The position numbers and the translations under genes were made by a program. From an uncultured Verrucomicrobiae bacterium (lineage in GTDB: Bacteria > Verrucomicrobiota > Verrucomicrobiia > Chthoniobacterales > UBA10450), in NCBI GenBank assembly GCA_963804875.1, contig CAWDRX010000003.1, positions 139,838-203,837 on the forward strand: 64,000 nucleotides of DNA, in the 5' to 3' direction. Under the pieces are notes generated by a model that saw only the letters and a list, made by a program, of their open reading frames with translations, had not been told where the DNA came from and searched no databases. Shown one piece after another: positions 1 to 64,000 of the stretch (positions are counted from its first letter, which is position 1; each line of letters begins with the position of its first letter).

Positions 1-86
1 TTTAATTTATTTGGTCTGAAGTTGCGTTTCCCGAGCGCGCGCCCCGTACACCGGAAACGCACGCTCGAGAATCGCGAATAGTGTAT

Positions 87-320
87 CTAGGGATTTGGCG
101 ATGTATTAACGTTAATATCAGTCTTCTCTTCTTTCGTGGTGGTGGTGCTCCCCCCGGGTGGATTCACGATTGTCGTATTGGTTTCTTTCTTCTGGGACGG
201 TGGATTTACAATTGTGGTGTTACTTTCTTTCTTCTCCGCAGGCGGATTCACTGTTGTTGTTTTTTGCTCGCACGCAGCGAACAAGCCCAACATAGCCAAC
301 AGGTAAATGGATTTTTTCAT
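87..320 (-). CDS. Small lipoprotein with tandem 14-aa TTIVNPP(x)KKE(S/T)N repeats. Start chosen at MKK, which gives a signal peptide with lipobox LFAAC.
   Basis: ORF track 87..347 minus. An internal MKKSIYLLAMLGLFAAC signal peptide follows the annotated start. The repeats are visible in both protein and DNA. Confidence 0.5.
   Translation of the reverse strand: MKKSIYLLAMLGLFAACEQKTTTVNPPAEKKESNTTIVNPPSQKKETNTTIVNPPGGSTTTTKEEKTDINVNTSPNP
155..270. repeat. About 2.5 copies of a 42-bp tandem repeat inside the lipoprotein gene.
   Basis: gggtggattcacgattgtcgtattggtttctttcttctgggac, ggtggatttacaattgtggtgttactttctttcttctccgcag and gcggattcactgttgttg follow each other head to tail. Confidence 0.5.
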
Positions 321-630
321 ATCACTGGAATCGTATGCGGCAGCCATTCGGCCGTCTCATCGTTGACGGTTAGTTTGAATGAATCAGAGCCGCCGTCCGC
401 GTCGCGATGATACGCGGTTCGACGCGAGCGCCTCTAATGGTTAAGTATTCTTCCTAAAGAACTGTCTCAGCTTACGGCATGAGCGCCGGAGCGGTAGATT
501 CATCGAGTATCGTTGACGGTGCTTCAACTGAACTCTGTCGCCTTATTCTCAGCCGACCAACGAAAACCTCGGTCTCTTGGCCGAAGTGGTGTCGCTTCGA
601 TGTTCCCAAGTCAATAACATCCTGTAAGAG

Positions 631-3600
631 TTGTTTATGAGATTTTGGCCAAAGAAGGGCGATCCCGTGTTGGTCGTAGGCATTTTCCAAAGCGTGGGAG
701 CCGGTCGGGCCGTACTGCAGAGTCTCCATCGCGCTCGGTTTCGTCGGGCCGCGGCAATTCACGCTTCGGCCGAAGGCCGGCAGCGGGTGGAGGAACATGG
801 GATTTCGGCGATCGGCGGTTCGGCCGCCGCTTTAATTTTTAGCGTCGTTATTGGTACATTTATTTTTTGGGCGCGCGGAATGCTCGGCGATAACCGGCCG
901 GCCGGAGTGGCTCTGTCGCTGGCCGCGTTCGCGTTTGGCGGGGCGATCCTTGGCTGGATTCTCGTCCATTTGTTCCGGGAGCATGTCGATTCAGCCAGCT
1001 TCGGAAGATTCACGAAGACGATTCTGCCGAATGAAACGGTGGTCCTGGCTGAAGTCGAAGCGAGCGAAACATCGCGCGTGCTGGCGGTATTACGGGGCGT
1101 GGAAGCCGAGGCGCCCGTGACGTTCGGTTTTTACCCGCCGCCGCCTTTCTCCCTCGAATCGACCGCACGACCGCTCAGTCATGAACTGCCTTCAAGTCAG
1201 CGTCTCGTCGAAAAGGCGGCTAGCCTTGCACACGCTATCGCGGTCAGCCGAGCAGCGAAGCCGCGGGGGCCATCTTTCCTCCACCGGTTACTCAAAATCG
1301 AGGATGCGCTGGAATGGGCGAACATGAGTCTCACCATGTCGGCTGAGGCGCACCACGCCTTCACGCTTTCGGCGGAGTGGCTGTTGGATAACGCCTATTT
1401 GATTCGGGAACAGGTAGCCGATCTGCGGAAGAGTCTCCCGCAAAAACACTATGGAAAACTGCCTCTGATCGCCAGCGGCCCAGGTGTTGGTTTGCCCCGG
1501 GTTTATCACGTCGCGGCGGAAATGGTCGCCGAAACCGACGGAGCCTTGGAGTCCGAGATTATCCGGAGATTTTTGAGCGCGTTTCAGGCGATCACGCCAC
1601 TGGACATCGGAGAACTCTGGGCTCTTCCACTGATGTTGCGATTGCAGTTGCTCGAATGTTTGCGCACCCTCGCGATCCAGGTCGATCAACAACAAAGGGA
1701 AAGCGAGGAGGCAGATTTTTGGGCAAATCGGCTTATCACGGCCGCCCGGCACAGTTCACCGCGTTTGCTCAAAATAATGGAAGAACTCGTGGAACGGTAT
1801 CCGGAGCCGACGCCACACTTTGCAAGCGAACTGGTGGCGCATCTCTACGACGACGAGGGAGCGCTCCCGGTGGTGAGCGGTTGGCTGGAACGCTCGCTCC
1901 GCTCGCCGCTGCTGGAAGCCATGCAGCAGGAGCATCGACACCAGGCTGTACAGCAGACCGCGCTTACCAATGCGATCAATAGTTGTCGCCGCCTTGCGCA
2001 GATCCAATGGCGGGAACTCTTCCAACAGCTCAGCTGGGCGGAAAGCGAATTGGCCGCGGATCCGGCCGGCGTTTACGCTCGCCAGGATTTTGAAACGCGT
2101 GATCGATGCCGGAGCGCAGTGGAGGAAATCGCCCGCTGGTCAAATTGTTCGGAACAAGAAACTATCGATCACGCTCTCGCGCTGGCGAAGACTGCGCAGG
2201 ACGGAGTTGGACGGCACGTCGGCTACTACTTGATTGACGCCGGTCGACCGGTACTCGAGCAAGCCACGGGCGCGAGAATACCACTGACGGAAAGGTCGCG
2301 CCGATGGGTTCGTGCCCATGCAGCGGGCGCTTACTTCGGAAGCCTCTTGCTGATCATGACCATTTCGGTGGCGGCTCCTCTTCTTTTCGTTGCCGGGTTG
2401 GTTTCCTGCATGACACTGGGACTCCTGGGACTTCTGCTACTCTTGCCCGCGAGTGAGCTGGCGGTGCTGATCGTGAATTATTTGGTGACGTCTCTGCTAC
2501 CGCCGGAGGTCCTGCCTAAAATGTCCTTCGAAAAAGAAGGCATCCCCGAGGATTGCCGCACGCTGGTAGTGGTGCCGATGCTGCTGACCACTCCGAGCGC
2601 GATCCAAAGCCAGCTCAGTCGGCTTGAAATTCATTACCTCGGAAACACCGATCCGAATCTGCGGTTTTCACTCCTGTCAGATTTTTCTGACGCACCACGG
2701 CAGGACATGCCGGAAGATGCAGAATACATCGACATCGTGGCACGCGGTGTCGAGGAATTGAATCGCCGACATGGAGTCGGGCATTTCTTTCTTTTTCATC
2801 GCGGCCGCATGTGGAGCGAGAGCGAGCAACGCTGGATCGGCTGGGAACGCAAGCGCGGCAAGCTTGAGCAACTCAATCAATTTCTTATTGGAGAATCCAC
2901 GCCGGAGCTGGAAGGATTTCTGCGTGCGGGCGATCGTGCGCAACTCAACGGCATTCGCTTTGTCATCACCCTGGATGCCGATACCCAACTCTTGCGCGAT
3001 ACCGCCCGGAGGATGATTGAAACTCTAGCGCATCCATTAAATCAGGCGCGGCTTTCGCCAGACGCTCGCAAAGTAGTTCGCGGGTACACGATCGTTCAAC
3101 CAAGCGTCAGTGCGTCGCTTCCGAGCGCAACGGCGACATGGTTCTCACGCATTTTTGCTGATCCCCGCGGGATCGATCCTTACACGCACGCAGTCTCTGA
3201 CGTTTACCAGGATTTGTTCGGAGAAGGCAGTTATCACGGCAAGGGGATTTACGAATTGCAGACATTTCATCGGCTCTTATCGGGCCGATTTCCGACGGCG
3301 CACTTGTTGAGCCATGATCTGTTGGAAGGATGCCATGTCCGAGTAGGACTGGCGACAGACATCGAGTTGCTTGATGTCTTCCCGAATAGTTACATCTCGT
3401 GGTGGAGTCGCCAGCACCGCTGGATTCGCGGCGACTGGCAAATCATTGACTGGCTTAAGTCTTACGTGCCCGTGGGCGGCGACAGGATGGAACCCAATCC
3501 ACTTTCCATCTCCAACCGCTGGAAGATCTTCGACAATCTGCGCCGGAGTCTGGTGCCACCAACAATCATCGCCCTCCTCGTGGTCGGCTGGTTTTTCACG

Positions 3601-6600
3601 CCTGTTCCAATGGTTTGGAGCGGAATCATCGCCGGTCTGATGTTGTGGCCGGTTCTAAATTCTTTCCTCGCCTTACTGTTTCATCCGCCGCCGCCCGGAA
3701 CGAGATTTTGGCGCGACCCGCGCGACCGTCTCCTGCGGGTCATGCTGACTGTTGTTTTCCTGGCGGATAACGCGGCAATGGCGCTCGATGCCATTGTTCG
3801 CGTGATCTACCGGCGAATAATGTCGCATCGGCGGCTTTTGGAATGGGAGACTGCGGCAGACGCTCACCGGCGGGCGAGAAGTCGGCAACTGCAATTTATT
3901 CTCAGCAGACTTTGGATTCCCGCTGCATGCGTGTTGCTTTTCGCCGGCGCGGCGTCGCGGGGAACTGCGGTGATGGTAGCCGCGGCCCCCTTCCTGCTTC
4001 TGGGTGCTCTCTTTCCGGTCGCGGTGATGGTGATCAATCGGCCGGCAAAGAGTTGGCGTGGCGGAACCCTAACGTCGGAGGATCGCCGATTCCTGCACGC
4101 GGTCGCGCGACGAACGTGGAGATACTTCGATGATTTTGTTGGACCACAGACCTCTTGGTTGCCGCCGGACAATGTCCAGGAAACGCCAAAACGTGAAATT
4201 TTCATGCGCACGTCTCCGACCAACATCGGGCTGTCCATGCTGGCGACGGTCGCGGCGAACGATTTTGGTTACATCACCATCGATGAGTTGGTGGAGCGCA
4301 ACCTCCGCACGCTCGAAACCCTGGGTCGGCTCGAGCGTTTCGAAGGCCATCTTTTTAATTGGTATGACCTGAGCACTCTCGAGCCTTTGCGTCCACGCTA
4401 CGTCTCCGCCGTAGACAGCGGGAATTTGCTTGCCAGCCTGTGGACCTTCCAAACGAGCTGCAATGAGTTGGCCGCGCGTCCGCTTCTGGATGAGTCTGCA
4501 TTGCGAGGAATCGCGGACACCCTAAGCGTGCTTCGTCAAATCGCATCCAACCAGAAAGAAGCGGAACGCCCCCTGGCGTTTCTTCGCTTGGAGGGCATTA
4601 CCAGGGATCAGCCGGCAAATTTGGAAGAAATCATTGTTAGAATAAGGGCAGCTCGACAACTCGCGCACGACCTTCTGCTTCATTACCGCGGCCAGGAAAC
4701 CGATCCGCGCGTTTATTGGGCACAACAAATTTCAAAGCAGGTCGCGGCATGGAATGGCGTCATCGATAAATATCTGCGGCCGGTGGAAATTCTGATGTCG
4801 CCGCCCGCGCAATTGATGTCGTTAGGCGAAGCGACGCATGAATCTCGCAGAGAAGCGCTGGCGGCCACCTTTTCGCTGCGCAACATTGCCATCGAGGGCA
4901 TCGCTGGGCTGGTACCGCTGCTTCCTTTTTATCAGAGACGGGAGGACCAGGAAATATCCCGCGACATCCACGAGTGGCTCGATCTTCTCGTCGCAGAGGT
5001 CGACCGTTCGCGCCGGAATGCCTCGGAGCAGCTCGCGCACTTGGATGAGTTGATCGGCCAGAGCCAGCAACTGGAAGGCGGCATGGGGCTGCGATTTCTT
5101 TATGATGAGGAACGGCGAATTTTTGCCATTGGGTACCAAGTGGCTGAGCGCCGGCTTGACACTTCGTTTTACGATCTGCTCGCGAGCGAAGCGCGCTTAA
5201 CGAGCTTCCTGGCCATCGCGCGCGGAGAAGTGCCGGTAGAACACTGGTGGGCTTCGAGCCGGCCCTTTGGGTCTGCATACGGGCGTCTGCCGCTTCTGTC
5301 CTGGAGCGGGACGATGTTCGAATATTTGATGCCGCTATTATTTACTCAGACGCACGAGAATTCGCTGCTTGATCGCGCCTGTTACGATGCCGTGCATTGT
5401 CAGATTGGCTATGCCCGGCAAAACCGCGTGCCGTGGGGCATTTCGGAATCGGCCTTCAGCGCGCTCGACCGACACAACGTTTATCAATACCGAGCCTTTG
5501 GCGTCCCGGCGCTGGCTTTAAAGCGTGGGCAGGACGAAGACCTGGTCGTCGCACCGTATGCCGCCGCGCTCGCTCTCGGAGTGGAACCGGCGGCCGCGAT
5601 AAAGAATCTGCGAAGGCTCGCTAGCCTGTACGACTCAGCATTGCTCGGAGAATACGGGTACTACGAAGCGATCGATTATTCGCGACGCACGGAACTCGAC
5701 GGCGCGGCGGGAATCGTCATCCACTGTTACATGGTTCATCATCAGGGAATGTCGCTCCTGGCGTTTGCGAACGCCTTACATGACAACGCGATGCGGAAGC
5801 GATTTCATTCCGATCCGCGTATTCGGGCCACCGAGCCGCTTTTGCACGAACATATTCCGGAGCAAATTCTTCCGAGCACCGGCGAGGGGCATGAAGAACG
5901 ACCGGTAAGGCAGACGATTGCGACAGCCGGGGGCGCCGCAGTGGTGCAAATACCAGAGATCGCTTCGCCGCGCATTCATCTTCTCTCCAACGGAACTTGC
6001 TCCGTCACGGTGACCAACTCCGGTGGCGGTTACCTGCGCTGGCTGGACCTGGACGTGACGCGCTGGCGCGCCGATGCAACCTGTGACGTCTCGGGCCAGT
6101 TCTGCTACATCCGGGATTTGGAAAGTGGAACGACTTGGAGCAACACCCACCAACCGGTGAGATCTCCCGAGCGCCGTTACACCTGGACTTTCACGCCGGA
6201 CAAAGCGGAGTTTCGGCGTAGGAGTGGGCCATGCGAAACGATCACCGAAATTGTCGTCTCTGCGGAAGACAACGCGGAAGTCCGACGCGTGACCCTGGTG
6301 AATACGTCGCGGAAATCCTGTCAACTGGAGCTGACCAGTTATCTTGAGCTCGCCCTTGCGCCGCATCGGACGGACCGCGCGCATCCCGCCTTCAACAAGC
6401 TCTTCATAGAAACTGAGTGGCTGCCGAGTTGCGAAGCTCTTGTTGCCCGACGTCGACTTCGCGGTTCCGAGGATCGGCCTATCTGGGCTGCGCATCTCAT
6501 GGTCCCAGAATCCGCCATCGAGGCGCCGGAATTTGAAACCGACCGGGCCAAGTTTCTCGGCCGGGGTCGCACGCCGGAGAATCCGGAAGCGCTCACGCGC

Positions 6601-9600
6601 CATTTAACGAACAGTGTTGGTGCCGTGCTCGATCCAATATTCAGCCTGCGCCGGCGCGTCACGATTCTGCCTAACCAACGATTTCAGTTCGCGCTCGTTA
6701 CGGTGGTGGCAGATTCTCGTGAAGCGGTTGTTGCGCTGGCGGGGCGCTATTCTGAGTTTCACACTTGTGCGCGCGCTTTTGAGACCGCTTGGACCCATTC
6801 CCAACTTGAGATGCGTCGACTGCACATTCGCCGGGCCGATGTACAAACCTTTCAACAACTGGCCGGCCTGGTCATCCTTCCACAAGCCCAACTTCGACCA
6901 CCGCCGGGACGTCTTGGCCGTCGCAGCGAAGGTCAGCGAGCTCTCTGGCGACAAGGCATTTCGGGTGATCTGCCGATCGTCGTCGTCATGATTGGTCACC
7001 TCCGTGACATGGAAGTCGTGCGAGAGATATTGACCGCACATACCTTCTGGCATCTGCGCGGCCTGAAGGTCGATCTCGTCCTGGTGAGCGAGGAAGTGGC
7101 CAGTTACGACGAACCACTGACGGAAAATCTGCGTCGACTTACCGAAGCGCAGGCGCACTTAACCGGCGTCGATCAACCTGGCGGCGTCTATCTTCGCTCG
7201 GCAACAAAAATTTCAAAGGAAGAGCTGCTCGCACTTCAAGCGGCTGCGCGGATGGTGCTCGTCGCAGCTCGAGGCACATTGCGCCAACAACTTGCCGCGA
7301 GCGCGCCCGCGGCTGGGAAACCGCGTCTGTTGTTGCCCGGACACCAGTTCCGCGAAGAGCCCTCTGCGCCTTTGCCTTTCATGGAACTGAAATATTTTAA
7401 CGGTCTCGGCGGCTTTACCGAGGACGGCAAGGAATTCGTCATTTATCTGGGGCCCAATCGACAGACACCGCTTCCTTGGATCAACATCATGGCGAATCCG
7501 AAATTCGGCGCATTGATTTCCGAGTCCGGCGCGGAATGTATCTGGGGCCGCAATAGCCAGAACGATCGTCTCACGCCGTGGTTCAATGATCCGGTCTGCG
7601 ATCCGCCCGGAACCGCCATTTATATTCGCGATGATGAGATCGGGGTCGTGTGGTCGCCAACGCCCCAACCGATTCGCGAGACGGACGCCTATCGCGCGCG
7701 GCATGGTCAGGGTTACACTACATTTGAGCACAACAGCCACGCGATCGAACAATCGCTGCTCACTTTCGTGCCGGTCGATGATTCCGGGGGAAAGCCGGTG
7801 CGCTTGCAGCGTCTGCGCTTGCGTAACAATTCGTCGCGCCGACGAAAGCTGACTATCACCGCCTATGCCACGCTCGTGCTCGGACCCGATCCAGAGGAAA
7901 CCGGTATGCATATCGTTACGAAATGGGATTTGCAGAGCCAAAGCCTGTTTGCCCGCAATTCCTACAACCCGGAATTTTGCGATTGCATCACCTTCGCCAC
8001 TTTGGCTCCAACGCCTACTTCGTTCACCGCTGATCGCGCGGAGTTCATCGGGCGCAACCGTTCGCTGCGCGATCCGGCCGGGATGGAGAACGAACGATTG
8101 ACCGGCGACGTTGGCGCCGGCCACGATCCTTGCGCAGCGGTGCAAGTCGTAGTCGAAATTGAACCGGGGGACACCGCCGAAATGACTTTTCTTCTCGGAC
8201 AGGCGGACGACGAAGAAAAAGCGCGTGGACTCGTTAGGCATTTCCGCGATCCAGCGAATGTCGAAGCTGCATTTCAGGAAACCCGCCAATGGTGGGACCG
8301 ACTCCTAAGCACGATCGAAGTGGAAACACCCGAGCTTTCCACAAACTTTCTATTCAATCGCTGGCTGCTGTATCAAACCCTCAGCTGCCGGGTCTGGGGC
8401 CGCTCGGCCCTTTATCAATCGAGCGGCGCTTACGGGTTTCGAGACCAGTTGCAAGATGTCATGGCTCTCGTGCACGCTGCGCCGCAGTTGGCTCGCGAGC
8501 ACATCCTGCGCGCAGCCGCACGGCAATTCGTGGAGGGTGATGTGCAGCATTGGTGGCACCCAGAGTCTGGCGCCGGCGTCCGGACGCGTATCAGTGACGA
8601 TCTTCTCTGGCTTCCCTTCGTCACCGCGCATTACGTTCGCACCACCGGCGACGCCGAGATCCTCGATCAGATGGTTCCATTCCTCGACGGTAAACCGTTG
8701 GAGGAACAACAGACCGAGAGTCTTTCCATTCCGGTCGCGTCCACCACGCAAGGATCTTTGCTCGAACATTGCCGGCGGGCCATCGCGCGCTCTGCAACTG
8801 CCGGTCCGCATGGATTGCCTTTGATCGGAACTGGGGATTGGAATGACGGCCTTAATCGCGTTGGATTGGGCGGCAAAGGTGAAAGCGTCTGGCTCGCCTG
8901 GTTTGAGATTTGTGTGCTGAAAGACTTCGCGGAGTTGCTGACTCTACGCGAACTGGGCGATGAAGCGCGCGCCTGCCGCGTCCGCGCCGCGCACTTGGCT
9001 AAAACCGTTGACGCCCAGGCATGGGATGGAGCTTGGTATCGTCGCGCGTATTTCGACGACGGCACGCCTCTGGGCTCGAAAAAGAACAACGAGGCCCGCA
9101 TCGATTCACTTCCACAAAGCTGGGCTGCGATTTCCCGTGCTGGCGACGCCGATCGCATTGAGGTCGCACTGCGATCGCTTGAAGAAAATCTCGTCCGTGA
9201 AGCCGACGATCTAATTTTACTCTTTACTCCGCCGTTCGACAAAACCGCCGCCGACGTTGGCTACATCAAGGGTTATCCTCCCGGAGTGCGGGAAAACGGC
9301 GGCCAATACACGCATGGCGCCACCTGGGTGGCCCTGGCTTTTGCTCGCCAAGGAGATGGCGATACAGCCGTCCGACTCTTACGGATGCTGAATCCTGTCG
9401 AACATGCCCGGAACGAGGAAGACTGTGAACGCTATAAGGTTGAGCCTTACGTTATTCCCGGCGATGTCTATTCGTTAACCGGCCAGGTTGGACGTGGAGG
9501 TTGGACTGGTACACTGGCGCAGCGGCCTGGACTTACCGCGTCTGGCTTGAAGAAATTCTGGGTTTCCAACGTCGCGGCGATACCGTCACGATCAATCCGG

Positions 9601-9708
9601 TTATACCGAAAGATTGGCCTGGCTTTCGTCTGCGATACCGTTTCCAAAACACCACTTATCGCTTCGCTGTCGAGAATCCTGACTGCTGTTCGCGAGGTGT
9701 TATTCTAG
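631..9708 (+). CDS. ndvB: Cyclic beta-1,2-glucan synthase (NdvB/ChvB/Cgs-like). It has N-terminal TM segments, a GT84-like glycosyltransferase region and a C-terminal GH94 glucan-phosphorylase-like domain. The start may be the TTG at 631 or the ATG at 637.
   Basis: Single 3025-aa ORF. Motifs EWLLDNAYLIREQ, ITLDADTQL (DxD), GDWNDGLNRVG (GH94) and the (alpha/alpha)6 region YTHGATWV are present. The predicted TM hairpin spans the later in-frame Met at 880, so the upstream start is preferred. Confidence 0.8.
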   Translation: MFMRFWPKKGDPVLVVGIFQSVGAGRAVLQSLHRARFRRAAAIHASAEGRQRVEEHGISAIGGSAAALIFSVVIGTFIFWARGMLGDNRPAGVALSLAAFAFGGAILGWILVHLFREHVDSASFGRFTKTILPNETVVLAEVEASETSRVLAVLRGVEAEAPVTFGFYPPPPFSLESTARPLSHELPSSQRLVEKAASLAHAIAVSRAAKPRGPSFLHRLLKIEDALEWANMSLTMSAEAHHAFTLSAEWLLDNAYLIREQVADLRKSLPQKHYGKLPLIASGPGVGLPRVYHVAAEMVAETDGALESEIIRRFLSAFQAITPLDIGELWALPLMLRLQLLECLRTLAIQVDQQQRESEEADFWANRLITAARHSSPRLLKIMEELVERYPEPTPHFASELVAHLYDDEGALPVVSGWLERSLRSPLLEAMQQEHRHQAVQQTALTNAINSCRRLAQIQWRELFQQLSWAESELAADPAGVYARQDFETRDRCRSAVEEIARWSNCSEQETIDHALALAKTAQDGVGRHVGYYLIDAGRPVLEQATGARIPLTERSRRWVRAHAAGAYFGSLLLIMTISVAAPLLFVAGLVSCMTLGLLGLLLLLPASELAVLIVNYLVTSLLPPEVLPKMSFEKEGIPEDCRTLVVVPMLLTTPSAIQSQLSRLEIHYLGNTDPNLRFSLLSDFSDAPRQDMPEDAEYIDIVARGVEELNRRHGVGHFFLFHRGRMWSESEQRWIGWERKRGKLEQLNQFLIGESTPELEGFLRAGDRAQLNGIRFVITLDADTQLLRDTARRMIETLAHPLNQARLSPDARKVVRGYTIVQPSVSASLPSATATWFSRIFADPRGIDPYTHAVSDVYQDLFGEGSYHGKGIYELQTFHRLLSGRFPTAHLLSHDLLEGCHVRVGLATDIELLDVFPNSYISWWSRQHRWIRGDWQIIDWLKSYVPVGGDRMEPNPLSISNRWKIFDNLRRSLVPPTIIALLVVGWFFTPVPMVWSGIIAGLMLWPVLNSFLALLFHPPPPGTRFWRDPRDRLLRVMLTVVFLADNAAMALDAIVRVIYRRIMSHRRLLEWETAADAHRRARSRQLQFILSRLWIPAACVLLFAGAASRGTAVMVAAAPFLLLGALFPVAVMVINRPAKSWRGGTLTSEDRRFLHAVARRTWRYFDDFVGPQTSWLPPDNVQETPKREIFMRTSPTNIGLSMLATVAANDFGYITIDELVERNLRTLETLGRLERFEGHLFNWYDLSTLEPLRPRYVSAVDSGNLLASLWTFQTSCNELAARPLLDESALRGIADTLSVLRQIASNQKEAERPLAFLRLEGITRDQPANLEEIIVRIRAARQLAHDLLLHYRGQETDPRVYWAQQISKQVAAWNGVIDKYLRPVEILMSPPAQLMSLGEATHESRREALAATFSLRNIAIEGIAGLVPLLPFYQRREDQEISRDIHEWLDLLVAEVDRSRRNASEQLAHLDELIGQSQQLEGGMGLRFLYDEERRIFAIGYQVAERRLDTSFYDLLASEARLTSFLAIARGEVPVEHWWASSRPFGSAYGRLPLLSWSGTMFEYLMPLLFTQTHENSLLDRACYDAVHCQIGYARQNRVPWGISESAFSALDRHNVYQYRAFGVPALALKRGQDEDLVVAPYAAALALGVEPAAAIKNLRRLASLYDSALLGEYGYYEAIDYSRRTELDGAAGIVIHCYMVHHQGMSLLAFANALHDNAMRKRFHSDPRIRATEPLLHEHIPEQILPSTGEGHEERPVRQTIATAGGAAVVQIPEIASPRIHLLSNGTCSVTVTNSGGGYLRWLDLDVTRWRADATCDVSGQFCYIRDLESGTTWSNTHQPVRSPERRYTWTFTPDKAEFRRRSGPCETITEIVVSAEDNAEVRRVTLVNTSRKSCQLELTSYLELALAPHRTDRAHPAFNKLFIETEWLPSCEALVARRRLRGSEDRPIWAAHLMVPESAIEAPEFETDRAKFLGRGRTPENPEALTRHLTNSVGAVLDPIFSLRRRVTILPNQRFQFALVTVVADSREAVVALAGRYSEFHTCARAFETAWTHSQLEMRRLHIRRADVQTFQQLAGLVILPQAQLRPPPGRLGRRSEGQRALWRQGISGDLPIVVVMIGHLRDMEVVREILTAHTFWHLRGLKVDLVLVSEEVASYDEPLTENLRRLTEAQAHLTGVDQPGGVYLRSATKISKEELLALQAAARMVLVAARGTLRQQLAASAPAAGKPRLLLPGHQFREEPSAPLPFMELKYFNGLGGFTEDGKEFVIYLGPNRQTPLPWINIMANPKFGALISESGAECIWGRNSQNDRLTPWFNDPVCDPPGTAIYIRDDEIGVVWSPTPQPIRETDAYRARHGQGYTTFEHNSHAIEQSLLTFVPVDDSGGKPVRLQRLRLRNNSSRRRKLTITAYATLVLGPDPEETGMHIVTKWDLQSQSLFARNSYNPEFCDCITFATLAPTPTSFTADRAEFIGRNRSLRDPAGMENERLTGDVGAGHDPCAAVQVVVEIEPGDTAEMTFLLGQADDEEKARGLVRHFRDPANVEAAFQETRQWWDRLLSTIEVETPELSTNFLFNRWLLYQTLSCRVWGRSALYQSSGAYGFRDQLQDVMALVHAAPQLAREHILRAAARQFVEGDVQHWWHPESGAGVRTRISDDLLWLPFVTAHYVRTTGDAEILDQMVPFLDGKPLEEQQTESLSIPVASTTQGSLLEHCRRAIARSATAGPHGLPLIGTGDWNDGLNRVGLGGKGESVWLAWFEICVLKDFAELLTLRELGDEARACRVRAAHLAKTVDAQAWDGAWYRRAYFDDGTPLGSKKNNEARIDSLPQSWAAISRAGDADRIEVALRSLEENLVREADDLILLFTPPFDKTAADVGYIKGYPPGVRENGGQYTHGATWVALAFARQGDGDTAVRLLRMLNPVEHARNEEDCERYKVEPYVIPGDVYSLTGQVGRGGWTGTLAQRPGLTASGLKKFWVSNVAAIPSRSIRLYRKIGLAFVCDTVSKTPLIASLSRILTAVREVLF

Positions 9709-9903
9709 TGGAATTGGACGGCGTTTCGGTAGCCGACAAAATTGTAAAGTTGCGTGACGATGGACAAACTCACGAAGTGCGTGTTGTCATGGGAAACAAA
9801 CCCTCCACGTAAGCCGTTGCTCCGCCGAAAATCGTTTCCCATAACAGATTGCGCTTGGTCAGAACAATACTGCGTCACGCATTCTTCCGAGAGAGAGATG
9901 GGA

Positions 9904-10086
9904 TCACATGTCCTCAATCTCAGCTCGGAGCTCGTCCCTTGTTCTGCCGACCCTTTTTTCTAGGCGACCCAGAAGTTCGTCCTCTTTGCCCTCGGCAAAC
10001 ATCAGATCATCGTCAGTCAGCTGAGCGTATTTCTGCTTCAGTTTGCCCTTAACTTCGTTCCAACTCCCCTTCAATTGTAGCTTCAT
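9904..10086 (-). CDS. CsbD-family general stress protein.
   Basis: 60 aa. [16 protein letters not shown]...[16 protein letters not shown] matches the CsbD pattern. Confidence 0.7.
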
Positions 10087-10228
10087 AACAGAGACAATTC
10101 GTGTGTCGCATGGTGACCGGACTTCATGTTTTTCAACTCAATGCAGATCGAACCAAACAAAACGCGCCTTTTGCTGCCCGCCCATTAGCGGAACAGAAAG
10201 GCGCGTTGGAGACGAACGAGACTAAATA

Positions 10229-10558
10229 TTAATCTTCGTCCAGGATCACGCGATCCACGACCATAGCGTCGCCGGTCCCGCTGTAGTGAACTCGGACGGG
10301 AACACCCACTTTAACCCTTGTTCTAACGACGTTTTCATCCAGTATCTTACCGCTGCGCGTCACGTAGGTAACGGTTTTGCCGAAGCGATAATGCCGAGGC
10401 CCGCTCGTTTCTTTCAGCACGATCATGCTGCCCGGGCTGTACTCGGTGATCGTACCGGTGGCGTCGGTCGTGGTCGTCGTGGTCGTAGTTTCTGACACTT
10501 GTGCCCACGCGAATGGCGCCACGAATGCCAACGCGATGCTTAATACTGCTTTTTTCAT
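10229..10558 (-). CDS. Secreted hypothetical protein with a signal peptide and a poly-Thr linker.
   Basis: MKKAVLSIALAFVAPFAWAQ signal peptide. An AAGGGG-type SD-like sequence lies upstream. Confidence 0.5.
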   Translation of the reverse strand: MKKAVLSIALAFVAPFAWAQVSETTTTTTTTDATGTITEYSPGSMIVLKETSGPRHYRFGKTVTYVTRSGKILDENVVRTRVKVGVPVRVHYSGTGDAMVVDRVILDED

Positions 10559-10726
10559 GTTTTCCCCTTTGTTGGTTAAATTGCGGCAGTAATAATCGCC
10601 TTTTTCCCCTCTAAATTAGAGAGTCCAAACGGCTTGCCGCTTTACCCCAATTCGGATTGGATATCTGGTGTGGATGTTTTGTCAGCGCGTTTTGTATAAA
10701 GGGCGGTTTTAGTCTGAGAGCTGAAT

Positions 10727-11431
10727 ATGAATTTCTGGATCGGCACTTCTGGATTTCAATACTCGGAATGGAAAGGAAATTTTTATCCTGACGATTTGCC
10801 GACCGCAAAGATGCTTTCGTTTTATGCCGAACGATTTCGCAGTACCGAAATCAATTACACTTTTCACCGCATTCCTGCGCAGAAGACAATCGAAAACTGG
10901 AAAGCACAAACGCCGGAGACATTCCGCTTCGCTTTAAAAGCGCCGCAGAAAATCACGCACTGGTCGAAGCTGCGCGATTGCTCCGATACGCTTGAATACT
11001 TCTGCAAGGTCGTCGCAGATCTCAGTGAACGATTGGGGCCAGTGCTGTTTCAATTGCCTCCGACCTTCAAAAAAGACGCAGACGTATTGAGCGCATTCCT
11101 GCGCGAGTTTCCTTCGATGCGCGCCGCGTTCGAATTCCGTCACGACTCTTGGTTCGATGATGAAATTTTCGATCTGCTGAAGTCGCGCAACATCGCGCTC
11201 TGCATCGCCGATACAGATACAATTGCGACGCCTGAGAAAATCACTGCCAATTACGGGTACCTTCGATTGCGCCGTGAAGATTACACTGAAGAAGATGTGA
11301 AACAGTGGTCCAAATTCGTGCGCGAACAGAGCACAAACTGGACTGACGCCTTCGTCTATTTCAAACACGAAGAGAGCGGCATCGGACCGAAGCTTGCCAG
11401 ACAGATGATCGACTTACTCGATTTACTCTAG
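10727..11431 (+). CDS. DUF72 (YecE-like) family protein.
   Basis: The hallmark N-terminus GTSGFQYSEWKGNFYP is present, and the 234-aa length fits the family. Confidence 0.85.
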   Translation: MNFWIGTSGFQYSEWKGNFYPDDLPTAKMLSFYAERFRSTEINYTFHRIPAQKTIENWKAQTPETFRFALKAPQKITHWSKLRDCSDTLEYFCKVVADLSERLGPVLFQLPPTFKKDADVLSAFLREFPSMRAAFEFRHDSWFDDEIFDLLKSRNIALCIADTDTIATPEKITANYGYLRLRREDYTEEDVKQWSKFVREQSTNWTDAFVYFKHEESGIGPKLARQMIDLLDLL

Positions 11432-11436
11432 AACGT

Positions 11437-11580
11437 CTAACGGCCGATCAAGATAAAGATTCCAGCAAGCAGCGCTAGCACACCAGTGATGATGCCGATA
11501 CCGAGGCCCGTGAGCGTTAGGATTCCCACAGCGATCAGGTAAATCGCGAGCAGAAGCATACCGATGTTTTTGGTAATCAT
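11437..11580 (-). CDS. Possible 47-aa small hydrophobic membrane peptide (MITKNIGMLLLAIYLIAVGILTLTGLGIGIITGVLALLAGIFILIGR).
   Basis: Hand-translated ORF below the 60-aa cut-off of the ORF track. It predicts two TM helices. There is no clear SD sequence. Confidence 0.25.
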   Translation of the reverse strand: MITKNIGMLLLAIYLIAVGILTLTGLGIGIITGVLALLAGIFILIGR

Positions 11581-11705
11581 GGCGTGAGTATGAACAATTG
11601 TGCCAGCGATTGACAAATCCTTAAAAGACCGTGCCTCAGCCCAGGTTGCGATGCAGCGCAGTTTGGAACGCCAATATCGCCGTCTCTGGCTGAATTGTGG
11701 GATCT

Positions 11706-12002
11706 CTATCTGCCGCTGACACGAACTACTACGGCAGAAACATCTTTCACATCAACGAATGCATCGAAAAATTCCGCGCCAGTAAGACTGGAAAGATGAA
11801 CGATATTGTCCGTTACCTGCGCGATCTTGCCGCCCATTTTCTCTCCAGATCTCAAGTGCAGCTCGACACTTTTGCCCGCGCTGCCCGCAAGAAGGCTGAC
11901 GACTGTCGCGTTGGATTGTAGAGCGGTTTTTTCTTGAGCGAACACGCTGAAAGATGCGCCCGCTGCAACAATGGTTACGAGAACAATTAAAATACGTTTC
12001 AT
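11706..12002 (-). CDS. Secreted hypothetical protein. Start set at MKRILIV.
   Basis: The signal peptide MKRILIVLVTIVAAGASFSVFAQ sits internal to the ORF 11706..12056. Confidence 0.45.
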   Translation of the reverse strand: MKRILIVLVTIVAAGASFSVFAQEKTALQSNATVVSLLAGSAGKSVELHLRSGEKMGGKIAQVTDNIVHLSSLTGAEFFDAFVDVKDVSAVVVRVSGR

Positions 12003-12131
12003 AATCGGTCGTTTTGCCCGACCAATTTGCGTTTGGCTAGCAAATAATGGTGGCACGGATTGGACCCGGCTATGCGGCGTGTGCTGCTCGATTTTGAATT
12101 GGCAGGCGAAGCAGCTGCCCTACAATTCCGT

Positions 12132-12863
12132 ATGAGTTCGATCGCCGAAAATCTTGACCACGTCCGCGAGCAAATCGCAAACGCGGCGTCGAAATCGGGA
12201 CGACCCGCTGACGAGATCGAGCTTGTAGCGATCACGAAGACGCATCCGGCTGAGAAAGTGCGCGAGGCGATTGAAGCCGGACAAACTCTCTTCGGTGAAA
12301 GCCGCGTGCAGGAAGCACGTGCCAAGATTCCTGATCTGCCGTCGAATATCCGCTGGCATTTCGTCGGGCATCTCCAAAAGAACAAAGTGCGCCAGGCCCT
12401 CCCGCTCTTCGAAATGATTCACAGCGTTGATTCGCTTGTGCTGGCGCAAGACATAAACCGGATTGCGGAAGACGAAGGATCATATCCGCGGGTTTTGCTC
12501 GAAGTGAATGTGGCCGGTGAGGGGAGTAAATTCGGATTTGCGCCCGACCAACTGCGTGAGCAAATCGGTGCACTGTTAGTGTTGCCCCGGCTTTCAATAG
12601 AAGGGCTTATGTGTATTCCACCGCTCGCTGTGGAATCGGAAGACTCGCGTAAATTTTTTGTGGAAGTCCGAGAGCTGCGCGATTCGCTCGAAAAGGAATT
12701 CAGCTTAAAGCTGCCACAGCTTTCCATGGGGATGACGCAAGATTTTTCAATTGGAATCGAAGAGAGCGCGACACTGGTTCGCGTGGGCACGGCGATCTTT
12801 GGCGAGCGTTCAAAGAAGAGAGCCACAGATGGACACGGATTTTCACGGATTTGTGAAGACTAA
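12132..12863 (+). CDS. YggS-family pyridoxal-phosphate homeostasis protein (PLPBP).
   Basis: The N-terminal IAENLDHVREQIANAA...ELVAITKTHP motif is typical of YggS. Start set at MSS, inside the longer ORF 12060..12863. Confidence 0.85.
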   Translation: MSSIAENLDHVREQIANAASKSGRPADEIELVAITKTHPAEKVREAIEAGQTLFGESRVQEARAKIPDLPSNIRWHFVGHLQKNKVRQALPLFEMIHSVDSLVLAQDINRIAEDEGSYPRVLLEVNVAGEGSKFGFAPDQLREQIGALLVLPRLSIEGLMCIPPLAVESEDSRKFFVEVRELRDSLEKEFSLKLPQLSMGMTQDFSIGIEESATLVRVGTAIFGERSKKRATDGHGFSRICED

Positions 12864-12914
12864 TCAGTCATCGTTCTTTCCGTGTTTTATCCATGTGAAT
12901 CCGTGGCCAAATAA

Positions 12915-13235
12915 ATGATCTGCCAGATGCGACTTGAGCCAAACAACATCCAACAGATCGGAAACGAACTGGCCATTGCCTGGAATGACGGCACTGAATC
13001 TTTTCTGAAACTCGAACTGCTGCGCTGCGCGTGCCCGTGCGCGGCCTGCGGCGGTGAGCCGGACGTGCTTGGCCACGTTGTGCGTCCGGATGTGAGCTAC
13101 GGTGGCAAGAGCTTCGACCTTGTCGGATTTCAGCTTGTAGGCGGTTATGCGCTGCAGCCGAACTGGGCTGACGGACACAGCACCGGGATTTATAGCTTTA
13201 CTTATCTACGCCGTTTGGCGCAGCATTCCGGCTGA
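12915..13235 (+). CDS. DUF971 family protein (gamma-butyrobetaine hydroxylase-like N-terminal domain).
   Basis: LAIAWNDG...LRCACPCAAC matches the DUF971 signature. Confidence 0.6.
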   Translation: MICQMRLEPNNIQQIGNELAIAWNDGTESFLKLELLRCACPCAACGGEPDVLGHVVRPDVSYGGKSFDLVGFQLVGGYALQPNWADGHSTGIYSFTYLRRLAQHSG

Positions 13236-13486
13236 GACTCTAGCCGCAAACCATAATTCGTCTGTGAGCCGGATCCTAAAACTTGCAATCGTTGTCGTCT
13301 GCTTCTCGTTATGTGGAGCGGGCACATTCATCGTGCCTGCGCCTCGAGACGAACAATCGCAGCCGAAGAGCCAGTTAGTGCCGGTCAAAAATCGGCAACT
13401 GATCCAGCGGGCCTGGCTTCGGGTGTAAGACTGTAGCGGCATGTCTATGGCCGCCGCTGGTTTCGTTCGGCGCTCACAAAGCGCCA

Positions 13487-14497
13487 TTACAGTTTCGGGA
13501 TTGTCACCCGTAAGACAGTTGTTTCGCGAGCGAGTGGTTTTAGTTGCCGGTCTTTTATATCCGCGGGAACGAAAAAGAATTCTCCCGGCCCAAGCCTGGC
13601 ATCAGCACAACTGAGATTCCCGGTGAGACAACAAACAATTGCGAATTGTCCGGGGGACGCTGCCTCGCGAGCTGCATCAAGAGTCCACTTTCGAATTTCG
13701 AAGAGCCTATGGCTAATCAGCAATTCGTTTTTCGATTCGATCAATTTCGGCTGCACGTCTTCAAAATCGATGCACTGAATCGCCTGCTCGATGTGCAAAT
13801 CCCGTTTCGTGCCGGTTTTCGGGTCGGTCCGATTCCAATCGAAGGTCCGATAAGTCGTGTCACTATTTTGTTGGATTTCGATGATCAGATTCCCTGGGCC
13901 GATCGCATGCAGCCTGCCGGCGGGAAGGAAAACTGCGTCGCCAGCGCGAACGCCAATTCGATGAACGTGATCGATCACAGTTCCATCGCGTAACCTCTCC
14001 TCAAACTTGTCGCGTCTTATCGACTCACGGAATCCAAGGAAAAGTTCGGCGTCTGGATCCGCTGCGGCCACGTACCAAAACTCGCTCTTCGGCTCGCCTC
14101 CCAACCTGCTGGCAAGAGTTCCAGGTGGATGCACCTGTAGCGACAGCTTTTCCTGCGCATCGAGGATTTTGATGAGCAAGGGAAAACGTGGAGCGTCGGG
14201 AACCTCTCCAAAGATTTCCTGGCGGTTTTGCGTCCACAATTCATGCAAAGTTCTTCCGCGCAACGGTCCGCCGGCGACAACACTCTGTGCTTCGGAACGA
14301 TCGACAATTTCCCACGATTCCCCGATACGTTTTTGCGGCGGAAGATTTTTGTGAAATTGGGATTCGAGGCGTCGCCCGCCCCACATTCGCTCAACGAAAA
14401 TCGGTACGAAGATGAGGGGCGTATCGATTTCTGATTTCTGGTTTCGAATTTCGGATTTCACCTTGGCAGATATTAGATTGCGGATTTGCCAATGCAA
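13487..14497 (-). CDS. manA: Mannose-6-phosphate isomerase, type I (cupin).
   Basis: Motifs FVERMWGG, LSLQVHP and AGRLHAIG are present. Confidence 0.8.
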   Translation of the reverse strand: MHWQIRNLISAKVKSEIRNQKSEIDTPLIFVPIFVERMWGGRRLESQFHKNLPPQKRIGESWEIVDRSEAQSVVAGGPLRGRTLHELWTQNRQEIFGEVPDAPRFPLLIKILDAQEKLSLQVHPPGTLASRLGGEPKSEFWYVAAADPDAELFLGFRESIRRDKFEERLRDGTVIDHVHRIGVRAGDAVFLPAGRLHAIGPGNLIIEIQQNSDTTYRTFDWNRTDPKTGTKRDLHIEQAIQCIDFEDVQPKLIESKNELLISHRLFEIRKWTLDAAREAASPGQFAIVCCLTGNLSCADARLGPGEFFFVPADIKDRQLKPLARETTVLRVTIPKL

Positions 14498-14514
14498 AAG
14501 ACAGTGAGCACTCG

Positions 14515-15000
14515 ATGCGACTGTTCCTTAAATACTGGTTGCCGTTGCTGATTTGGCTTGGCGTAATCTTCGTCGGCTCGACCAGCGTCATGTCGGCCGA
14601 ACACACGTCGCGGTACGTCGTTCCCTTCTTGCTTTGGTTGAAGCCGGGTATGTCGCCGAACGCGATTTGGACAATTTTGGTCGTTGCTCGCAAATGCGCA
14701 CACGTCACCGAATATGCGGTCCTAGCGCTTCTATTATGGCGGGCGCTTCGCAGCGTTGCGACTCTCGGTCGAAAAAGGCTATCCCTTTTCGGCGCAGTTC
14801 TCCTGGGTTGCGCGCTATTTGCTGCCAGCGACGAATTTCATCAGACGTTCGTTAAATCGCGTACGCCTTCAATTCGCGACGTGTTCTTGGATGTTGGAGG
14901 AGCGCTCCTCGGATTGCTGATTGGTGCGACCTTTGCACGTCGCCATCCAAAGAAATTCCAATCCGCCGCCGTTAGGCAATTCGTTGATGCGAAATTGTGA
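14515..15000 (+). CDS. VanZ-family membrane protein.
   Basis: It predicts four TM segments and carries the DEFHQ...SR motif near the C-terminus. Confidence 0.7.
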   Translation: MRLFLKYWLPLLIWLGVIFVGSTSVMSAEHTSRYVVPFLLWLKPGMSPNAIWTILVVARKCAHVTEYAVLALLLWRALRSVATLGRKRLSLFGAVLLGCALFAASDEFHQTFVKSRTPSIRDVFLDVGGALLGLLIGATFARRHPKKFQSAAVRQFVDAKL

Positions 15001-15007
15001 CGCTCGC

Positions 15008-16666
15008 ATGACAAGCGAAGTGTATAAGTGCTTTCACGAACAACAGCGAAATCGGTCGGAGCTCCTGAGACTTCGCTCAGTAATAGCTGCCATTGCAACG
15101 TGTGTTGCCGTGTATTCGGGAACCGCGCCAATACTCCAAGCCGCTTCCGAAGAAGATCTGCCCGGCAGCAATTCAGGCGGAGTTCGACGAGCCCCTACTC
15201 TCACAGCAGAGCCAGAGCGCGTAATCGTCAGCGATGGGAGTGGCAGCTCCCAGATCAAATGGGACACCGGAAACGGCTCGGTAGGTTTTGTCTTCGTCAC
15301 CGAAGAACTCGGAAAACCGGTCCCTTTTGCGAGCGGTTCGCGAGGCAACCAAGTGGCTCCATGGATTAAAGAGCATAGCTATCTCTTCGAACTTTACGGT
15401 GACAATCAGCGGCAAACGTTGCTCGCTAAAGTAACTGTTTCTGGATCTGCCGGGAGCGCGTCTGCTCAACGCACGGTGTTATGGCAATCTATCGCCCACT
15501 GGGCCCTAATTGTTGGATTAGCAACGGTTTTGTACTTTGGGGTTTACCTCAGTTCGACCGGACCGGTGCGAACAACCTTTCCAACCGAGCCTACAACATC
15601 GCCTCGGCCGCTCCATGTTGGACGAAACCTTTTGCTTGGCATCGCCGTCTTCCTTTGCGTCGATGGTATCATTTTTCATAGCGGCATGTACGTCTCAATA
15701 CTGGCTCCCAGCTCGTATGCGGGACGTGTCTGGAGAATTACGCATGCCGAAAAGGAGCGCACTCCCTCAGGTCTGAGAGAGGTGCTGGTTCTCGGTGATT
15801 CACGCATAGCCGAGGGGTTTTCTGCCACTCTGGCAAATGAACTCGGTTCACCGGCCGGGCTCAAGTTCGTTAGTCTGGCGGAACCTGCCGCGTCTGCTAA
15901 CACGTGGTACTATATGGTTCGAGAAGTGGATCCCACTGCGCGACGTTACTCGGCGATCATCGTTCCTTATGGCATCGGCTACGAACCCAATAGCGCCGAT
16001 CCATTGCGAATTTCCATGACAGCTCCACTACTGCGATATGGAGATTGCTTCCATTTTGCTTCTGGTTTTCAACGATGGTCCGGCCGGTTCAGGGCATTTG
16101 TCGCATGCATACTGCGGGGCTCGGCGTACCAGGACGATGTTGTCGATCTTCTTTCGCATCCTGTGATGCGAATAAGAAGTATTCAACAGGCTGACAAGAC
16201 ACATTCCGGATCGGAGTACAAAGGACGGGATTACGATCTGGTTGGGACGGCTTACGACGCAGCGACAGGACAGGTAACGTTCGCGCCAAAGTTAACCGAG
16301 CCCCAAAGGTTGGCTTTCCGGAAAAGCTTGATACAACCATCCCAGTCGGACACGGATTACTCGCTTAAATTGCAGCGCGAATGGATACCGCGAATCATGG
16401 ATCGCTACTCGCATAGTCCCACCACGATCGTGCTGACGCCTCTTCCTCGCGGCCCATTTTTAGAGGTCGGTGGATTTTCCAAGGGATATGAATCTGTTCT
16501 TCCCAACTCCGTCATCCAGAGAACGAGTTTTTCGCTGCCGGGGCAGACATTCGAGTTTCTCGAAAAACCGGAATACTACTTTGACGCATTTCACCTGAAT
16601 GCGAAGGGCCGTCAAAAATTCACCGAAACACTTGTATCGGAGTTACTGAGACGACCTAAGTCATAA
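15008..16666 (+). CDS. Membrane-anchored SGNH/GDSL-like protein (AlgX/AlgJ/DltD-like). Probable partner of the downstream MBOAT enzyme.
   Basis: LVLGDSRIAEGF (SGNH block I, GDS) and FDAFHLN (block V, DxxH) are present. Start set at the ATG 8 nt after the VanZ stop. N-terminal TM helices are predicted. Confidence 0.6.
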   Translation: MTSEVYKCFHEQQRNRSELLRLRSVIAAIATCVAVYSGTAPILQAASEEDLPGSNSGGVRRAPTLTAEPERVIVSDGSGSSQIKWDTGNGSVGFVFVTEELGKPVPFASGSRGNQVAPWIKEHSYLFELYGDNQRQTLLAKVTVSGSAGSASAQRTVLWQSIAHWALIVGLATVLYFGVYLSSTGPVRTTFPTEPTTSPRPLHVGRNLLLGIAVFLCVDGIIFHSGMYVSILAPSSYAGRVWRITHAEKERTPSGLREVLVLGDSRIAEGFSATLANELGSPAGLKFVSLAEPAASANTWYYMVREVDPTARRYSAIIVPYGIGYEPNSADPLRISMTAPLLRYGDCFHFASGFQRWSGRFRAFVACILRGSAYQDDVVDLLSHPVMRIRSIQQADKTHSGSEYKGRDYDLVGTAYDAATGQVTFAPKLTEPQRLAFRKSLIQPSQSDTDYSLKLQREWIPRIMDRYSHSPTTIVLTPLPRGPFLEVGGFSKGYESVLPNSVIQRTSFSLPGQTFEFLEKPEYYFDAFHLNAKGRQKFTETLVSELLRRPKS

Positions 16667-16681
16667 CCTAACGAGTGCTGC

Positions 16682-18091
16682 ATGTTATTTAACAGCTTCC
16701 AATACTGGATCTTCTTTTTCGTCGTGGCGGCGCTGTTCTACAGCATGCCTTTTCGCTTCGGAAAAATCCTGCTGCTACTGGCAAGCTACGTCTTCTACAT
16801 GTGGTGGGACCCGCGATTCATCGTTCTCATCCTCACGTCTACGATCGTGGATTACTACTTGGGGATCTTCCTGGAGACTGCAATCGGTCGCCGTAAGAAG
16901 CTTCTGCTTGTCGTCAGCCTTGTGGTTAATCTGGGGATACTTGGATTCTTCAAGTATTACGATTTCTTCGCCGGCTCCCTGGCCGCATTGCTTCGCATTC
17001 CACCGTCATCCGTGGTGTTGCAGATTGTGCTTCCCGTCGGCGTTAGCTTCTACACCTTCGCCAGTCTCTCATACACCTTCGATGTCTATTGGGGAAAAAT
17101 GAAAGCCGTCAGAAACCCAATCGATTACGCGCTCTTCATTGCATTTTTTCCTCATCTGGTTGCCGGTCCGATCATTCGTGCCCGGCAATTCATTCGTCAG
17201 ATCTGGTCGTGGCGATGCCCGACGGCAATTGTGGTCCAAAGTGGAATCATCCTCGTCGTAGCAGGTCTGATTAAAAAAATGGTGTTCGCCGATCGCTTCG
17301 CCGTGGTGTCCGATTCGTACTTCAACAATCCCACGGCGCACCCGGGTTGGCTGGCTGCGTGGTCGGGCTGTCTTTCTATTACCATGCAGGTGTTTTTCGA
17401 TTTTTCTGGGTACACGGACATCGCTCGCGGTTGCGCCAAGCTGCTCGGGTTTGAGTTTCCGCTTAATTTCGCGCGCCCATTCCTTGCCAGGAACCCGCCT
17501 GACTTCTGGCAAAGGTGGCATATAACGTTGTCCACGTGGGTGCGTGACTACGTGTTCATGCCGCTTAGCCGGGGAAGAAAAGGGCGGCTCGTGTTATATC
17601 GCAACATGTTTGTTATAATGGTGCTCGTGGGTCTGTGGCACGGAGCGAACTGGACGTTTGTATTGTGGGGGGCCTATCATGGTCTTCTGCTAATCGGCTA
17701 CCGTGTTTTCCACCGGGCGACAGTAGGAACAGCGATCGACAAAGTTATGAAGAAGCGCTGGTTCGTGCCGTTTAGCGTTGGAGCAATGTTTACAGCCTTC
17801 GTGTTGAGCGCGCCTTTCTTTCGTGGGAAAACTCTTCAGAGCAGCGGATATGTATTAGGTGCGCTTTTTGGCTCCACCCATATAACCGGGGAGTTCCTGC
17901 TCACGACCGGCACGATCGTGCTCATTTTCATTTCTCTATTCCTGGCTGTCGCGCAGGAACGAAGTCAGTTTATTGATCGCCTCGCTTTGCAACCGGCGCG
18001 TATCCAAATCCCGGCATACGTTTGCGCTTTTCTGGCGCTCGAACTGTTTCCCGCGACCGGTCCGGTGCCGTTCGTTTACTTCCAGTTTTGA
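16682..18091 (+). CDS. MBOAT-family membrane-bound O-acyltransferase (AlgI/DltB-like).
   Basis: 469-aa polytopic protein with the conserved MBOAT His (WHGANW). Confidence 0.85.
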   Translation: MLFNSFQYWIFFFVVAALFYSMPFRFGKILLLLASYVFYMWWDPRFIVLILTSTIVDYYLGIFLETAIGRRKKLLLVVSLVVNLGILGFFKYYDFFAGSLAALLRIPPSSVVLQIVLPVGVSFYTFASLSYTFDVYWGKMKAVRNPIDYALFIAFFPHLVAGPIIRARQFIRQIWSWRCPTAIVVQSGIILVVAGLIKKMVFADRFAVVSDSYFNNPTAHPGWLAAWSGCLSITMQVFFDFSGYTDIARGCAKLLGFEFPLNFARPFLARNPPDFWQRWHITLSTWVRDYVFMPLSRGRKGRLVLYRNMFVIMVLVGLWHGANWTFVLWGAYHGLLLIGYRVFHRATVGTAIDKVMKKRWFVPFSVGAMFTAFVLSAPFFRGKTLQSSGYVLGALFGSTHITGEFLLTTGTIVLIFISLFLAVAQERSQFIDRLALQPARIQIPAYVCAFLALELFPATGPVPFVYFQF

Positions 18092-18145
18092 GGAACGGCC
18101 GTGATTACGGCAAAGCAATGGTGAATGCAGCGTCGCTCGTGTCTG

Positions 18146-20136
18146 TCACCGACGGAGTTTCGTGGAAGTGTATTCGCACCTTCGCTGTCGTCGTGGCAGG
18201 GCCAGGCACGGTCCAGAATACCATCCGGTGTCCGGTGCTTGAGTCGCGATTGTTATCCACGTGGCACCGTTGTCGGTGCTGTAATCAATGTCGACAGTGT
18301 TGCCGCCGGGGTTTTGTCGGGTCCAGTGGATGTTTCGGTGCTGACCGATCGTCCAGATTTCTCCGCCGTTCGGCCTGAGAAGCGTGAGGAATGGTCTGCG
18401 CTGCACAGTGAAGTTGGCGTCGCTCTGGTCTGCGATGGACCGATTGCGTTGCAACAAAATCTTCACCCTGCCCTGAGTGGTAGGGAAATTATCGACATGC
18501 CACGAATAGCTTAACGATAACGCCGGGATGTCCTGCGCGATCCTAAACCAGGTAGCTCCACCGTTGCGGCTGTATTGGATTATCAGACGGTCGCTGTTCG
18601 TCAGGTTGGCGCCCTCCCACTGGATCTCCTGGACGCTCCCCATGGACCAGACTTCTCCGCCGTTAGGCTCGATGACGCGCAGCGGCGACGTTGTCGGCGT
18701 AGGTGTTGGTGTGGGCGCAGTGTTGGATATGGCCCACCACAATATCTCCCGCCGGTGTTCAAGAACTGAAGCTAGCCGCAGCAATTAGATCCAGCCCAAA
18801 CGATCATTTCACTGCCGGTCCAGACTGCAGTGTGTTGGTATCGGGCAAATGGCGCGTATGTGGTACTGGTGGCAGTCCACGTATTCGTGCCGGGATCGTA
18901 TCTCCCACCGGTGTCTCGATAGCCGGTGATGTCAACTCCACCCCAAACGATCATTTCATTGCCGGTCCAGACTGCACTGTGACCAGTTCGGGCAGAAGGC
19001 GCGTTAGTGGTGCTGGTGGCCGTCCAACTATTCGTACCTGGATTGTATCTCCCGCCACTGTCGAGGCCCAGGGGAGAGGGGTCCTGATTTCCGCCCCAGA
19101 CGATCATTTCATTGCCGGTCCACACTGCGGTGTGAAGGGCTCGCGGAGATGGCGCGTTGTGGTGGTAGTCGGTGTCCAACTATTAGTGCTGGGATTGTAT
19201 CTCCCGCCTGTGTTAGTGGCAGGGTATCCACCCCATACGATCATTTCGCTGCCGGTCCAGACTGCCGTTTGCTGGGCGCGGGCAGAGGGTGCGTTGGTGG
19301 TGCTGGTGGCTGTCCAACTGTCCGTGCTGGGATTGTATCTCCCGCCACTATTTAAATTCATCGTGTCGCCGGATCCGCCCCAGACGACTATTGCGCTGCC
19401 GGTCCAGATTGCGGTGTGAAGGTATCGGCCAGCGGGCGCGTTGGTGGTGCTTGTGGCTGTCCAACTATCCGTGATGGGATTGTATTTCCCGCCGGTATTC
19501 AAAAGGTTGGCGTTATTAGAGCCACCCCAAACGATCATTTCGACTGCCAGTCCAGATTGCGGTGTGCCACTCTCGGCCAGCGGGCGCATTGGTGGTGCTT
19601 GTGGCTGTCCAACTATCTGTGCTGGGATTGTATCTCCCGCCGGTGTTCAAATCCGGGTTGCCGCCCCACCCGCCCCAGACAATCATTTCACTGCCGGTCC
19701 AGATTGCCGTGTGATTGGTTCGGACAGAGGGGACATGAAACATGCTCGTAGCCCCCCACTGGTCACTGAACACGCGCTCGGCAATCTCCGGCAGAGTGTA
19801 CACAACTTGCTCCGATGTTGTTGCCACCGACATCGCACCGAGCACATCGGTCTGCTGGCGATTCAACGTGCTGAGTTTGATCTTGCGCCGAAAGATCCGC
19901 GAGCCAGCGCTCTGTTAATATTGGTCTGGCCAAACACTCAGCGATGACAGCCGGATCATTTCCGAGAGCATCAAACAATTCGCGGAGGACATCCGGCTGT
20001 TTTGTGTCCCGGGCCATTCGCTCCATCTCGGCCTGCAATTGCGGAGCAGTGATTGGCTTTTGCCGTAGTTTTCCAGAGCGAGTGAGTCGCGCAAATAGCC
20101 TGCGACTTTGTTTTCCAATTGCGCCTGAGACATCAC
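18146..20136 (-). pseudogene. Disrupted gene, or low-quality stretch. Kelch-repeat beta-propeller fused to two C-terminal Kre9/KNH-like Ser/Thr-rich Ig-like domains. It is spread over at least five reading-frame changes.
   Basis: Overlapping minus-strand ORFs 19915..20136, 19763..20038, 19516..19866, 19104..19589, 18772..19179 and 18146..18784 carry successive Kelch blades (RYNPSTDSWTATSTTNAP...HTAVWTGSEMIVWGG). They are followed by PNGGEVW...IQW...YSxxGGATW domains. Confidence 0.5.
18790..19700. repeat. Near-identical tandem repeats of about 150 bp, each encoding one Kelch blade.
   Basis: The motifs cccaaacgatcatttcattgccggtccagactgc and gtccaactattcgtgctgggattgtatctcccgcc recur at least six times with few substitutions. 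Confidence 0.6.
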
Positions 20137-20520
20137 CGAATCGAGCGACGGCTTGGGATTAGGATTCTCCTTTGGCCAAATACGGTGACGCCAGTAAACG
20201 TCTTCAATTGCTCCGCTGATATGCTACGCGCTCGACGAAGCTGAACGCTCGGGATTGGCTCTGTTTTCGGCGTTGTCGGCGATTGAAATGCTGGAACCAA
20301 GCGCGACAAAGACTACCGACAGAAACACAGCCGACGCGGCGCTGCGGATGATATGGTCATGGATTTTGCTTTTCGTTTTCATCTCTTGTTTTTCTTCCCG
20401 GAAAAATTCCTCAATAAATTTTGGAAGAAGTAAAGCCGAATTCGCCTGCGCAAGCTCCGCTTATCGTGCGAATTGCTAAGCGCTCGCGCTAAATCGTAAG
20501 ATCGAAATTCGAAAATAGAG

Positions 20521-20594
20521 TGGGCCTGACTGGGCTCGAACCAGTGACCCTGCGCTTATCAAGCGCATGCTCTAACCAACTGAGCTACAGGCCC
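20521..20594 (-). tRNA. tRNA-Ile (anticodon GAT).
   Basis: Minus-strand GGGCCTGTAGCTCAGTTGGTTAGAGCATGCGCTTGATAAGCGCAGGGTCACTGGTTCGAGCCCAGTCAGGCCCA folds as a cloverleaf. Anticodon loop is TTGATAA. CCA is not encoded. Confidence 0.9.
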
Positions 20595-20621
20595 GTTGCG
20601 GCGGCTTGACCGCCGGATTTT

Positions 20622-20710
20622 AGATTTGCGATTGCCGATTTGCGATTTGTGTTCGTGGCGCGCCTCGCGCGCGCATTTACTTAAATCGGCAATCGTAAAT
20701 CGCAAATCGA
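20622..20710. repeat. Large imperfect inverted repeat (arms gatttgcgattgccgatttgcgattt and aaatcggcaatcgtaaatcgcaaatcg) around a GC-rich palindrome ggcgcgcctcgcgcgcgc.
   Basis: Seen directly in the sequence. It lies between the GIY-YIG gene stop and tRNA-Ile. Confidence 0.4.
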
Positions 20711-20738
20711 AAATGAAATGGCGAGACAAGATCTCGAA

Positions 20739-20987
20739 CTAGAGATGTCGCTTTACGAATGCACGACCTGAAGCCGATTTCAGATATCGCTCGAATTGAG
20801 CTGCCCGAGTTCGATCGGACAGTGCAATGTAGGTTTTCAGTCGCCATGGCTTCCATTTTGCGATGTGAACAATACGGCCAGAGTTGTGATTTTTGAGACG
20901 CGTCCGCAGATCGTCTGTTAGGCCCGTATAGAATCTTTCAGGATCCACTTCGCTCTGCAGAATATAAACGTAGATGAATTTGCTCAT
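20739..20987 (-). CDS. GIY-YIG nuclease-family small protein.
   Basis: FIYVYILQSEVDPERFYTGLTDDLRTRLKNHN matches the GIY-YIG core. Start set at MSKF. Confidence 0.75.
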   Translation of the reverse strand: MSKFIYVYILQSEVDPERFYTGLTDDLRTRLKNHNSGRIVHIAKWKPWRLKTYIALSDRTRAAQFERYLKSASGRAFVKRHL

Positions 20988-21102
20988 AACTGGCTTGCCG
21001 AGTCGTAGCTCGCGCGGAATGCGGGGCAAGCCAAAAAGAGGTCCGCCTTCGCCAAGGCTACGGCGCGACAGTCTTCGCTCTTTCTACGACGCGAGCGAAG
21101 AC

Positions 21103-21175
21103 TGGAGGCAAGGGGATTCGAACCCCTGACTTCCAGCTTGCAAAGCTGGCGCTCTACCAACTGAGCTATGCCCCC
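21103..21175 (-). tRNA. tRNA-Ala (anticodon TGC).
   Basis: Minus-strand GGGGGCATAGCTCAGTTGGTAGAGCGCCAGCTTTGCAAGCTGGAAGTCAGGGGTTCGAATCCCCTTGCCTCCA. Carries the G3:U70 alanine identity pair. Confidence 0.9.
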
Positions 21176-21227
21176 GAACAGAACTGCGGAATGTAGTTTG
21201 CCGGTCGCAGATTGCAATCGGAGCCGA

Positions 21228-23307
21228 TCACCAAATCCGGGCGCGTTGCTCAGGTGCGATGAACATTTTGTCGCTGGGCTGGATTTTAAAGGCGTCGTAC
21301 CAGACATCCGTGTTTCGAGTCGGACCAATCACACGAAATTGACGAGGGGAATGTGGGTCGCTTACGACCTGCTTTTTAACGTAATCATCGCTGACTTTTC
21401 CGCGCCAGGCTTGCGCCCACCCGAGAAGCACGCGCTGATCGCCCGTGTAACCATCGAGGACTGGCGCCGGCTGTCCTTTGAGCGAAGCACGATAGGCGTC
21501 AAGCGCAAGGGTGAGGCCGCCCAGGTCCGCGATGTTTTCGCCCATGGTCAATTCTCCGTTTACATGGACGCCGGGAATCGGTTCGTATTTTGAGTATTGG
21601 GCGCCTAGCATTTTTGCTCGTGCCTGGAATGTGTCCGCGTCTTTCTTTGTCCACCAGTCGTGCAACGCACCGGATGCGTCGATCTTGCGGCCCTGATCGT
21701 CGAATCCGTGCGTGAGCTCGTGTCCGATGACGCCACCCGCCGCGCCGTAGTTAATTGCGGGATCAGCATCCGCGTCAAAAATCGGCGGCTGTAGAATTCC
21801 CGCCGGAAAAACAATATCCCGCAAACTTCCGTTGTAGGCGTCGTTCGTTTGCGGCGTCATGCTCCAGTCGGTTCGATCAACCGGTTTTGAAAATCGGTCG
21901 GTGTAAAAGTCCCAATCGAGCTGCGCGCAGCGTTTGACGTTGCCGATTAAATCGTCGCCGCGAATGACCAGCTTCGTGTAATCACGCGGATGATCTGGAT
22001 AGCCCACCTTAATCGTGTATGTGTCGAGTTTCTTCAGCGCTTCCTTTTTCGTCTCCGGACCCATCCAATCGAGCTTTTCGATCCTTGCGCGATACGCGGC
22101 TTTTAGATTAGTGACCAGATCCTGGATTTTCTGTTTTGCTTCCGGTGGAAAATATTTTGCGGTGTAAAGCTGACCGACTCCGAAGCCCATCGTTCCGAAG
22201 GTCCCAAAGCGATCTCCAACAAGAAAATCGCCACCGCTGACAGCTGTGATCGCGCGTTTCCAACGCGCCTGCTGTTGCTTCTGACCGGAGAGTGTTTTGT
22301 CGTGTAGCTCGAAGTAAGCGTCGGCGAATGGCTTAGAGAGATATGGCGAGGCGTTATCTGCGATGTGAAATGCCTGCCAGGCCCGAATCGTGTCGATCGG
22401 TGTCTTTGAATACGCGTCAACAATTTTCGGGAAAGGCGCTTTTCTCAGCAACAATGACGCGCGTCAGGTTCGGCATCTTTGCTTCGGCAAGAAATCTGTC
22501 CCACGCGAATCCGGGGACAAACTTCTTCAGATCTTGAAGCGACATCGGATTGTAGATCGCATTGAAGTCGCGCTGTTGCGCCTTTGTCCAGCTGGCCTCC
22601 GCGATTCTGGTTTCGAAATCGACGACCTCTTTGGCGTTTTTGTCAGCGTCAGGCCAGTTCAACAGTTTCAAAACTGTGGCGACATAATTTTGGTAGGCGC
22701 TCTTCTGGGCGGCGAAATCCGGTTTCAGATAATAATCGCGATCGGGCAGACCGATTCCCGCCTGTGTCAGATAGAAAGCGTATTTTTTGGGGTCCTTTAA
22801 ATCGGCGTCGATCATTGGATTGAAGAGAGAAAATTCCAAATCAGTCGTCGTCCGGCCCATCAATGCGGCAAAATCATCGCGAGTCTTAGCATCCTTGAGA
22901 GCGCTCAGTTCAGACTCAATCGGCTTCGCGCCAAGTTGCTCAATCCGCGCTTCGTCCGTGAAAGAGCGGTAAAACGCTCCGACTTTTTCCGCCAGCGTTG
23001 CTGGATTTTCAATCGGTTTCGCGCCAAGCGATTCCATCATCTCACGCAGCCGCTGTTCGGTCAGATCGGTCATTGCGAGCCGGAGCGAGTACGCCGGTTT
23101 GTCCGGAGGAATCTGCGTTTTGTCGATCCAGATTCCGTTGGCGAAACGAAAGAAGTCGTCGCCCGGTTTGGTTGCTGAATCCATTCCGGGCAGATCAAAT
23201 CCCCAGGCGCCGTATTTCAATTTCGTTGGAGGTGTGTCTTCGGCGTGGGCGAGAAGCGGATAGCAGCAGAGAACGGCGAGTAGAAGAATGCGCAACAGTG
23301 AACTCAT
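21228..23307 (-). CDS. M13-family zinc metallopeptidase (PepO/neprilysin-like). Secreted. Split by one apparent frameshift near 22417..22454.
   Basis: ORF 22417..23397 carries the M13 N-terminal domain and a signal peptide (MSSLLRILLLAVL). ORF 21228..22454 carries the catalytic domain with VIGHELTHGFDDQG (HExxH). The two read in different frames and overlap by 38 nt. Confidence 0.7.
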
Positions 23308-23418
23308 AAGATGGAGCGAGACAATAAACGAACAAAGGCAGATTGAGAAATTGGGAAGGCCGGTTCGTTGTATGGCACACCAGAAATTGCGACGCACCAG
23401 CGTTGCAATGTGGCGAAA

Positions 23419-23461
23419 AGAAAAATGCCGGATGTCGATTCTTTACGCCAACATCCGGCAT
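23419..23461 (-). terminator. Hairpin ATGCCGGATGT...ACATCCGGCAT followed on the minus strand by TTTTTCTTTTC. Likely rho-independent terminator of the HAF-repeat gene.
   Basis: 11-bp perfect stem followed by a T-run. Located 40 nt past the stop of gene 23503..24738. Confidence 0.5.
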
Positions 23462-23502
23462 GAACGCCCTGATCCGCGCTCAGGGCCTAGTCCTTCTTTT
23501 CT

Positions 23503-24738
23503 TTAACGCGAAAGAGGTACAGCCAAATACGCCGTTAACGCGCCCGTATTTGGGTTGGTGGCTCTACCCGTTATCTCTCCTTTGTTATTTACGTCTTTGG
23601 CGCTTGTGAGCACTGCACTAAAGCCCGGCACTTTGAGATCATTAAGATCCGTTGGCGTGTTGCCGTGATCCCAAATAACTGCACGGCAATCAACCAGGTC
23701 CGCGTCGCATGAGACGCCGACTACCTGCCGACGTTCGTTAATGCCATAAGCCTCGCTGTCTACGTGTTCTGGTGTGCGGTTCCGCAAAGGCTTTAGCTGT
23801 CGAATGCCATCCTCCCTGGTCCACATGAAAGCGTGTAAGACGTCGCCTCCTACAAACTCCGGATCGCCAGCAAATCCAACTACATCGCCTCTTTGGTTGA
23901 TCGCTGTTGGCGTATTCCACCACGGCGCTGGAGGATTTGGATAAATGTCCGTCACGGTGCCATTTTCCCAAAGCACGGCATGCTTGGCTGTGTGTCTTCC
24001 AACGGCCTGATCACAGATACCGGAAATGCCCACGATTTGACCATTATCATTGATCGCCGTCGCAGCTCCTGAGCTATCTCCGGGGATTAAGGGCAAATCT
24101 TGGATTTGGTCCGGTGGTCCCAGAGTCCACACAGCTGGACGAAATTGCAGGACTTGCGGCGAGACACACGCGTTGTCATGAACACCATTCTCGGCCCACC
24201 CGACCACCTGACCAAAGTTATTGGCTCCGGTTGCAAAGCCGTTATTTCCTCCCGGAAACGGCAGAAGTCCTCTCATCTGGTTGTTTTGCCACACGAATCC
24301 GAGGTTGATATAGCCGACGTTGTTAGGCGTACTGTAGAAACCTGCGCTGCTCCAAGCCTCTCCGAGAGGCTCAGGATCGGAGGTCTGAGAAATGCCCACG
24401 AGGATGCCTTGAGTATTCTTCACATTCCACGTGACACTACTGTTAGGTCCGCCAAGTGTGCCGAGGTCGGTCAGCAAGCTGCTTCGCCACAGCGTAGCGT
24501 GCCGATTCCTGTTCGGCAGCCTGGAATAACCTGCCGCCCAGCTTTGATCATTGATGCTGTTCCCTCCGCTACTTGTGCCACCGAAATCGGGTAGGGTAGA
24601 CACCTGGTACTGCGATTTTGCCTTCATTGATTCCGGCTTTTGCGCGTGCACAGGTGTAAGCGTCGTAGCGAAGCAAACAGCGATCAGAATAACGAAAAGA
24701 GTTTGGTTAACTCTTTTGGTTGTGAATTGTGTTGTCAT
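23503..24738 (-). CDS. HAF-repeat (TIGR03803-like) secreted protein.
   Basis: Repeated HATLW/HAVLW/HAFMW...DLGTLGG units. Signal peptide present. Strong SD AAAGGAG lies upstream of the chosen ATG. Confidence 0.65.
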   Translation of the reverse strand: MTTQFTTKRVNQTLFVILIAVCFATTLTPVHAQKPESMKAKSQYQVSTLPDFGGTSSGGNSINDQSWAAGYSRLPNRNRHATLWRSSLLTDLGTLGGPNSSVTWNVKNTQGILVGISQTSDPEPLGEAWSSAGFYSTPNNVGYINLGFVWQNNQMRGLLPFPGGNNGFATGANNFGQVVGWAENGVHDNACVSPQVLQFRPAVWTLGPPDQIQDLPLIPGDSSGAATAINDNGQIVGISGICDQAVGRHTAKHAVLWENGTVTDIYPNPPAPWWNTPTAINQRGDVVGFAGDPEFVGGDVLHAFMWTREDGIRQLKPLRNRTPEHVDSEAYGINERRQVVGVSCDADLVDCRAVIWDHGNTPTDLNDLKVPGFSAVLTSAKDVNNKGEITGRATNPNTGALTAYLAVPLSR

Positions 24739-24927
24739 GTTTCTCTCCTTTGTTGAATTTTCATGACGACACTTTAGGAACTGGCCATACCTCACCTCCA
24801 TAGCCACTTCGCCGATTTGGTACGGACCATTTCAGCCTTAGTTGTCTGGTGGCAGAGCAGAAGATTTAAGACAGCGGAAGATTGATGCGAGGCTGCTGAA
24901 GCACGGCCTCGTTGTCTGCCCAACGGT

Positions 24928-26397
24928 CTAATTCAATTTTGAATTGAGCGCCGCGGCGAACTTGCTGAGACCTTCACGGATTTGCGCGCGCGACCACGCA
25001 GCAAACCCAAATGTGAGCGCCGGCTTCGGCTCCACTTTCATGAAACACGACGACAATGGTGAAGGCCGAATACCGATATCAGTGCAGACACGCGTAATGA
25101 CCGGCATGTGTTCTTTCTGTCGGACCCAGGCAACGAAGTGTAATCCGGCTTCCGGGATTTCGAGGATGAAGTATTTGCCTAACAACTTGTTGAATTGTTC
25201 GATAAAAAAGTCTCTGCGGTCCGAATATAATTTTCGCATCCTCTTGATGTGAGTGAGGAAAAACCCTTCTGTTAGGAACCGGGCCAGGGTCGCCTGATCG
25301 ATGGCCGGCGAATGTTGGTCCATCACCGCCCGAATCTTAATCATTGGTTCGACGAGTTGGTGTGGCGCAACGATGTATCCCAGTCGCAACGATGGATACA
25401 AGATCTTGCTCATCGTGCCTGCGTAGATGACACGACCGACATTATCCAAGCCTTGTAGACACGGGAGTGGGGGACCGGTGTAACGAAATTCGGAATTGTG
25501 ATCGTCCTCAAAAATGTAGGCGTCGCACGTCCGCGCAAAATCGATCAAGGCCGTCCTTCGCGAGAGACTCATGGTCATTCCGAGCGGGAATTGATGGGAA
25601 GGAGTTACATAAATTATCTTGGGCGAGCGTTCTTTCGGTGGCCGAGCGATTGTGATTCCTTCCCCGTCAACAGGTCTTGGCACGACCTTCGCGCCGGCGA
25701 AGCCGAACGCTCGCCGGGCCTGGTAAAAACCCGGGTCCTCAATCCATGCCACCTCGCCGCGATTTACCAGTGCCATCGCGCTGATCATCATTGCCTGCTG
25801 CGTTCCGGCTGTAATGATGATTTGATCTGGATCGCACCGCGCGCCCCTGTAATCGCACAAGTATGTTGCCAACGCCTTGCGCAGCTCCGGATCGCCACGG
25901 CTCGACGCATACTGAAGCAGATGCGCTCCTTTTTGTGACAGAACCTCCGTTCTGAGTCGTTCCCAAACGTCGATGGGAAATTCATCCAGCGCGGCCACAG
26001 CCGGAACAAAGGAGACACCGGGCGGCCCTGCGATTCCGAAATCGAACTGCTTACCAGCCCTGTGATCAGGAATATCCTTAACCCGGTTTGAAAGCCGCGA
26101 TGGGCGTTCGTTAGGCGGTGCTGCTGTCGTTATTCGCGCACTGAGGAAAGTTTCCGGCAACGCTTCCGAGATGAAGGTCCCCGATCCAATTTTAGATTGA
26201 AGATATCCTTCCGCATGAAGCCTCGAGAGCGCGAGATTCACCGTAAAGCGAGACACTCTAAAATTAACGGCCAGGGCGCGAGAGGAGGGAAGTCGCGATG
26301 AGTTATTGTTGAAACTTCCTGAAGCAAGTTCATCGCGAATCTGTCGATAAAGTTGTTGATGCAGTGGTTCGGCGGCTCCTCGATCCAACCGGACCAT
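24928..26397 (-). CDS. MocR/GabR-like regulator (GntR-type HTH fused to an aminotransferase class I/II domain).
   Basis: The HTH SSRALAVNFRVSRFTVNLALSRLHAEGYL precedes a fold-type I PLP-enzyme domain. Start chosen at MVRLDRG; an alternative start lies at 26469. Confidence 0.8.
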   Translation of the reverse strand: MVRLDRGAAEPLHQQLYRQIRDELASGSFNNNSSRLPSSRALAVNFRVSRFTVNLALSRLHAEGYLQSKIGSGTFISEALPETFLSARITTAAPPNERPSRLSNRVKDIPDHRAGKQFDFGIAGPPGVSFVPAVAALDEFPIDVWERLRTEVLSQKGAHLLQYASSRGDPELRKALATYLCDYRGARCDPDQIIITAGTQQAMMISAMALVNRGEVAWIEDPGFYQARRAFGFAGAKVVPRPVDGEGITIARPPKERSPKIIYVTPSHQFPLGMTMSLSRRTALIDFARTCDAYIFEDDHNSEFRYTGPPLPCLQGLDNVGRVIYAGTMSKILYPSLRLGYIVAPHQLVEPMIKIRAVMDQHSPAIDQATLARFLTEGFFLTHIKRMRKLYSDRRDFFIEQFNKLLGKYFILEIPEAGLHFVAWVRQKEHMPVITRVCTDIGIRPSPLSSCFMKVEPKPALTFGFAAWSRAQIREGLSKFAAALNSKLN

Positions 26398-26712
26398 TTC
26401 AAAAGCCACTAACGAATGGCGACGCCGTTTGCCATCAAGGTTTGGCGTAGGATGTTGGAAGTTCGGCATTCGGCGTTTTGTTCCGGTCATAAGCAAGAGC
26501 ATGAATGTCCGCCTTCGCGCGGTGCTACTCCGAAAAAGATTCGCAAGCAGTCGGCGCAACAGACGAGTATGGGCATGAGCACGGCGATGATCACTGCCCG
26601 AATCATTCAACCCGCAACAATCAACCAGCAATCTTCTTTTCAAAGTGGTCTGGCCATTTCGTTCCAAGTGGACTGTTGACACCTCAGCCCGCGGTCAGAA
26701 GCTTTCGGTCAA

Positions 26713-27150
26713 ATGCAGACTAAAACTCCGTGTACTGATTACATTGAAACAAGAGGGCTTATTTATTTTGCCCGGATGCTGGACAAGATCCGGCTGAAGG
26801 CCGCCGGCAAATTGCCGCCGGATTATTTTACAGGTGTCGATGATTCGACTCACTTCGACGCGCGTTGCACAAGATTCCTCGGCGTGAATTACGACGAGCT
26901 TGTGGATCGAACGCTCAAAGGCGGATCGGACGACGAAATCCTCGACTGGTGCTTCGCTCATGGTCGCCAGCCGAGCGACGAAGAAATTTCCGTGTGGAAT
27001 GCGTTTCTTCGGAAACGTGGCTGGCGGGATGAAGCGAGCGAGGAGCTCGCTGAGTCGAAGAAGGACGCGGGTTTCGGCGATCGCGCCGACATTCAAACCT
27101 GGTTGGACCTGCATGATGCCGAGGAAGGAAGAAAGCCGACGTTCAGTTAG
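26713..27150 (+). CDS. DUF5069-family protein.
   Basis: The GLIYFARMLDKIRLKAAGKLPPDY N-terminus matches DUF5069, from memory. Confidence 0.5.
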   Translation: MQTKTPCTDYIETRGLIYFARMLDKIRLKAAGKLPPDYFTGVDDSTHFDARCTRFLGVNYDELVDRTLKGGSDDEILDWCFAHGRQPSDEEISVWNAFLRKRGWRDEASEELAESKKDAGFGDRADIQTWLDLHDAEEGRKPTFS

Positions 27151-27379
27151 GAGGAACTTCCAGTCCGCTGCTACTCATCTGATCCCAAGAGGTCTGTTAT
27201 TAGTTGCAGCAGCTCCAAGGTTACTGTTTTAAATAGGTTTCGGCCCTGAAGAAACTGTGAATCGAAATCAATCATCACCAAATTGACTCAAGGACGTGGA
27301 AGCGCTGCACGATTCTGAACAGGTAACCGATCGCAAACATTTGGCGAGACAGTGCATTTGGTCGAAACCGGATGGATTC

Positions 27380-28447
27380 ATGCGTCTTAGCATCGCCGCA
27401 TGTCTCGTGATGATGTTTTGCGCTGTCATGACACGGTTTGTCTCTGCTGGGAACCAAGCGGCGCTGCCGGCCACCGCATATTCTGTTGGGATGACCCAGA
27501 TTGAATATGTCGATCCTACAGATGGAGGTAGATCCTTGAACTACATGCTGATTTATCCAGCCGCTCCCGACGTCACCGGTACTCCTTTCAAAATATTTTT
27601 GTCCACCAAACTACACTTATACAAAGACGCACAGATAGTGTCCGACGGATTGAAGCACCCAATGGTGGTGTTCTCGCATGGCGCTGGTGGCAATGGCTCT
27701 GGGTATGCCTGGTTTGGTCAATACCTGGCATCGCACGGCTATCTCGTAGCCATGGTTTACCATTATCGGGCCAATACATTTGATTCGAGCGCGCTGTATG
27801 TGCGTAACAGGCTTTGGCAGCGACCGCGCGATGTGAGTCTGGACATTAGTCATTTGCTGGAGGACAAGGTTTGGGGACCACACATCGACCCGAATCAGAT
27901 TGGTGTAGCGGGACATTCGCAAGGTGGATTTACCGCGCTCTGGCTCGGCGGGGCCAAGGTTAATCCCGAACTGTTTCTGGCTTACCAACGCGGATGGAAG
28001 AATAACCAGGTGGTGCCGGCTTATTTGCGCGAGCAAATGCAACTTGACGCGAAACCGGCCGCTGACGTGCGCGACCATCGGGTGAAAGCCGCATTTGCGA
28101 TGGCCCCAGGTGATATTCAGGGATTTGGTATGGACGCGGCCGGGCTTCGGCAAATGACAATCCCAGCCTATCTCATCGTCGGTGCCGCAGACACAGCAAC
28201 GCCCCCGAAGGAAAATGCTGAGTTCGCTGCGAAATACATCCCGCACGCCACGCTCGACATACTATCAGGTCCGGTTGGCCACGAGATATTCGACAACGAA
28301 TGCGATCAGGTGGGACGCGACAATTATCCCGACGCCTGTATCGATGCCCCTGGCGTGGATCGGGCGAAACTGCACGACTACATCGGGAACGCTGCGTTGA
28401 AGTTCTTCGATGCGAACTTGAACGTAGAAAGACAAAAATCGAACTGA
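27380..28447 (+). CDS. Secreted alpha/beta-hydrolase (PAF-acetylhydrolase / dienelactone-hydrolase-like).
   Basis: Nucleophile elbow GHSQGG. Signal peptide MRLSIAACLVMMFCAV. Confidence 0.65.
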   Translation: MRLSIAACLVMMFCAVMTRFVSAGNQAALPATAYSVGMTQIEYVDPTDGGRSLNYMLIYPAAPDVTGTPFKIFLSTKLHLYKDAQIVSDGLKHPMVVFSHGAGGNGSGYAWFGQYLASHGYLVAMVYHYRANTFDSSALYVRNRLWQRPRDVSLDISHLLEDKVWGPHIDPNQIGVAGHSQGGFTALWLGGAKVNPELFLAYQRGWKNNQVVPAYLREQMQLDAKPAADVRDHRVKAAFAMAPGDIQGFGMDAAGLRQMTIPAYLIVGAADTATPPKENAEFAAKYIPHATLDILSGPVGHEIFDNECDQVGRDNYPDACIDAPGVDRAKLHDYIGNAALKFFDANLNVERQKSN

Positions 28448-28520
28448 AACTTATACACAATCAAGTCGTTTCGATCGCCGAAAGCCATAACGATGGATGC
28501 ACCAGAGGTGCTCAATACCC

Positions 28521-29076
28521 ATGAAATCTTTTTCGCTCTATCTGTTCATCGTACTGCAATTAACAGTGTTCTCCGCGGCAGGACAGCCCACTCCAACGCC
28601 TGTGCGCGACGGATCTCATGACTTCGATTTTCTTATCGGCAACTGGAAAGCACACGTGCGCCGGCTACCCGATCGCCTGGTTGGTTCCAATAACTGGATC
28701 GAGTATAACGGCATCTCGAATCACAAGAAGCTTCTCGATAGCAATGCAAATTTCGAAGAATTCGAAGTCGACAATCCGGAGAAGCACCTGCACATCAAGG
28801 GCCAGACGTTAAGATTGTACAATCCGGATTCGCATCAATGGAGCATTTATCTTCTTGATCTGGATAAGGGCGTTCTAGTCCTCCACCGGTTGTTGGGGAA
28901 TTTAATGGAAACCGTGGCGAGTTTTATGACCAGGAACAATACAAGGGTCGGGCCATTCTGGTGCGCTACGTTTGGCAAAATATTTCACCGAAAACGGCGC
29001 GAATGGAACAATCCTTCTCGGCTGACGGCGGAAAGACATGGGAAACAAACTGGATCTGCGAATTGAGTCGATAGTC
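28521..29076 (+). CDS. Secreted hypothetical protein with an apparent single-base frameshift around 28862..28890.
   Basis: ORF 28497..29066 loses protein-like character after ...LDLDKG. An alternative frame continues as PVVGEFNGNRGEFYDQEQYKGRAILVRYVWQNISPKTARMEQSFSADGGKTWETNWICELSR to a stop at 29076. Confidence 0.45.
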
Positions 29077-29093
29077 AGGAATCCCGATACGAT

Positions 29094-29531
29094 ATGAAAT
29101 TTACGACGCTTATTGTTTTTTTCGCCGTCTTGATCTGCCGATTTTCATCCGCGCAAACGGTGGCTCAACAAGAAGTTCTCCAGTTCGAGCGCGATGCTTG
29201 CAAAGCATTTCTAGACGCCGACGTGTCCGCGCTGGAGCGCGTACTGACTCCCGACTTCACGCTGACGGTCTCGAATGGCGAAGTGAGCACGCGTGCGGAT
29301 GAGATCAACGAGCTACAGAGCAACAAAGTCCATTACGACGTATTTGAAAATTACGACATGTTAGCGCGGCTTTATGGCAACGACACGGCAGTTGTTCTGG
29401 GGAAAACGCGTGTAAAAGGAACAGCCGACGGCAAAGTGTTCGATCGAGTCGTGCAGTTCACGGACACCCTGATCAAGCGCGATGGTCGGTGGCAGCTTGC
29501 CGCGGGACACATTTCGCGGCTTGAGAAATAG
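29094..29531 (+). CDS. Secreted NTF2-like / DUF4440-like protein.
   Basis: Signal peptide plus a SnoaL/NTF2-like pattern. Confidence 0.55.
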   Translation: MKFTTLIVFFAVLICRFSSAQTVAQQEVLQFERDACKAFLDADVSALERVLTPDFTLTVSNGEVSTRADEINELQSNKVHYDVFENYDMLARLYGNDTAVVLGKTRVKGTADGKVFDRVVQFTDTLIKRDGRWQLAAGHISRLEK

Positions 29532-29611
29532 GATTGATGTTTGCGGCTGACGCAGCCGCCTTTCCGAGCTTCCTGGGTTCCAGCTTTCCTGATTCGATTT
29601 TTCTGTACAAA

Positions 29612-29655
29612 CAAAATGCCGGATGTCGATTCTTACGATTCGTCATCCGGCATTG
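29612..29655 (-). terminator. Hairpin ATGCCGGATG...CATCCGGCAT followed on the minus strand by TTTTGTTTGT. Candidate terminator about 200 nt past the 16S 3' end. It shares its stem and loop 5' half with the element at 23419.
   Basis: 10-bp stem followed by a T-run on the minus strand. Same 22-nt core aaaatgccggatgtcgattctt as at 23419..23461. Confidence 0.5.
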
Positions 29656-29846
29656 CAGTCGATGTGCAGCAAAGACTGAATTGTGCGTTACCGTCTTTCG
29701 TTCTTTGAAGCCTCACTCGCTTTCGCTCGTGAGGTCTTAACGGCATGTCCAAGAACTATCGGTTGAATGCTCTTGGATTTAGCCGTCGACCTATCGCAAG
29801 AGAAGTTGAATCTCGACCTTGCGGTCTTGAGTCTAATCTCTGCGCT

Positions 29847-31412
<1,566 letters not shown>

Positions 31413-31987
31413 CCGTTAAAAACGTTACCCCGCGGTTGCGGGGAAAGTTTGAAATCCCGCGTGAGCGGGATCGATCTGACTTTCATTACCTGAATCCTCT
31501 TGCGAGCATCCAGGGCTTGTCCGATCTAAATCTTTCATTTCAAAGATGATCGACAGATAACGCACAATTCAATGTTTACTGTCTTTACACCATCGACGGA
31601 TTTCCTGTTGAAATCCACGACCACACTGTCAAAGATCATCCTTCGCGTACACGGCAAAGCCCAACCTCAACAATCATCGACCGCAGAGAATTGGCTTACC
31701 GGGCCAGAGAAGAACACCGACTCCGCTGATGGAACCGGTCCCGCCGTTTCGCGGGATTCGTAAACTAGCAGACTCCCCCAGCGAGTCAAAGGGAATTTTG
31801 CAAACTTTCGATAATTTTAGAATTTGTCGCTATCTTTCTCTGGCACTGCTCACCGCCAAGACACGGATTCCAATATCATCGGCCGGAGAAGCCCACAATA
31901 TTATCCACGATTTCATGCGGCCTGAATTGCCTTGACCTGTCATTTGGTTCCTGATTCGCTCGGTTGCAATCCTCGACACTTCGTAAA

Positions 31988-32341
31988 ATGAAATTGCTCG
32001 CTTATCTAATTCTTTGTCTTGCGCCGTTGGCAATGGCCAGCGGCGATCAATTTACTCGACCCGGGTCCGGTAAGGTGACCGTCCTCTATTTCTGGGCAGT
32101 CTGGTGCGGCCCATGCAGACAGCTTACGCCAGCCTTGGAACAGATGGCGGCAACCGATCACGACATTACGCTGAAAAAGGTCAACGCCGACGAGTCGCAG
32201 GCAGAGATGGACCGACTTCACGTTACAGCCCTTCCGCACGTGATTGTGTACGACCGCAACGGTGGCGTCGTCGGCTCTGTTACCGGCGCAGACGTCAAGA
32301 AAGTCAAAAGCTACGTCGGGCAGGCAAAGGGTGCCGAGTAA
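31988..32341 (+). CDS. Thioredoxin-family protein with a signal peptide.
   Basis: WAVWCGPCR active site. Start set at MKLLAYL. Confidence 0.85.
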   Translation: MKLLAYLILCLAPLAMASGDQFTRPGSGKVTVLYFWAVWCGPCRQLTPALEQMAATDHDITLKKVNADESQAEMDRLHVTALPHVIVYDRNGGVVGSVTGADVKKVKSYVGQAKGAE

Positions 32342-32407
32342 TCCGGAACGTGGGCGGCCATGCCCGCGGCGGTACGGGGCACGCTCACGCTACCGCGCTC
32401 TCAACCG

Positions 32408-32947
32408 TTAGTCGTCAACCCTCAGCTTTGCGCTCTTACTTATCACGTACTTCACGTTCGGCGTAGGCGGACGATTTCCGTACGTTTTCGTAACCGTTCC
32501 GACTTTGATCGCGCCAACTTTTTCCATCGCCTTTTGGGAACGAACGTTGGCTTCTCCAACCAAGAACACCACGCTTTCAACAAACTTGAAGGCGTGATTC
32601 AGCAATAATCGTTTCATTTCCGCGTTGTATCGGCCGCCCCAGTATTTTCGCGCTAGAAACGTCCATCCAATTTCGATCTCCGAGTTCTCCGGATCATAGC
32701 CGTAGAACCGCGTGGAACCGATGATGTGTTGGGTCTGGCGATCGATGATGACGAAAGCGCCGCCGGACTCGAGTGCGCCTTGGAAGAAAACTTTAAATAC
32801 ATGTTCCGTGTAACGGTCCGGCTCGGGATGCTGCTCCCAGATGAGCCAATCGGACGCGACCGCAAACAGCTCGTCCCAATCATCAGGTTTGAGCGGACGC
32901 AGCTCAATTAATTCACCTTTTAGAATTGGTTGAAGGTCAAATGCCAT
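32408..32947 (-). CDS. GNAT-family N-acetyltransferase (RimJ/RimL-like).
   Basis: GNAT fold pattern, about 180 aa. Confidence 0.8.
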   Translation of the reverse strand: MAFDLQPILKGELIELRPLKPDDWDELFAVASDWLIWEQHPEPDRYTEHVFKVFFQGALESGGAFVIIDRQTQHIIGSTRFYGYDPENSEIEIGWTFLARKYWGGRYNAEMKRLLLNHAFKFVESVVFLVGEANVRSQKAMEKVGAIKVGTVTKTYGNRPPTPNVKYVISKSAKLRVDD

Positions 32948-33025
32948 CTCCACCACGAATTGACACGGATGAATACGAATTCAAATCCGGCAATTCAAGC
33001 CGACACGGCCTAACGAGCGTTATTT

Positions 33026-34018
33026 CTAGAGCTCCCAGGTGTCGTTTAGCGGCACCTCATTATTTTGTCCGCCGAAGACAACCACGTGATGCAACGCGGG
33101 ATCGTAGGCCATCCCGTGACCTTCGCGCGGTGGCGGCCGCTGAGCTCTGAAAAATGGTCTCCAATCGGAAATAGATCCATACCACTTCCATGTGCTATCC
33201 TGATCTACGCCACCGTTTCCACCGCCAAAGAGAACGACCGAGCTCAGTAAAGGATCGTAAACGGCGGCACCCGCGTACACCCATGGAGGTTGAGAGCGCG
33301 GCGACTGCAGAGTCCACGTCGTTCCATCGTACGTCCAGGTGTTGATCGGATTGACGTCGGCAAGGCCGCCGAACATCACCACCTGACCTGTGGCCGTGTT
33401 GGTGGCGACTGCAGCTGAACCGCGCGCGAACGGCACGGTTGGGGGAAACAATTGCGTCCAATCGGAACCGTTCCATTGCCACATTGTCAGCTGGTAAAAT
33501 TGCCCATTGAATCCGCCAAAATAATCAACGTGGCCGCTTGGATCCGGAAACAACATCGGACCAGTGACCGCCGGAGGCTGGTGAGCCGGTGTAGCTTGCG
33601 TCCACTGTGAAGTTCCCCCATTCCACAGCCAGGTATCTCCCAAATAATTTGCTCCATCAAATCCACCGTAAAGCACCACCTCATGACTGACAGAATCATA
33701 AGCCATCTGAGCGGCAGCGCGGGCCGGAGGCGGGTTGTTGACCACAACTTGAGTCCAGGTAACACCGTCGAATTCCCACGTATCGTTCAGGTATCCGTTC
33801 CCATCGTAGCCGCCGAATACTATGATTTTTCCACTCACCGGGTCGTAAGCCATCGCAAGATACGAGCGCGCAGGGGGAGAATTGGTTGGTGAAAGTTGGG
33901 TCCATCCCACGAGAGATGGACGATCTGCCGATGCAATCGACCCAAACAACATTGCAAAGCAGCAGCAGATAACGGTCGGAAGTGAACGCGAAAAAGTACG
34001 AGGTCGTGTGAATTTCAT
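33026..34018 (-). CDS. Secreted Kelch-repeat beta-propeller protein.
   Basis: Signal peptide. Six blades of the type YDP...V.FGG......NDTW. Confidence 0.75.
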   Translation of the reverse strand: MKFTRPRTFSRSLPTVICCCFAMLFGSIASADRPSLVGWTQLSPTNSPPARSYLAMAYDPVSGKIIVFGGYDGNGYLNDTWEFDGVTWTQVVVNNPPPARAAAQMAYDSVSHEVVLYGGFDGANYLGDTWLWNGGTSQWTQATPAHQPPAVTGPMLFPDPSGHVDYFGGFNGQFYQLTMWQWNGSDWTQLFPPTVPFARGSAAVATNTATGQVVMFGGLADVNPINTWTYDGTTWTLQSPRSQPPWVYAGAAVYDPLLSSVVLFGGGNGGVDQDSTWKWYGSISDWRPFFRAQRPPPREGHGMAYDPALHHVVVFGGQNNEVPLNDTWEL

Positions 34019-34150
34019 GGAGGGGACTTAGAACGCTAAGACCGTAATTTTGTCAAATTTCCGGAGAAGATCCCAACACGTAACGGGCGCGGTGCTCAGC
34101 GCATTTGGTTGGGAGCGGGTATGCACATATCAAGCGACGCACCAGGCGGT

Positions 34151-35110
34151 TCATTTTACGTGCCGCCGGCGACTGCCACTCGGGCAGCCCCGTGCTTTCG
34201 GAAAAAGTTTTCGCACTTCTGCGCTGGCAGCGTCAGCAAGCAGATCTTCTTGAAGGCGTCGCCTGTCGCCGAATAGAAGATTCGATGCCCGCTGATCAAC
34301 GATGTGTCGCGCGAGCAAGTCGAGAGCCGAGTTCACGTCGCACAAGCCTTCGGCATAGACCAGCCGATCCTCGCGCTCAGCTCCGGAACTCTCAGACTGG
34401 TGGAGTAGTTGCCCGAAATACTGGCATGTTGCCTCGCGATACCTCGGCTGATGCGCGCCACAGATCACGACGTACGAGCCGGCCCAGCGCCTGTCGTTAA
34501 TGTCGTTACGCCATCGTCCAACCAGCGCGTTGAGTTGTTCGAGTTCGATGCATACAGCCACTCGTGCGGTTTCGAGAGCACTCGAGGCAAGGGCGCGAAC
34601 ATGTTCCTGAAGCCGGTCGAAATCGACTACACCTTCCGCGAAAACTCTGTCGACGAGCGCGCGCGTGCTGGACAACAATTCGTCGGCTGCCTTGGCGGAT
34701 GGCGGGGAGGAAGCACTGTCCGGCGAGGCGTTGATTACGGCGTGCACTTCGTGAACCTGCCTCCGCTTTTCGTGAAGCTCGCTCGCGGTCAGCTCTGTGA
34801 GGCGACCCTTTCCGTTTGCCATCAGCGTGAGTTGAACGCCGAACGCGAGATGCGCGAGCGCCTTGAGCTCGTGATAACGAACTGGTATCACTTGCTCGCA
34901 TTTTTCATTGCCGTCGCACAAAAGCGTTGCATCGTCGCCGATCAGAACAATCACGGGAACATCGTCGCCGAGCTCCACCATGACCTGCTCGACGACACGC
35001 GTATAGGTCTCATGGAAGCCGACGTTAATAGCGGCAAGCAGACCCTCATGCGGAGGGAGTTCACGCGCTTCGGCAAGTTTGCGCTGCGTATACGGATTAG
35101 GGCGGTTCAT
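34151..35110 (-). CDS. Hypothetical protein, 319 aa. No family recognised.
   Basis: Long ORF with protein-like composition. I cannot place it in a family. Confidence 0.4.
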   Translation of the reverse strand: MNRPNPYTQRKLAEARELPPHEGLLAAINVGFHETYTRVVEQVMVELGDDVPVIVLIGDDATLLCDGNEKCEQVIPVRYHELKALAHLAFGVQLTLMANGKGRLTELTASELHEKRRQVHEVHAVINASPDSASSPPSAKAADELLSSTRALVDRVFAEGVVDFDRLQEHVRALASSALETARVAVCIELEQLNALVGRWRNDINDRRWAGSYVVICGAHQPRYREATCQYFGQLLHQSESSGAEREDRLVYAEGLCDVNSALDLLARHIVDQRASNLLFGDRRRLQEDLLADAASAEVRKLFPKARGCPSGSRRRHVK

Positions 35111-35213
35111 GCATTTGTAGCATCAAACGCAGATCGATTGCCCGCCACCGTTTTCCGCGAAAGCCTTGCTATTCCCGAATGTTTTAAGGCAAACTGCATC
35201 CAATCGACGGCAT

Positions 35214-35798
35214 ATGTTGCGCGGTTTCATAATCTTGTTGATGGGCTGTTTGGCAAGTGCAGGGCTCGCCGAGGACACTTCTGTTATCAAATTCCAGTCA
35301 CCTGACGGGCATTTCGGATTGCGAGTCGCAGATCTCAAAGTTGATTTGATCGAAATCGCGTCGGGCAAGGTGATGATCGATTTAGGCACTTTATGGATCA
35401 ACAAGGATGATAGCAGCGATAAAGAGGAACCGCAGTTGGTATGGTCTGATGATTCAAAGTGGATGGCTTACGGCACGCGTACATCCGCATCCGGGAGTAC
35501 AGCGGTTTACTTCTGGGACGGTTCGGCCTTCAAGAAGCTCGCTTTGCCCGCAAAACTGCCTGAGCCAAAGATAAAACCTCGCAAAGGAGATAGTGACGTC
35601 AAACTCAAGGGTTACGCTGAGGAGCCTTTGAAATGGATACATCCGGGAGAACTGGAGGTGTCTAATAAGCTTATGGGAATTGGTCGGGACGTCGGTTTTC
35701 GTTACACGGGCTCAATTGTCGTTACTGTGGCGTTTGATGCGAGTGGTCGCGCCTCCATCAAAAGCGCCACTGAAACAAAGACCGAAGTATCGGAATAG
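35214..35798 (+). CDS. Secreted hypothetical protein.
   Basis: Signal peptide MLRGFIILLMGCLASAGLA internal to ORF 35166..35798. Confidence 0.45.
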   Translation: MLRGFIILLMGCLASAGLAEDTSVIKFQSPDGHFGLRVADLKVDLIEIASGKVMIDLGTLWINKDDSSDKEEPQLVWSDDSKWMAYGTRTSASGSTAVYFWDGSAFKKLALPAKLPEPKIKPRKGDSDVKLKGYAEEPLKWIHPGELEVSNKLMGIGRDVGFRYTGSIVVTVAFDASGRASIKSATETKTEVSE

Positions 35799-35835
35799 TG
35801 GATCACACTGCGGTTACTTATTCCTTTCTCGTTAG

Positions 35836-36909
35836 GTGCACAAAATTGTTGAGAGTATTGCTGGGTGGAAGTTCGGTACGGAGTCCGAATGGTCTGGACG
35901 GAGACGCGGGCCAACAGAGCGGAAGCTGTTAGGTTCGCAGACTTCGCGGCTGCGGCTGAGCATTACTTTCGTCGCCGCTGTCCTCCTCACAATGCTGTCG
36001 GGCATGTCTTGCTCGCGCCACGACAACGACTCCACACCGGCCAAAGCGAAGGGCAGGGGCCGTGTTACGATCGTTTATCAGGACGACGCCATCCTGCCGG
36101 AAAACCGGGACGCAATAAAGAAGATCAGGGATTCAGGCGTGTTCGAACGAATGGCAGACCGCCTAACGAAAACAGTCGCACTACCGCACGATCTCCAAGT
36201 CATTGTTACCGACAAGACTCCGAAGGGCATCGATGATCCGAGCGAAATAGACGGTACGATCTACTGGCCGGCGGCCTTTTCCAAGGCGACTCGCGACGTG
36301 CTCGTTGAATTTCTGCCCGAGGTCATCGCGAGTAGGGGTGCGCCGAGAGCCATCTCGCAAGAGAACTTCACAGCCGACATCCTGAACGTGTGGGCCAGTC
36401 AATTCATCCTTGGCCACGAGATGGGTCACGCCATCATCCGCCAGTTGAACCTTCCTTTAACGGGTATGGAAGAGGATTCCGCCGACGGCTTCGCGACCTT
36501 CTTCACTGTGAACGACAAGGACACCGGCCCGAACGCTGCGCTCGGGGGCGCTGTGCTATTCGACGCGATGGGCAGCAAAAGGCCAAATCTCACTCTCGAG
36601 GATTTCTCTAGCGATCATCCTGTCATTCTTCAGCGGGTGTACAACTTCGTCTGTGCCGTGGTCGGAAGCGACGCCCAGCGATTGCAGAACCCGCTCGTTA
36701 CCGACGGGTACATCCCGCAAGGCCGCGCCCTGCTCTGCCGGAAAGAATGGACGCAACTCAACTACGGCTGGTGGACCGTGCTCGAGCCGCACCTCAATGA
36801 GGGCTACAAGAAAGAGGCGCAGGCCGCACGGCAACAAGCTCTCATGGACCTTGAAGAAGAGAACAAGGTTCTACCTGACAAGATCAAGGTGATTCGCGGC
36901 GGGCAGTGA
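35836..36909 (+). CDS. Putative zinc metallopeptidase (DUF4344-like). Probably a lipoprotein. Start uncertain.
   Basis: FILGHEMGHAII (HExxH). TM/lipobox-like LLTMLSGMSC sits downstream of the first Met. Confidence 0.55.
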   Translation: MHKIVESIAGWKFGTESEWSGRRRGPTERKLLGSQTSRLRLSITFVAAVLLTMLSGMSCSRHDNDSTPAKAKGRGRVTIVYQDDAILPENRDAIKKIRDSGVFERMADRLTKTVALPHDLQVIVTDKTPKGIDDPSEIDGTIYWPAAFSKATRDVLVEFLPEVIASRGAPRAISQENFTADILNVWASQFILGHEMGHAIIRQLNLPLTGMEEDSADGFATFFTVNDKDTGPNAALGGAVLFDAMGSKRPNLTLEDFSSDHPVILQRVYNFVCAVVGSDAQRLQNPLVTDGYIPQGRALLCRKEWTQLNYGWWTVLEPHLNEGYKKEAQAARQQALMDLEEENKVLPDKIKVIRGGQ

Positions 36910-36967
36910 GACTTACTGTAGCGTGCGATGTCTGCGAAAATCTGCGCAATCTGCGGATGCAAATGCT

Positions 36968-37375
36968 TCATTCGTTAGGCTTCTTCTCTGGGATCGTCTG
37001 AAACGACGGAATTGATTCGTCGATGGCAACCCACGGCAATTTATCTTCGAGGAAGATCACTTTCTGCGGCGCAAATGGCGTCGGATCATCGAGCGACGCC
37101 ACAGTGAAATCGATTGTGTCCGAGTCCTTGCTGTCTTCGAAAAACAGATGTGTGCCGCAACACGCCGCAAAGGAACGAATCCGATTCTCGTACGGAATCT
37201 TGCGCGGTTCGCCCTTTGTCACGACCAGATCTTTGCGTGGCACCGATCCCCACTGCACATAGGGTGCACCTGCGCTTCGCCGGCAGTCGACGCAGTGACA
37301 ATCGACCAACGCACTTGGCTTGCTCTTCAACACGTACCGTGTCCCACTACAAACGCATCCACCAGTGATTGCCAT
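36968..37375 (-). CDS. GFA-family protein (glutathione-dependent formaldehyde-activating / CENP-V-like).
   Basis: GGCVCSG...CHCVDCRRSAG zinc-binding motifs. Confidence 0.75.
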   Translation of the reverse strand: MAITGGCVCSGTRYVLKSKPSALVDCHCVDCRRSAGAPYVQWGSVPRKDLVVTKGEPRKIPYENRIRSFAACCGTHLFFEDSKDSDTIDFTVASLDDPTPFAPQKVIFLEDKLPWVAIDESIPSFQTIPEKKPNE

Positions 37376-37575
37376 ACAATTCATTTACCAGAACAAATGA
37401 ATTACGAAACCAAGAACTCAGCTGTAGTACGCGCTGTCCCTAAACCATTTCAAGAGTGCTGGATCGCATATGCCCACCGCATTTTCGCTTATTCGCGGCC
37501 AATCTCGATCGGGATAGGACGTTGAGCGCCGCCATCAACCCTCGACGCTCAACGCCCCTAAACTCTGCTTCCCAT

Positions 37576-40275
37576 TTACGGCCGCGGAACTGGTGTTGAT
37601 CTCGGCCTTGGCGTTACCTGTGGTCTTGCGGTTGGAGTTGGCCTTGGCGTAGCCGTCGGCGTGGAGCTCGGCGTCACTGTTGGGGTGGGAGTAGACGTGG
37701 GTGTCCCTGTTGCAGTCGGAGTTGGCGTCGGCGTACCGGATGCAGTTGGAGTTGGCGTCGGCGTGCCGGATGCAGTCGGCGTAGGCGTTGGCGATGGCGG
37801 CGTCCCTGTTGCAGTTGGGGTAGGGGTTGGCGTCGGCTGCGGCGCGCCGCCAACATTGCGAAGGATCACGATCGCGTTATGCAGTCCGCTTGGAGGCAAT
37901 CCGATCGCTGCCGCAACATCGATTCGGCCGTCCCCGTCGAAATCGGCGACCGTTCCCAGCTGCGGTGTATTCCCGATGCCGTAGCGTTGATGTGGTCGCA
38001 AGCTGCCATCCGGATTCGTGAGAAAGACGGACACATCGTTCGACGCATAGTTTAATACCACGACGTCGGGCGTTCCATCTCCGTCGATGTCAGCAGCATG
38101 AAGGTCGTCGCTGATGCGGAGATTTTCCAACACACTCGAGCCTGTCTGGGTTCGCACCGATTGAAAGGTCCCGTTGCCGTTGCCCAGAGCCGTCCCGATC
38201 AACTCGGTGCCGAAGGCATCCTGTTGCATGATCATCGCGAGATCGAGCAAACCATCGTGATTAAAGTCTGCCATTTTGAACTTGTACGGCGCTGTAGTAC
38301 TAATGATAGGCGCTCCGAACGTAAGATTTCCATTTCCTGGAAATACGCCCATTCCATCTGACAGGGCGGTAATGATGTCGATTCTGCTATCGCCAGTTAC
38401 ATCCGCCAAAGCCAGACCGTGAGGCAACCGGCCAGGAAGAACAATATCAGTCATGCGAACGAAGTTCTGGTTTCCATCATTTCGGAAAATAAAGATGTGC
38501 GCCTCTTGATTAACGCAGGTTTCTTCTTCGGTCAGCACAACGTCGAGGTCGCCGTCGCCATCGAGGTCGGCAGCGTCAATGGTGCCCTCGCCGCAGGCGA
38601 AAACATTTGTTACAACTGTTGGAGCGAATGTTCCGTTGCCGTTGTTCAATGCCGTCCCGAAATGATATGAAGGATAATTACCGTCAGGCGCGAAGATCAT
38701 GTCGACAAAACCGTCGCCATTAATGTCTCTCAGTTTCATGTCGGCGAAATTTCGCACCGGTGTGTAATTAATCGCCGGCGCGAACGTGCCGTTACCGTTG
38801 TTCTTCAGAATTTTTAAGAGGGGATCGTTTGAAGCGACGTCGAGCTCGCCGTTCACTACGATGTCGATGTCGCCATCGTTATCGATGTCCGCGCTTTGAA
38901 CCGCATCGCTTTCTGATGCGACTTCGTATCGCGTCAGCAATCGGAACGCACCGTTGCCAGGATTTTCATGAACGGTGACCGCCGCTGAGGAATTCGCCAC
39001 CGTAAGGACATCACCGTCACCATCGTCGTCGAGGTCGACGATCGCCACATCGAATGTCTGTTGCGACGCTTCGTAATAAACAGGTGTGTTGAAACCTCCC
39101 GAACCATTGCTCTTAACGGTCACAAAGCCCTCAATCGCTCTGCCGGAAGGAACTGTCGCAACGATATCCGGAAAACTGTCACCATTAAGATTGCCCGTGG
39201 TCAGTTCTTTTGGCTGCGAAGTGAAGTTCTCGAACATGATTATTTCGGCCGACCCAAAGGTCCCGTTTCCATTATTTCGCCGGATGGTAACCGCGCCGTT
39301 GTCCACAGAGCCGGTGCTGTATAATCCGCCTCCGATCAAATCGACGTCGCCATCGTTATCGAGATCTGCCAGTGCGACTGCAGTTGAATCGAAACGCGCG
39401 TTAGGAGCTGGGTCGTATGGTACCGGCGTTCCGAAATTGCCGTTGCCCGTGTTGACCATGACCGCAAGCGTCGCGTCGAATCCAGCACCGACCTGCCCGC
39501 CCACGACCACATCCAAAATTGTGTCGCCATTAACGTCAGCCGCAGCAATTTTCTCCGCGTGATTTCCGCTGTTAAAAGTCACCGGCGCCAGGAATCCGGC
39601 CGAGTTTCCGGTCAAACCGTTATGCTTCAGAATCGAGATTGATGATCCGCCGTAGTTTGAAGTGACTACATCCGGTTTGCCGTCGCCCGTAAAATCGGCG
39701 ATCACGATTCCGGAAGGGCCCTGGCCGGTGGTAAATTCAACCGGGGCGGCAAAAGTGCCGTTCCCATTGTTGCGCCACACTTTGACCTTCGTCATTTGGT
39801 CGAAATCGCCGCGGATCGTTGCAAACGCATCCAGATCGCCGTCGGAATCGAAATCGGATAGCGCCACGTCTCCAACCACGTCGTTTATAGGAAGCGAATA
39901 ATAGACCGGCGCCGCGAAAGTTTGGTCGCCATTGTTTTTCAAAACGGAAACACCCGGTGAACCGAAAAAGCTGTCGCCGACAAGGATATCGACGTCGCCG
40001 TCCCCATCCAGATCACCCACAGCAAATGATGTTGGGCCAAAACCGCTGCTGAAAGTTCCGGTGTCGAATCCACGCCACGGCGCTTCAAATAAACCCTGCA
40101 CAAAGGTTAATGGGGCCGACTGGGACGCGAGGCCCATCGGCGAGGGCGGCGCGAAGGCAAAGGTAGACCTGGTTTGTGCGCTCACTTTTCCGGGTGCGCT
40201 GCTCCAAACCAATGCTGCCGCAACAGCAAAGGAGGCGGAAATAGCAGTAAGAGTAAGTCGATTAATCGATTTCAT
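37576..40275 (-). CDS. Secreted FG-GAP/VCBS-repeat beta-propeller protein (899 aa) with a C-terminal Pro/Thr-rich tail that ends Arg/Pro-rich.
   Basis: Signal peptide. More than ten repeats of DxDGDGxxD-type calcium-binding FG-GAP loops. Tail ...[19 protein letters not shown]...[22 protein letters not shown]. Confidence 0.75.
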
Positions 40276-40501
40276 GATTATTGATCCTGTCCACCGAATA
40301 TCGAAACGATTGCGAGTCCGTGCCCTCTCGAAAAAGTTAAACGACGTTAACTTTTGAAAGTGCCGGAACGAGGCCCATGCGACAAAACCGCGTCAGCGAA
40401 TGGGTTAATCAGCGCCGGCCTGACACTTAGTCGGGGAAACAAACAAACTTACGACCTTGAAATAGCCCGCGAATCTTTGCCAACAAAACCTGTCGGACCC
40501 A

Positions 40502-41071
40502 TCAATAAACGAACGGCACAAGTCGCTTGGTCCGCTTCACGTACTCCGCGTAACGCGGGCCTAGGGCCCCCGAAAGCGCTTCCTCTTCCACATTCATCCG
40601 GTGAATGAAAGCCACGCCAATCGGCACGAGAATAACCAGCAGTGCGGCCCAGTTGCGTAGCGACAGTGCCAGACCTACGAACGCCAGCAACACCCCAGTG
40701 TATGAAGGATGACGCACAAGACGGAACGGGCCTCGTTCGACCAGCTCATGGTCCTTTTCAATTGTCACATCGACGGTGAAGAAGCGGCCCAGCGTGATGA
40801 TGGCCCACCAGCGCATGATTAATCCCGCGACAAACAAAATAACGCTCGCGCTTGCAAGCAGCTGTCCGTCCGGCAGGGCGGCAGCGCGGAAATTTTTCGC
40901 GACGAAAACGCCCGCCGTTATGCTAATCGCAATCACCAACCAGATTATTCCCAGCGTACTGCGATCTTGTTTCGTGCCCGTCTTGCTGCGCGACCGCCGC
41001 GTTAAAGTCAGGAGGATCTCCGAAACGAGATAAATCAATCCGAGTTCCCAAGTGAGTGACATAGTCGACAT
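40502..41071 (-). CDS. Isoprenylcysteine carboxyl methyltransferase (ICMT/PEMT) family membrane protein.
   Basis: GPFRLVRHPSYTG motif. About five TM helices. Confidence 0.8.
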   Translation of the reverse strand: MSTMSLTWELGLIYLVSEILLTLTRRSRSKTGTKQDRSTLGIIWLVIAISITAGVFVAKNFRAAALPDGQLLASASVILFVAGLIMRWWAIITLGRFFTVDVTIEKDHELVERGPFRLVRHPSYTGVLLAFVGLALSLRNWAALLVILVPIGVAFIHRMNVEEEALSGALGPRYAEYVKRTKRLVPFVY

Positions 41072-41387
41072 TCCATCGTCTCTGAATGCGTCCGTCGCAA
41101 CGCTGTCCTTGGAGGCTACTGCTCGTTAGGCAAACGCATCGCGTGGAGCTGTGTAGCCACGGCCCCGTGGGCCGTACAGTTCGAAGCAGTAGCGGCTATA
41201 GGCCGGTGGCTACAACACTTTCGTTAGGCCGAACGCGTCCTTAAGTAAACAGCGCCGTTTTGGCGCTGCCGATAAAATCAACCGGCGTGCCAATTCGAAC
41301 AGAATACTGAACAAAATTGGTTGAACGCGAGTGCGCTTGAGCGGCTGCGCGTTGTCTAACTCGGTGAAAATAAAAAAGGAGAAAAAC

Positions 41388-43559
41388 ATGAACTTCATCG
41401 CTCTTGGTTTCGCACTTCAAAATGCACTCCACAATCCGTGGCTGCATGGTGCTGCTTTAGTGGTGTTGTTAGTCTGCCTGCCGCGGTTGCTGGGAATTGT
41501 TTACATTCCGCATACCCAGGTTGGCATCATCGAGAAGATCTGGAGCAGCAAGGGTTCGCTGCGCGAAGGCCAGATCATTGCCCGTAATGGTGAGGCCGGG
41601 TATCAGGCCCGCTTTCTACGTGGCGGTATTCACTTCGGATTATATCCGTGGCAATACCGCATTCATAAGGAACCGCTCGTCGTCGTAGCCGAAGGAAAAA
41701 TGGCGTACGTCTACGCGCGCGACGGTGTTCCACTGGAGCCGATCCAAACACTCGGTCGAACGGTGGATTCCAACCATTTCCAGGATGCGACTCGCTTCCT
41801 CGAAGCGCACGGTCAACGCGGGCGACAGCGCGGCATTCTACGCGAAGGCGTTTATGCCATTAACCTGGCGCAGTTCGTTGTCATCACGGAAGAACGTATG
41901 TTTTCCGGACCGGTGCGCGAATCGGCCGATCGCTACGAATCGTGGAAGGCGCAACTCGCAGCCATGCGCGCCTTTGATCCGGTAGTGATCGGAACAGGCG
42001 TTGGCGGTCAGAGCCACTTTCGTGCTGGCATTACTGAAACCAGTGCAAGTGAAGCAGGCTCGAGCCCCTCGTTAGCCGCGGCCACGCCGGACTTCAACCC
42101 GAATGTCGATACGATCGGCGTGGTGAGTATTCAGGACGGGCCAACCATTGGTTCGGGTGAAATCATTGCTCCGGAAGCGAAAGCGACCGATGGGAAAGAT
42201 CACAATTATTTCCAGGATCCGGAAGCCTTCCTGCAACTCGGAGGAAAACGTGGCAAACAATTACAAGTGCTCACGGACGGCACGTTTTTCATTAACCGCT
42301 GGTTCGGCACAGTGGAAATCAAGGCCAAGACGCTGATCCCGATTGGCTATGTGGGCGTGGTAGTCTCATATCATGGCGCAGCGGGAGATGACACGACCGG
42401 CGAGACGTTTCGTTACGGCGAACAAGTTGAGGCTGGTCACCGTGGTGTCTGGCGCTCGGCGCTCGCACCCGGCAAATACGCACTAAACCCGTACGCGGTT
42501 AAGGTGGAACTCGTCCCGACGATCAACTTCGTGTTGCGCTGGATCAGTGGCCAAACCGAAGCGCACCATTACGATGAAGACCTAACGAGTATCGATCTGA
42601 TTACGGCCGACGGGTATGAACCGCGTCTGCCGCTGTCGTTAGTCTTGCATATCGACTACCAGAAGGCGCCGTCAGTGGTGCAGCGTTTCGGCGATGTGAA
42701 GAGATTGATCACCCAGACACTTGATCCCATCCTGACGGCATATTTCCGTGATGTCGCGCAGACATCGCACATGCTGGATTTACTGACCAAGCGTGAAGAA
42801 ATTCAGAGACACGCGACGGAAGAATTGGGCGAACGCTTCAAGCGCTACGACATCAATGTGGTCGCGGTTTTGATTGGCCGGCCGGAATCGCGAGAGATCG
42901 CCCCCGGAAAAGCCGATCCGATCGAAACGTTGTTCGATCAATTGCGGATGCGGCGATTGGCAGACGAACAGCGCGCCACCTATGCAAAACAAGAGGAAGC
43001 TGCACAGCAACAGGTCGCTCTCAACCAGGCCAAGGCGAAAGCTGAACGTCAGACTGAGCTGACTCAAAGTGCGATCGCCGTCGAGATCGCTAAGAATCGT
43101 GGCCAGGCTCAATTTGCCGAAGCCGAACAGTTAGCGAAAAAACAGGTGACGCTTGCCGAAGGTGAGGCGCGAGCCAAGGAACTGATCGGCAAAGGCGAAT
43201 CTTCAAGGATCGCGCAAGTGGGTTTGGCGGAGGCGGCGGTCACATTGCAAAAGGTCAGTGCCTATCGGGATCCGCGTCTCTACGCGTTGAATGTGTTCGC
43301 GGATGAATTCTCGAAGAGTGTCCAGCCGCTGGTGCCGAGCAGGCTGTTCATAAGCAACGCCGGAGGCACAACAGGCGATGGTCAGGGTGGGGGAAGTGTT
43401 CTCGAAACGTTGCTCAATCTGATCCTGAGCGAGAAAGCCGGCATCAACCTCCAGGAAAATACCGGCAGCTCGAAGCCGATGGAGGATTTTATCAGGCAAT
43501 TCACCGGCGAGTCGCTCAGCTGGAAATGGCGACCGAACGGAAACACCTGCTACCCGTGA
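41388..43559 (+). CDS. Flotillin-like SPFH/band-7 protein with a long coiled-coil C-terminal region.
   Basis: N-terminal TM, then an SPFH core (GIIEKIWSSKG...). An Ala/Glu/Gln-rich coiled coil follows, then a C-terminal GGTTGDGQGGGSVLETLLNLI segment. Strong SD AAGGAG 8 nt upstream of the ATG at 41388. The ORF track started it at a GTG at 41331. Confidence 0.75.
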   Translation: MNFIALGFALQNALHNPWLHGAALVVLLVCLPRLLGIVYIPHTQVGIIEKIWSSKGSLREGQIIARNGEAGYQARFLRGGIHFGLYPWQYRIHKEPLVVVAEGKMAYVYARDGVPLEPIQTLGRTVDSNHFQDATRFLEAHGQRGRQRGILREGVYAINLAQFVVITEERMFSGPVRESADRYESWKAQLAAMRAFDPVVIGTGVGGQSHFRAGITETSASEAGSSPSLAAATPDFNPNVDTIGVVSIQDGPTIGSGEIIAPEAKATDGKDHNYFQDPEAFLQLGGKRGKQLQVLTDGTFFINRWFGTVEIKAKTLIPIGYVGVVVSYHGAAGDDTTGETFRYGEQVEAGHRGVWRSALAPGKYALNPYAVKVELVPTINFVLRWISGQTEAHHYDEDLTSIDLITADGYEPRLPLSLVLHIDYQKAPSVVQRFGDVKRLITQTLDPILTAYFRDVAQTSHMLDLLTKREEIQRHATEELGERFKRYDINVVAVLIGRPESREIAPGKADPIETLFDQLRMRRLADEQRATYAKQEEAAQQQVALNQAKAKAERQTELTQSAIAVEIAKNRGQAQFAEAEQLAKKQVTLAEGEARAKELIGKGESSRIAQVGLAEAAVTLQKVSAYRDPRLYALNVFADEFSKSVQPLVPSRLFISNAGGTTGDGQGGGSVLETLLNLILSEKAGINLQENTGSSKPMEDFIRQFTGESLSWKWRPNGNTCYP

Positions 43560-44146
43560 AAAGGCGGCACCCCGCTGAATTAGAAAACCAGAGTCGTCTC
43601 GCACTCGGCGCACCCGGGTGCGAGCGGCTTTCTAGTGGCCACGCCTGATGCCGGCGCGGTCTGTGGTTGATTTGGATTCGCCCTTAACACCGCCGCCAGC
43701 CTTGACGTCTTTTCTAGGTTGGAGGTCACGAATAATGGCCTCTTTTATCTCGTTTTTCAGCCTGCGCCAAACGGATCGGACCGTGTTGACGCTTGGCTCG
43801 TGTGTATTCTTGCTCAAACAGCCTTTCCTTCCCCAGTTTATGGTGGCCAACGTTTTAGCAACGACTCCGGGTCAGAGCAAGTTGAAAAACGCTTCGCGGC
43901 CGCGGCCGTTTCTGAGGAGCGCTTGTGCCCTCGCGTGTCGGTTTGATAGCCTGGCCATCGCTTCGCGTCGCAGCGGCGCCCTCGACGAGATCCAAATTAA
44001 AGTATTCCAAATCAGTGCTATCCGGGCCATCCGTGGTTGAGTTATTGATTCTTGGCGGTCCTTTTGTTCCATCTGGCTTCACCGTTTCAACTTCTCATAC
44101 CGGTACGGCTTGACGGCGCGAAGGGCGATGCATCACGCTAGGGTTT

Positions 44147-44965
44147 GTGCTAAGTCACCGCATCCGCCCCGGCTCACCTGCATTGGCGCCGCATGTCGAG
44201 CATCTTTGGATAGTGCGCGGTTATCTGCCGACTCGCTGGCGCAACATGATTCTGCCGGACGGGGCGATGGAATTGATGATCAACCTGGGCGATCCCCAGA
44301 AGCTTTGTGCACTGGATAACCCGGCGAAGCATACGATTTTTCGCCGAAGCTGGATTTCAGGCGAGCGGACCACACCGATTGTGATCGATGAAATCGGATA
44401 CGTGCATCTGGTCGGCGTTCGGTTCCGGGCAGGCGGCGCGTGGCCGTTCCTCGGTATTCCGCTGCGCGAATTTACCGATCAGGTGGTGGGGTTAGACACA
44501 ATCATGGGCCGCGAGATTGAAGATCTGCGCGATGCGCTTTATGAAGCGCGGGATGACGATTCGCGATTTGATCTGCTAGAGTCGTGGCTTGTCCGCCGCG
44601 CGCGATCTCGCACGCAACCGACGCGGTCGGTCAGTTATGCCTTACGAATAATTCACGATGGATTGGACGCGGTGCGGATCGGCAGAATCGCAGACACGAT
44701 TGGGATCAGTCACAAGCATCTGCTCCGCGAGTTCGATCGCTGTGTTGGATTGACGCCAAAGTTGTTTGCCCGGCTCTGCGCGTTTCAACGTGTCATTCGA
44801 TCCGTCGGGCAAAAGCCGGAAGCGGATTGGGCGCGCACGGCAGCAGCGTGCGGTTATCACGATCAGGCTCATTTGATCCATGAATTTCGCGCGTTCAGTG
44901 GATTGACTCCGGCGGCCTATCTGACGAAGCGCGGCCCGTTTCTGAATTATCTCGAAGTCGAATAG
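44147..44965 (+). CDS. AraC-family transcriptional regulator.
   Basis: C-terminal double HTH (...GYHDQAHLIHEFRAFSGLTPAAY). Confidence 0.8.
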   Translation: MLSHRIRPGSPALAPHVEHLWIVRGYLPTRWRNMILPDGAMELMINLGDPQKLCALDNPAKHTIFRRSWISGERTTPIVIDEIGYVHLVGVRFRAGGAWPFLGIPLREFTDQVVGLDTIMGREIEDLRDALYEARDDDSRFDLLESWLVRRARSRTQPTRSVSYALRIIHDGLDAVRIGRIADTIGISHKHLLREFDRCVGLTPKLFARLCAFQRVIRSVGQKPEADWARTAAACGYHDQAHLIHEFRAFSGLTPAAYLTKRGPFLNYLEVE

Positions 44966-45037
44966 CGCGCCTGCGCGACGCTATAAATGTCAATTTTTTA
45001 CAATCCCGGCTCAGCGCGAGCTGGGAGAATACGATCC

Positions 45038-45574
45038 ATGAAACGAATGAAAATTCTTAAGATGGTTGCATTGGTCGCTGCAGGGGTAATCACGATTCTT
45101 GATGCTCACGGGCAAACATCCACGATGTCTGCGGCGACACTGGAACCGATTGCATTCCTGACGGCACATGAATGGGAGGCCCAGTTACCCGATTCGCCTG
45201 ACGGAAAGAAGAAAAAGATTCACGCTTCGTTTACGTGGACACAAAACCGTCAGGCCATTCGTATCAGCAACGAATTTGTCATGGACGGGAAGGCGAGTCC
45301 CTATATCGACGGGCTTTATGCGTGGGATCCGCAGCAACGCCTTATCGTCTTTTGGTATGTGGACGCAAAAGGAAGTCTGACGAAAGGAACAGTGAAAATG
45401 GAAAATGGAAAACTAGTCCATCAATTCCAGGAAACGGAGCCGGATGGAAAAACGGCGGATTACGTGGCGCGAATAACGCCGCAGGGAAATGAGGCGTGGG
45501 ATAACGAAATTTTCGCACAAGAAGGGAATGACCTGACGTCGGTGGCCAAGGTTCGGTACGAAATGGCCCGGTAA
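45038..45574 (+). CDS. Secreted hypothetical protein.
   Basis: Signal peptide MKRMKILKMVALVAAGVITILDAHG. Confidence 0.45.
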   Translation: MKRMKILKMVALVAAGVITILDAHGQTSTMSAATLEPIAFLTAHEWEAQLPDSPDGKKKKIHASFTWTQNRQAIRISNEFVMDGKASPYIDGLYAWDPQQRLIVFWYVDAKGSLTKGTVKMENGKLVHQFQETEPDGKTADYVARITPQGNEAWDNEIFAQEGNDLTSVAKVRYEMAR

Positions 45575-45828
45575 GATTTCTGGACACGACAGCAAGCGAT
45601 CGTTCCAGATCTGCTTCGCATCGGGATACGGACCACGAGTTCTCCTGGCGGATCCGCTGTTGATTGTCGGGCACGACCAATCTGGTGATTGGCCCGCATC
45701 GCGATGGTCAGCGCTGCGTTGCGCGAAAAGATGAAAAAGCTGACGGCATTCATGAACTTGAAAGCCAAGCCCGCCGCGCGTACATCGACGCGACCGTTTC
45801 TCACTCAGAACCCAAAGAAAAAACGTCT

Positions 45829-47010
45829 ATGAAAACAATCATCAAAACAGTCTATCTTGCAGTTATCGCGGTTTCGCTCACTTGCTTTACGGGTTTTCAA
45901 GCTCTCGGCGTTACCCCCCCGCCGGATGGAGGATATCCCGGTAAAAATACCGCTGAGGGTCAGGATGCTCTCTTCGGCCTAACGAACGGCAATGCAAATA
46001 CGGCCAACGGTTTTTCAGCGCTCAAGGCCAATACAAACGGTGACCGGAACACAGCCAACGGAGCGCTTGCGCTCTTTACCAATGTGATCGGCTCCGAGAA
46101 TACGGCCACCGGTTACGCAGCGCTCCTTTTCAATACCGGCTCTTGGAACACGGCCAACGGTGTTGCGGCACTGCACAGCAACGCAACTGGAGCCAACAAC
46201 ACGGCCATTGGTCTACGGGCGCTTCAGGACAATTTCAGCGGATCCAAAAACACGGCGAGCGGCGTTGGTGCGCTTGGTAGCAACACAACGGGTAGCAATA
46301 ACACAGCCGACGGTTTTCACGCCCTTCCTAGCAACACGACCGGCAGTTTCAACATCGCCCTGGGTAATAACGCTGGCAGCGGCGTAAGCACGGCTGACGA
46401 TGTTATTTGCATTGGAGCCGTGGGTGACGACGTGAGCCACAGCTGCTACATCGGCAACATTGTCAATCAACCGTCTCCTGCAGGGCTGGCAGTTTTCGTC
46501 AATTCCGATAACAAACTTGGGACGATTATGTCATCCAGGCGGTTTAAGGAAGACATTAAGCCAATGGACAAAGCCAGTGAAGCGATCCTGTCGCTTCAAC
46601 CAGTAACGTTCCGATACAAAAAGGACTTTGATCCGACAGGAACTGCGCAATTTGGTCTGGTCGCCGAGGACGTTGCCAAAGTGGATCCTGGTTTGGTTGT
46701 GCGCGACAAGGAAGGAAAACCGTACAGCGTGCGTTACGAGCAGGTGAACGCAATGTTGCTTAACGAGTTCCTTAAAGAGCGCAAAAAAGTTGAATCTCAA
46801 CAGGAGAAAATTGCGCAGCTAAAATGTGACGCGACAAAACAGGAAGCCGCCAGCATGGAATTGAAGTCAACCGTCGTTCAGCAGCAGAAAGCGATTGAGG
46901 TTCTCTCCGCTCAACTGCAAGAACAGGCGGTGCAAATCCAAAGAGTGAGCGCACAGCTCGCTGCTTCAAACGGCGAACTTGCGCCGAAAATGGTTTCGAA
47001 TCACGATTAG
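45829..47010 (+). CDS. Secreted tail-fibre-like protein. N-terminal NTA(x)G...AL repeats, a C-terminal peptidase-S74 (endosialidase intramolecular chaperone) domain, and a coiled coil.
   Basis: Signal peptide MKTIIKTVYLAVIAVSL. About 12 repeats of NTANG/NTATG. SSRRFKEDIKPMD...LQPVTFRYKKDFDPTG...GLVAEDVAKVDPGLV matches the S74 autoproteolytic chaperone domain. Confidence 0.65.
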   Translation: MKTIIKTVYLAVIAVSLTCFTGFQALGVTPPPDGGYPGKNTAEGQDALFGLTNGNANTANGFSALKANTNGDRNTANGALALFTNVIGSENTATGYAALLFNTGSWNTANGVAALHSNATGANNTAIGLRALQDNFSGSKNTASGVGALGSNTTGSNNTADGFHALPSNTTGSFNIALGNNAGSGVSTADDVICIGAVGDDVSHSCYIGNIVNQPSPAGLAVFVNSDNKLGTIMSSRRFKEDIKPMDKASEAILSLQPVTFRYKKDFDPTGTAQFGLVAEDVAKVDPGLVVRDKEGKPYSVRYEQVNAMLLNEFLKERKKVESQQEKIAQLKCDATKQEAASMELKSTVVQQQKAIEVLSAQLQEQAVQIQRVSAQLAASNGELAPKMVSNHD

Positions 47011-47188
47011 GAACTCAGGGACTTGTAGCCACGCTGCTGTGCGACCTCTCCGCCCGAACGCAGCCCGCGATTCCATTAGGTGAATTAGGAAAGCAGGAAG
47101 TCAGGAATTCAGGATTCGATGTTGGTTGTTCCCGCCGCGTTGGGTGAAGTCTGTTAGGCGTTGACGCTACACTCGCACTTCTTCCTTC

Positions 47189-48598
47189 TTACTTCGCCTT
47201 CGTGGCTGCTAGGGCTCGCGCTTTCACGAAAGCGCGCACCGAGCGTTCGACCTCCTTTGGCGTCGTAGCCCAATCGCAAACACTGATTCGGATGACCGCT
47301 CTTCCATGCCAGGTTGAGCCGCCACACCAGCATTCGCCGGAACTCTGAATGTTCTGTAGCGTGACCGTCGTAAGGGCGTCGTCGTCACATGAGGCGAGCA
47401 CCTGGTTAAAAACAACATCGTTGTGGATCTGAAATCCTTGCTCGGATAGAAGCCGGGCAAAGCTTCGCGCGTTTTCGCAAAGCTGTTCCACCAAGCGTCG
47501 CACTCCTTCCCGGCCTAAACTCTTGAGAACAGCCCAAAGTTCTATCACCCGCGCCCGGGCGGACATCGACGGACGAAAATTCATGCTGTCGCGGTGTTCG
47601 CTCCACTGAAAATAGGAAGCCGAAGCCTTGAACGCGCTCATCAACGCTTCGCGATGACGGCAGAGAATGATACCGCTGTCGTAGGGAACATTGAGCGTCT
47701 TGTGTGCATCGAGCGACCAGGAGTCCGCCATTTCGATCCCGTTGCAAGTTTTGCTCATCGATGGCAGCACGCGCGCCCAAAGCCCGAATGCGCCGTCTAC
47801 ATGAACCCACGAACCGGAAGCCTGCGCGTGCCTGCAGATTTGGCCGACGGGATCGATCGCTCCGGAATTTACGTTGCCGGCCTGGGTGACGACTAACGCC
47901 GCTTCATCCAGTTTCGGCATTCGATCGGCTCGCATGCGTCCCTGATCGTCCACAGGAACAAGTTCGACGTTTTCGGATCCGAGTCCTAGCATCGAAATCG
48001 ATTTGTGGACCGCTGCATGCGCATCGGCGCCGGCGACGATACGAATTTTTGGCGCACCGTAAAGACCCTTGCGGGCAACGTCCCATCCACGTCGACGAAG
48101 CAGTTCATTGCGACCGGCACAGAGGCCTGAGAAATTGGCGATTGTCGTTCCTGATACAAAACCGGCTGCAGTTTCTTCGGGCAAACCAAGCAACGAGACG
48201 ATCCAACGTTCGCAGACTTCTTCAAGACGCGAATTGATCGGCGACATGACGTAATGCGCAGTATTTTGGTCCCAGACATCGGCCATCCACCTGGCGGCGA
48301 GCCCGACCGGGAGAGCTCCGCCGTTCACGAAACCGAAGTATCTGCCGCCTGTTTGAGTGACGACAGCAGGCGCGCCGATTTCCTGGAGCTGATCGAGAAC
48401 CTGGAATGGGTCGCTCGGATTTTCAGGGAGCGGTTCGACAAGGGCTTGCATCGCTCGCAATGATTTTTCGCCTGGAAAAACCGGACGCTCGTCAAGACTG
48501 TCGATGTAATCCCCGGCAAACTGCCGCGCCTTGTCGAGCAACAATAGAAGCTTTTCATGATCCGCAATTCGACGCACGGACGTATGTTCGTTTGCCAT
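47189..48598 (-). CDS. Pyridoxal-dependent (group II) amino-acid decarboxylase.
   Basis: PLP-lysine motif SWSLDAHKTLNVPYD. Fold-type I layout. Confidence 0.8.
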   Translation of the reverse strand: MANEHTSVRRIADHEKLLLLLDKARQFAGDYIDSLDERPVFPGEKSLRAMQALVEPLPENPSDPFQVLDQLQEIGAPAVVTQTGGRYFGFVNGGALPVGLAARWMADVWDQNTAHYVMSPINSRLEEVCERWIVSLLGLPEETAAGFVSGTTIANFSGLCAGRNELLRRRGWDVARKGLYGAPKIRIVAGADAHAAVHKSISMLGLGSENVELVPVDDQGRMRADRMPKLDEAALVVTQAGNVNSGAIDPVGQICRHAQASGSWVHVDGAFGLWARVLPSMSKTCNGIEMADSWSLDAHKTLNVPYDSGIILCRHREALMSAFKASASYFQWSEHRDSMNFRPSMSARARVIELWAVLKSLGREGVRRLVEQLCENARSFARLLSEQGFQIHNDVVFNQVLASCDDDALTTVTLQNIQSSGECWCGGSTWHGRAVIRISVCDWATTPKEVERSVRAFVKARALAATKAK

Positions 48599-48791
48599 CA
48601 TATCGTCGAAAATAAGTTGTCATATCGACGCCGTCTAATTCGCCCCGCTTGCTCTCAGAAGCGGCCACAATTGAAGTCAACGCGTTCCGAGCAACTGCCA
48701 ATCTTTTTCTATTTCGAGAAAAATCTGGTCAATTGTGAGAGGCCTGCGCATACTCGGCGACTTTCTGCAGGTAAACGACGGAGGGAAAATT

Positions 48792-49052
48792 ATGATTCAC
48801 TTAATCTGGTACATTGTTGTTGGGTTGGTCGCCGGGATAATCGCGAAATCGGTCATGCACGTGCACATGACGATTTTCTGGACAATCGTGCTCGGCATCA
48901 TCGGATCGATCATCGGCGGTGCCGTTACTCACCTGTTTTCGCCGCCAACCGGACGATTTCATCCCGCTGGCATCATTTTTTCCACACTTGGCGCGATCCT
49001 GATTCTCTACGTTTGTATCAAGCTGAAGATTCACTTTCCCCGTGTTGTCTAA
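48792..49052 (+). CDS. GlsB/YeaQ/YmgE-family stress-response membrane protein (transglycosylase-associated protein).
   Basis: MIHLIWYIVVGLVAGIIAK... pattern. SD GGAGGG lies upstream of the internal Met. Confidence 0.75.
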   Translation: MIHLIWYIVVGLVAGIIAKSVMHVHMTIFWTIVLGIIGSIIGGAVTHLFSPPTGRFHPAGIIFSTLGAILILYVCIKLKIHFPRVV

Positions 49053-49149
49053 CCGAGAGGGAGGAAAATTGTAACCGCGGTCGTTGGTCGCGGCCTCCTA
49101 ATGTTGAGGCGCAGAACTCCTCAACACTCAGCCACGAACTTCTTCTTCT

Positions 49150-51132
49150 TTAGGGCGCGTTCACCGTATCGGTGACGCTTTCCCATTCCGCCGTGAGCCG
49201 GGCAAGATCGTGGGACAAAGCGGAGAGATCCCGATTGATCGCGATGGCGCGACCGCCCGGCGCATAAGTCGCCGGATCTTCCAGCGCCGCTGTTAGTTCT
49301 TTCTGTTGCCGTTCCAATGCCGCGATTTTCGTCTCGAGCTCGTGCACCCGCTTTTCTTTTTCGCGCCGCGCTTTGGCAATCGCGTTACGCGCTTCTGCTT
49401 CGAGACGCTTCTGTTCCTTTTGTTTTCTTGAACTCGAGCCGTTTTCTTTTCCGATCTCCGGCTGGATTTTGCTTGCCGTAGCAACACCATTGACCTCTGA
49501 CGCGGCGCGGCCCTCGGTCAGAGCGGTCCGCGCGGACGTGGCCTTTGATTTGTCCAGATAGTAATCGTAATCCCCGGGATAAAATGCCAGTTTACCACCC
49601 GTGCGGTTCGCACCTGCAGTCACGTGCAAAACGCTTGTAGCGATGGCGCGGATAAAATGAACGTCGTGACTAATAAAGATGAGCGTCCCATGGTATTGCT
49701 TGAGCGCGCCGATGAGTGCGTCGATCGAGCCGACATCGAGATGTGTCGTCGGCTCGTCCATGAGCAGAAGGTTCGGCGGATCGAGCAGTAACCTGACAAG
49801 GGCCAGTCGCGATTTTTCGCCACCGCTCAAAACTGAGACAGTTTTGAAAACATCGTCGCCACGGAACAAAAAAGAGCCGAGCACAGTGCGCGCGGTTTGT
49901 TCGGATACGGGATTAGGCATGTCTCGCGCGCTCTCGAGAACGGTATGGCTCGCGTTGAGCACGTCGATTCGGTTCTGCGAGAAATAACCTGTGCGCACAT
50001 TATGTCCGAGTTCGCGCACGCCATTCTGCACGGGCAATACCCCGGCTAGCAGCTTGAGAAGAGTGGATTTCCCTGCGCCATTCGGCCCGACGAGCACGGT
50101 GCGTTGAGCGCGCTCGGCTTGATATTGCAGTCCGCGATAAACAACCAGGTCGCCGTAGGCGTGATCGACATCTTTTAACGTGATCACGCGCAGACCGCTG
50201 CGCACCGGTTGCGGGAAATGGAACTTGATCGTTTTTCCGCGCGCGACCGGAGCCGCGATTTTTTTCATGCGATCGATCTGTTTCAGTTTGCTCTGTGCTT
50301 GCGACGCTTTGCTGGCCTTGGCGCGAAATCGATCGGCAAACAATTGCAGCGCCGCGATTTCTTTCTGTTGATTTTTGTAAGCGGCGAACTGTTGTTCTTC
50401 GCGCGCTGTTTTCTCTTCGACGTAATTGTCCCAATTGCCGCGATAACGCACCAGTTTGGAGTGCGCGATCTCGATGATGCTGCTGACAAGCTGATTCAAA
50501 AATTCGCGATCGTGCGAGATCATGGCAATCGCGCCTGGATAAGTTCGCAAATATTCCTGGAACCATTGAAGCGATTCGAGATCGAGATGATTCGTCGGTT
50601 CGTCGAGCAGAAGGAGATCGGGTTCCATCACGAGCAACCGCGCCAGATGAGCGCGCATGATCCAGCCGCCACTTAAAGCCCTCGCTGGGCGATCGAAATC
50701 AGTTTCGCGAAAAGCGAGTCCGGCCAGGACCCGTTTTGCTTTTGGTTCGAGCTCCCACCCGCCGTGCTCATCAAAAACATGAAGCGCATTGTGATAGGCT
50801 GCGTCGTCCGCTCCGTGCCCGGCTTCGTGCTCCTTAATCACTTTCTGCGCGTGCACCAGTTCGGGTGAAACGGCGAGCGCAAGTTCGAGCACCGTTTCGT
50901 CTCCGGCGGCGGCGGTTTCCTGCGGAAGAAATCCGATCGTGGCGTTCTTCTCGATCGCGATCGTTCCCTTATCAGGCGAGACATCACCGAGAAGGAGCGC
51001 AAACAATGTGGATTTCCCGGCCCCATTCGGGCCGACCAATCCGATCCGATCCCCGCGATTAACCTGGAGCGACACGTCGTCAAACAGCGCCCGGCCGGCG
51101 AAAGATTTTGAAAGTTGTGAAACGGTGAGCAT
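49150..51132 (-). CDS. ABC-F family ATPase (two ABC domains plus a C-terminal coiled coil; Uup/EttA-like).
   Basis: Two Walker A motifs (GPNGAGKST twice), two signature motifs (LSGG) and the inter-domain linker. Start set at MLTVSQLSKSF. Confidence 0.85.
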   Translation of the reverse strand: MLTVSQLSKSFAGRALFDDVSLQVNRGDRIGLVGPNGAGKSTLFALLLGDVSPDKGTIAIEKNATIGFLPQETAAAGDETVLELALAVSPELVHAQKVIKEHEAGHGADDAAYHNALHVFDEHGGWELEPKAKRVLAGLAFRETDFDRPARALSGGWIMRAHLARLLVMEPDLLLLDEPTNHLDLESLQWFQEYLRTYPGAIAMISHDREFLNQLVSSIIEIAHSKLVRYRGNWDNYVEEKTAREEQQFAAYKNQQKEIAALQLFADRFRAKASKASQAQSKLKQIDRMKKIAAPVARGKTIKFHFPQPVRSGLRVITLKDVDHAYGDLVVYRGLQYQAERAQRTVLVGPNGAGKSTLLKLLAGVLPVQNGVRELGHNVRTGYFSQNRIDVLNASHTVLESARDMPNPVSEQTARTVLGSFLFRGDDVFKTVSVLSGGEKSRLALVRLLLDPPNLLLMDEPTTHLDVGSIDALIGALKQYHGTLIFISHDVHFIRAIATSVLHVTAGANRTGGKLAFYPGDYDYYLDKSKATSARTALTEGRAASEVNGVATASKIQPEIGKENGSSSRKQKEQKRLEAEARNAIAKARREKEKRVHELETKIAALERQQKELTAALEDPATYAPGGRAIAINRDLSALSHDLARLTAEWESVTDTVNAP

Positions 51133-51290
51133 TCCGAGAACGCGCAGTGTCCCCCTGTTCGATGCCCGGTGCAACCGTCAGTTGCGTGCCACGCCATAGC
51201 CTTCGGCGACGGCGGGTCGCTCCTCAAATCAAACGAAGGTGGATTGTCGCATCAGCCTGGTTGCTGATACTGACTACTGATCCTGATCCC

Positions 51291-53549
51291 TTACCGCGGC
51301 GGCGGGCGCAGTCGCGGAGTCGGGCGTGGTCTCGGTGTTGCTCTTGGGGTAGCGGTAGGTGTCGGTGTAGGCGTGGCTGTTGGGGTTGAGGTTGGAGTCA
51401 CTGTTGGAGTAGCGGTAGGCTGAGGCGTTGCAGTAGGTGTAACCGTCGGAGTTGGAGTAACTGTCGGTGTGGCAGTTGGAGTTGGTGTGGGTGTTCCCGA
51501 GGGCTGGCCAGTCATGATTTGCACAACACCTTCGCTCATGGCGCTGGCCCAAAGATTGCCGTTGCCATCGAATTCCACTGCTACCACCTGCCAGTGAGTC
51601 AATGGCGAATTCTCCGGAGTGTAATGAGTCCAGGTCGTGCCATTGAAGGTGCTGACGCCGCCGGTGTATGGAAACGTGCTGCCTTGATTGCTTGCGATAG
51701 CGATAAGTCCATCGCTTGAACGTCGCGCCACATCAGAGACAACGGTGCCGGGCATTCCCGTATTGGCCTGGTTGTAAAGCGTCCAAGTCGTACCGTCGAA
51801 TCGCGCGAACCCCTCATAAGTGCCCACCCAGATGCCGCCGTTGGGATCCGCCTCCACGTCTGTCATTCCGGCGCTCGTAAGAGGTGTATTGGTCGTGTCG
51901 TATAAGGTGAAAGTGGTGTTGTTTCCCGCTTCAAATTTCCGCAGACCATATTCCGAGGCCACCCACAAGTTGTTGTTGGTATCGACCGTCATGGATCTTA
52001 CGTTGTTGGGGCTGTAGCTATAGCCACCCGGACTGAGCGTTACGTGATTCCAGTTAATGCCGTCGAACCAGAAAACGCCCGAGCCACCAGAGCCCACCCA
52101 TGTCGTGCCTGCGCGTTTAGTGATAGCATAGTGGCCAGAAGTATCGAGGTTTGAGTTCTGCCAATTCCAAAAGCCGGTAAATTGACCCGTGGCAGAATCC
52201 CACCGGCCGACGCCGTTGCCGCCCATCCAGAAGATGCCGCCGGTGTCTTCGAAGACCGAATACATCGGCTCATTTCCCGCCCACGGATAAGGTTCCGAGA
52301 GATCATTGTGATTCCCCCAGTTACGCCAGTGCGTGGCAGCATCCGGGGCCCCGTCACTGCCTAACATGCGTGAAAGCCCGCCTTCTCCACAGGCGAACCA
52401 CATGTTGCCGGTACTGTCGCGTTTGATTCGATCGATGAAGTAATCCGGCAAGCCGCTGTTGAAGGTGTTCATGCGCGAAAGCAACTGGCCGTTGACAGTG
52501 TAATGGCGGACTGTGCCGAGCGTGCCGTTGCCACCGTAATTGCTGATCCAAATGTCTCCGTTAGGCCGGCCAATCACACTTCGCGGGATATTGTCCGCAT
52601 CCACAAAGAAGACCGGATTGTTGTTGATCATTTTGTAAATGCCGCCGTACCAGGTGGAGACGTAAACGACGCTGTCCCGATCTGTGCCCAAACCGGTTAT
52701 CGTCATAGTGCCGCCCACCTCCGGCCAGTTCTGCCAACTCGATCCATTCCATTTGAAGAGGCCGTACTGCGAGCTGGTGACCCAGATGTTGCCCTGGACG
52801 TCCGCGAGCATTGCGTCCATTTGGAAGAGCGAATCGTGCAGTACCCAGGAAGTGCCGTTGAATTCCGCCATTCCGCCGAGCACCGAGTGCGTCAGCCAGA
52901 CGTGATCGTTAGCGCCGACGATTACGGCGTTCACATTGTACCACGGCGGAGTCCACGGTAATTCCTGGCCCACTCGATACTGAGTCCACACGTGGGTTGT
53001 CGGATTGAACCGAAACAGTGCGCCGTTTGATGACTGCACGCTGACGTTGGTTAGCCACAGGTTGCCGTGACTGTCCAGCGCGAGCGAGTGGACGTCATTG
53101 AGGATTAATGGCGAGTTGGCCGGAGTGTAAGTGAACCACATCTGCTCTTCTGTCGGCGCCGCCGGATCAAATCGCGTTAAGCCACCGTCGCTTGCGATCC
53201 AGATTACACCACCCGCCCCGAACGCCATGTCATTGATGTAAGGCGAGGGAATCGGATGATGCACGCTCGACCAAACCTTCCACGCGCCGGTGTCGAACCC
53301 GCCGCCGGGCAATGGGTGATGAGCGAGTTGATCGGCCGATAGCATCCCCAGAGCAGCTTCGCCCCAAAAATAAAACCGCCCGGCGGCCCATAAATTGCCT
53401 GCCGGATCAAATTTCATGACCCTCACTTCTTCACCCGGCACGCCAGTCGTGCTCGGCTTAACGATATTGAACTGGGGTAAGGTCTGCGCGCCGGCGCTCG
53501 CCCAGAACACAGTCAATAAGACGAGACTGAACAATCGAGCGTACTTCAC
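51291..53549 (-). CDS. Secreted two-component-regulator-type beta-propeller (Reg_prop-like ligand-binding sensor domain) protein with a C-terminal Pro/Thr tail that ends Arg/Pro-rich.
   Basis: Signal peptide. Repeated NxW(I/V)G(T/S)xxGL blades. Tail ...[17 protein letters not shown]...RATPRPRPTPRLRPPPR. Confidence 0.65.
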   Translation of the reverse strand: MKYARLFSLVLLTVFWASAGAQTLPQFNIVKPSTTGVPGEEVRVMKFDPAGNLWAAGRFYFWGEAALGMLSADQLAHHPLPGGGFDTGAWKVWSSVHHPIPSPYINDMAFGAGGVIWIASDGGLTRFDPAAPTEEQMWFTYTPANSPLILNDVHSLALDSHGNLWLTNVSVQSSNGALFRFNPTTHVWTQYRVGQELPWTPPWYNVNAVIVGANDHVWLTHSVLGGMAEFNGTSWVLHDSLFQMDAMLADVQGNIWVTSSQYGLFKWNGSSWQNWPEVGGTMTITGLGTDRDSVVYVSTWYGGIYKMINNNPVFFVDADNIPRSVIGRPNGDIWISNYGGNGTLGTVRHYTVNGQLLSRMNTFNSGLPDYFIDRIKRDSTGNMWFACGEGGLSRMLGSDGAPDAATHWRNWGNHNDLSEPYPWAGNEPMYSVFEDTGGIFWMGGNGVGRWDSATGQFTGFWNWQNSNLDTSGHYAITKRAGTTWVGSGGSGVFWFDGINWNHVTLSPGGYSYSPNNVRSMTVDTNNNLWVASEYGLRKFEAGNNTTFTLYDTTNTPLTSAGMTDVEADPNGGIWVGTYEGFARFDGTTWTLYNQANTGMPGTVVSDVARRSSDGLIAIASNQGSTFPYTGGVSTFNGTTWTHYTPENSPLTHWQVVAVEFDGNGNLWASAMSEGVVQIMTGQPSGTPTPTPTATPTVTPTPTVTPTATPQPTATPTVTPTSTPTATPTPTPTATPRATPRPRPTPRLRPPPR

Positions 53550-54091
53550 GCAATTTTTCCTACGATATTGAGCTTCTGTTTTGCTCGTTGTTCGTACCTG
53601 GCAATTATCTCTTTCAGTTGCGTCAGACGTGCCTCGGCTCGTTTTGTGAAATACGGATTGTTTTCATAATTTTTCTCCCCCGAATGTTGAACTGCATTAA
53701 CTGCAATCCAGTTCCGCGTGGAACCAGGGAACCACCCTCACGAGGCGCTTTGAAGAACCGGCCTCACATTGGCTGACTCGGGGCTCCAGTTGAATCTGGA
53801 GATCGCGCTAAACGGTGTCTCAGCGAAGATCCAGCCCCGGCGGGTGTTAGTCGTGCCGAAAGTAAGTTGAAGCGTCGGATGACGTAATCGACTTCCTTCT
53901 TAATCCGTTTCCTAACGAATGTCGAGCGTAACTTGCAACTGGAATGGTTACAGCATTGTTACTTTTCCGCGAAAAACGAGAATTGCCTCTGATTCCCCTG
54001 TAACTGCGCAGTTGGTATTCAATGCGACTGTTCAATTGGAACGGCCAAAACGGGAACGAAAATACCGCAGTTGATTCGTTAGGCCACGGAA

Positions 54092-54156
54092 AGCGCCCGG
54101 CCGGCGAAGATTTTTAAAGTTGAGATACCGATGAGCATCGCGAGAACGCGCACTGT
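54092..54156. repeat. Degenerate duplicate (about 85% identity) of the 5' UTR and first ~13 codons of the ABC-F gene (compare 51086..51150). Likely a gene-fragment remnant.
   Basis: agcgcccggccggcgaa(a)gattttNaaagttgNgaNacNgNgagcatNNcgagaacgcgcaNtgt occurs at both loci in the same orientation. Copy B would encode MLIGISTLKIFAGRALSVA then a stop. Confidence 0.5.
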
Positions 54157-54249
54157 TCACCTGGCAGCACGTTCCGCCCAATTTGGACTCAAGGCGCACA
54201 ATCCCTTTCGCGGATTGCTTGCGACCGGTTTGCGCAGCTAACCCAATCA

Positions 54250-54659
54250 ATGGAATCTGCCGCGTCCCCGTCCGATCCAGCTGACGTCGAGTCGATCCAC
54301 GCGATCATCACGGCGGCTTACGACGAAATTTTAGGCCCGACTGGAAAGAAGGGCGATTGGGATCGCGAGCGCTCTTTGTACTTTCCAGGTGCACGTTTCC
54401 AACCGCGATGAAGGCTGAAGGCCCGCCTTCAACAGGCTCCGGCGTGGCAGTAGAGAAGGTCGGTCTCGCGCCGCAGATTTTGGACATCGACGGATTCATC
54501 GCGCGGGTCGAACCGTTCTTTAAGGAGAATGGCTTCTACGAAAAGAATCGCGCGGTGCAGCGAACAATTTGGCAACAACGCCCGTGTCTGGAGTATTCCG
54601 ATTGCACAGCGCTACCCACCCGCCGAAACGCGAATCGCGCGATCGATTGCCTGAGTTAA
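54250..54659 (+). CDS. Possible small NTF2-like protein, interrupted by a frameshift. Low confidence.
   Basis: Frame 1 reads MESAASPSDPADVESIHAIITAAYDEILGPTGKKGDWDRERSLYFPGARFQP then a stop. An adjacent frame continues as ...KAEGPPSTGSGVAVEKVGLAPQILDIDGFIARVEPFFKENGFYEKNRAVQRTIWQQ... Confidence 0.3.
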
Positions 54660-55109
54660 CTCGAGCAAATTGGCCCTGGTCGCCGCACCACCGAAGCGTT
54701 TGATAATGACGCCATTGCGATTAATGACATACACATTGGCGACGCCCTTTCGATAATCAAACGCACGCGCAACCGAGCCGTCCCAGTCGAGCATTACCGA
54801 GTAATTAAACTGCGCACGAAACCCGAATTGGACCATACCTTGTAACGGTCGCGGTACCGAGGAAACATCGGCCACGCCATCGATATCGATGTCTTTGCCA
54901 AAGCTGTGATAGACATGCGCGATCCAGGGTTCAAGCTGCTGGGAACCTTTCTGATCGGCCAGCGTCATGACCGTAACTTTCGCTTTCGGAAAACGGTAGG
55001 TCCGCGATGTGCCATGTTGATCGCGCAGTTCGAAATCGGCCAGCTTCCCGGCGGAAACAGAGGTAGCCAAGATTACCGACCCGAAAAGTGCGAGGATGAA
55101 AAATCTCAT
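54612..55109 (-). CDS. Secreted thioredoxin-fold (redoxin/TlpA-like) protein lacking the CxxC cysteines. Last gene of the carotenoid operon.
   Basis: Signal peptide MRFFILALFGSVILATSVSAG. FELRDQHG...KAKVTVMTLADQKGS resembles a redoxin, with the active-site Cys replaced. Its start overlaps the GT2 stop (ATGA). Confidence 0.5.
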   Translation of the reverse strand: MRFFILALFGSVILATSVSAGKLADFELRDQHGTSRTYRFPKAKVTVMTLADQKGSQQLEPWIAHVYHSFGKDIDIDGVADVSSVPRPLQGMVQFGFRAQFNYSVMLDWDGSVARAFDYRKGVANVYVINRNGVIIKRFGGAATRANLLELTQAIDRAIRVSAGG

Positions 55110-56227
55110 GTCACCCCGACCGGCGAATAAACTCGTCCCTTCCATGCGGTGCTGTTTCGCCCGTACCCTACGGCGAAGGCAAACCATTGAATCGCAACCA
55201 GCAAGGTCACGCCGACAGGATGAAGCAGGGCACCGAGAAGAGATTGGCGGAAACGAATGACTGAAATCAGCCGCGGCACCAGAGCAGCGAAGACAGCGAT
55301 TGCTGCCAGAACCACCGGGACGCGCGACTTGGCGGCGGCCAAAAGCAAAAATGGAAGGACCTGCCCACTCAACAGCAAAATAGTAGCTGGAAGAATCAGT
55401 TGCCGGGAGCCGAGGCCTTCGTGGGCATTCTTGGCAAAACCATGCCATACCTCATCCGCACGCCGATACATCCGGCACGAAAACGTGTCGGTCGCATCGA
55501 ACAGATCTGTCGCGTAACCGCGCGAACGAAATAACCGCGCAAGACGAAGACCATCGTGAAGCGTTCCGGCTATGCCGGCATGCCCGCCTGCGTCTTCGTA
55601 GGCGTCGCGCTTGACCGCGATGATTTGACCGCATGCCGCGGAAAATTTCGGGTCGCTGCTGCGTCGCATTCTGTCCAGGGAAAGGAATCCGAGCAGCACA
55701 AAATGGATAAGCGGCACGATTAGTTTTTCCATCAGCCCCTCCGTTTCCTGTCGAGGCACGCCGCTGATGAGCGCCGCTTTGCCTTCCTCGACGAATTGCG
55801 CAAGCCGCGCCAAAGAATCGGAACGCGATACGCGTACGTCCGCATCCATGAAAATGAGGAGTGGATGACGCGCGAGTTGGGCCAGTTGATGGCAGGCGAA
55901 GTTTTTTCCGCACCAGCCCGCGGGCAAAAATCCGGCGGCTTCGAGCCGGACCCGGCTATCAGCAATCGCAAACTCGCGAACAATCTCTGCGGTGCGATCG
56001 GTCGAGGAGTCATCAAGCACGATCACTTCAAGATCGACATCTTCGCTGCGGAGCACCGAGCGTAGTGCGGCTGTGATGTTGGGTTCTTCGTTCCGCGCCG
56101 GAATCAGTACGGAACAACCCGCGCCGGTTGCTTTGCGGACTGATAACTGCCGATAGAGCGACAAATTGCGAAGAAACAACGCCGCAGGCAAGATTGAAAG
56201 CACGCAGCTGATCACGACGATCGTCAT
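55106..56227 (-). CDS. Family-2 glycosyltransferase, CrtQ/CruC-like (carotenoid glycosyltransferase), membrane-anchored.
   Basis: GT2 motifs VLIPARNEE, VIVLDDSSTD and FMDADV (DxD). C-terminal TM helices. Operon context with CrtI-family genes. Confidence 0.7.
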   Translation of the reverse strand: MTIVVISCVLSILPAALFLRNLSLYRQLSVRKATGAGCSVLIPARNEEPNITAALRSVLRSEDVDLEVIVLDDSSTDRTAEIVREFAIADSRVRLEAAGFLPAGWCGKNFACHQLAQLARHPLLIFMDADVRVSRSDSLARLAQFVEEGKAALISGVPRQETEGLMEKLIVPLIHFVLLGFLSLDRMRRSSDPKFSAACGQIIAVKRDAYEDAGGHAGIAGTLHDGLRLARLFRSRGYATDLFDATDTFSCRMYRRADEVWHGFAKNAHEGLGSRQLILPATILLLSGQVLPFLLLAAAKSRVPVVLAAIAVFAALVPRLISVIRFRQSLLGALLHPVGVTLLVAIQWFAFAVGYGRNSTAWKGRVYSPVGVT

Positions 56228-57036
56228 TATCGAATCGACTCCGGTTGATGTTCACCTACGAATTGTCTGCCGCTCATCCAGGCACGCAGGCGGCGCAATG
56301 TATCGTAAATCAGATTTCCTCCACTCCGGCCGCGGTTGATCGTTAGCCAGTCTCGCGGATCACGACGACACGAACCAATGGTCAGTTCCTCTTGTGTGCT
56401 CTCCAAAGCCCCGGCCAGAAGACGGCTCCATTCGTCCGCATCGCGACGGGATCGCCTGTCGCTCATCAGTGGCCGACCGAACGATAAAAGGACTTCCGGG
56501 CGCGACTCAGCCCAGAAAGGATATTCAATGGCGAGGGGCAAAAATGCCACGTCGGACAGGCGGGTCGCCAGCGCCGCCAGACCGGGCTGCAACTGAAGGG
56601 GGCGTTCGCGCACATCAGCAAACCGTCCCTGGGGCGTAAGCCACAGCATGTTGCGCGACGAAGAGAGCAGGGCCCGACTCGCCCGCAAGAAAGTCACCGC
56701 ACCGCGAACGGTGTGCTGTTCGACTCCAAAAAAACCGAGATTTTTGAAAAATCGGTAGCGCTCGATCATGGCCGCATCGATTGGAGCAAACGAATCCCGA
56801 TCGTCGAAAAACTGCCGCGAAAGGAACAGACAAACCAGCGGATCCCACCACGAAGCGTGATTAAGATAAACAACTGTGGGCTGCGTAAAAATTCGCGGCC
56901 GTCCCATTTTCAGGATTCGAATCCGATGGAAATGACGCCGCAGATAAGACCGATTATACGCCGAGAACAGCCGTAACCACGTCGTAGAAACGGAGGGATG
57001 CAGTGCCGAAGATCGATCCTGAAGTTTGGCTAACAT
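56227..57036 (-). CDS. Lysophospholipid-acyltransferase-family enzyme (CruD-like carotenoid glycoside acyltransferase candidate).
   Basis: H(X4)D motif NHASWWD. Its stop overlaps the GT2 start by one nucleotide (TAATG). Confidence 0.7.
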   Translation of the reverse strand: MLAKLQDRSSALHPSVSTTWLRLFSAYNRSYLRRHFHRIRILKMGRPRIFTQPTVVYLNHASWWDPLVCLFLSRQFFDDRDSFAPIDAAMIERYRFFKNLGFFGVEQHTVRGAVTFLRASRALLSSSRNMLWLTPQGRFADVRERPLQLQPGLAALATRLSDVAFLPLAIEYPFWAESRPEVLLSFGRPLMSDRRSRRDADEWSRLLAGALESTQEELTIGSCRRDPRDWLTINRGRSGGNLIYDTLRRLRAWMSGRQFVGEHQPESIR

Positions 57037-58574
57037 ATTGCCATCTCTTCTGCCTTCGGTGGGCGCTCCGCTATGCCGGAATCATCGTCGAGCGCATGGG
57101 CGGCGATCCAACCCGACATGAGCACCATCGGCATGCCGGGTCCCGGGTGCGCCGCGCCGCCGGTGAGGTAGAGACCGCGCAGATCGGGGCTGCGATTACC
57201 CGGTTTGAATGCACCGAAAAATTTCCCGTGGCTGGCGAGTCCGTAGATCGCGCCGTTCAAAACATGGTAGCGCTCGTGTATGTCCTGCGGTGTCAGCGCC
57301 TCTTCGAAAACGATGCGCGATTCGATATCGGGCATCTGTCCCGTGCGTTTGAGCTTCTCTAAAATGACGCGCCGGTATCCGGGCAGCATTTTTTTCCAAT
57401 CATGGTGCGGCCGCAAATAGGGAGTGTGAACCAAAACGTACAGCGCTTCGCTACCAGCCGGCGCGGTGCCGGATTCGGTGCAACTTGTGGCGGCCAGGTA
57501 ACAGGTCGGGTCGGGCGCGGGCTCGCCCTTTTTGTAAATCCACTCGAATTCTTTGCGAGGATCGCGGCTGAACACAAAATCGTGATGGGCAAGATGTTCG
57601 TAACGTTTGTTGAGGCCGAGGTAGAGCACCACCCCGGAACAGGCTGGTTCATATTGACGACGCCGGGCAAAAGCTTCGCTGGCCGCGCCGTTCATCAATT
57701 CGCGATGAGTGCGGACGGAGTCGCAGTTAGAAACGACCGCGTCGAACGAAATTTCTCCATCTTCATCCGTGCGAACGCCTGTAACCTGGCCGTTGTCAGA
57801 CAGAATTTCTTCGACCTTTGTGTTTGTGAGGAATTCCACGCCAAGTTCGGTGGCAAGTTTTGCAAGAGCCTCCGGCACCGCGCGAGTACCGCCGATCGGA
57901 TACCAAATTCCTTCATCGGTTTGCATGTGCGCAATTCCGCAAAGAATGGCGGGTGATCCATAGGGCGACGATCCGACGTATTGGGTGAAATGATCGATCA
58001 TCTGGGCGACGCGTGGATCTGGAGAAAATGAGCGCACCGCGCTGGCGACGGATCGGCCCATACGCATCGCGAGTACGTCCCCGATCATTTGGGGATCGAA
58101 CGACGAGTTCCATTCGAACATGTCCCGCAAACCGCCGATCGATTTGTAGAAGAAATGGCGATCAGAAATTGCGTGCAGTCGCTCGCTGAACGCGATGAAA
58201 TCGCGATAACGCGCACCGGAGTTAGTGCCGGGCGCAAAGTGGTCGAGCGTCTGCGCCATCTCGTTCGGGTTTTGAGCAAGGTCGAGGACGGAGCCGTCAT
58301 CAAAGAAACAGCGCCACTGTGGATCGAGCCTAACGAGTGCCAGATAATCCTCCATCCGCGCCCCGGCTTCGTTAAAGATTCGGCGCAGAATCGAAGGCAT
58401 GGTGACGATAGTCGGTCCCATGTCGAAGCGGAAGACGTCGTTGCGGAGCTGGGCCGCTTTTCCCCCTAGCCAATGATTGCGTTCGAATAAAACAACTTTG
58501 TGTCCCCGCGCCGCCAGAACGCAGGCCGCGGAAAGGCCGCCAAGGCCGCCACCAATGATTCCGACCTTTTTCAT
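57030..58574 (-). CDS. FAD-dependent CrtI/CrtN-family carotenoid desaturase/oxidase.
   Basis: N-terminal MKKVGIIGGGLGGLSAACVLA (dinucleotide-binding) and the C-terminal phytoene-desaturase signature. 515 aa from the chosen start. Confidence 0.8.
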   Translation of the reverse strand: MKKVGIIGGGLGGLSAACVLAARGHKVVLFERNHWLGGKAAQLRNDVFRFDMGPTIVTMPSILRRIFNEAGARMEDYLALVRLDPQWRCFFDDGSVLDLAQNPNEMAQTLDHFAPGTNSGARYRDFIAFSERLHAISDRHFFYKSIGGLRDMFEWNSSFDPQMIGDVLAMRMGRSVASAVRSFSPDPRVAQMIDHFTQYVGSSPYGSPAILCGIAHMQTDEGIWYPIGGTRAVPEALAKLATELGVEFLTNTKVEEILSDNGQVTGVRTDEDGEISFDAVVSNCDSVRTHRELMNGAASEAFARRRQYEPACSGVVLYLGLNKRYEHLAHHDFVFSRDPRKEFEWIYKKGEPAPDPTCYLAATSCTESGTAPAGSEALYVLVHTPYLRPHHDWKKMLPGYRRVILEKLKRTGQMPDIESRIVFEEALTPQDIHERYHVLNGAIYGLASHGKFFGAFKPGNRSPDLRGLYLTGGAAHPGPGMPMVLMSGWIAAHALDDDSGIAERPPKAEEMAIC

Positions 58575-58578
58575 GAGT

Positions 58579-59862
58579 TTATTTTTTCTGTCTGTACTTG
58601 TTAACGAGGGCGCCAATGAAATTGCGAATCGCCCCGAAGCGATCCCGGCCGCGCCCGTGTGCCGCCCGGATGTAGGAAAGGAAAAGCCTCGCATCCTCGA
58701 TTTCGGGTTTGTCGAAATGTCGATGTGAGTTTCCATATCTCGTCGCGACGACATGTGGAAATGTCATTTCGAGCAACCCTTCATCGCCGCGCGTGCTCCC
58801 AAATCCGCTCGCATTCACTCCGGTGAACGGCATACGCGGATCGGCGGTCGGGACGATGAGATCGTTGATGACAACGAATCCAGTCTTTATGCGGCTGGCA
58901 ATGGCGCGAGCCCGCGGGACGTCACGCGAGAAAATCGACGACCCAAGGGCGAAATTGGCGGAATGAACTTTATCGAGGGCACCCTGTTCATCTTCAAAGA
59001 TTTCCAATGGAAGCGGCGCGGTACCGGCAAGCGTCAATCTCGCCTGGAGATTTCCGGCGATTGATTTCTCGGCGATCAGGCGCCGCGGAGCGATGCATGT
59101 CCCGCCATTATTCAGACGCGCCCCGAAATTCAATGCGCGGACAACCAGATCAAGATCGGCGTCTGCAAAAACGATGACGGCATCTTCGCCCGAGAGTTCC
59201 ATTACAGAGGGCGTATTGGTCCTTGCGAGCTTAGCGAGGAGATCGCGCCCGTTTTTGGAGGAGCCGGTGAAAATGACTTTGTCCACGCCGCTACGAACGG
59301 CGTCGTGGGCCGCCGCGACGCTCTCGTCTAAAACGGTGAGCAGCGCGGGATCGAGTCCTGCCTCGCGAGCTAGCCTAACGAATAGGAATGCGACGTTTCG
59401 TGTGCCTGGCGCAGGCTTGAGCAGGACGGCGTTGCCGGCCACAAGCGCGTGGAGCGAATGAACAGCCGGAAGAAAAAGGGGATAATTTCCCGGACCAATC
59501 ACCAGCACCAGGCCGAATGGCTGGCGTTGCACTTCAAATAAAGCGCCCTGCATCCAAAATGGACGTCCTCTTTTGCCGCAACGACGGGGAGCGAGGACGC
59601 GAGCCGCGCTTTCTTCCAGCCACCTGCATGCATCGGCGAGCGGAACGATTTCGGAAACGAGCTTCTCGGACAACGGACGATCCCAAACCATTGCAGCAGC
59701 AGTTGCGAGTGTATCGGCGCGCTCCGCAATGAGACGACGAAGTTCGCGGACGAAACGCACACGTTCGGCGATTGGCTTGAGCCCCCAGCTTGTCTGAACC
59801 GCACGGGCTTTGGCGTAAAGGTCGTTTACCTTTTCCGCACGCTGATCGATAACTGCGTGCAT
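58579..59862 (-). CDS. Aldehyde dehydrogenase (carotenoid-aldehyde dehydrogenase candidate, CrtNc/AldH-like).
   Basis: Catalytic MELSGEDA (Glu) and GGTCIAP (Cys) motifs. Its start codon overlaps the upstream stop (TGATG). Confidence 0.8.
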   Translation of the reverse strand: MHAVIDQRAEKVNDLYAKARAVQTSWGLKPIAERVRFVRELRRLIAERADTLATAAAMVWDRPLSEKLVSEIVPLADACRWLEESAARVLAPRRCGKRGRPFWMQGALFEVQRQPFGLVLVIGPGNYPLFLPAVHSLHALVAGNAVLLKPAPGTRNVAFLFVRLAREAGLDPALLTVLDESVAAAHDAVRSGVDKVIFTGSSKNGRDLLAKLARTNTPSVMELSGEDAVIVFADADLDLVVRALNFGARLNNGGTCIAPRRLIAEKSIAGNLQARLTLAGTAPLPLEIFEDEQGALDKVHSANFALGSSIFSRDVPRARAIASRIKTGFVVINDLIVPTADPRMPFTGVNASGFGSTRGDEGLLEMTFPHVVATRYGNSHRHFDKPEIEDARLFLSYIRAAHGRGRDRFGAIRNFIGALVNKYRQKK

Positions 59863-61407
59863 CAGGCAGTCTCCAGATTCATTGGCGCAATTTGTGCTAT
59901 CGGTTCACGCGCGGTGGAATGAGCTGTTGCGACTCCCATGTCCGTTAGAAGCAAACGAGAGCTGATCCGCGCGGATTCGAAAATCACAGGCAGCCCACTG
60001 CCCGGATGGGTGCCGCCGCCAACAAGGTAAATACCATCGACATCCTCAAAACGATTGTGCGGTCGAAGGTGCAGCATCTGATCGAGGCTGTGGGCGAGAT
60101 TGAACGTCGCGCCCTGGTGGATCTCGTATTTCGTGTCCCAATCGGCCGGCGTGATGACGCGCTCGAAACGGATGCGCTTTTCGATGTCGGTGAAGCCGGC
60201 TTTCGCGATTTGGCGCAGCATCTTCGCGCGAAAACACTCGCGCTCGCGTGACCAATCGACGTTCGGATGCTGGTGCGTGACCGGAACTAGCACGTAGAGC
60301 GTGCTCATGCCCCGTGGTGCGAGCGTCGGATCGGTGACGCACGCGTTCTGCACGTAAAATGACGGGTCGTCGGACAGGACGTGCTCGTCTTCGATCTCGT
60401 CAAGGTTCCGCGCGTAGTCGGCGGCGATGTGAATGGTGTGGTGCGGCAGATCGAACGCGCCGTCGACGCCGAGATACATCATGAAGGTCGAGCAGGAGAA
60501 TTTCTTGCGCGCAATCTTGCGATCGGTCCAACGACGACGAAGCCGATCGGGCACGAGGCGCTTCATGGCGCGGGCGAAGTCGGCGTTCATCACAATCGCG
60601 CTCGCCTTTTCTATTCCCGCCGCTGTGCGCACGCCGACCGCGCGTCGTCCTTCGAAAAGGACTTCTTCGACAGGGTGTTCACACAGATCTCCACACCGAG
60701 GCGCTCGGCTACGCGCGCCATCGCCGCGGTCACCGCGGCGCAACCACCGATGGGATGGAACACGCCGTATTCGTATTCGAGAAACGAGAGGATCGAGAAC
60801 AGGCTCGGGCAGTGAAATGGCGACATGCCGAGGTATTTGGATTGGAAAGAAAACGCCAGGCGGATTCGTGGATCGGCAAAGAAACGGCGTGAGATAAGTG
60901 TCGATCGATTGATGCGGCCGAAGCATCGGGAGCATCTTGAGCAGACGGGTATTGCAGCAGATCCTGCCAACCGAGAAACGGCGTCTCAAGGCATGGCTCC
61001 ATGCGAGCGAGCTTGATCCGATTTTCGTTTAGGAACCGTCGAAACCCAGGCGCGTCACCCGGCGCGATCGCGGCGATCTGTTGTTCCATGCGCGCGATGT
61101 CCGGCGTCGCATTGAGCTCGCCACCCTGACCGAAGATGATGCGGTATTGCGGATCGAGCCGCACCATTTCCACTTCGGTCCGGAGGAAGCTGCCGGCTGC
61201 GGCGAAGATTTCTTCGAGCACGCGCGGGTAAAGGAAAAACGTCGGGCCGAGATCGAACTTAAAGCCGTTCGCCTCGATCGATGAGGTGCGTCCGCCGATG
61301 GTCGGGAGACGTTCAATGATCTTCACTTTCACCCCCGCCGAGGCAAGGAGGATGGCCGAGGCGAGGCCGCCGGGACCGGCGCCGATGATAATGACATCGT
61401 GTTTCAT
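59862..61407 (-). CDS. Second CrtI/CrtN-family desaturase/oxidase. It reads through three frames, with apparent frameshifts near 60970 and 60650.
   Basis: N-terminus MKHDVIIIGAGPGGLASA in ORF 60730..61407. Middle YGVFHPIGG...VAERLGVEI segment in ORF 60611..60970. C-terminal part in ORF 59862..60989. Total about 515 aa. Confidence 0.65.
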
Positions 61408-61432
61408 AGAGTAATTGCCAACCGGGAAGAGG

Positions 61433-61654
61433 TCAGAATTTTGTTTTCACGCCGCAAGCGCGGAATGCGCACCAGCCCTGCACCGCTTCAAACGCGAGGA
61501 ATGCCGAAGTGACAGTTAGTCCAACCGCGATTGCGGTAGATTTCGGCAAGGACACGCCGGCAGCGATGACCAAGGCTACTGCTCCGCCTGCGCGAAAGAG
61601 CCGCGCTTTATTGGCGATGTTGGAGATCAAACGGTTCTGTCTGTCTTTTTTCAT
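61433..61654 (-). CDS. DUF2892 (YgaP-like) small membrane protein.
   Basis: 73 aa. RLISNIANKARLFRAGGAVALVIAAG... pattern. Confidence 0.5.
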   Translation of the reverse strand: MKKDRQNRLISNIANKARLFRAGGAVALVIAAGVSLPKSTAIAVGLTVTSAFLAFEAVQGWCAFRACGVKTKF

Positions 61655-61807
61655 AGGTGTTACTTCAGTTCTGGAGTTCTCCCCTGAACTACTCCGCTGA
61701 AAGCGTGGTTGTTGGGGCTTTGGCTAAATCGATCGGGTCTGGACTCAGCGGCCGTTTGAAGAAGGAAACCGAACGATTGGAAATGCGCCGTCCGCCGGAT
61801 TCGGGAT

Positions 61808-61924
61808 TCACGCTGCCGTCGAGTCTTTTTGAACCTCCGCAAAGTCCGCAGCCGCCAGGAGTCCCTTCGCGACGATTCCCGTCACGGCGAGGCCGAAGCA
61901 AAAAATAGGGAAAAGAAATTCAAA
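61808..61924 (-). CDS. Possible 39-aa hydrophobic peptide (MFEFLFPIFCFGLAVTGIVAKGLLAAADFAEVQKDSTAA).
   Basis: Its ATG lies 2 nt after the stop of the upstream 64-aa membrane ORF. Below the ORF-track size cut-off. Confidence 0.25.
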   Translation of the reverse strand, partial: FEFLFPIFCFGLAVTGIVAKGLLAAADFAEVQKDSTAA

Positions 61925-61929
61925 CATAT

Positions 61930-62124
61930 TTAGTCTTCTTTGGTTTGGCTGATGGCGTTGCCTAGGAGGACAAGACGAACGCCGACCCAGAGGATCAGAA
62001 TGCTGGGAACCCAGAGACCGACGAACACGCCGTAATCGCGGTTCACTAGGAACCAGAGGGAGACGCTGGCAAGGAGGCTCAGAGCTGAGGCCCAAAGAAA
62101 AGGATGATCGACTTTATTAAACAT
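61930..62124 (-). CDS. Small two-TM membrane protein (64 aa). First gene downstream of the AT-rich promoter region.
   Basis: ORF track. Two hydrophobic helices. Confidence 0.35.
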   Translation of the reverse strand: MFNKVDHPFLWASALSLLASVSLWFLVNRDYGVFVGLWVPSILILWVGVRLVLLGNAISQTKED

Positions 62125-62164
62125 AATCGTGAGTGAGTTGGGTGGTTGTGTGGTGGAGCGAGAC

Positions 62165-62300
62165 TAACAAACGTCTAATATATGTATAGGATTTGATTAG
62201 CTTGTCAATGATTTGTTCATATTTAAATTCTCAGCTCGATTTTCATTGGTTAATTCCTACGAACTTCCAATATTTCAGACCTCCTACTTGCGCTCTGTCT
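62165..62300. promoter_or_regulatory. AT-rich divergent promoter/operator region between the carotenoid operon and the CarH-like gene. Contains direct repeats GATTTGATTA and GATTTGTTCA 20 bp apart and a TTGTCA -35-like hexamer.
   Basis: Local AT content far above the window average. Repeats at 62190..62199 and 62210..62219. Confidence 0.35.
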
Positions 62301-62327
62301 GAGTTATGTCTAGATTCTAGCCGTCAA

Positions 62328-63272
62328 ATGCCGGACGCCCATCACTCGATCAAAGCTGCCTCGCGGATAACCGGGCTCTCGCCTCATCTCATTCGCATTT
62401 GGGAGAGGCGTTATGGTGCCGTGGCACCCGAACGAACCGACACGAATCGCCGTCTTTATTCCGACGCAGAGATTCAGCGGCTAAACTTGCTGCGCTTGGC
62501 CACTGGCGCGGGGCACAGCATTGGCAACATCGCGAAACTGCCGTTGGGCCGCCTCAAGTCCCTGCTAGCAAAAGCGGGGGTTGGCGAATCCGGAGTGCCG
62601 CGCACCAAAATGGCTTCGTCACCGGCGAAAGGCTTTCGTGACGCCAGCCTGGCTGCTGTCGAAAAACTGGACGCTCAATTATTTGAGGAGACCTTGGGCA
62701 AGGCGGTCGTCGCCCTGGGCCACCAAGGTCTGTTGCGACAGGTTGTGGGTCCACTGGCGCAGACGATTGGCGAACTTTGGCGGACCGGTGTGCTCACGGC
62801 GGCGCACGAGCATTTTTTCACCGCGGGGTTGAAAGTGTTCCTCGGCCATTTGTCGGGACAATTTGCCGTGCCCGCAAACGCCCCTCGTATTGTCGTCGCC
62901 ACTCCGGCCGGACAATTGCACGAGCTTGGCGCCGTCATCGTGAAGGACGCTGCCGCACAGATCGGCTGGCACACCACTTATCTGGGCGCCAGTTTGCCGG
63001 CCGCGGAAATTGCCGGCGCTGCGGTGCAAAGTAGAGCTGCCGTGGTGGCTCTGAGTATTGTCTATCCGGAAGACGATCCCGATCTTGTTCGGGAACTCAT
63101 TAGCCTTCGGCGTTTCCTCCCGCCGGAGGTGAAGATTCTGGCCGGAGGCCGGGCAGCGTCGGCTTATTCTGAACCGCTGCTGCGCATCGGGGCCGTGATG
63201 ACGGAAAACATCGAGGAATTTTGCAACCAGCTCGATAAGCTACGCCGGTCATCGAAGGCTAAATCCGCGTGA
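62328..63272 (+). CDS. MerR-family regulator with a C-terminal cobalamin-binding domain (CarH/LitR-like light-responsive regulator).
   Basis: MerR HTH SIKAASRITGLSPHLIRIWERRYG. B12-binding_2 helix bundle GELWRTGVLTAAHEH. Rossmann B12 motif GQLHELGAVIV ... ALSIVY ... LAGGRAA. Start set at MPDAHHS. Confidence 0.75.
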   Translation: MPDAHHSIKAASRITGLSPHLIRIWERRYGAVAPERTDTNRRLYSDAEIQRLNLLRLATGAGHSIGNIAKLPLGRLKSLLAKAGVGESGVPRTKMASSPAKGFRDASLAAVEKLDAQLFEETLGKAVVALGHQGLLRQVVGPLAQTIGELWRTGVLTAAHEHFFTAGLKVFLGHLSGQFAVPANAPRIVVATPAGQLHELGAVIVKDAAAQIGWHTTYLGASLPAAEIAGAAVQSRAAVVALSIVYPEDDPDLVRELISLRRFLPPEVKILAGGRAASAYSEPLLRIGAVMTENIEEFCNQLDKLRRSSKAKSA

Positions 63273-63282
63273 GGATTCGCAA

Positions 63283-63720
63283 TTCAAGCGCACAACGTGG
63301 CTTCAACGTCCGGTTTCCGAGGTCTTTCCGTTTTTCGCAGACGCCGCAAATCTCGAACTGCTTACGGCTCCCGGGCTCCATTTTCGCGTCCTGACTTCTC
63401 GGCCGATCAAATTCGGCTGGGAACCTTGATTGATTACCGGATTCGCGTTCACAGGAATACTGTTGCGCTGGCAAAGCGAAATCACAGCATGGGACCCCGC
63501 CCCGCAGCTTCGCCGACGAACAGCGCCGCGGGCCCTATCGATTCTGGCGGCACGAGCATAAATTTGTAGAACGCGACGGCGGGACAGCCGTTTTCGCCGA
63601 GGTGCAATATGCCGTGCCCTTTGATTTTCTGACGCACCGATTATTTGTGCGGCCGGACATCGAGCGAATCTTCGATTTTCGCGAACAAAAGATGCGCGAA
63701 CTTTTTCCTAGCCCTAGCTA
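63283..63720 (+). pseudogene. SRPBCC-family (START/Bet v1-like) protein gene. It reads through four frames (three indels) and has no in-frame start codon.
   Basis: Family segments lie in successive frames: ...VFPFFADAANLELLTAPGLHFRVLTS, then GTLIDYRIRV, then ILLRWQSEITAWDP, then FADEQRRGPYRFWRHEHKFVERDGGTAVFAEVQYAVPFDFLTHRLFVRPDIERIFDFREQKMRELF and a stop. Confidence 0.5.
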
Positions 63721-64000
63721 AAACTGCAGACGCGTTTTTCCTGTTCGTTTCGCGATCGCGCCGAGCCGCTTCGCGGCGACGATCGTTAAAATAGCAACCT
63801 CATGAGGCCTGTCACAGCTTCGCAACCGGGAGCTTGCTGCGAGGACATACTTCTGGACCTCGCCGGTGGCTGCATTCGACAGTTCGGACAAAAATTGGAT
63901 TCGTTGGGGACACTTGAAGTGCGCAAGATGACCACGAGCGCAATTGCTTAGCTCGGTTTCCGTCGCGGTCGCGCCTGCTTTTAAGACGACAAACGTGAGA

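Follow-up and report, generated by a model that had tools for sequence, protein, structure and literature searches.

Does a stretch of bacterial DNA in which several conserved genes change reading frame record the decay of those genes, or the errors of an assembly? The question is raised by the window analyzed here, a stretch of 64,000 nucleotides in a contig from an uncultured soil Verrucomicrobiae bacterium of the order Chthoniobacterales (Verrucomicrobiota), where the original prediction had pointed to a high density of single-base frameshifts and had interpreted them as likely assembly errors. Comparison with orthologous sequences indicates that the frameshifts are very probably indel errors left over in a long-read consensus, and not gene decay; the finding is a data-quality issue, not biology.

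Frameshift-aware protein-to-DNA alignment to orthologues located approximately 23 frame-breaking indels in 9 of the ~50 protein genes of the window, as follows:

631..9812, + strand: giant GH94 / cyclic-glucan-synthase-like gene; one shift (1 nt missing at 9507)
18108..20382, − strand: Kelch-repeat / Kre9-like secreted protein, ~766 aa when repaired; eight frame changes and an in-frame TAG
21231..23307, − strand: M13 metallopeptidase, 692 aa when repaired; one shift (1 extra nt at 22428-22433, TTTCCCGAAAATT)
28521..29071, + strand: secreted protein of ~184 aa, related to DUF1579/BNR-annotated proteins; one shift (1 nt missing near 28882, within 28877-28883)
41388..43575, + strand: Band_7/SPFH-domain protein; one shift (1 extra nt near 43509)
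54250..54597, + strand: 54250 gene, conserved family with no Pfam match; two frame changes (54396 and 54541)
59865..61407, − strand: CrtI-family desaturase, first gene of a carotenoid-type operon, 514 aa when repaired; three shifts
61663..61927, − strand: 89-aa membrane protein gene; two shifts (missing A at 61825, A6 to A5; missing C at 61749, CCC to CC)
63269..63718, + strand: SRPBCC / Polyketide_cyc protein, 150 aa when repaired; four frame changes

All six genes named in the original prediction are broken where it had placed the breaks, and the high density of frameshifts is real and larger than it had claimed, with three broken genes (GH94, Band_7 and the 89-aa gene) that it had not mentioned. 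The suggested range of one to five shifts per gene was too narrow, since we found between 1 and 8. Most events are 1-nt indels, insertions being nearly as frequent as deletions, and their density is ~0.4 per kb of coding sequence, versus ~0.01 per kb in short-read orthologues. Frameshifts outnumber nonsense codons by 23 to 1. The main shifts were also recovered by a codon-usage Viterbi trace.

Clustering of the shifts is strong (index of dispersion 2.2–4.5, P ≤ 5e-5): the densest clusters hold 9 events within 2.9 kb and 8 events within 2.1 kb, and stretches of 9–14 kb have none. This clustering is not predicted by a uniform error model, yet it is the same in long-read relatives. According to a hand count, homopolymer runs of at least 3 nt hold 5 of the 13 well-placed events, versus 15% of all bases, which is a modest enrichment; the earlier remark that shifts fall in short runs is correct for some of them, and weak as an argument. 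Short-run sites are seen at 61825 (A6/A5), 60672 (C4/C3) and 63495 (C-run). We noticed neither IS elements nor large deletions in the window, whose coding density is normal, and the displayed parts of the 16S rRNA showed no obvious indel at conserved positions, where only ~0.6 events would be expected.

In order to compare these genes with those of relatives, we employed as short-read references the Logan contigs L083 (90.75% nt identity) and L082 (86.5%), as well as one JGI contig; the closest short-read references are different species, with at most 91% nt identity. L001 (contig_50969, a Flye-style name), which comes from a related strain, is 91–97% identical to the window.

The four genes with single shifts illustrate the pattern in its simplest form. 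At position 9507 of the GH94 gene, the window reads GGAC-TGG, versus GGACTTGG in L001. The annotated 3025-aa ORF ends falsely at 9708, and the true C-terminus lies in the frame of ORF 9501-9812, extending to ~9812. The main-frame match to the Pfam GH94 catalytic domain breaks off at model position 401 of 420, the codon-usage trace changes frame at 9502, and the frameshift-aware alignment (94% identity over 679 aa) reads ...VGRGGWT up to the shift and WYTGAAAW beyond it. The Pfam Peptidase_M13_N domain is divided over two ORFs in the window; once repaired, the M13 peptidase aligns along its entire length (100%) with P0121, an intact protein of 692 aa, at 90% identity, and the site at 22428-22433 is the sole 1-nt indel when the gene is compared to L082. 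The shift in the 28521 gene was mapped by frameshift-aware alignment to P0002, P0007 and other proteins, and an intact 186-aa orthologue is present in L082 (88% identity, with 184 of 186 aa aligned). In the Band_7 gene, the last ~20 codons are out of frame and the true stop lies near 43575, not at 43559; the frameshift-aware alignment to L083 spans 729 of 731 aa (95% identity) and places a single shift at 43510, in agreement with the DNA alignment to the same contig.

A second group of shifts lies in the carotenoid-type cluster, whose sequence at 60.6–63.5 kb is not repetitive. The CrtI gene carries an extra nucleotide near 60955, another near 60886, and lacks a C at 60672 (CCCC to CCC), three events on which six short-read orthologues agree (85–86% identity, no stops). 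After repair it shares 95% identity with its L083 counterpart, which is intact at 514 aa, and CrtI is also intact (514 aa) in the JGI contig. The truncated 225-aa product forms a singleton cluster in the protein collection. A same-species CrtI was not found in JGI metagenome contigs, the best match having 90% amino-acid identity. The shifts of the 89-aa gene were seen in the DNA alignment to L083; in the frameshift-aware alignment the gene is covered over 89 of 89 aa at 78% identity, and it has orthologues of ~77–86 aa in L003 and L007. In the SRPBCC gene, nucleotides are missing at 63280 and 63407, one is extra at 63453, and an extra C is present at 63495 in a C-run; the gene is thus broken as had been proposed, by four shifts rather than three, and the example given for it, in which gaccccgccccgc should read WDPPRSFADEQ, is correct. 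The repaired protein matches Pfam PF03364 over positions 2–119 of 126 and shares 86% identity with the product of the L083 gene, which is intact at 150 aa. In all, nine shifts fall in three genes totalling 2.2 kb, versus none in the 6.3 kb of the five remaining genes of this cluster.

The Kelch/Kre9 gene is the most heavily affected. Three-frame tracing and frameshift-aware alignment placed its shifts at 20245, 20211, 20059, 19776, 19541, 19158, 18721 and 18218, and an in-frame TAG is present at 18772-18774. Since no intact Kelch/Kre9 orthologue was found (the locus in L084 and L085 holds just a Kre9-like gene of 124 aa), this repair was made by hand, on the basis of internal repeats and of L001. 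The repaired protein matches the Pfam Kelch and Kre9_KNH models. At 18217, 20065 and 20213, the base that restores the frame is present in L001, whose Kelch gene carries 16 other frameshifts. In the tandem repeats, identity between the window and L001 falls from 97.5% to 91.6%, with a great many shifts in either assembly.

The 54250 gene differs from the others in that it is a real 3'-truncated remnant. The original prediction had considered the broken genes to be otherwise intact, which is correct for most of them, but here only the first 118 of ~172 codons are present, and the C-terminal third was found nowhere in the window. Homologues are 76–82% identical over the aligned part, and homology stops at 54597, beside a synteny breakpoint at 54609; L083 lacks the segment 51186-54609. 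The change at 54396 has a net effect of −1, with probably 4 nt missing, and that at 54541 corresponds to 2 missing nucleotides, perhaps with two A-runs each one A short. Because the gene is truly truncated, these two frame changes may be real decay.

One further feature stands outside the total:

43732..43935, + strand: small hypothetical ORF; possible frame changes at 43851 and 43888

This ORF is only 65% identical to a 70-aa ORF of L083, and may not be a gene at all. Other candidates were rejected. Signals of the codon-usage trace at 37560-37835 and 51275-51502 are false and correspond to PT-rich linkers. Two other frame changes flagged by this trace are real gene boundaries: the one at 11710 (11437-12119), which had been suspected to be a frameshift shared with L001, turned out to reflect two genes, of 47 aa and 98 aa, which L084 has as well, and the one at 61931 lies where two small genes meet, both of them conserved in L003, L007 and L034. 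An indel at 63841 was left out of the count, as this position is intergenic in L083.

The comparison with orthologues, a check put forward in the original prediction, thus allowed the indels to be placed gene by gene. Genes broken in the window are intact in short-read relatives (CrtI, 514 aa; M13, 692 aa; SRPBCC, 148–150 aa; 28521 orthologue, 186 aa), and 1-nt coding differences from L082 and L083 are confined to the listed sites, with only net in-frame indels elsewhere. After repair, the genes are stop-free and full length (CrtI 514/514, M13 692/692, SRPBCC 150/150 aa), the exceptions being the Kelch TAG and the 54250 gene. Identity to L082/L083 is 78–95% for repaired genes (mean ~89%) and 80–96% for their intact neighbours (mean ~89%), with no extra amino-acid divergence in the broken genes. 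Indeed, full-length, stop-free genes that are conserved like their intact neighbours support the interpretation of the frameshifts as errors.

L001 provides a comparison of another kind. Over the shared ~13.6–13.8 kb it has 19 frameshifts versus 9 in the window, with no clearly coinciding shift; one site, in the low-complexity PT-linker at 18721, is ambiguous. L001 is broken where the window is intact (a DUF72 gene, a 581-aa gene, the GH94 gene and 16 Kelch sites), and intact where the window is broken (9507, 18217, 20065 and 20213).

As a control, frameshifts were counted in the corresponding five-gene operon of 71 related MAG loci, 38 of them short-read. Over 190 kb, the long-read loci had 99 frameshifts (0.52 per kb) and a single stop; over 175 kb, the short-read loci had 2 frameshifts (0.011 per kb) and no stops, a ~45-fold excess for long-read MAGs in the same operon. 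Seventeen of the 33 long-read loci were affected, with shifts clustered as in the window. In 80 CrtI loci from JGI metagenomes, a single frameshift was found in 120 kb. Several long-read MAGs, which are GTDB species representatives of the order, had up to 24 frameshifts per 6-kb operon. The relatives are dominated by MFD MAGs, which were assembled from Nanopore reads alone, using Flye followed by a single Medaka round (PMC12313526). Nanopore bins below ~40x require short-read polishing, and indels fragment gene calls (PMC9262707). The source contig, at 203,837 bp, has a size typical for long-read soil assemblies.

We propose that the contig most likely derives from noisy long reads only (Nanopore, with a Flye-type consensus) that were not polished with short reads. 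At poorly supported places of the consensus, single bases, and occasionally two to four, would be gained or lost. Poor support could stem from low depth, mixed strains or repeats, and local depth or strain mixture could account for the clustering. Each indel error shifts the frame, and gene callers therefore report as split or truncated what is an intact gene in the organism. Real mutations specific to this strain may nevertheless exist at individual sites, given that the short-read references are at most 91% identical at the nucleotide level.

Alternatively, the frameshifts could be real, in a strain undergoing gene decay whose broken genes are recent pseudogenes. The concentration of shifts in particular genes, the multiple hits in several of them, the in-frame TAG of the Kelch gene and the truncated 54250 remnant at a synteny breakpoint are what such a reading would draw upon, but we consider it very unlikely. 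Genes with multiple hits have no extra substitutions (the repaired CrtI is 95% identical to L083, as compared to 85–93% for intact neighbours), 23 frameshifts stand against one nonsense codon, and structural truncation is limited to the 54250 locus, with no IS elements or large deletions noticed and a normal coding density. Neutral decay of a dead pathway would also predict something other than nine shifts in three genes and none in the remaining five of the cluster. Finally, the lesions are not shared with L001, which has a different, equally dense set, and frameshifts track assembly technology over the 71 loci. A variant in which the strain and, independently, L001 have a very high small-indel mutation rate focused on particular segments is in our view highly improbable; if true, this high rate would act on the tandem Kelch repeats and on the start of the light-regulated carotenoid cluster, and it would generate recent multi-hit knock-outs with no other signs of decay.

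It is possible, although we hold it only tentatively, that the consensus is chimeric, i.e., that co-occurring strains were collapsed and that indels arose where reads disagree, especially in repeats or variable segments. The densest cluster indeed lies in the tandem Kelch repeats, where identity to L001 drops, closely related strains are present in the collections, and gene-local clustering is also seen in long-read relatives; the second cluster, however, is not repetitive, and mixed strains would be a sub-type of the assembly-error explanation rather than a true alternative to it. That some of the shifts are programmed, through ribosomal frameshifting or through transcriptional slippage on a slippery stretch like the A-run at 61825, has a negligible probability. 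Although a few sites do lie in short runs (61825, 60672, 63495), a slippery motif is absent at most sites, short-read orthologues are single-frame at the same positions (38 MAG loci and 80 JGI loci), and 3–8 shifts per gene in both directions are unlike known cases such as prfB and dnaX.

If the frameshifts are consensus errors, as we favor, annotation of the window would misreport approximately one-fifth of its protein genes as split, truncated or pseudogenic, and the first desaturase would seem, in error, to be missing from the carotenoid pathway. The listed sites should thus be corrected or masked by anyone who relies on the contig to infer pathways, build pangenomes, count pseudogenes or compile protein databases. 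The frameshift-rich long-read GTDB representatives of the order carry the same warning for users of those references.

The window resembles Nanopore-only assemblies (Flye + Medaka, with no short-read polishing), known from R9/R10 MAGs and the Microflora Danica long-read catalogue and including the related long-read MAGs, in that single-base indels fragment conserved genes; in such assemblies their frequency varies with depth. It differs in that the literature stresses homopolymers, whereas here runs of at least 3 nt account for under half of the well-placed events, insertions nearly equal deletions in number, and events are strongly clustered. Decaying genomes, such as those of Mycobacterium leprae and of recently host-restricted symbionts, accumulate pseudogenes, and the many frameshifted genes of the window, together with the one truncated remnant, recall them; unlike such genomes, however, the window shows no excess of substitutions, almost no nonsense codons, an intact operon structure and normal coding density, and its breaks are not shared with L001 and track assembly technology. 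In programmed ribosomal frameshifting, known from prfB, dnaX and IS transposases, the coding sequence also goes on in another frame, but the genes of the window have no conserved slippery site, have single-frame orthologues, and shift several times in both directions.

Indels were placed with a purpose-written protein-to-DNA aligner that permits frame changes, employing orthologues from short-read assemblies as queries. In the whole window, this frameshift-aware alignment yielded approximately 23 indel events in 9 of about 50 protein genes:

GH94 ORF (3025 aa): T missing at 9507; the real C-terminus reaches approximately 9812
20382 to 18108, minus strand, Kelch/Kre9 gene: eight events and one in-frame TAG
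M13 peptidase gene: one extra nucleotide at 22428-22433
28521 gene: one missing nucleotide near 28882
Band_7 gene: extra nucleotide near 43509
54250 gene: one frame change at 54396, another at 54541
61407 to 59865, minus strand, CrtI gene: extra nucleotides near 60955 and near 60886, missing C at 60672
61927 to 61663, minus strand, 89-aa gene: one base missing at 61825 (A6 to A5) and one at 61749
63269-63718, plus strand, SRPBCC gene: four events, at 63280, 63407, 63453 and 63495

The same three CrtI events were recovered with six different orthologues. The original prediction had described frame-broken genes and interpreted the breaks as assembly indel errors. Its observation is confirmed and extended: three-frame translation verified the breakage of every gene it named, and its example, gaccccgccccgc, is the SRPBCC event at 63495, but its list was incomplete, as the GH94, Band_7 and 89-aa genes are also affected. 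A tenth affected gene, the small ORF at 43732-43935, is doubtful, and frame switches at 11710 and 61931 were rejected as indels, being ordinary small-gene boundaries also found in relatives. Insertions were almost as frequent as deletions in the tally of alignments (approximately 9-10 versus approximately 13). The homopolymer argument of the original prediction carries little weight, since just about 5 of the 13 precisely placed events lie within runs of at least 3 nucleotides (background, 15%). In the 16S rRNA gene, where less than one event is expected, no obvious indel was seen.

The window (G+C approximately 55%) carries these genes alongside the following features:

20520-20594, tRNA-Ile, and 21103-21175, tRNA-Ala: approximately 8.7 kb downstream of the 16S rRNA gene
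29857-31419, minus strand: bacterial 16S rRNA gene
51291-53549: secreted repeat protein, 752 aa
54250-54597: 3'-truncated remnant of a conserved family without Pfam assignment
62328-63269, divergent, upstream of the carotenoid-type operon, with the SRPBCC gene next: MerR/B12-binding regulator
63718-64000, minus strand: AMP-binding gene (acyl-CoA synthetase-like), 3' end

The usual tRNA-Ile, tRNA-Ala and 23S genes are absent 3' of the 16S rRNA gene. The two tRNA genes of the window lie in the order Ala then Ile, with a GIY-YIG nuclease gene (20739-21029) in between, and no 23S rRNA gene is present within the window; the layout resembles that of unlinked rRNA genes. The minus-strand carotenoid-type operon (region 54612-63718) encodes CrtI-A, an aldehyde dehydrogenase, CrtI-B, an acyltransferase, a GT2 glycosyltransferase and a thioredoxin-like protein, in an order kept in approximately 70 Chthoniobacterales loci; the B12-binding type of the MerR protein suggests putative light regulation. 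The 89-aa gene (61663-61927) and a 64-aa gene (61933-62124), both for small membrane proteins, adjoin each other and are read in different frames, an arrangement also present in four related loci (L003, L007, L034 and L083). The AMP-binding ORF extends approximately 47 codons beyond the end of its AMP-binding_C domain. A 1-nt difference from L083, which lacks the AMP-binding gene, is located at 63841 and may represent a further shift close to the stop of that gene.

The syntenic short-read contigs L082 (86.5% nucleotide identity, window 21.2-29.7 kb) and L083 (90.75% over 54.6-63.9 kb, also covering 37.8-43.9 and 49.1-51.2 kb), both from Logan, carry the affected genes intact, and a JGI contig carries an intact 514-aa CrtI gene and a 148-aa Polyketide_cyc gene. 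All frame-breaking coding indels relative to these relatives fall at the sites listed; in genes intact on both sides, the window differs solely by indels whose net effect preserves the frame. A related strain, L001 (ENA ERZ25039583, 'contig_50969'; 91-97% identity, window 7.6-21.2 kb), has breaks at places that are unbroken in the window: 16 such sites lie in the Kelch gene, and DUF72, a 581-aa gene and the GH94 gene are affected as well. At the window breaks 9507, 18217, 20065 and 20213, L001 has the restoring base. Since the two dense sets of frameshifts are private to each genome, they are as noise would predict and argue against inheritance.

Real decay of the broken genes would be the alternative, but there is no sign of it. 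Three or four independent neutral frameshifts per gene should bring many substitutions and some nonsense codons, whereas the window holds 23 frameshifts to 1 nonsense codon. Repaired genes are full length without stop codons, and their identities to the closest short-read relatives (CrtI 95%, Band_7 95%, M13 90%, 28521 gene 88%, SRPBCC 86%) equal those of intact neighbours (80-96%); repaired M13, at 692 aa, matches its nearest intact homologue exactly in length (90% identity, 100% coverage). The in-frame TAG at 18772-18774 in the Kelch gene, the sole nonsense codon seen in any broken gene, reads GAG in L001; either a substitution error or a true mutation may account for it. The fusion of Kelch repeats to Kre9-like domains (18108-20382) is confined to the window/L001 lineage; in the relatives L084 (11450-11842) and L085 (2147-2521), the MBOAT gene is succeeded by just a Kre9-like gene of 124 aa, with the tRNAs directly behind it. 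The 54250 gene is different in kind, a real remnant whose frame changes could be real: only the first 118 of approximately 172 codons are present, and homology ends at 54597, adjoining 54609, where synteny with L083 resumes. The segment 51186-54609, which includes this remnant and the 752-aa protein, is missing from L083 and is an insertion or rearrangement junction.

Frameshift density in the window, approximately 0.4 per kb of coding sequence, exceeds chance; the carotenoid-type operon has 0.011 per kb in short-read MAGs, and CrtI orthologues on 80 JGI metagenome contigs have 1 event in 120 kb. Spread is uneven (eight events in 18.2-20.3 kb, nine in 60.6-63.5 kb, none across stretches of 9-14 kb; index of dispersion 2.2-4.5, P <= 5e-5), and because of this clustering a local cause is required, plausibly low depth, or strain mixture in repeats or variable segments. 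Across the Kelch repeats, window-L001 identity drops from 97.5% to 91.6%. Taken together, it is very probable that the indels are assembly errors, as originally interpreted.

In a scan of GTDB species representatives, the aldehyde dehydrogenase of the window matched almost exclusively Chthoniobacterales/Verrucomicrobiota MAGs (60-80% amino-acid identity), many with 'MFD...' names and Flye-style 'contig_N' names; the platform of the window contig (203,837 bp, in NCBI and ENA) is inferred from its length, neighbours and error signature. When five proteins of the operon were aligned to 71 related loci, the 33 with Flye-style contig names (31 Microflora Danica (MFD) long-read loci and similar ones) showed, over 190 kb, 99 frameshifts and a single stop, confined mainly to 17 loci and often grouped in one gene (8 in CrtI-B of L045; 22 in CrtI-A and the aldehyde dehydrogenase gene of L067). 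The 38 short-read loci, covering 175 kb, had no stops and just 2 frameshifts, both belonging to one distant locus. Long-read GTDB species representatives carry 24 (L067), 21 (L055), 15 (L049) and 10 (L045) frameshifts in the operon of approximately 6 kb. The value of this analysis lies in a corrected gene list with coordinates, and in alerting users to the same problem in related public long-read MAGs, a database-quality issue well beyond this window. The frameshifts are very probably a familiar type of assembly artefact rather than a biological feature. According to earlier work from the MFD group (PMC9262707), consensus indels lead to frameshift errors, and short-read polishing is needed for metagenome bins below approximately 40x.

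Follow-up and report, generated by a model that had tools for sequence, protein, structure and literature searches.

Why should a gene for a small GIY-YIG nuclease lie between two tRNA genes, and does it belong to its host or to something that moves? The window analysed here, a contig segment of 64,000 nucleotides from an uncultured Verrucomicrobiae bacterium, raises this question in compact form. A first-pass annotation had placed a 249-bp GIY-YIG gene between tRNA-Ala and tRNA-Ile, and this was borne out by ARAGORN, Rfam and Pfam (PF01541). It had further described the product as homing-endonuclease-like, pointed to a mobile or selfish insertion that might have helped to break up an ancestral rRNA spacer, and associated a nearby inverted repeat with it. 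On the minus strand, the order in the window is tRNA-Ala(TGC), the 82-aa GIY-YIG gene, a long inverted repeat and tRNA-Ile(GAT), with the following features.

29857..31419, minus strand: 16S rRNA gene, 8.7 kb upstream on the same strand (Rfam SSU, 1522 bits)
21103..21175, minus strand: tRNA-Ala(TGC) (ARAGORN; Rfam tRNA, 77.5 bits)
20988..21102, minus strand: conserved structured module, flush with the 3' end of tRNA-Ala (nhmmer, E=2e-27)
20739..20987, minus strand: gene for a putative GIY-YIG nuclease of 82 aa, Slx1/UPF0213 clade (Pfam PF01541)
20722..20736, minus strand: small hairpin with a U-rich tail, weak and terminator-like, just past the GIY-YIG stop (pattern scan; fold)
20617..20714, no strand assigned: long inverted repeat around a GC palindrome (repeat search; fold; comparison of relatives)
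20597..20615, minus strand: small GC hairpin directly 5' of tRNA-Ile (fold; scan; relatives)
20520..20594, minus strand: tRNA-Ile(GAT) (ARAGORN; Rfam, 72.2 bits)
20488..20519, minus strand: third block of CGATTT-type short repeats, directly 3' of tRNA-Ile (direct repeat D2; sequence reading)

The open reading frame runs on the minus strand from an ATG at 20987 to a stop at 20739-20741 (249 bp, 82 aa). It could be extended to a TTG at 21029, and the ATG start is supported because most homologues are exactly 82 aa long. The product matches the Pfam GIY-YIG model PF01541 with E=1.7e-13 (51.1 bits against a cutoff of 22.6). Across 28 sequences, Y8, Y20 and N35 are invariant and Y6, R30, H34 and E66 nearly so; judged by position, the conserved Tyr, Arg and Glu would be catalytic-type residues. 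The AF2 model (pLDDT 82) follows the order beta-beta-alpha-beta-alpha-alpha, and its top Foldseek matches are all GIY-YIG domains, with probabilities of 0.91-1.0 for UPF0213 and Slx1 and at most 0.25 for UvrC. A profile search returned PDB 1ZG2 (E=3e-7) and Slx1 (1e-3 to 8e-3), with no UvrC or I-TevI chain among the seven matches at E <= 1. By profile and predicted fold, the 82-aa protein is a putative nuclease of the Slx1/UPF0213 clade and not of the I-TevI type.

The minimal GIY-YIG fold and its motifs are common to the window protein, to UPF0213/COG2827 (B. halodurans BH0048, PDB 1ZG2; E. faecalis EF2693, PDB 1YWL) and to the Slx1 nuclease domain, which together provide the best profile and structure matches. 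Prokaryotic members are described as the minimal form of the GIY-YIG domain, without auxiliary domains (Dunin-Horkawicz et al. 2006, PMC1564403). Compared with eukaryotic Slx1, the window protein lacks the C-terminal RING/PHD finger and has no known Slx4-like partner. It also differs from UPF0213 in belonging to a subfamily with a conserved C-terminal YLKSxSGRAF motif of its own, for which NCBIfam holds no matching model and whose members cluster mostly by tRNA context. Against its orthologues, dN/dS is 0.07-0.12 with dS saturated; at about 0.1, this ratio marks strong purifying selection on the protein.

The label homing-endonuclease-like did not hold: the 82 aa comprise a catalytic domain only, the nearest families are UPF0213 and Slx1, and there are no phage relatives in the collections searched. 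A tblastn search of 50,697 phage records found no relatives, PHROG profiles gave no match, and plasmid records and viral contigs yielded no relatives either, so that these searches point to no transfer vehicle. No intron context was seen for the relatives. A defence-system or phage origin was likewise rejected, with only a marginal partial match in PADLOC (E=0.0016) and nothing in the PHROGs or the phage, plasmid and viral collections.

The history of the locus can be read from its neighbours. Rfam found neither 23S nor 5S genes in the 64-kb window (no LSU match), although the 16S gene is present. In a related locus (L154), the order is 16S, tRNA-Ala, module, tRNA-Ile, 23S. This comparison supports a derivation of the window's tRNA-Ala/tRNA-Ile pair, the 16S-23S spacer pair in related lineages, from an rRNA spacer. 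The arrangement tRNA-Ala, GIY-YIG, tRNA-Ile is syntenic across Udaeobacter-like genomes, the rRNA genes are already unlinked in all close relatives of the window locus, and all close relatives sampled at the Ala-Ile locus, whether via the gene or via the module, carry the GIY-YIG gene. On the basis of this synteny and of a dN/dS of about 0.1, the window copy is an old resident and not a recent insertion.

The most conserved and most informative part of the region is the spacer at 20988-21102, which was absent from the first-pass annotation. It comprises the 115 nt between tRNA-Ala and the ATG and begins at the first base past the tRNA. CCA is not encoded separately in this tRNA gene, which ends in ...CUCCA, so that its last three bases (C71-C72-A73) read CCA. 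The spacer is the only copy of the module in the window (nhmmer) and is built as follows.

21102-21091, minus strand: segment A, followed by the P1 loop
21080-21071, minus strand: segment A'
21069-21041, minus strand: P2 with an inner hairpin
21040-21016, minus strand: U-rich and variable stretch
21015-21002, minus strand: segment A''
21001-20991, minus strand: box tail UCGGCAAGCCA

In the gene-sampled alignment (A2), the P1 and P2 hairpins are 97% paired, and their covariation score was reached by none of 500 shuffles, a statistic that relatedness among sequences can inflate. An alternative long-range helix, A:A'', competes with P1 (A:A') and has compensatory changes in 7 of its 11 pairs. The covariation of P1 and P2 and that of A:A'' were both repeated on an independent, module-sampled set (alignment A3). 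P1 and P2 each alternate between GUC/GAC and GCC/GGC, neither following the other, and A'' tracks A. In the window, P2 is followed by the U-rich tract, which could terminate tRNA-Ala transcripts.

Several other ideas about the module were considered and set aside. A third helix between the 3' box and the 5' strand of P2, folded by RNAfold in short forms, was rejected on two counts: the variable GUAGC in P2 occurs without a compensating change in the box, and where the closing pairs of P1 and P2 differ, A'' follows A and not the P2 strand (A2). A mimic of the tRNA mini-helix, formed by the right end GGATGCACTAGCGGGAGCGT and the tRNA-end duplicate, was not supported, as the 5' strand stays the same whatever the tRNA type. 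The guide-RNA idea found no signal, the longest words shared between the variable region and its own tRNA being 5.1 nt against 4.9 nt for other tRNAs. Set beside self-cleaving ribozymes of the HDV-like, hatchet, twister and hammerhead types, the module showed no convincing correspondence, and the Rfam models of those families were unmatched.

An E-value scan of the window region against Rfam 15 returned only tRNAs and chance matches, and at gathering thresholds 53 related loci matched only tRNA, tmRNA and rRNA models. Full-text literature searches, incomplete in coverage so that an earlier description is possible, yielded no account of tRNA genes being flanked by a GIY-YIG gene or a repeat. 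The window protein also differs from UPF0213 and Slx1 in its tie to a structured module at tRNA 3' ends, for which we found no report in either family.

To place the window copy among its relatives, we inspected the surroundings of homologous genes, a search for which gave 1765 matches, many on short contigs. Relatives are encoded at 80 genomic loci, and 68 of these have a tRNA or tmRNA gene upstream on the same strand (within 250 nt in 61), with a modal gap to the gene of 115-125 nt; the remaining loci include a tmRNA cut by the contig end, 5'-truncated pseudo-tRNAs and a CCA-ending pseudo-target. This is the opposite of the many tRNA-unrelated contexts that the first-pass annotation had associated with an ordinary housekeeping family. 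The module precedes the gene in 79 of the 80 loci, always on the same strand; it is about 95-120 nt long and ends 3-15 nt before the nuclease gene.

A second sample of 120 loci was drawn by the module alone. Here, a same-strand tRNA or tmRNA gene was found within 200 nt upstream in 85 loci, and 12 more lie at contig ends. The tRNAs cover 14 amino-acid types (selenocysteine included) in addition to tmRNA. The GIY-YIG gene follows the module in 33 of these loci and is absent from 87. The junction obeys a simple rule: CCA directly precedes 112 of 128 module copies with an intact 5' end, 81 of 82 modules flush with a tRNA follow CCA, and copies away from tRNAs likewise follow ...CCA. Carriers belong to Verrucomicrobiota, Alphaproteobacteria, Nitrospirota and Planctomycetota, phyla taken mainly from the titles of MAG records in addition to Bradyrhizobium isolates, and in three loci (L154, L128, L187) the module lies inside intact rRNA operons. 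The window's small nuclease gene thus belongs to a widespread cassette, found exactly at the CCA end of tRNA or tmRNA genes in numerous soil bacteria.

Signs of movement come from loci that differ in what they carry. In L017 and L031, a single tmRNA is followed by a stack of two intact GIY-YIG genes that share just 50% identity, and L094 has a stack of two with 41% identity. At a tRNA-Lys site, one locus reads tRNA-Lys, module, gene X (L092), and three others read tRNA-Lys, module, GIY-YIG, module, gene X (L069, L077, L057). One cassette is inserted at ...TCGAATCCCGAGGCCCACCA within a membrane-protein gene, the 3' end of which is duplicated over about 93 nt. Modules also form tandem arrays, with 7 copies in L038 for example, and the same sites have been occupied recurrently and independently by the cassette. 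In 11 of 88 loci, 16 nt from the tRNA 3' end recur downstream, as against none of 81 in the upstream control; at some Verrucomicrobial tRNA-Ala loci, this direct duplicate spans the T-loop to the 3' end. The window copy has neither a downstream tRNA-end duplicate nor a second module. A fixed target duplication from a staggered cut was rejected, with 16 nt at tRNA-Ala against about 93 nt at the protein gene, and none at most loci. Taken at the level of genome comparison, the stacked divergent copies, the presence and absence at one locus and the CCA-ending insertion in a protein gene indicate a presumptive site-specific mobility. The suspicion of mobile or selfish behaviour was well founded in that the family behaves genomically as a site-specific selfish insertion with a systematic tie to tRNA genes.

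Together, we consider it probable, if some way from assured, that this region houses one resident copy of a compact cassette that is site-specific for the 3' flank of tRNA and tmRNA genes. The cassette consists of the structured module, starting at the first nucleotide past CCA, and the gene for a predicted GIY-YIG nuclease made up of the catalytic domain only. Module plus nuclease gene would be the autonomous version of a selfish element directed at CCA-ending sites, with module-only copies as its non-autonomous or decayed derivatives. A sigma-70 promoter scan of 20400-21300 gave no sites, and reading by eye only weak 7-8/12 matches; a weak TTGCCC-N16-TACGAC lies upstream of the GIY-YIG frame. 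Transcription might occur mainly by read-through from the tRNA promoter, with release by tRNA 3' processing; we propose that a cassette lodged in a tRNA trailer or rRNA spacer would therefore do the host no harm. The nuclease, of a structure-specific type, may aid spread or retention by cutting unoccupied targets or, alternatively, by cutting folded module DNA, with repair then copying the cassette. It should be kept in mind that the 82-aa catalytic domain has no evident sequence-specific recognition and that GIY-YIG chemistry performs no strand transfer.

A wider reading is tentative, and we would hold it slightly less readily than its negation. The cassette may represent an unrecognised class of mobile element, in which a module of ~95-120 nt inserts strand-specifically 3' of a terminal CCA and the autonomous form encodes only a minimal Slx1-like nuclease. 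Its sites would be tRNA, tmRNA and rRNA-spacer tRNA genes and occasional CCA-ending mimics, the competition between A:A' and A:A'' would be part of recognition or processing at the level of single-stranded DNA or RNA, and its spread across phyla would add to the variability of rRNA spacers and tRNA operons.

The alternative that survives best, though it remains unlikely, is a domesticated host factor. A minimal Slx1-like nuclease would act at heavily transcribed tRNA, tmRNA and rRNA loci (on R-loops, hairpins, stalled forks or RNA), and the module would be a cis-regulatory leader coupling its expression to tRNA transcription. Strong purifying selection fits such a function equally well, with dN/dS about 0.1 despite saturated dS. 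Synteny at the Ala-Ile locus is long-standing, and the family is absent from the phage and plasmid collections searched. The Slx1 clade is moreover structure-specific, not sequence-specific. In one case, a prokaryotic Slx1-like domain has been noted to be fused with a TrmH-type tRNA methyltransferase, and a role in RNA metabolism was suggested (Dunin-Horkawicz et al. 2006, PMC1564403), which also speaks for a host function. However, highly similar non-coding modules stand behind many different tRNAs in distant phyla, and most modules have no nuclease gene. Divergent copies stacked at one site, presence/absence polymorphism, insertion into a pseudo-target inside a protein gene, and the frameshifted or fragmentary copies of the gene that occur among relatives likewise argue for a selfish cassette.

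Ranking next among the unlikely readings, the module itself could be the real unit, either as a small RNA cut from tRNA or rRNA precursors (by RNase P/RNase Z type cleavage) with a cellular or regulatory role, or as a MITE-like repeat moved by another enzyme. The GIY-YIG gene would then be a passenger that uses the module for its expression and mobilises nothing. With two thirds of the module copies (87 of the 120 module-sampled loci) lacking it, the nuclease may indeed be a passenger and not the driver. Modules fill the spacer between tRNAs almost exactly in four loci (L096, L141, L154, L200) and occur in rRNA spacers, genes other than GIY-YIG can follow them (for example a zinc-ribbon gene in L092, L057, L069 and L077), and two competing helices that both covary suggest an RNA switch. 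Against this stands the near-absolute dependence in the other direction, with the module present in 79 of 80 GIY-YIG relatives and the gene essentially never found without it, and what varies at tRNA-Lys is the module together with GIY-YIG. Across the 200 inspected loci, no other transposase or recombinase recurs beside the module as a candidate, and the variable region has no tRNA-specific complementarity.

Far less probable is the reading closest to the first-pass annotation, that a classical homing endonuclease was recently inserted between the tRNAs and helped to split the rRNA operon, with the inverted repeat as part of the insertion. Seg and I-TevI enzymes have a C-terminal DNA-binding domain and belong to the UvrC/HEase branch. 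The window protein differs from them in being fully covered by the catalytic domain at 82 aa, in its place on the Slx1 branch, in being chromosomal and in its CCA-flush module. The tRNA pair does stem from an rRNA spacer (L154), and the operons of L030 and L038 come to an end with 16S, tRNA-Ala, module array, GIY-YIG. These operon ends are a circumstantial hint that the gene may have broken up the rRNA operon. A precedent is SegB of phage T4, a homing endonuclease of the GIY-YIG type encoded within a cluster of tRNA genes; free-standing nucleases of this type likewise combine a position between tRNA genes with selfish behaviour (PMC13096335). However, the window protein is a member of the Slx1/UPF0213 clade with no DNA-binding domain and no phage relatives in the collections searched. 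The syntenic locus is an old one, every close relative already having its rRNA genes unlinked, and the inverted repeat is a feature apart from the cassette.

Tyrosine-integrase islands and prophages also target tRNA and tmRNA 3' ends, and some of the present loci similarly duplicate the 3' segment of the target so that the gene stays intact. Cores from the T-loop to the 3' end are typical tyrosine-integrase sites in tRNA genes. The cassette differs from such islands in having no integrase, in its size of 0.1-0.5 kb, in its use of many tRNA species and in a junction after CCA, not inside a specific core. A remnant of an integrase-mediated islet, reduced to one cargo gene and with tRNA 3'-end duplicates as attL/attR, is hardly credible: the 16-nt T-loop-to-3'-end duplicate at some Verrucomicrobial tRNA-Ala loci and the 93-nt 3'-end duplicate at one protein-gene target would fit it, but no integrase gene lies beside any inspected copy, the window cassette is 0.37 kb with a single ORF and the unit only 0.1-0.5 kb throughout, at least 15 tRNA species are used while one integrase serves one, duplicates are missing at most loci including the window, and the common rule is simply "after CCA".

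The preferred reading, a site-specific cassette behind tRNA genes, also finds structural parallels among known elements. IS200/IS605 and REP/RAYT (REPIN) systems show strand-specific placement 3' of a short target, folded hairpin ends and no fixed target duplication; in them, short non-autonomous copies outnumber coding ones and the protein gene is flanked by repeats. The cassette resembles them in its CCA junction (112 of 128), its strictly single orientation and its hairpins at both ends, a resemblance that is structural only. In contrast to these systems, its only ORF encodes a predicted GIY-YIG hydrolytic nuclease instead of an HUH/Y1 transposase, and its targets are the CCA ends of tRNA genes instead of dispersed tetranucleotides. 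A safe-haven logic, that is, residence in multicopy or processed RNA gene regions where an insert is probably co-transcribed and released by processing, may be shared with R2 in rDNA, with eukaryotic Dada transposons in tRNA and snRNA genes (PMC8869645) and with the 3'ETS-derived small RNAs of tRNA operons. Enzymes, taxa and structures all differ, and the analogy is one of strategy only.

If the cassette reading is true, it would assign to a defined element thousands of genes that now carry no annotation beyond "GIY-YIG nuclease family protein" or "putative endonuclease" (our search gave 1765 matches). This element would have an exact target rule (after CCA) and, as its partner, a conserved structured nucleic acid that is absent from Rfam. 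At about 0.37 kb in the window and with one 82-aa protein, it would be among the smallest self-contained selfish elements known, and it would exemplify a safe-haven strategy, in which the element resides in tRNA trailers and rRNA spacers and is removed there by the RNA processing of the host. For annotators, the module is a new RNA/DNA motif to model, and for enzymology it offers a natural structured candidate substrate for a predicted minimal Slx1-type nuclease. The cassette may explain some of the spacer-length heterogeneity in rRNA operons, and the many short contigs bearing GIY-YIG genes suggest that it could break assemblies at tRNA loci.

The long inverted repeat around a GC palindrome, which the first-pass annotation had noted between the GIY-YIG stop and tRNA-Ile, is real and beyond chance. 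Its arms (20617-20648 and 20683-20714) are 32 nt long with 84% complementarity, or 26 nt at 88%, are built of tandem 7-nt GATTTGC/GCAAATC units and enclose the palindrome at about 20654-20674. The folding check proposed for it gave -58.3 kcal/mol for the 144-nt spacer (z = -4.96), and none of 200 shuffles folded as well. Its supposed tie to the GIY-YIG element was not upheld: the same architecture occurs only in the closest relatives, upstream of tRNA-Ile (L113, L002-L005, L009, L196), other loci have a different palindrome at this position (L001, L010, L012, L016, L152, L157), and L154 has none. Judged from these comparisons, the inverted repeat is a lineage-specific feature that belongs to the upstream region of tRNA-Ile and is separate from the GIY-YIG cassette.

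An insulator or terminator role combined with a promoter or operator role is probable for this repeat. An intrinsic terminator scan did not flag it and reported small hairpins only (on the minus strand solely 20736-20722), and past the long hairpin the minus strand reads AAAAUCCGG, with no direct U run. With the CGATTT-type block at 20488..20519 downstream, tRNA-Ile is bracketed by such repeats. A -10-like TAAAAT at 20622-20617, which we infer to be a candidate promoter element of tRNA-Ile, lies just 5' of the small hairpin at 20597..20615, and this hairpin is retained in relatives with compensatory changes.

The gene order proposed in the first-pass annotation, with a 249-bp GIY-YIG gene between tRNA-Ala and tRNA-Ile, was confirmed by the layout of the locus and by a Pfam match of the encoded protein:

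21175..21103, minus strand: tRNA-Ala(TGC)
21102..20988, minus strand: spacer of 115 nt from tRNA-Ala to the ORF start, equivalent to the module
20987 (ATG) to 20741..20739 (stop), minus strand: GIY-YIG ORF, 249 bp, 82 aa (Pfam GIY-YIG, E=1.7e-13)
20738..20595, minus strand: spacer of 144 nt from the ORF stop to tRNA-Ile
20594..20520, minus strand: tRNA-Ile(GAT)
31419..29857, minus strand: 16S rRNA gene, 8.7 kb upstream of tRNA-Ala on the same strand

No 23S gene was found in the 64-kb window. The 16S gene stands without adjoining 23S, 5S or spacer tRNAs and is kept apart from tRNA-Ala by ~8.6 kb of protein-coding genes; thus, the rRNA genes are unlinked here. The M13-family peptidase gene adjoining tRNA-Ala (21228-23397, minus strand) is split into two overlapping frames of 326 aa and 411 aa, and is a single ORF of 737-784 aa in the relatives L113, L003 and L016 (L numbers designate related loci sampled through the protein or the module). 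This frameshift reflects either a pseudogene or a sequencing error.

A database search with the 82-aa protein returned 1765 homologues at E <= 0.001. The best 120 of these were 71-89% identical and mostly exactly 82 aa long, and their organism names, where the source gives one, were Verrucomicrobia or Chthoniobacterales. In a 28-sequence alignment, Y8, Y20 and N35 were invariant, Y6, R30, H34 and E66 nearly so, and a C-terminal motif YLKSxSGRAF was conserved. The family profile matched the UPF0213 structure 1ZG2 (E=3e-7) and then Slx1 nuclease domains (~1e-3); the top structural matches of an AlphaFold model (pLDDT 82) were likewise UPF0213/Slx1, with UvrC matching weakly. Searches of NCBIfam, PHROGs and PADLOC gave no meaningful match, and tblastn gave none in phage or plasmid collections. 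I-TevI/Seg-type homing endonucleases carry a DNA-binding domain, and this identity is ruled out since the protein is the catalytic domain alone. The profile and model matches therefore replace the earlier description of a homing-endonuclease-like protein with that of a free-standing catalytic domain from the Slx1/UPF0213 branch, a new addition to a known family of GIY-YIG proteins. This branch has been termed the minimal form of the fold (Dunin-Horkawicz et al. 2006, PMC1564403).

Relatives in many contexts unrelated to tRNAs, which the first-pass annotation would have taken as the mark of an ordinary housekeeping gene, were not what we found; the opposite holds. A scan with the family alignment, keeping one genome per species, yielded 80 loci from Chthoniobacterales and other Verrucomicrobiota, from Alphaproteobacteria (isolate genomes of Bradyrhizobium among them), and from MAGs labelled Nitrospirota, Planctomycetota and deltaproteobacteria. 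ARAGORN placed a tRNA or tmRNA upstream on the same strand at 68 of the 80, within 250 nt at 61, with a modal tRNA-to-gene gap of 115-125 nt. The upstream genes were Ala (three anticodons), Arg-CCG, Lys-TTT, Tyr-GTA, Val-TAC, Leu, Met, Ile-TAT and tmRNA. Among the 12 loci that seem to depart from this pattern are one whose tmRNA is cut off by the contig end (L018), two with 5'-truncated pseudo-tRNA-Ala fragments (L019, L044) and the case of a pseudo-target inside a membrane-protein gene.

The spacer between tRNA and start codon is a conserved feature that the first-pass annotation overlooked. Its sequence is conserved regardless of which tRNA lies upstream, and it begins at the first base past the tRNA. 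In the window, the segments of this module are:

21102-21091, minus strand: A, GTCTTCGCTCGC
21090-21081, minus strand: P1 loop
21080-21071, minus strand: A', GAGCGAAGAC
21069-21041, minus strand: P2, hairpin interrupted by GUA, inner hairpin, GAA
21040-21016, minus strand: U-rich and variable stretch
21015-21002, minus strand: A'', GCGCGAGCTACGAC
21001-20991, minus strand: box tail, TCGGCAAGCCA

An HMM built from 35 copies found the module upstream of 79 of the 80 relatives, always on the strand of the gene, and exactly once in the window. P1 (A:A') and P2 were 97% paired, and 9 of their 20 pairs had compensatory changes; their covariation score was not reached in any of 500 shuffles, and shifted registers fell to ~40% paired. 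The long-range helix A:A'', which excludes P1, showed compensatory changes in 7 of 11 pairs, including positions beyond the P1 stem. P1 and P2 each toggle between GUC/GAC and GCC/GGC independently, and A'' tracks A, so the covariation signal is not that of a single clade split. Both the P1+P2 and the A:A'' signals were reproduced on an independent 40-copy alignment obtained by another sampling route, in which the box is fixed by the search pattern. A 2-bp extension of P1 is possible if the terminal CA of the tRNA pairs with the UG that follows A'. Many alphaproteobacterial copies have the A''-box segment within the loop of P1 and not at the 3' end, which indicates that the order of the two A-complementary segments is interchangeable. 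Rfam 15 held no family for the module, either in an E-value scan of the window region or in gathering-threshold scans of 53 related loci. On the opposite strand, an open frame (20988-21129, plus strand; …GPPSPRLRRDSLRSFYDASEDW…) runs antisense to the module and the tRNA end. Antisense frames of the module repeat may yield spurious hypothetical proteins in annotations of soil bacteria.

Sampling through the module, by an exact-pattern scan for the 3' box in metagenome contigs, gave at least 120 loci. A same-strand tRNA or tmRNA lay within 200 nt upstream at 85 of the 120 listed, and contig ends account for 12 more. The tRNAs were Ala, Val, Ile, Leu, Lys, Met, Tyr, Thr, Phe, Ser, Asp, Arg, His and SeC. 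Among the 120 listed, the box-to-tRNA distance was 60-200 nt in 45 loci (standard form) and 11-30 nt in 40 (permuted form). Only 33 of them had a GIY-YIG gene after the module, about two thirds being without the gene; otherwise there followed the next tRNA (after 5-10 nt in places: L082, L096, L141, L154, L200), unrelated genes or nothing recognisable. The module also serves as inter-tRNA spacer in arrays of 9-14 tRNA genes (L096, L141, L143, L155, L186, L200). In L096 only 1 nt separates it from the tRNA on either side, and in L141 and L200 the next tRNA begins 1-3 nt after it.

CCA directly precedes the module in 112 of 128 copies with an intact 5' end, and in 81 of the 82 flush with a tRNA. 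The remaining 16 of the 128 either are second copies that come straight after the stop codon of a GIY-YIG gene or stand within tandem arrays. Copies away from tRNAs are also preceded by ...CCCACCA or ...CCA. Verrucomicrobial tRNA genes do not encode CCA; there, the triplet is C71-C72-A73. This, we infer, would account for the predominance of Ala and tmRNA in Verrucomicrobial loci, any tRNA being used where CCA is encoded.

Several loci bear signs of movement. Behind one tmRNA, L017 and L031 each carry a pair of intact 82-aa genes with only 50% identity, both with a module of their own, and two genes in L094 are 41% identical; these divergent pairs are independent arrivals at one site rather than tandem duplications. 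Stacked copies in L067 (90% identity) and L080 (98%), by contrast, look like duplications. In L092 the order is tRNA-Lys, module, zinc-ribbon gene, and in L069, L077 and L057 it is tRNA-Lys, module, GIY-YIG, module and then the same zinc-ribbon gene. In L015, L032, L037 and L049 the cassette follows a pseudo-target, ...TCGAATCCCGAGGCCCACCA, in a membrane-protein gene on the minus strand, close to the 3' end of that gene. This sequence mimics T-loop, acceptor stem and CCA, and ~93 nt of the gene end flank the cassette on either side. At 11 of 88 loci, all Verrucomicrobial tRNA-Ala genes, the final 16 nt of the upstream tRNA are found again 25-110 nt past the GIY-YIG stop (upstream control, 0 of 81); the window copy has no such downstream duplicate of its tRNA-Ala end. 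Modules form tandem arrays (7 copies in L038, 4 in L071), and decay is visible as frameshifted GIY-YIG genes and gene 3' fragments.

Some details of these loci are worth recording. The zinc-ribbon-like small protein, MGRTY(L/F)FECSxCGYRARVSGG..., is encoded from ~nt 255 in L092 and after the second module in L057, L069 and L077; behind tRNA-Lys(TTT), with or without GIY-YIG between, the module thus serves a gene of another kind as well. In the four pseudo-target loci, the final 30 codons of the membrane-protein gene occur as an orphan left copy, ~95 nt left of the module start, and as a matching stretch to the right, past the GIY-YIG stop. The left copy retains its reading frame and stop, and between L037 and L049 it shows 10 differences in 96 nt, every one of them synonymous. 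Left-left and right-right identity (89%) exceeds left-right identity within one genome (77-86%). Expected to be a pseudogene fragment, the left copy thus appears constrained as coding sequence. In L064, L079 and L051, the full-length GIY-YIG gene is followed, just past its stop, by the final ~20 codons of a further GIY-YIG gene copy (...FEKYLKSGSGHAFAKRHFW), which look like what is left of an older copy after a newer one took its place. The 5'-truncated pseudo-tRNA-Ala(CGC) by the cassette in L019 (2816-2885) ends ...CTCCACCA, with CCA, whereas a genuine Verrucomicrobial tRNA-Ala(CGC) (L008, 2804-2876) ends ...CTCCA without added CCA; this single case could be a sign that it came from a mature tRNA or a CCA-encoding donor.

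The window copy itself is an old resident under selection and not a recent insertion, as indicated by dN/dS of ~0.1 among Ala-TGC orthologues (0.07-0.12 against the window copy), the clustering of proteins mostly by tRNA context, and synteny of the tRNA-Ala, GIY-YIG, tRNA-Ile arrangement across Udaeobacter-like genomes. Collinearity with L113 extends over window 24468-18118 at 89%; in more distant relatives only the adjoining genes are different. The suggestion of a mobile or selfish insertion is supported for the tRNA-linked family, with its turnover, but not as a recent event at this site.

Architecture, CCA junction, co-orientation, helices, distribution and turnover are all observed. The reading we draw from them is that the cassette is probably a selfish element directed at sites ending in CCA, with module plus GIY-YIG as its autonomous version and module-only copies as derivatives. 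Expression would ride on tRNA transcription, with tRNA 3' processing freeing the downstream RNA; the Slx1-type nuclease might then act on unoccupied targets or on folded module DNA, after which repair would copy or retain the cassette. Characterised Slx1-type relatives cut DNA structures, not sequences. Against this mechanism stand an 82-aa domain without obvious route to CCA specificity, the two thirds of modules that lack the gene, and the chemistry, as we know of no GIY-YIG reaction that joins strands. No transfer vehicle was found in the phage, plasmid and viral contig collections searched. In the window, CUCUUUUU after P2 might terminate tRNA-Ala transcripts; a simple scan of the locus found no promoter. 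On balance we lean towards a selfish CCA-targeting cassette. Membership of the window locus in the family described here is much more certain than this reading, and the nuclease-driven mechanism less so.

Phage T4 SegB in a tRNA cluster, integrase islands at tRNA 3' ends and elements residing inside RNA genes are partial precedents, and IS200/IS605 with RAYT resembles the cassette in target-3' insertion, hairpin ends and REP-like derivatives, but the cassette fails a defining test of each. Neither Rfam nor searches of the full-text literature, of incomplete coverage, turned up an account of a module flush with tRNAs or of minimal GIY-YIG genes linked to them. That the cassette is a distinct class of mobile element is a real possibility, with the odds slightly against it.

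The module also occurs within intact rRNA operons, ordered 16S, tRNA-Ala, module, tRNA-Ile, 23S in L154; 16S, tRNA-Ile, tRNA-Ala, module, 23S in L128; and 16S, tRNA-Ile, module, tRNA-Ala, 23S in L187. Hence the window tRNA pair has a spacer-type arrangement, and a state with module and without nuclease gene exists at the equivalent Ala-Ile site. Judged from the L154 order, the pair derives from an rRNA spacer. In L030 and L038 the operon ends with 16S, tRNA-Ala, module array and GIY-YIG, followed by an unrelated opposite-strand gene, which is suggestive of a possible part of the GIY-YIG gene in breaking up the operon, as the first-pass annotation proposed. However, the pair is already unlinked from rRNA genes in all close relatives of the window.

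The inverted repeat reported between the GIY-YIG stop and tRNA-Ile is real. Its 32-nt arms (20617-20648 and 20683-20714), 84% complementary, surround a GC palindrome and consist of tandem 7-nt GATTTGC units; the 144-nt spacer folds as RNA at -58.3 kcal/mol (z = -4.96). The closest relatives (L113, L002-L005, L009, L196) keep the heptamer arms, the GC centre and, immediately ahead of tRNA-Ile, a small GC hairpin that shows compensatory changes among them. A different palindrome, of GTGATCAGTGAACA-type units with a TTGACC box, occupies the same place in L001, L010, L012, L016, L152 and L157, and none is present in L154, where the module alone fills the Ala-Ile spacer. In some relatives, L002 for example, the arms are poorly complementary yet built from the same short units, which makes a DNA-level role (e.g., binding of a protein) as likely as one of an RNA hairpin. 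A -10-like NAAnAT, read by eye, lies 22-25 nt before tRNA-Ile in these orthologous loci. We read the repeat as part of the upstream control and insulation region of tRNA-Ile, not of the GIY-YIG cassette. It does not show the pattern of an intrinsic terminator.

Downstream of tRNA-Ile lies one more block of the short repeats found in the arms (~20488-20519), the third in all. The CGATTT/AAATCG repeats thus bracket the gene, with an inverted pair upstream (20617-20714) and one block downstream (20488-20519), so that tRNA-Ile is enclosed by inverted copies. Elsewhere in the window, a tandem repeat at 18789-19731 (period 147 nt, 6.4 copies, 73% match) sits among long ORFs on both strands that code for WGG/Kelch-like repeats; this region is absent in several relatives, in which the neighbouring gene abuts tRNA-Ile.

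Follow-up and report, generated by a model that had tools for sequence, protein, structure and literature searches.

A predicted Rho-independent terminator of an unlinked 16S rRNA gene in a Candidatus Udaeobacter-like verrucomicrobium and its probable paralogue behind a nearby protein gene

Intrinsic terminators, for example T1 and T2 of the Escherichia coli rrnB operon, consist of a G+C-rich stem-loop with a U-tract directly after it on the transcribed strand, and they mark the 3' ends of genes and rRNA units. REP, BIME, and REPIN elements are likewise short (~35 to 40 nt), imperfect intergenic palindromes, conserved beyond structural need, and they can act as terminators or RNA stabilizers. 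REPs number in the tens to hundreds, are dispersed, frequently form inverted pairs, and have a conserved GTAG-type tetranucleotide. In integrons, the attC sites (e.g., the Vibrio cholerae repeats) are similar hairpin repeats that follow co-oriented genes in a variable region. The element described here, which occurs twice in a 64-kb stretch of DNA (referred to in its entirety as the window), bears some likeness to each of these systems.

The first-pass annotation of the window had pointed to a 40-bp hairpin element present twice, and this is borne out. An identical 22-mer, AAAATGCCGGATGTCGATTCTT, is found at 23421-23442 and 29612-29633, after which come a 1-nt indel and ACG, and both copies fold at about -21 kcal/mol (Table 1). 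The 3' arm, CATCCGGCAT, is also common to copy 1 (c1) and copy 2 (c2). A 17-mer, ATGCCGGATGTCGATTC, has two exact matches in the window, both on the plus strand; the chance expectation in shuffled sequence is 0.22 matches at 3 or fewer mismatches. The copies are 6.2 kb apart in the same orientation, and since their flanks are unrelated on both sides, the repeat is about 40 bp long. What are these hairpins? In all probability, they are paralogous Rho-independent terminators, predicted to act on the minus strand, with c1 originating from the terminator module of the 16S rRNA gene.

Table 1. Features of the window and extra module copies in related loci (positions are those of the window unless a locus, numbered L, is named)
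Feature	Position	Strand	Remarks
Copy 1 (c1) hairpin	23425..23461	minus	covariance model 57.1 bits; fold -20.8 kcal/mol
c1 U-tract	23412..23424	minus	minus strand reads UUUUCUUUUCGCC
HAF-repeat protein gene	23503-24807	minus	TIGR02913 HAF_rpt, 90.2 bits against a cutoff of 22.65
Copy 2 (c2) hairpin	29616..29653	minus	covariance model 64.5 bits; fold -21.9 kcal/mol
c2 U-tract	29604..29615	minus	UUUGUUUGUACA, immediately 3' of the hairpin
16S rRNA gene	29857-31419	minus	Rfam SSU_rRNA_bacteria, 1522 bits
Pre-16S leader-trailer helix, 3' strand	29657..29710	minus	pairs with 31538-31598
Pre-16S leader-trailer helix, 5' (leader) strand	31538..31598	minus	restricted fold and exact-complement search
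DUF4440 gene	29094-29531	plus	convergent with 16S
Peptidase M13 gene	21228-23397	minus	two overlapping ORFs, 22417-23397 and 21228-22454; frameshift near 22434
tRNA-Ala(UGC)	21103-21175	minus	
tRNA-Ile(GAU)	20520-20594	minus	
Extra module copy in L238	2079-2160		
Extra module copy in L140	1370-1440		
Extra module copy in L006	2213-2255		
Extra module copy in L138	5277-5346		

To briefly describe the two structures, the RNA-sense sequence of c2 is AUGCCGGAUG-A-CGAAUC-GUAA-GAAUCG-A-CAUCCGGCAU, in which a 10-bp outer stem and an A-A mismatch are followed by an inner helix (CGA.UC paired with GA.UCG) around a GUAA loop. Its arms, at 29615-29632 and 29637-29654, are 18 nt long and 89% complementary, with a loop of 4 nt. 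As minus-strand RNA, the hairpin is followed by UUUGUUUGU. The corresponding sequence of c1 is AUGCCGGAUGUUGG-CGUAAAGAA-UCGACAUCCGGCAU, followed by UUUUCUUUUC. Its perfect inverted repeat is only 11 bp (arms at 23425-23435 and 23451-23461, with 15 nt between), but the stem is 14 bp long when two G-U pairs are included; the partner arm of the inner helix has drifted, with the pairing retained in minus-strand RNA by these two wobbles. The 22-nt identity therefore stands, but what was at first taken for a conserved half of the loop is in fact an arm of the inner helix. The observation that one copy follows the HAF-repeat gene and the other the 16S gene holds as well (42 nt downstream of the HAF stop codon and 204 nt downstream of the 16S 3' end at 29857, respectively, each on the same minus strand as its hairpin), as does that of a minus-strand T-run after both. 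Each copy thus has a stable stem-loop, a U-tract on one strand, and a position past a same-strand gene or RNA, as intrinsic terminators do. The label "terminator-type repeat family" fits in its first half, the anatomy of hairpin plus U-run on the minus strand, and fails in its second, as described below.

Candidatus Udaeobacter carries a 16S gene reported to be unlinked from the 23S gene in 80 of 80 long reads (bioRxiv 10.1101/705046). The window agrees with this, in that an Rfam scan of its 64 kb found neither a 23S nor a 5S gene. A 16S gene arranged in this way is expected to have a dedicated terminator, and c2, located between the 16S gene and the convergent DUF4440 gene, sits where one would be sought. 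The 3' strand of a pre-16S leader-trailer helix ends just 3 nt before the c2 hairpin. This helix, a duplex of -57.3 kcal/mol, comes from a restricted fold together with an exact-complement search, folding of the whole leader against the whole trailer being noisy, and it includes a 14-nt perfect complement, TGAATTGTGCGTTA, at 29677-29690(+) and 31558-31571(-), for which 0.01 matches are expected. It presumably represents the RNase III processing stem. The trailer flank that forms the 3' strand (29657-29710) is nearly invariant among c2 orthologues and, in some lineages, has been duplicated together with the hairpin. The foot of the leader-trailer helix is the site expected for the terminator of a 16S-only transcription unit. 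c2 would therefore end the stand-alone 16S transcript, whose proposed order is leader, 16S, trailer, 3' strand of the leader-trailer helix, hairpin, and U-tract.

tRNA-Ile(GAU) and tRNA-Ala(UGC) are the usual pair of the 16S-23S spacer. In the window, both are found on the strand of the 16S gene but 8.7 kb downstream of it, Ala before Ile, with no 23S gene after them. In more distant relatives (L133, L178, L184, L205, and L211), a tRNA-Ala-like sequence, read by eye, is present about 2 kb after the 16S gene, directly after an oxidoreductase gene. The displaced tRNAs look like a remnant of a broken-up rRNA operon.

As for c1, it would end the transcript of the HAF-repeat gene just ahead of the peptidase M13 gene, which is the next gene past the hairpin and is also on the minus strand. 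The M13 ORF could start as little as about 22 nt past c1, so that c1 may function as an attenuator or leaky terminator rather than as a full stop. The M13 gene itself is split in the window by one extra T in a short T run, by comparison with a 96%-identical metagenome contig (L126) in which the ORF is intact at 722 codons. It is either a pseudogene or the product of a sequencing error.

How widespread is this arrangement? A one-genome-per-species scan with the pattern ATGCCGGATG-N4-30-CATCCGGCAT returned at least 120 loci, and most of the matches listed are unrelated terminator-like hairpins of many phyla that have the same stem by chance. By itself, the stem sequence is thus unremarkable. Among the matches listed, 15 loci belong to Candidatus Udaeobacter, Chthoniobacterales, and related Verrucomicrobia, and these have the flank in common as well. 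Their 16S genes are 92 to 99% identical to that of the window, reaching 99.1% in a Candidatus Udaeobacter metagenome-assembled genome (MAG) (L058), and the source of the window is a Candidatus Udaeobacter-like verrucomicrobium. The related loci display a conserved gene order: 16S, c2, DUF4440, the 189-aa ORF (orf189), DUF5069, a MocR-like regulator, HAF, c1, and peptidase M13. One of them, L037, holds both copies, and its c2 is identical to that of the window. A c2 orthologue is present 172 to 288 nt 3' of the 16S gene in 14 of the 15 Udaeobacter-like genome loci, those whose DNA reaches the 16S gene, and at the same distance in 72 metagenome loci among the matches listed. The position of c1 is just as fixed. 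An orthologous hairpin is found 26 to 87 nt past the HAF stop codon in 41 of the 42 loci that include the HAF 3' end. HAF orthologues in the related loci are 48 to 97% identical to the window protein, and even where this identity is only 48 to 65%, c1 can be located by synteny alone and has the same outer stem.

In one lineage, L128, c1 is replaced by another hairpin, CGCUGCCGG-ACGCCCAGGCGA-CCGGCAGCG plus UUUU, about 30 to 70 nt after the HAF stop codon, and only a GCCGG/CCGGC core is retained. This is a case of terminator turnover at the c1 site.

Between the two copies, the window encodes, besides HAF and in this order, a MocR/PdxR-like regulator, DUF5069, an alpha/beta hydrolase, the unknown 189-aa ORF, and DUF4440, in both orientations; no recombinase is encoded among them. 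The possibility that this 6.2-kb interval is a recent mobile insertion was considered and rejected, given the lack of a recombinase and the conservation of the 16S-to-M13 order across the genus.

The orthologues also show on which strand the hairpins would function. At 109 c2 sites, the 12 nt downstream of the hairpin contain a mean of 8.5 T, compared to 4.3 A in the 12 nt upstream, and the downstream mean for 41 c1 orthologues is 7.5 T. Taking all 150 orthologous sites, 7.5 to 8.5 T downstream against 4 to 5 A upstream means that the signal is polar. Six c1 orthologues (L074, L129, L132, L152, L162, and L176) have no clean U-tract and instead have a small palindrome, UUCGGC...GCCGAA, after the hairpin. 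The mean fold over 68 distinct orthologues is -19 to -21 kcal/mol, and the loops are often of the GNRA type (GUAA, GCAA, or GUGA). G-U wobbles occur at pair 10 in 6 of 35 c1 sequences and at pair 14 in 14 of 33 c2 and 16 of 35 c1 sequences; as these would be A-C mismatches on the opposite strand, they point to a structure in minus-strand RNA. A terminator scan reported neither copy in the window. It accepted only loops of 3 to 8 nt and no internal mismatches, and it missed c1 and c2 because of these limits, so that its result is not counter-evidence.

Why should two transcription units have such similar hairpins at their 3' ends? The proposed answer is that c1 arose by duplication of the 16S terminator module, which runs from the last part of the trailer strand through the hairpin and the U-tract. 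In the divergent loci L053 and L198, c1 is still preceded by trailer sequence (...CACAUCGACUGCAAU), and in L053 the alignment with the 16S trailer extends over about 90 nt. This suggests that c1 is an old duplicate of the module. Most lineages would since have retained the functional part, hairpin plus U-tract, while the co-duplicated trailer flank decayed; that only these two are kept in most lineages indicates that they are the selected parts. The suggestion that c1 and c2 are not two independent terminators is thus upheld, the copies being related by descent, although not as members of a dispersed REP-like group: they occupy two syntenic contexts, plus one local duplicate.

In some lineages, the two copies of one genome resemble each other more closely than would be predicted from orthology. 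In L074, c1 and c2 are identical except at 1 of 33 nt, and in L162, they share a lineage-specific deletion. Across 17 genomes, the within-genome c1/c2 score is 6.44, compared to 5.37 +/- 0.42 when the pairings are permuted, a score of 6.44 being reached in 34 of 5000 permutations. This is modest evidence for occasional gene conversion. Conversion or re-duplication between copies 5 to 6 kb apart may have produced the unusual similarity seen in some lineages, that of the window included, and gene conversion would explain the 22-nt identity found there.

The DNA beyond the 16S gene is not uniform among close relatives. From the 16S terminator to DUF5069 (window 27296-28447 (+) and related loci), each of the following is found in some relatives and missing from others: the hydrolase, DUF4440, orf189, a Mo-oxidoreductase, and an AraC-dehydrogenase block. 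This marks a small flexible region adjoining the orphan 16S gene.

A few loci have extra copies of the module (Table 1). In L238 and L140, c2 is directly followed by a molybdopterin-oxidoreductase/cytochrome b561 gene that has the same orientation as the 16S gene. Behind this gene comes a second unit consisting of 34 nt of trailer flank (97% identity), a hairpin with a mutated 3' arm, and a U-tract, beyond which the sequence resumes as in the uninserted locus. In the second unit of L006, also behind the oxidoreductase, the hairpin is deleted and the flank is joined to GGCAUUUUG. L138 has an AraC-ADH-ADH-cupin-SDR block with a unit on either side, the hairpins of the two units being identical. 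The re-duplicated units as a group carry 32 to 34 nt of trailer flank at 97 to 100% identity. The most economical explanation is that any co-oriented gene in need of a terminator keeps a copy of the module.

Could the module play a more active part? One possibility, which we hold to be unlikely, is that the 16S terminator module is a self-propagating boundary element of the flexible region, cassette-like but integrase-free and working by homologous recombination at direct repeats. Each gain of a co-oriented gene would then create a module copy, and the repeats would go on to mediate gain, loss, and gene conversion. As with integron cassettes, each added co-oriented block in a few lineages does end with a module copy. 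Unlike integron cassettes, the blocks consist of several genes in mixed orientation, and the copies carry a U-tract and a piece of 16S trailer. Unlike attC sites, the copies have no R'/R'' core sites: neither R'' (RYYYAAC) nor R' (GTTRRRY) is found within 40 nt of c1 or c2 on either strand. Neither integrase nor transposase is encoded in the extra inserts of L006, L131, L138, and L238.

The same observations bear on a related alternative, quite unlikely in our estimation, in which the terminator module is in addition a hot spot for recombination or insertion. The units would serve as direct repeats for the gain and loss of gene blocks downstream of the orphan 16S gene, whether by Campbell-type homologous recombination or by an unknown site-specific system, and the c1-c2 pair could itself bracket such a block. 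The re-duplicated units after co-oriented inserts (the oxidoreductase in L238, L140, and L006 and the AraC block in L138), the return to uninserted-locus sequence past the second unit of L238, and the differing gene content between c2 and DUF5069 are all in keeping with a hot spot. However, besides the missing recombination enzymes and attC core sites and the multigene, mixed-orientation blocks, the same oxidoreductase gene is found without a second unit in many loci, and the c1 flank decays in most lineages, as would not be the case for a site under selection. Selection for a terminator after any co-oriented gene explains the pattern equally well.

One feature of these predicted terminators deserves further attention. 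All 68 distinct sequences (33 c2 and 35 c1) have the same outer 8-bp stem, GCCGGAUG/CAUCCGGC, an invariance that is partly due to ascertainment, as the search patterns fixed the stem. Because the outer 8 pairs never vary, RNAalifold has no covariation there by which to prove the structure, and in end-anchored pair counts, compensatory changes are few and confined to the inner helix. A sequence kept so constant could also be one that a protein recognizes. The hairpin might thus be a sequence-specific recognition site instead of, or besides, a terminator. As DNA, it might be a palindrome bound by a regulator, for example the MocR/PdxR-like protein whose gene is between c1 and c2; as RNA, it might be a site for a processing nuclease. 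The constancy of the outer stem while loops and flanks diverge, the A-A mismatch conserved at pair 9 in 29 of 33 c2 sequences, and the way c2 abuts the rRNA processing helix are what such a site might look like. Yet c1 does not retain the mismatch, 14 of its 35 sequences having a U-A pair there, the G-U pairs point to RNA rather than to a DNA palindrome, and both copies are located at gene 3' ends with a polar U-tract and not in promoter regions. The same 10-bp stem is, as mentioned, found in terminator-like hairpins of many unrelated phyla. Recognition as the role of the hairpin is therefore very improbable.

What about the possibility that c1 and c2 are two members of a larger family? A covariance model built from 42 c1 and c2 sequences and run without filters over the whole 64-kb window found no further copy, the next match scoring 9.6 bits (E = 3.5). 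A near-match to the 17-mer at 57319-57335 (3 mismatches) was considered as a third copy and discarded, as the model gives no match there. At gathering thresholds, Rfam returns only the 16S gene and two tRNAs from the window and nothing at c1 or c2; permissive scans of the two sites yield matches far below threshold (E >= 0.16). A metagenome scan with the pattern TGCCGGATGTCGA-N6-16-CATCCGGCA returned at least 120 soil contigs, with 122 distinct sites among the matches listed: 95 of the c2 class, 26 of the c1 class, and 1 local duplicate. The c2 class is made up of 72 sites at the distance from the 16S 3' end given above (172 to 288 nt), 19 with the trailer flank on contigs that stop short of the 16S gene, and 4 at contig ends where trailer-type flank bases are visible. 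In the c1 class, 25 sites are 26 to 83 nt past the last aligned HAF codon and 1 has a c1-type flank at a contig end. The local duplicate is the second copy in L138. All 122 listed sites are accounted for in this way, with no unrelated context among them. In 649 kb of related DNA, fuzzy matching found nothing beyond c1, c2, and local duplicates. Among the matches listed in the genome scan, a single exact-stem site falls on each Udaeobacter-like contig, among them CAWBIP010000002.1 at 4.04 Mb and CAVZLJ010000002.1 at 1.38 Mb; only L037, on a 14.7-kb contig, departs from this by having both copies.

Within the contigs scanned, which come from incomplete genomes, there are thus essentially only the two copies, and the claim of a dispersed family, which such a count was to refute, is not supported. 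Two contexts and a single local duplicate, taken together with the model and the searches of related DNA, give no support to a REP-like reading. Unlike REPs, the element is present in two or three copies per genome, within about 6 kb of each other, in direct orientation, in syntenic positions, and with no GTAG, that tetranucleotide being absent within 40 nt of c1 or c2 on either strand. A REP-like or MITE-like family mobilized in trans (e.g., by a RAYT transposase), with two members in the window, is largely refuted and extremely improbable: the fact that two intergenic sites separated by 6.2 kb have the stem and some of the interior in common, a stem core (GCCGGAUG...AUCCGGC) superficially similar to E. 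coli REP sequences, and a very weak Rfam match to naRNA4, which is REP-derived (12.2 bits, E = 9.9, where the gathering threshold is 59.5), are set against the copy counts just given, positions fixed by synteny across the genus, a direct orientation in place of inverted REPIN pairs, and the lack of a GTAG/CTAC signature.

Multi-copy hairpins with the ATGCCGGATG stem do appear elsewhere. Several are found in a Planctomycetaceae MAG, OY970189.1 (L015, L018, L028, and L106), and likewise in Pyrinomonadaceae MAGs (L019, L025, L036, L043, L051, L054, and L105), embedded in GCCGGAT(G)-rich short repeats such as gccggatgccggATGCCGGATGCCGG... They look like true multi-copy families in those bacteria, unrelated to the window element.

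Of the described systems, intrinsic terminators of the rrnB type are therefore the closest, and the differences are instructive. Whereas rrnB T1 and T2 end a 16S-23S-5S operon, c2 would end a 16S-only unit, where termination by RNA polymerase is predicted from sequence. Unlike typical rRNA-operon terminators, c2 is placed directly against the 3' strand of the leader-trailer helix, and in the window, the module appears to have been duplicated to serve a neighboring protein gene.

Overall, the result removes the lead of a REP-like family and gives a predicted 3' end for the 16S-only transcription unit of Candidatus Udaeobacter, which should aid annotation of one of the most abundant soil bacterial lineages, in which the rRNA genes are unlinked. 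If the hot-spot reading were true, for which the present evidence is thin, the module would offer a simple route by which accessory genes accumulate beside an orphan rRNA gene. In this organism, the leader-trailer helix and the predicted terminator are contiguous, and the pair of hairpins would be a clean example of a terminator copied as a module for use by a neighboring gene, with signs of concerted evolution between the copies.

Follow-up and report, generated by a model that had tools for sequence, protein, structure and literature searches.

The 64-kb window (the whole stretch of DNA analyzed, 64 000 nt) carries what we take, at roughly 80% probability, to be a photoprotective pigment regulon under CarH/LitR control, in its Chthoniobacterales form, judging from its sequence and from analogy with characterized systems. 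A MerR-type regulator with a B12-binding domain is encoded divergently from a compact operon on the minus strand (Table 1), whose enzymes would produce an acylated glycosyl carotenoid acid, with a C30 product favoured over a C40 one. The element that appears new here is RDX, a conserved partner of the glycosyltransferase; by its gene content the system is ordinary apart from this one accessory of modest novelty.

Gene organization and distribution

A first-pass annotation had described the divergent regulator and, in the operon, two CrtI/CrtN-type oxidoreductases, an aldehyde dehydrogenase, an acyltransferase, a GT2 glycosyltransferase and a Cys-less redoxin-fold protein; all of them lie where it had put them. 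Both oxidoreductases are present, but crtI-like 1 is not the single ORF that had been assumed, and a frameshifted SRPBCC gene behind the regulator had been missed. Overlapping stop and start codons had also been claimed for the operon, and four of its five junctions do overlap; in order they read TGATG, TAA followed by 4 nt and ATG, ATGTTAG (a 7-nt overlap), TAATG and ATGA.

The small genes that open the operon recur elsewhere. Copies of sp1 (59-77% identity) were found in nine loci, either operon-upstream or directly past RDX, and sp2 is kept behind sp1 in four loci (L023, L058, L062, L032). The DUF2892 protein scores 23.4 bits against PF11127, slightly below the 25.3 cutoff, and has tblastn matches of 36-52% in about 16 loci; in L064 it also adjoins the regulator. 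An SRPBCC homolog lies behind the regulator in at least nine loci and beside RDX in Hydrogenedentota, and the intact ortholog matches PF03364 and PF10604.

The gene order crtI1-aldH-crtI2-AT-GT-RDX is kept in about 35 loci, representing about 35 species-level Chthoniobacterales/Verrucomicrobiota genomes, and the aldehyde dehydrogenase holds its position in all loci compared; on this sequence comparison such a layout is the norm among soil Verrucomicrobia. The suggestion that such a pathway would be unusual for the phylum is contradicted by these genomes, by the reported occurrence of CrtN/CrtP in Verrucomicrobia (PMC9907078) and by the C30 diapolycopenedioic acid xylosyl esters of Rubritalea (PMC3967232).

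Table 1. Features of the regulon, with coordinates in the 64-kb window
Feature	Coordinates	Strand	Description
SRPBCC (Polyketide_cyc) gene	63269..63721	+	Overlaps regulator stop; four 1-nt indels near 63281, 63409, 63453 and 63496
carH/litR-like regulator	62328..63272	+	314 aa, ATG start; MerR wHTH, four-helix-bundle and Rossmann B12-binding domains
Candidate operator pair 1	62296..62312	-	TAGACAtaactCAGACA; hexamer pair at 11-bp spacing, lying 16-32 nt 5' of regulator ATG
Candidate operator pair 2	62203..62219	-	TGAACAaatcaTTGACA; the operon promoter's conserved -35-like TTGACA forms the second hexamer
Candidate operator pair 3	62172..62188	-	TATACAtatatTAGACG; 14 nt past the -35, over the -10/+1 region
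sp1	62124..61930	-	64 aa, two-helix membrane protein; opens the operon
sp2	61927..61808	-	39 aa, one-helix membrane peptide
DUF2892/YgaP-like TM protein	61654..61433	-	73 aa; PF11127
crtI-like 1	61407..59862	-	crtI/crtN-type desaturase, first pathway enzyme; TIGR02734 matches split over three frames
Aldehyde dehydrogenase (aldH role)	59862..58579	-	427 aa; PF00171, 237 bits
crtI-like 2	58574..57030	-	crtP-type carotenoid oxygenase, 514 aa; TIGR02734, 399.6 bits
LPLAT/PlsC-type acyltransferase (crtO/cruD role)	57036..56227	-	269 aa; PF01553, 22.3 bits (cutoff 23)
Membrane GT2 glycosyltransferase (crtQ role)	56227..55106	-	373 aa; PF00535, 81.8 bits
RDX	55109..54612	-	165 aa, signal peptide, secreted or anchored; start overlaps GT2 stop (ATGA)

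Regulator and candidate operators

The B12-binding domain proposed for the regulator is borne out by Pfam (MerR_1, 59.3 bits; B12-binding, 53.3 bits; B12-binding_2, 27.2 bits), and its top PDB matches are Thermus thermophilus CarH (5C8D/3WHP). Two motifs are invariant across 23 regulator orthologs: Wx9EH (W-RTGVLTAAH-EH), and GQLHELG with the lower-axial His. Jointly, Wx9EH and the lower His are the defining criterion of AdoCbl-dependent CarH homologs, while CarA lacks Wx9EH (PMC8156234). Together with direct-repeat operators over the promoter, this supports the CarH/LitR-like assignment of the first-pass annotation, and we regard the protein as a predicted AdoCbl light-sensor repressor. It scores 98.8 bits against the NCBIfam CarH equivalog, whose cutoff is 400; it has Gln at the (E/D)xH position, where CarH and B12 enzymes carry Glu or Asp, and Arg in place of the His that serves as upper ligand after photolysis in Thermus CarH.

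Candidate operators in the 200-bp spacer agree with the published nAnnTnnACAn 11-bp repeat, and the window has only three operator-pattern matches, two of them in this spacer. Across 22 orthologous intergenic regions, TAGACA-like hexamer pairs at exactly +11 bp number 48, against an average of 0.1 in shuffles; between 6 and 20 bp, each of the remaining spacings has at most four pairs. The operator arrangement is found again at the 22 orthologous loci, with pair 1 at a matching distance, and the TAGACA/TAAACA-N5-TTGACA arrangement of pair 2 is kept across loci, the distant L064 included. On the operon strand, no sigma-70 consensus turned up in a promoter scan.

By the mechanism established for the CarH family (PMC8156234), the AdoCbl-bound regulator would oligomerize in the dark and sit on the tandem 11-bp TAGACA-type repeats over the operon -35 and -10/+1, as well as on those just 5' of its own gene; in light, photolysis of AdoCbl would dissociate the oligomer and derepress both divergent transcription units.

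Pathway enzymes and backbone

Both CrtI-like genes match TIGR02734. By phmmer, crtI-like 2 is nearest S. aureus CrtP (316 bits), ahead of CrtD 4REP (249 bits) and CrtI 4DGK (213 bits), and its orthologs carry the IMG name 'diapolycopene oxygenase'. The acyltransferase has an NHASWWD (HX4D) motif, its ortholog passes the PF01553 cutoff, and IMG names its orthologs '1-acyl-sn-glycerol-3-phosphate acyltransferase'; the GT2 has NCBIfam matches to HpnB and CruG below threshold. [quoted passage not shown]

By homology, the desaturase would convert a C30 backbone (squalene or diapophytoene, presumably produced elsewhere in the genome) to diapolycopene or diaponeurosporene; the CrtP-type oxygenase would form a terminal aldehyde, the aldehyde dehydrogenase an acid, the membrane GT2 a sugar ester of that acid, and the LPLAT acyltransferase would add an acyl group to the sugar. 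As had been noted at first pass, the window holds no squalene or phytoene synthase, and homolog searches with a CrtM query verified against PDB found none within 10 kb in 64 of 64 loci (948 kb), as would be expected if the backbone, for example squalene, came from another part of the genome.

A cysteine-less thioredoxin-fold protein

RDX, already singled out at first pass as foreign to the known pathway, proves to be a real and conserved part of the operon that as yet has no name, and it closes the operon in about 35 loci. It has no Cys, and hence no CxxC. Its AF2 model (pLDDT 88) has ResA, TlpA and DsbE as nearest folds (Foldseek E about 1e-9, TM 0.6-0.7, about 20% identity). Among 35 sequences 22 residues are invariant, and conserved residues are acidic or aromatic (DQ, ADxKG, DIDGVAD, MLDW). 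Four protein clusters (P0154, P0242, P0218, P0239) have RDX fused in frame to the GT2, and in L064 a GT2-RDX fusion gene is adjoined by the CarH-like regulator together with the same operator. We take RDX to be a non-redox partner of the GT2 that faces the periplasm; it might handle or position the glycolipid.

Frameshifts

In crtI-like 1, alignment to L066 (95% nucleotide identity) and L065 places three 1-nt indels: there is one C too many at 60954 and again at 60887, and one C too few at 60676. With these frameshifts, the operon as written could not yield pigment. Repairing the three bases gives a 514-aa ORF, equal in length to its closest relatives, which are intact and 94-95% identical. 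The SRPBCC gene yields tblastn HSPs in three frames, and its indels were located by DNA alignment to L058, L055 and L062. An M13 peptidase gene in the window is likewise split. A second gene, near 54250-54659, appears split on translation alone.

Alternative explanations

We think sequencing or assembly error the probable source of these frameshifts, because close relatives are intact, substitutions in crtI-like 1 are evenly spread (identity to intact relatives is equal inside and outside the shifted stretches), the desaturase indels are all of a single C, and the M13 peptidase gene is split too. The competing view, that the desaturase and SRPBCC genes are recent pseudogenes and the cluster is dead in an unpigmented strain, is less probable but deserves real weight: seven 1-nt indels fall within two light-regulon genes while the remaining operon genes are indel-free, and a crtN knockout of P. 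limnophila is colourless. Against such decay, the indels are the only damage in the two genes, which show no stop codons, deletions or surplus substitutions; neutral decay would not crowd three or four independent indels into about 250 bp; the splitting of unrelated genes resembles error-prone assemblies; and tblastn matches are fragmented in several related long-read MAG loci (L012, L014).

Whether the product is C30 or C40 turns on crtI-like 2 and the gene set, because crtI-like 1 resembles CrtN (267 bits) and C40 CrtI (262 bits) equally. A C40 pathway, in which crtE/crtB at another site would supply crtI-like 1 as a phytoene desaturase and the other enzymes would form a C40 carotenoid acid glycoside ester, would suit the IMG name 'phytoene desaturase' of its orthologs and their nearest solved relative, Pantoea CrtI 4DGK (263 bits). 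We consider it unlikely: the CrtP-like affinity of crtI-like 2 speaks against it, the complete five-enzyme set is characterized for C30 acids only, CrtN/P are described as specifying C30 production and, like C30 acid xylosyl esters, are known from Verrucomicrobia. Moreover, crtB usually adjoins crtI, yet none of the 64 loci contains it. More doubtful still is the idea of a light-insensitive MerR protein that binds B12, whether a reporter of B12 availability or a CarA-like or class II/III LitR-like protein with another partner or chromophore (LitR classes of this kind exist; PMC9758184). Its low equivalog score, its QxH and the missing His next to Trp would agree with that, but the AdoCbl-dependent CarH signature is present and invariant, and the target is a carotenoid operon with an operator of the CarH direct-repeat type. 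Least probable of all is that RDX plays no part in the pathway, being a passenger or a redox enzyme that has degenerated. It matches no Pfam family and has no recognizable catalytic residues, a second copy occurs in one MAG, and in Hydrogenedentota it is found without crt genes and so is not strictly carotenoid-specific; yet its constant position, its start overlapping the GT2 stop, its invariant residues and the four independent fusion clusters all speak against this.

Comparison with known systems

With CarH/LitR of Thermus thermophilus, Bacillus megaterium and Myxococcus xanthus (CarH), the regulator shares the MerR wHTH and B12-binding domains, the Wx9EH cap, the lower-axial His, divergence from carotenoid genes and ACA-containing 11-bp direct repeats overlapping the promoter. 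It differs in its low identity (about 20-30%) and sub-cutoff equivalog score, in QxH for (E/D)xH and Arg for His beside Trp, in repeats set out as three separated pairs instead of a single block with three or four copies, in co-transcription with an SRPBCC gene, and in its phylum, Verrucomicrobiota.

Five downstream enzyme types are common to this operon, P. limnophila hpnCDE-crtN-crtP-aldH-crtQ-crtO and the S. aureus staphyloxanthin genes crtOPQMN. Here the backbone synthase lies outside the cluster, as in the squalene route; the gene order is different, with all genes translationally coupled in one operon; sp1, sp2, DUF2892 and periplasmic RDX are extra; the desaturase fits CrtN and CrtI equally, where those systems have crtN; and the acyltransferase is of PlsC/LPLAT type, CruD-like as first proposed. 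RDX shares with ResA, TlpA and DsbE (CcmG) the fold and an N-terminal signal or anchor, but has conserved acidic and aromatic residues in place of cysteines and is genetically tied to a glycosyltransferase rather than to cytochrome maturation. Rubritalea squalenifaciens, a verrucomicrobium of a separate order (Verrucomicrobiales) for whose pigment the accessible part of the published description reports no light regulation, is likened here by product rather than genes: its C30 carotenoid acid glycosyl esters are the product class predicted for this regulon.

Gene organization of the locus

The ORF map and the Pfam/NCBIfam domain searches agree with the gene list and coordinates of the first-pass annotation, which had placed a B12-photoreceptor-type regulator beside a carotenoid glycoside-ester operon. 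The operon junctions read TGATG, TAA-ACTC-ATG, ATGTTAG, TAATG and ATGA; stop and start codons overlap in four of the five, in keeping with the tight coupling described earlier. The exception concerns the first CrtI-family gene (crtI-1), whose position stands but which is not the intact ORF it had been taken for, being interrupted by three 1-nt indels. No cobalamin riboswitch or other Rfam element was found in the locus.

Features of the carotenoid locus and of other parts of the window
Feature	Coordinates	Strand	Remarks
carH/litR-like regulator, 314 aa	62328 (ATG)..63272	+	MerR_1, B12-binding_2 and B12-binding domains
SRPBCC (Polyketide_cyc) gene	63269..63721	+	GTG start overlaps regulator stop; broken by four 1-nt indels
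TTGCGC-N17-TAGATT	62287..62330	+	candidate regulator promoter, found by eye
Putative operator pairs 1, 2 and 3	62312..62296, 62219..62203, 62188..62172	-	hexamers 11 bp apart
sp1, small membrane ORF	62124..61930	-	
sp2, small membrane ORF	61927..61808	-	
YgaP-like TM/DUF2892 protein	61654..61433	-	
crtI-1, CrtI-family gene	61407..59862	-	frameshifted
Aldehyde dehydrogenase	59862..58579	-	PF00171, 237 bits
crtI-2, CrtI-family gene	58574..57030	-	
PlsC/LPLAT-type acyltransferase	57036..56227	-	PF01553, 22.3 bits, borderline; ortholog passes; HX4D present
GT2	56227..55106	-	PF00535, 81.8 bits
RDX, 165 aa	55109..54612	-	signal peptide, no cysteine
Small gene convergent with RDX	54250..54659	+	overlaps RDX 3' end; looks split
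Secreted protein, 752 aa	51291..53549	-	just beyond operon 3' end
Peptidase_S74 protein, 448 aa	45664..47010	+	SlyX-like coiled coil
16S rRNA gene	29857..31419	-	complete
M13 metallopeptidase gene	21228..23397	-	two overlapping ORFs
GH94 protein, 3025 aa	631..9708	+	intact ORF

Past RDX, the secreted 752-aa protein combines 'two component regulator propeller' repeats with a C-terminal tail that is long and rich in Pro/Thr. Elsewhere in the window, the 3025-aa ORF combines a glucoamylase-like domain with GH94 supersandwich and GH94 catalytic domains, and looks like a cyclic beta-1,2-glucan synthase of the Cgs/NdvB type. Peptidase_S74 serves endosialidase and tail-fibre proteins as an intramolecular chaperone; the 448-aa protein is thus a phage-tail-fibre-type module in a chromosomal setting. 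The 16S gene is accompanied by no 23S or 5S gene anywhere in the 64 kb, so the rRNA genes appear to be unlinked.

Frameshifts in crtI-1 and the SRPBCC gene

The TIGR02734 model matches three crtI-1 ORFs in three frames (profile positions 1-175, 168-252 and 238-499), and translation together with TBLASTN using an intact ortholog traces a reading path from frame 1 to 2 to 3 and back to 2. Alignment to L066 (a soil-metagenome contig of 95% DNA identity) and to the related locus L065 showed one surplus C each at 60954 and 60887, and one C missing from the C-run at 60676. Repair of these three bases yields a 514-aa protein without stops, and the closest database relatives (94-95% identical) are intact and exactly 514 aa long. 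In the SRPBCC gene, four 1-nt indels are packed into about 230 bp. The first-pass annotation mentioned neither set of frameshifts, and it did not list the SRPBCC gene.

These indels could reflect either consensus errors of a draft/long-read assembly or true decay of the genes. We lean towards assembly error, since the indels are clustered single-base changes with no other damage, close relatives are intact, and unrelated genes of the window are also split. Substitutions between crtI-1 and L066 are evenly distributed over the gene. The M13 metallopeptidase gene has a frameshift near 22417-22454, with Peptidase_M13_N positions 1-251 on one ORF and positions 251-381 plus the catalytic domain on the other; the small gene convergent with RDX, which has no Pfam match, appears from its translations to start in one frame (54250..54411) and run on in another (54357..54659). 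In metagenome scans, an exact 29-mer from between the first two crtI-1 indels had no match, and a degenerate pattern from the same interval gave only relatives at 75-79% nucleotide identity. The Logan contigs L004-L006 (92-96% nucleotide identity) span only crtP to RDX, stopping at the RDX stop codon. A search for exact copies of the aldehyde dehydrogenase gave no match, and the collections searched did not contain the source genome. Were the indels real, the cells would lack colour, as do P. limnophila crtN mutants (PMC9907078). A read check is needed before pathway presence or absence is called from this sequence.

A distant CarH/LitR regulator

The regulator joins an N-terminal MerR-type winged HTH (PF13411, 59.3 bits, cutoff 21.6; PF00376, 34.2 bits) to a C-terminal four-helix bundle and Rossmann B12-binding module (PF02607, 27.2 bits, cutoff 23; PF02310, 53.3 bits, cutoff 32.1), so that the proposed B12-binding domain does match the corresponding models. 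Its best solved-structure matches are Thermus thermophilus CarH/LitR (5C8D, 3WHP), and it aligns with residues 127-290 of 5C8D. The adenosyl-capping Wx9EH motif is present as W-RTGVLTAAH-EH, with W, E and H invariant in 23 non-identical orthologs from related loci; the lower-axial His lies in an (E/D)xHxxG motif, where GQLHELG aligns to Thermus GERHEIG and the His and Gly are invariant in the same 23 orthologs. Taken together, the two motifs define CarH homologs as against the B12-independent CarA (PMC8156234). The earlier assignment to a CarH/LitR-like type is upheld by the domains, the structural match and both motifs.

There are departures from the model proteins. Throughout the regulator clade, Gln replaces the acidic residue ahead of the lower His, and Arg occupies the position of the Thermus CarH His that photolysis turns into the upper ligand. 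The CarH equivalog model NF052513 is the top NCBIfam match and covers the full length, at 98.8 bits against a cutoff of 400. Because of these two substitutions and this score, we regard the protein as a distant member of the CarH/LitR family rather than an equivalog. It is a predicted AdoCbl photoreceptor.

Putative operator and promoters

We collected the regulator-to-operon spacers of 22 non-redundant orthologous loci and marked hexamers with at most one mismatch to TAGACA. These occur as pairs at exactly 11 bp: there are 48 pairs at +11 among the 22 spacers, which come from related loci and so are not 22 independent trials, yet are otherwise barely alignable. Any other spacing from 6 to 20 bp gave at most 4 pairs, and shuffles averaged 0.1 with a maximum of 2. 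In this layout pair 1 lies 15-30 nt from the regulator start codon, pair 2 has as its second member a conserved, -35-like TTGACA, and pair 3 lies another 14-25 nt downstream, over -10/+1. Outside the spacer pairs, the whole 64 kb holds only one match with up to two mismatches, inside the 16S gene.

The published CarH recognition unit is an 11-bp direct repeat, nAnnTnnACAn (PMC8156234). The repeats identified here in silico likewise have an 11-bp period, contain ACA and overlap the target promoter; because of this match, the natural reading is that the regulator would repress the operon by promoter occlusion and would autoregulate the carH-SRPBCC unit. A promoter scan found no sigma-70 consensus promoter on the operon strand, so the call of the operon promoter relies on the conserved TTGACA. 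On the regulator strand, the TTGCGC-N17-TAGATT seen by eye was not among the calls of the scan; it ends only 11 nt short of the ATG, so the regulator mRNA may have little or no leader. Putative operator pair 1 falls between these two hexamers.

Predicted pathway chemistry

The crtI-1 product belongs to the CrtI family (its TIGR02734 pieces sum to >500 bits) and sits on the CrtI/CrtN side (263 bits to 4DGK vs 167 to 4REP). Pairwise similarity does not separate CrtN from CrtI in this case: crtI-1 scores 267 bits to S. aureus CrtN, an unverified reference sequence, vs 262 to the PDB-verified Pantoea CrtI. The second CrtI-family gene, crtI-2, is by automated naming and similarity a predicted CrtP-like oxygenase. 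IMG names its orthologs 'diapolycopene oxygenase' (4 of the 5 named members of one cluster and 2 of 2 in another), and phmmer gave 316 bits to S. aureus CrtP (likewise unverified), 249 to the CrtD-type 4REP and 213 to Pantoea CrtI. For the glycosyltransferase GT2, the best NCBIfam match was HpnB; we rejected a hopanoid-related reading, since its score of 142 bits falls short of the 379-bit cutoff and the genes around it encode enzymes of carotenoid type.

In enzyme types, with the desaturase taken as CrtI/CrtN-type, the locus corresponds exactly to the crtN/crtP/aldH/crtQ/crtO set of P. limnophila, where mutants and products of these genes have been characterised and the set converts squalene into acylated glycosyl esters of 4,4'-diapolycopenoic and -dioic acids (PMC9907078). 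Within the Verrucomicrobia, CrtN is reported together with sqs/hpnD (PMC9907078), and Rubritalea squalenifaciens produces C30 diapolycopenedioic acid xylosyl esters (PMC3967232). As the first-pass annotation had observed, CrtB/CrtM is missing from the window: Pfam scans of essentially all long ORFs found no squalene/phytoene synthase, and TBLASTN with S. aureus CrtM (a query checked to be essentially identical to PDB 2ZCO/4E9U) found no homolog. Nor is a backbone synthase encoded within 10 kb in 64 related loci (948 kb). This absence is more easily reconciled with a precursor that other pathways also use than with a C40 cluster of the crtB-crtI type. On the strength of the CrtP-like crtI-2, the P. 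limnophila enzyme set, the verrucomicrobial precedents and the lack of a synthase in the 64 loci, we put the probability of a C30 pathway at about 0.7.

RDX, a cysteine-less thioredoxin-fold protein

The last operon gene, RDX, matches no Pfam or NCBIfam model (Redoxin reaches 18.6 bits, below its cutoff of 26.6), and a profile search found 1108 clusters at 50% identity with E<1e-3, 214 of them with E<1e-30. An AlphaFold (AF2) model built on 35 homologs (pLDDT 88, pTM 0.81) has a thioredoxin fold, and Foldseek places it closest to ResA, DsbE and TlpA (E 1e-9 to 1e-7). Unlike these thiol-disulfide oxidoreductases, RDX has neither CxxC nor a peroxidatic Cys: the CxxC position reads ADxKGSxQ, the 35 homologs share no conserved Cys column, and the window protein is free of Cys altogether. 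The invariant residues are acidic or aromatic (DQ, DIDGVAD, MLDW). The model thus portrays a protein with the fold of TlpA/ResA/DsbE that is not a functional member of that group, and the Cys-less redoxin-fold operon member of the first-pass annotation is upheld.

Three lines of evidence connect RDX with the carotenoid system: overlap of its start with the GT2 stop, conservation of its position, and fusions to GT2. Four cluster representatives (P0154, P0242 and the fragments P0218 and P0239) are in-frame GT2-RDX fusions, in which the WKGRxY motif at the GT2 C-terminus leads into a linker, then a hydrophobic helix and finally the RDX domain. One such fusion gene, in locus L064, is divergent from a CarH-like regulator, with a TAAACA-N5-TTGACA element of the same kind as at the operon and a DUF2892 gene alongside. 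The fusion topology implies that RDX would be periplasmic, beside the membrane GT2, where one might guess that it binds or positions the glycolipid head group.

Carotenoid genes do not always accompany RDX. Three Hydrogenedentota MAGs have it between tetrapyrrole genes (hemC-, hemD/cobA- and hemB-like, judged by eye from ORF N-termini only) on one side and a homolog of the same SRPBCC protein on the other, and the 10 kb around RDX contain no crt genes. In many Verrucomicrobiota loci an SRPBCC homolog comes after the regulator, and in Hydrogenedentota one adjoins RDX; RDX and SRPBCC therefore travel together across phyla, which suggests a functional pair.

A broader proposal, which we offer as speculation and think doubtful as a whole, is that RDX represents a thioredoxin-fold family without redox function that has so far gone unrecognised (>1000 clusters at 50% identity) and that, in double-membrane bacteria, would provide carotenoid glycosyltransferases with a periplasmic subunit or domain. 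Held beside GT2 by its N-terminal helix, RDX would accept the glycosylated carotenoid, or position it, at the outer face of the inner membrane, which might be the first stage of a route to the outer membrane. A light-induced module for handling pigment lipids would then consist of RDX, the small membrane proteins sp1, sp2 and DUF2892, and the lipid-binding SRPBCC protein. If so, such a module is missing from the textbook C30 pathway, which was defined in Firmicutes.

Distribution

An RDX search and a subsequent scan limited to one genome for each species gave 48 loci, almost all from Chthoniobacterales or other Verrucomicrobiota. TBLASTN with the window proteins found the order crtI1-aldH-crtI2-AT-GT-RDX (AT, acyltransferase) in about 35 loci, a divergent regulator in about 24 and DUF2892 in about 16. 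The sp1 gene precedes the operon in some loci and comes immediately after RDX in others. The closest full cluster, L065 (82% nucleotide identity), has the same genes at the same lengths, but no sp2 homolog was called there. The earlier suspicion that such a pathway would be unusual for the phylum did not survive, given the gene order shared by about 35 loci and the CrtN and C30 esters known in Verrucomicrobia; because of that shared order, the arrangement is the rule in Chthoniobacterales/Verrucomicrobiota and the window organism is typical. Our literature searches turned up no paper on this cluster in Chthoniobacterales.

Two genomes hold extra copies: MFD00962.bin.1.43 has two full operons on different contigs (L017, L029), and MFD02134.bin.1.37 has a full operon and a lone second RDX without signal peptide (L033, L034), reflecting either paralogy or bin contamination. 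At L044 (10001..11988) and L054 (108..2127) the arrangement is reduced: RDX directly adjoins a CrtI-1-like gene, and neither ALDH, CrtP, AT nor GT was detected in the vicinity.

Relation to known systems

The earlier proposal of CarH-type control over an operon for an acylated glycosyl carotenoid acid stands, strengthened by the motif and operator evidence, which is all at the level of sequence. The clean operator consensus, TAGACA at an 11-bp phase, is usable to predict light regulons in soil Verrucomicrobia. To our knowledge, nobody has assigned the step of making or placing carotenoid glycolipids in diderm envelopes, and the GT2-RDX link, seen in synteny and fusions, is a useful new lead to a role for a small protein in it. 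The modest novelty of the locus is this testable, GT2-associated, Cys-less thioredoxin-fold accessory. In other respects the predicted system follows a well-known scheme, in which CarH/LitR controls carotenogenesis by a staphyloxanthin-like pathway; as its regulatory logic and chemistry are textbook, the locus mainly extends known systems, carrying them into the abundant and poorly cultured soil Verrucomicrobia of the Chthoniobacterales.
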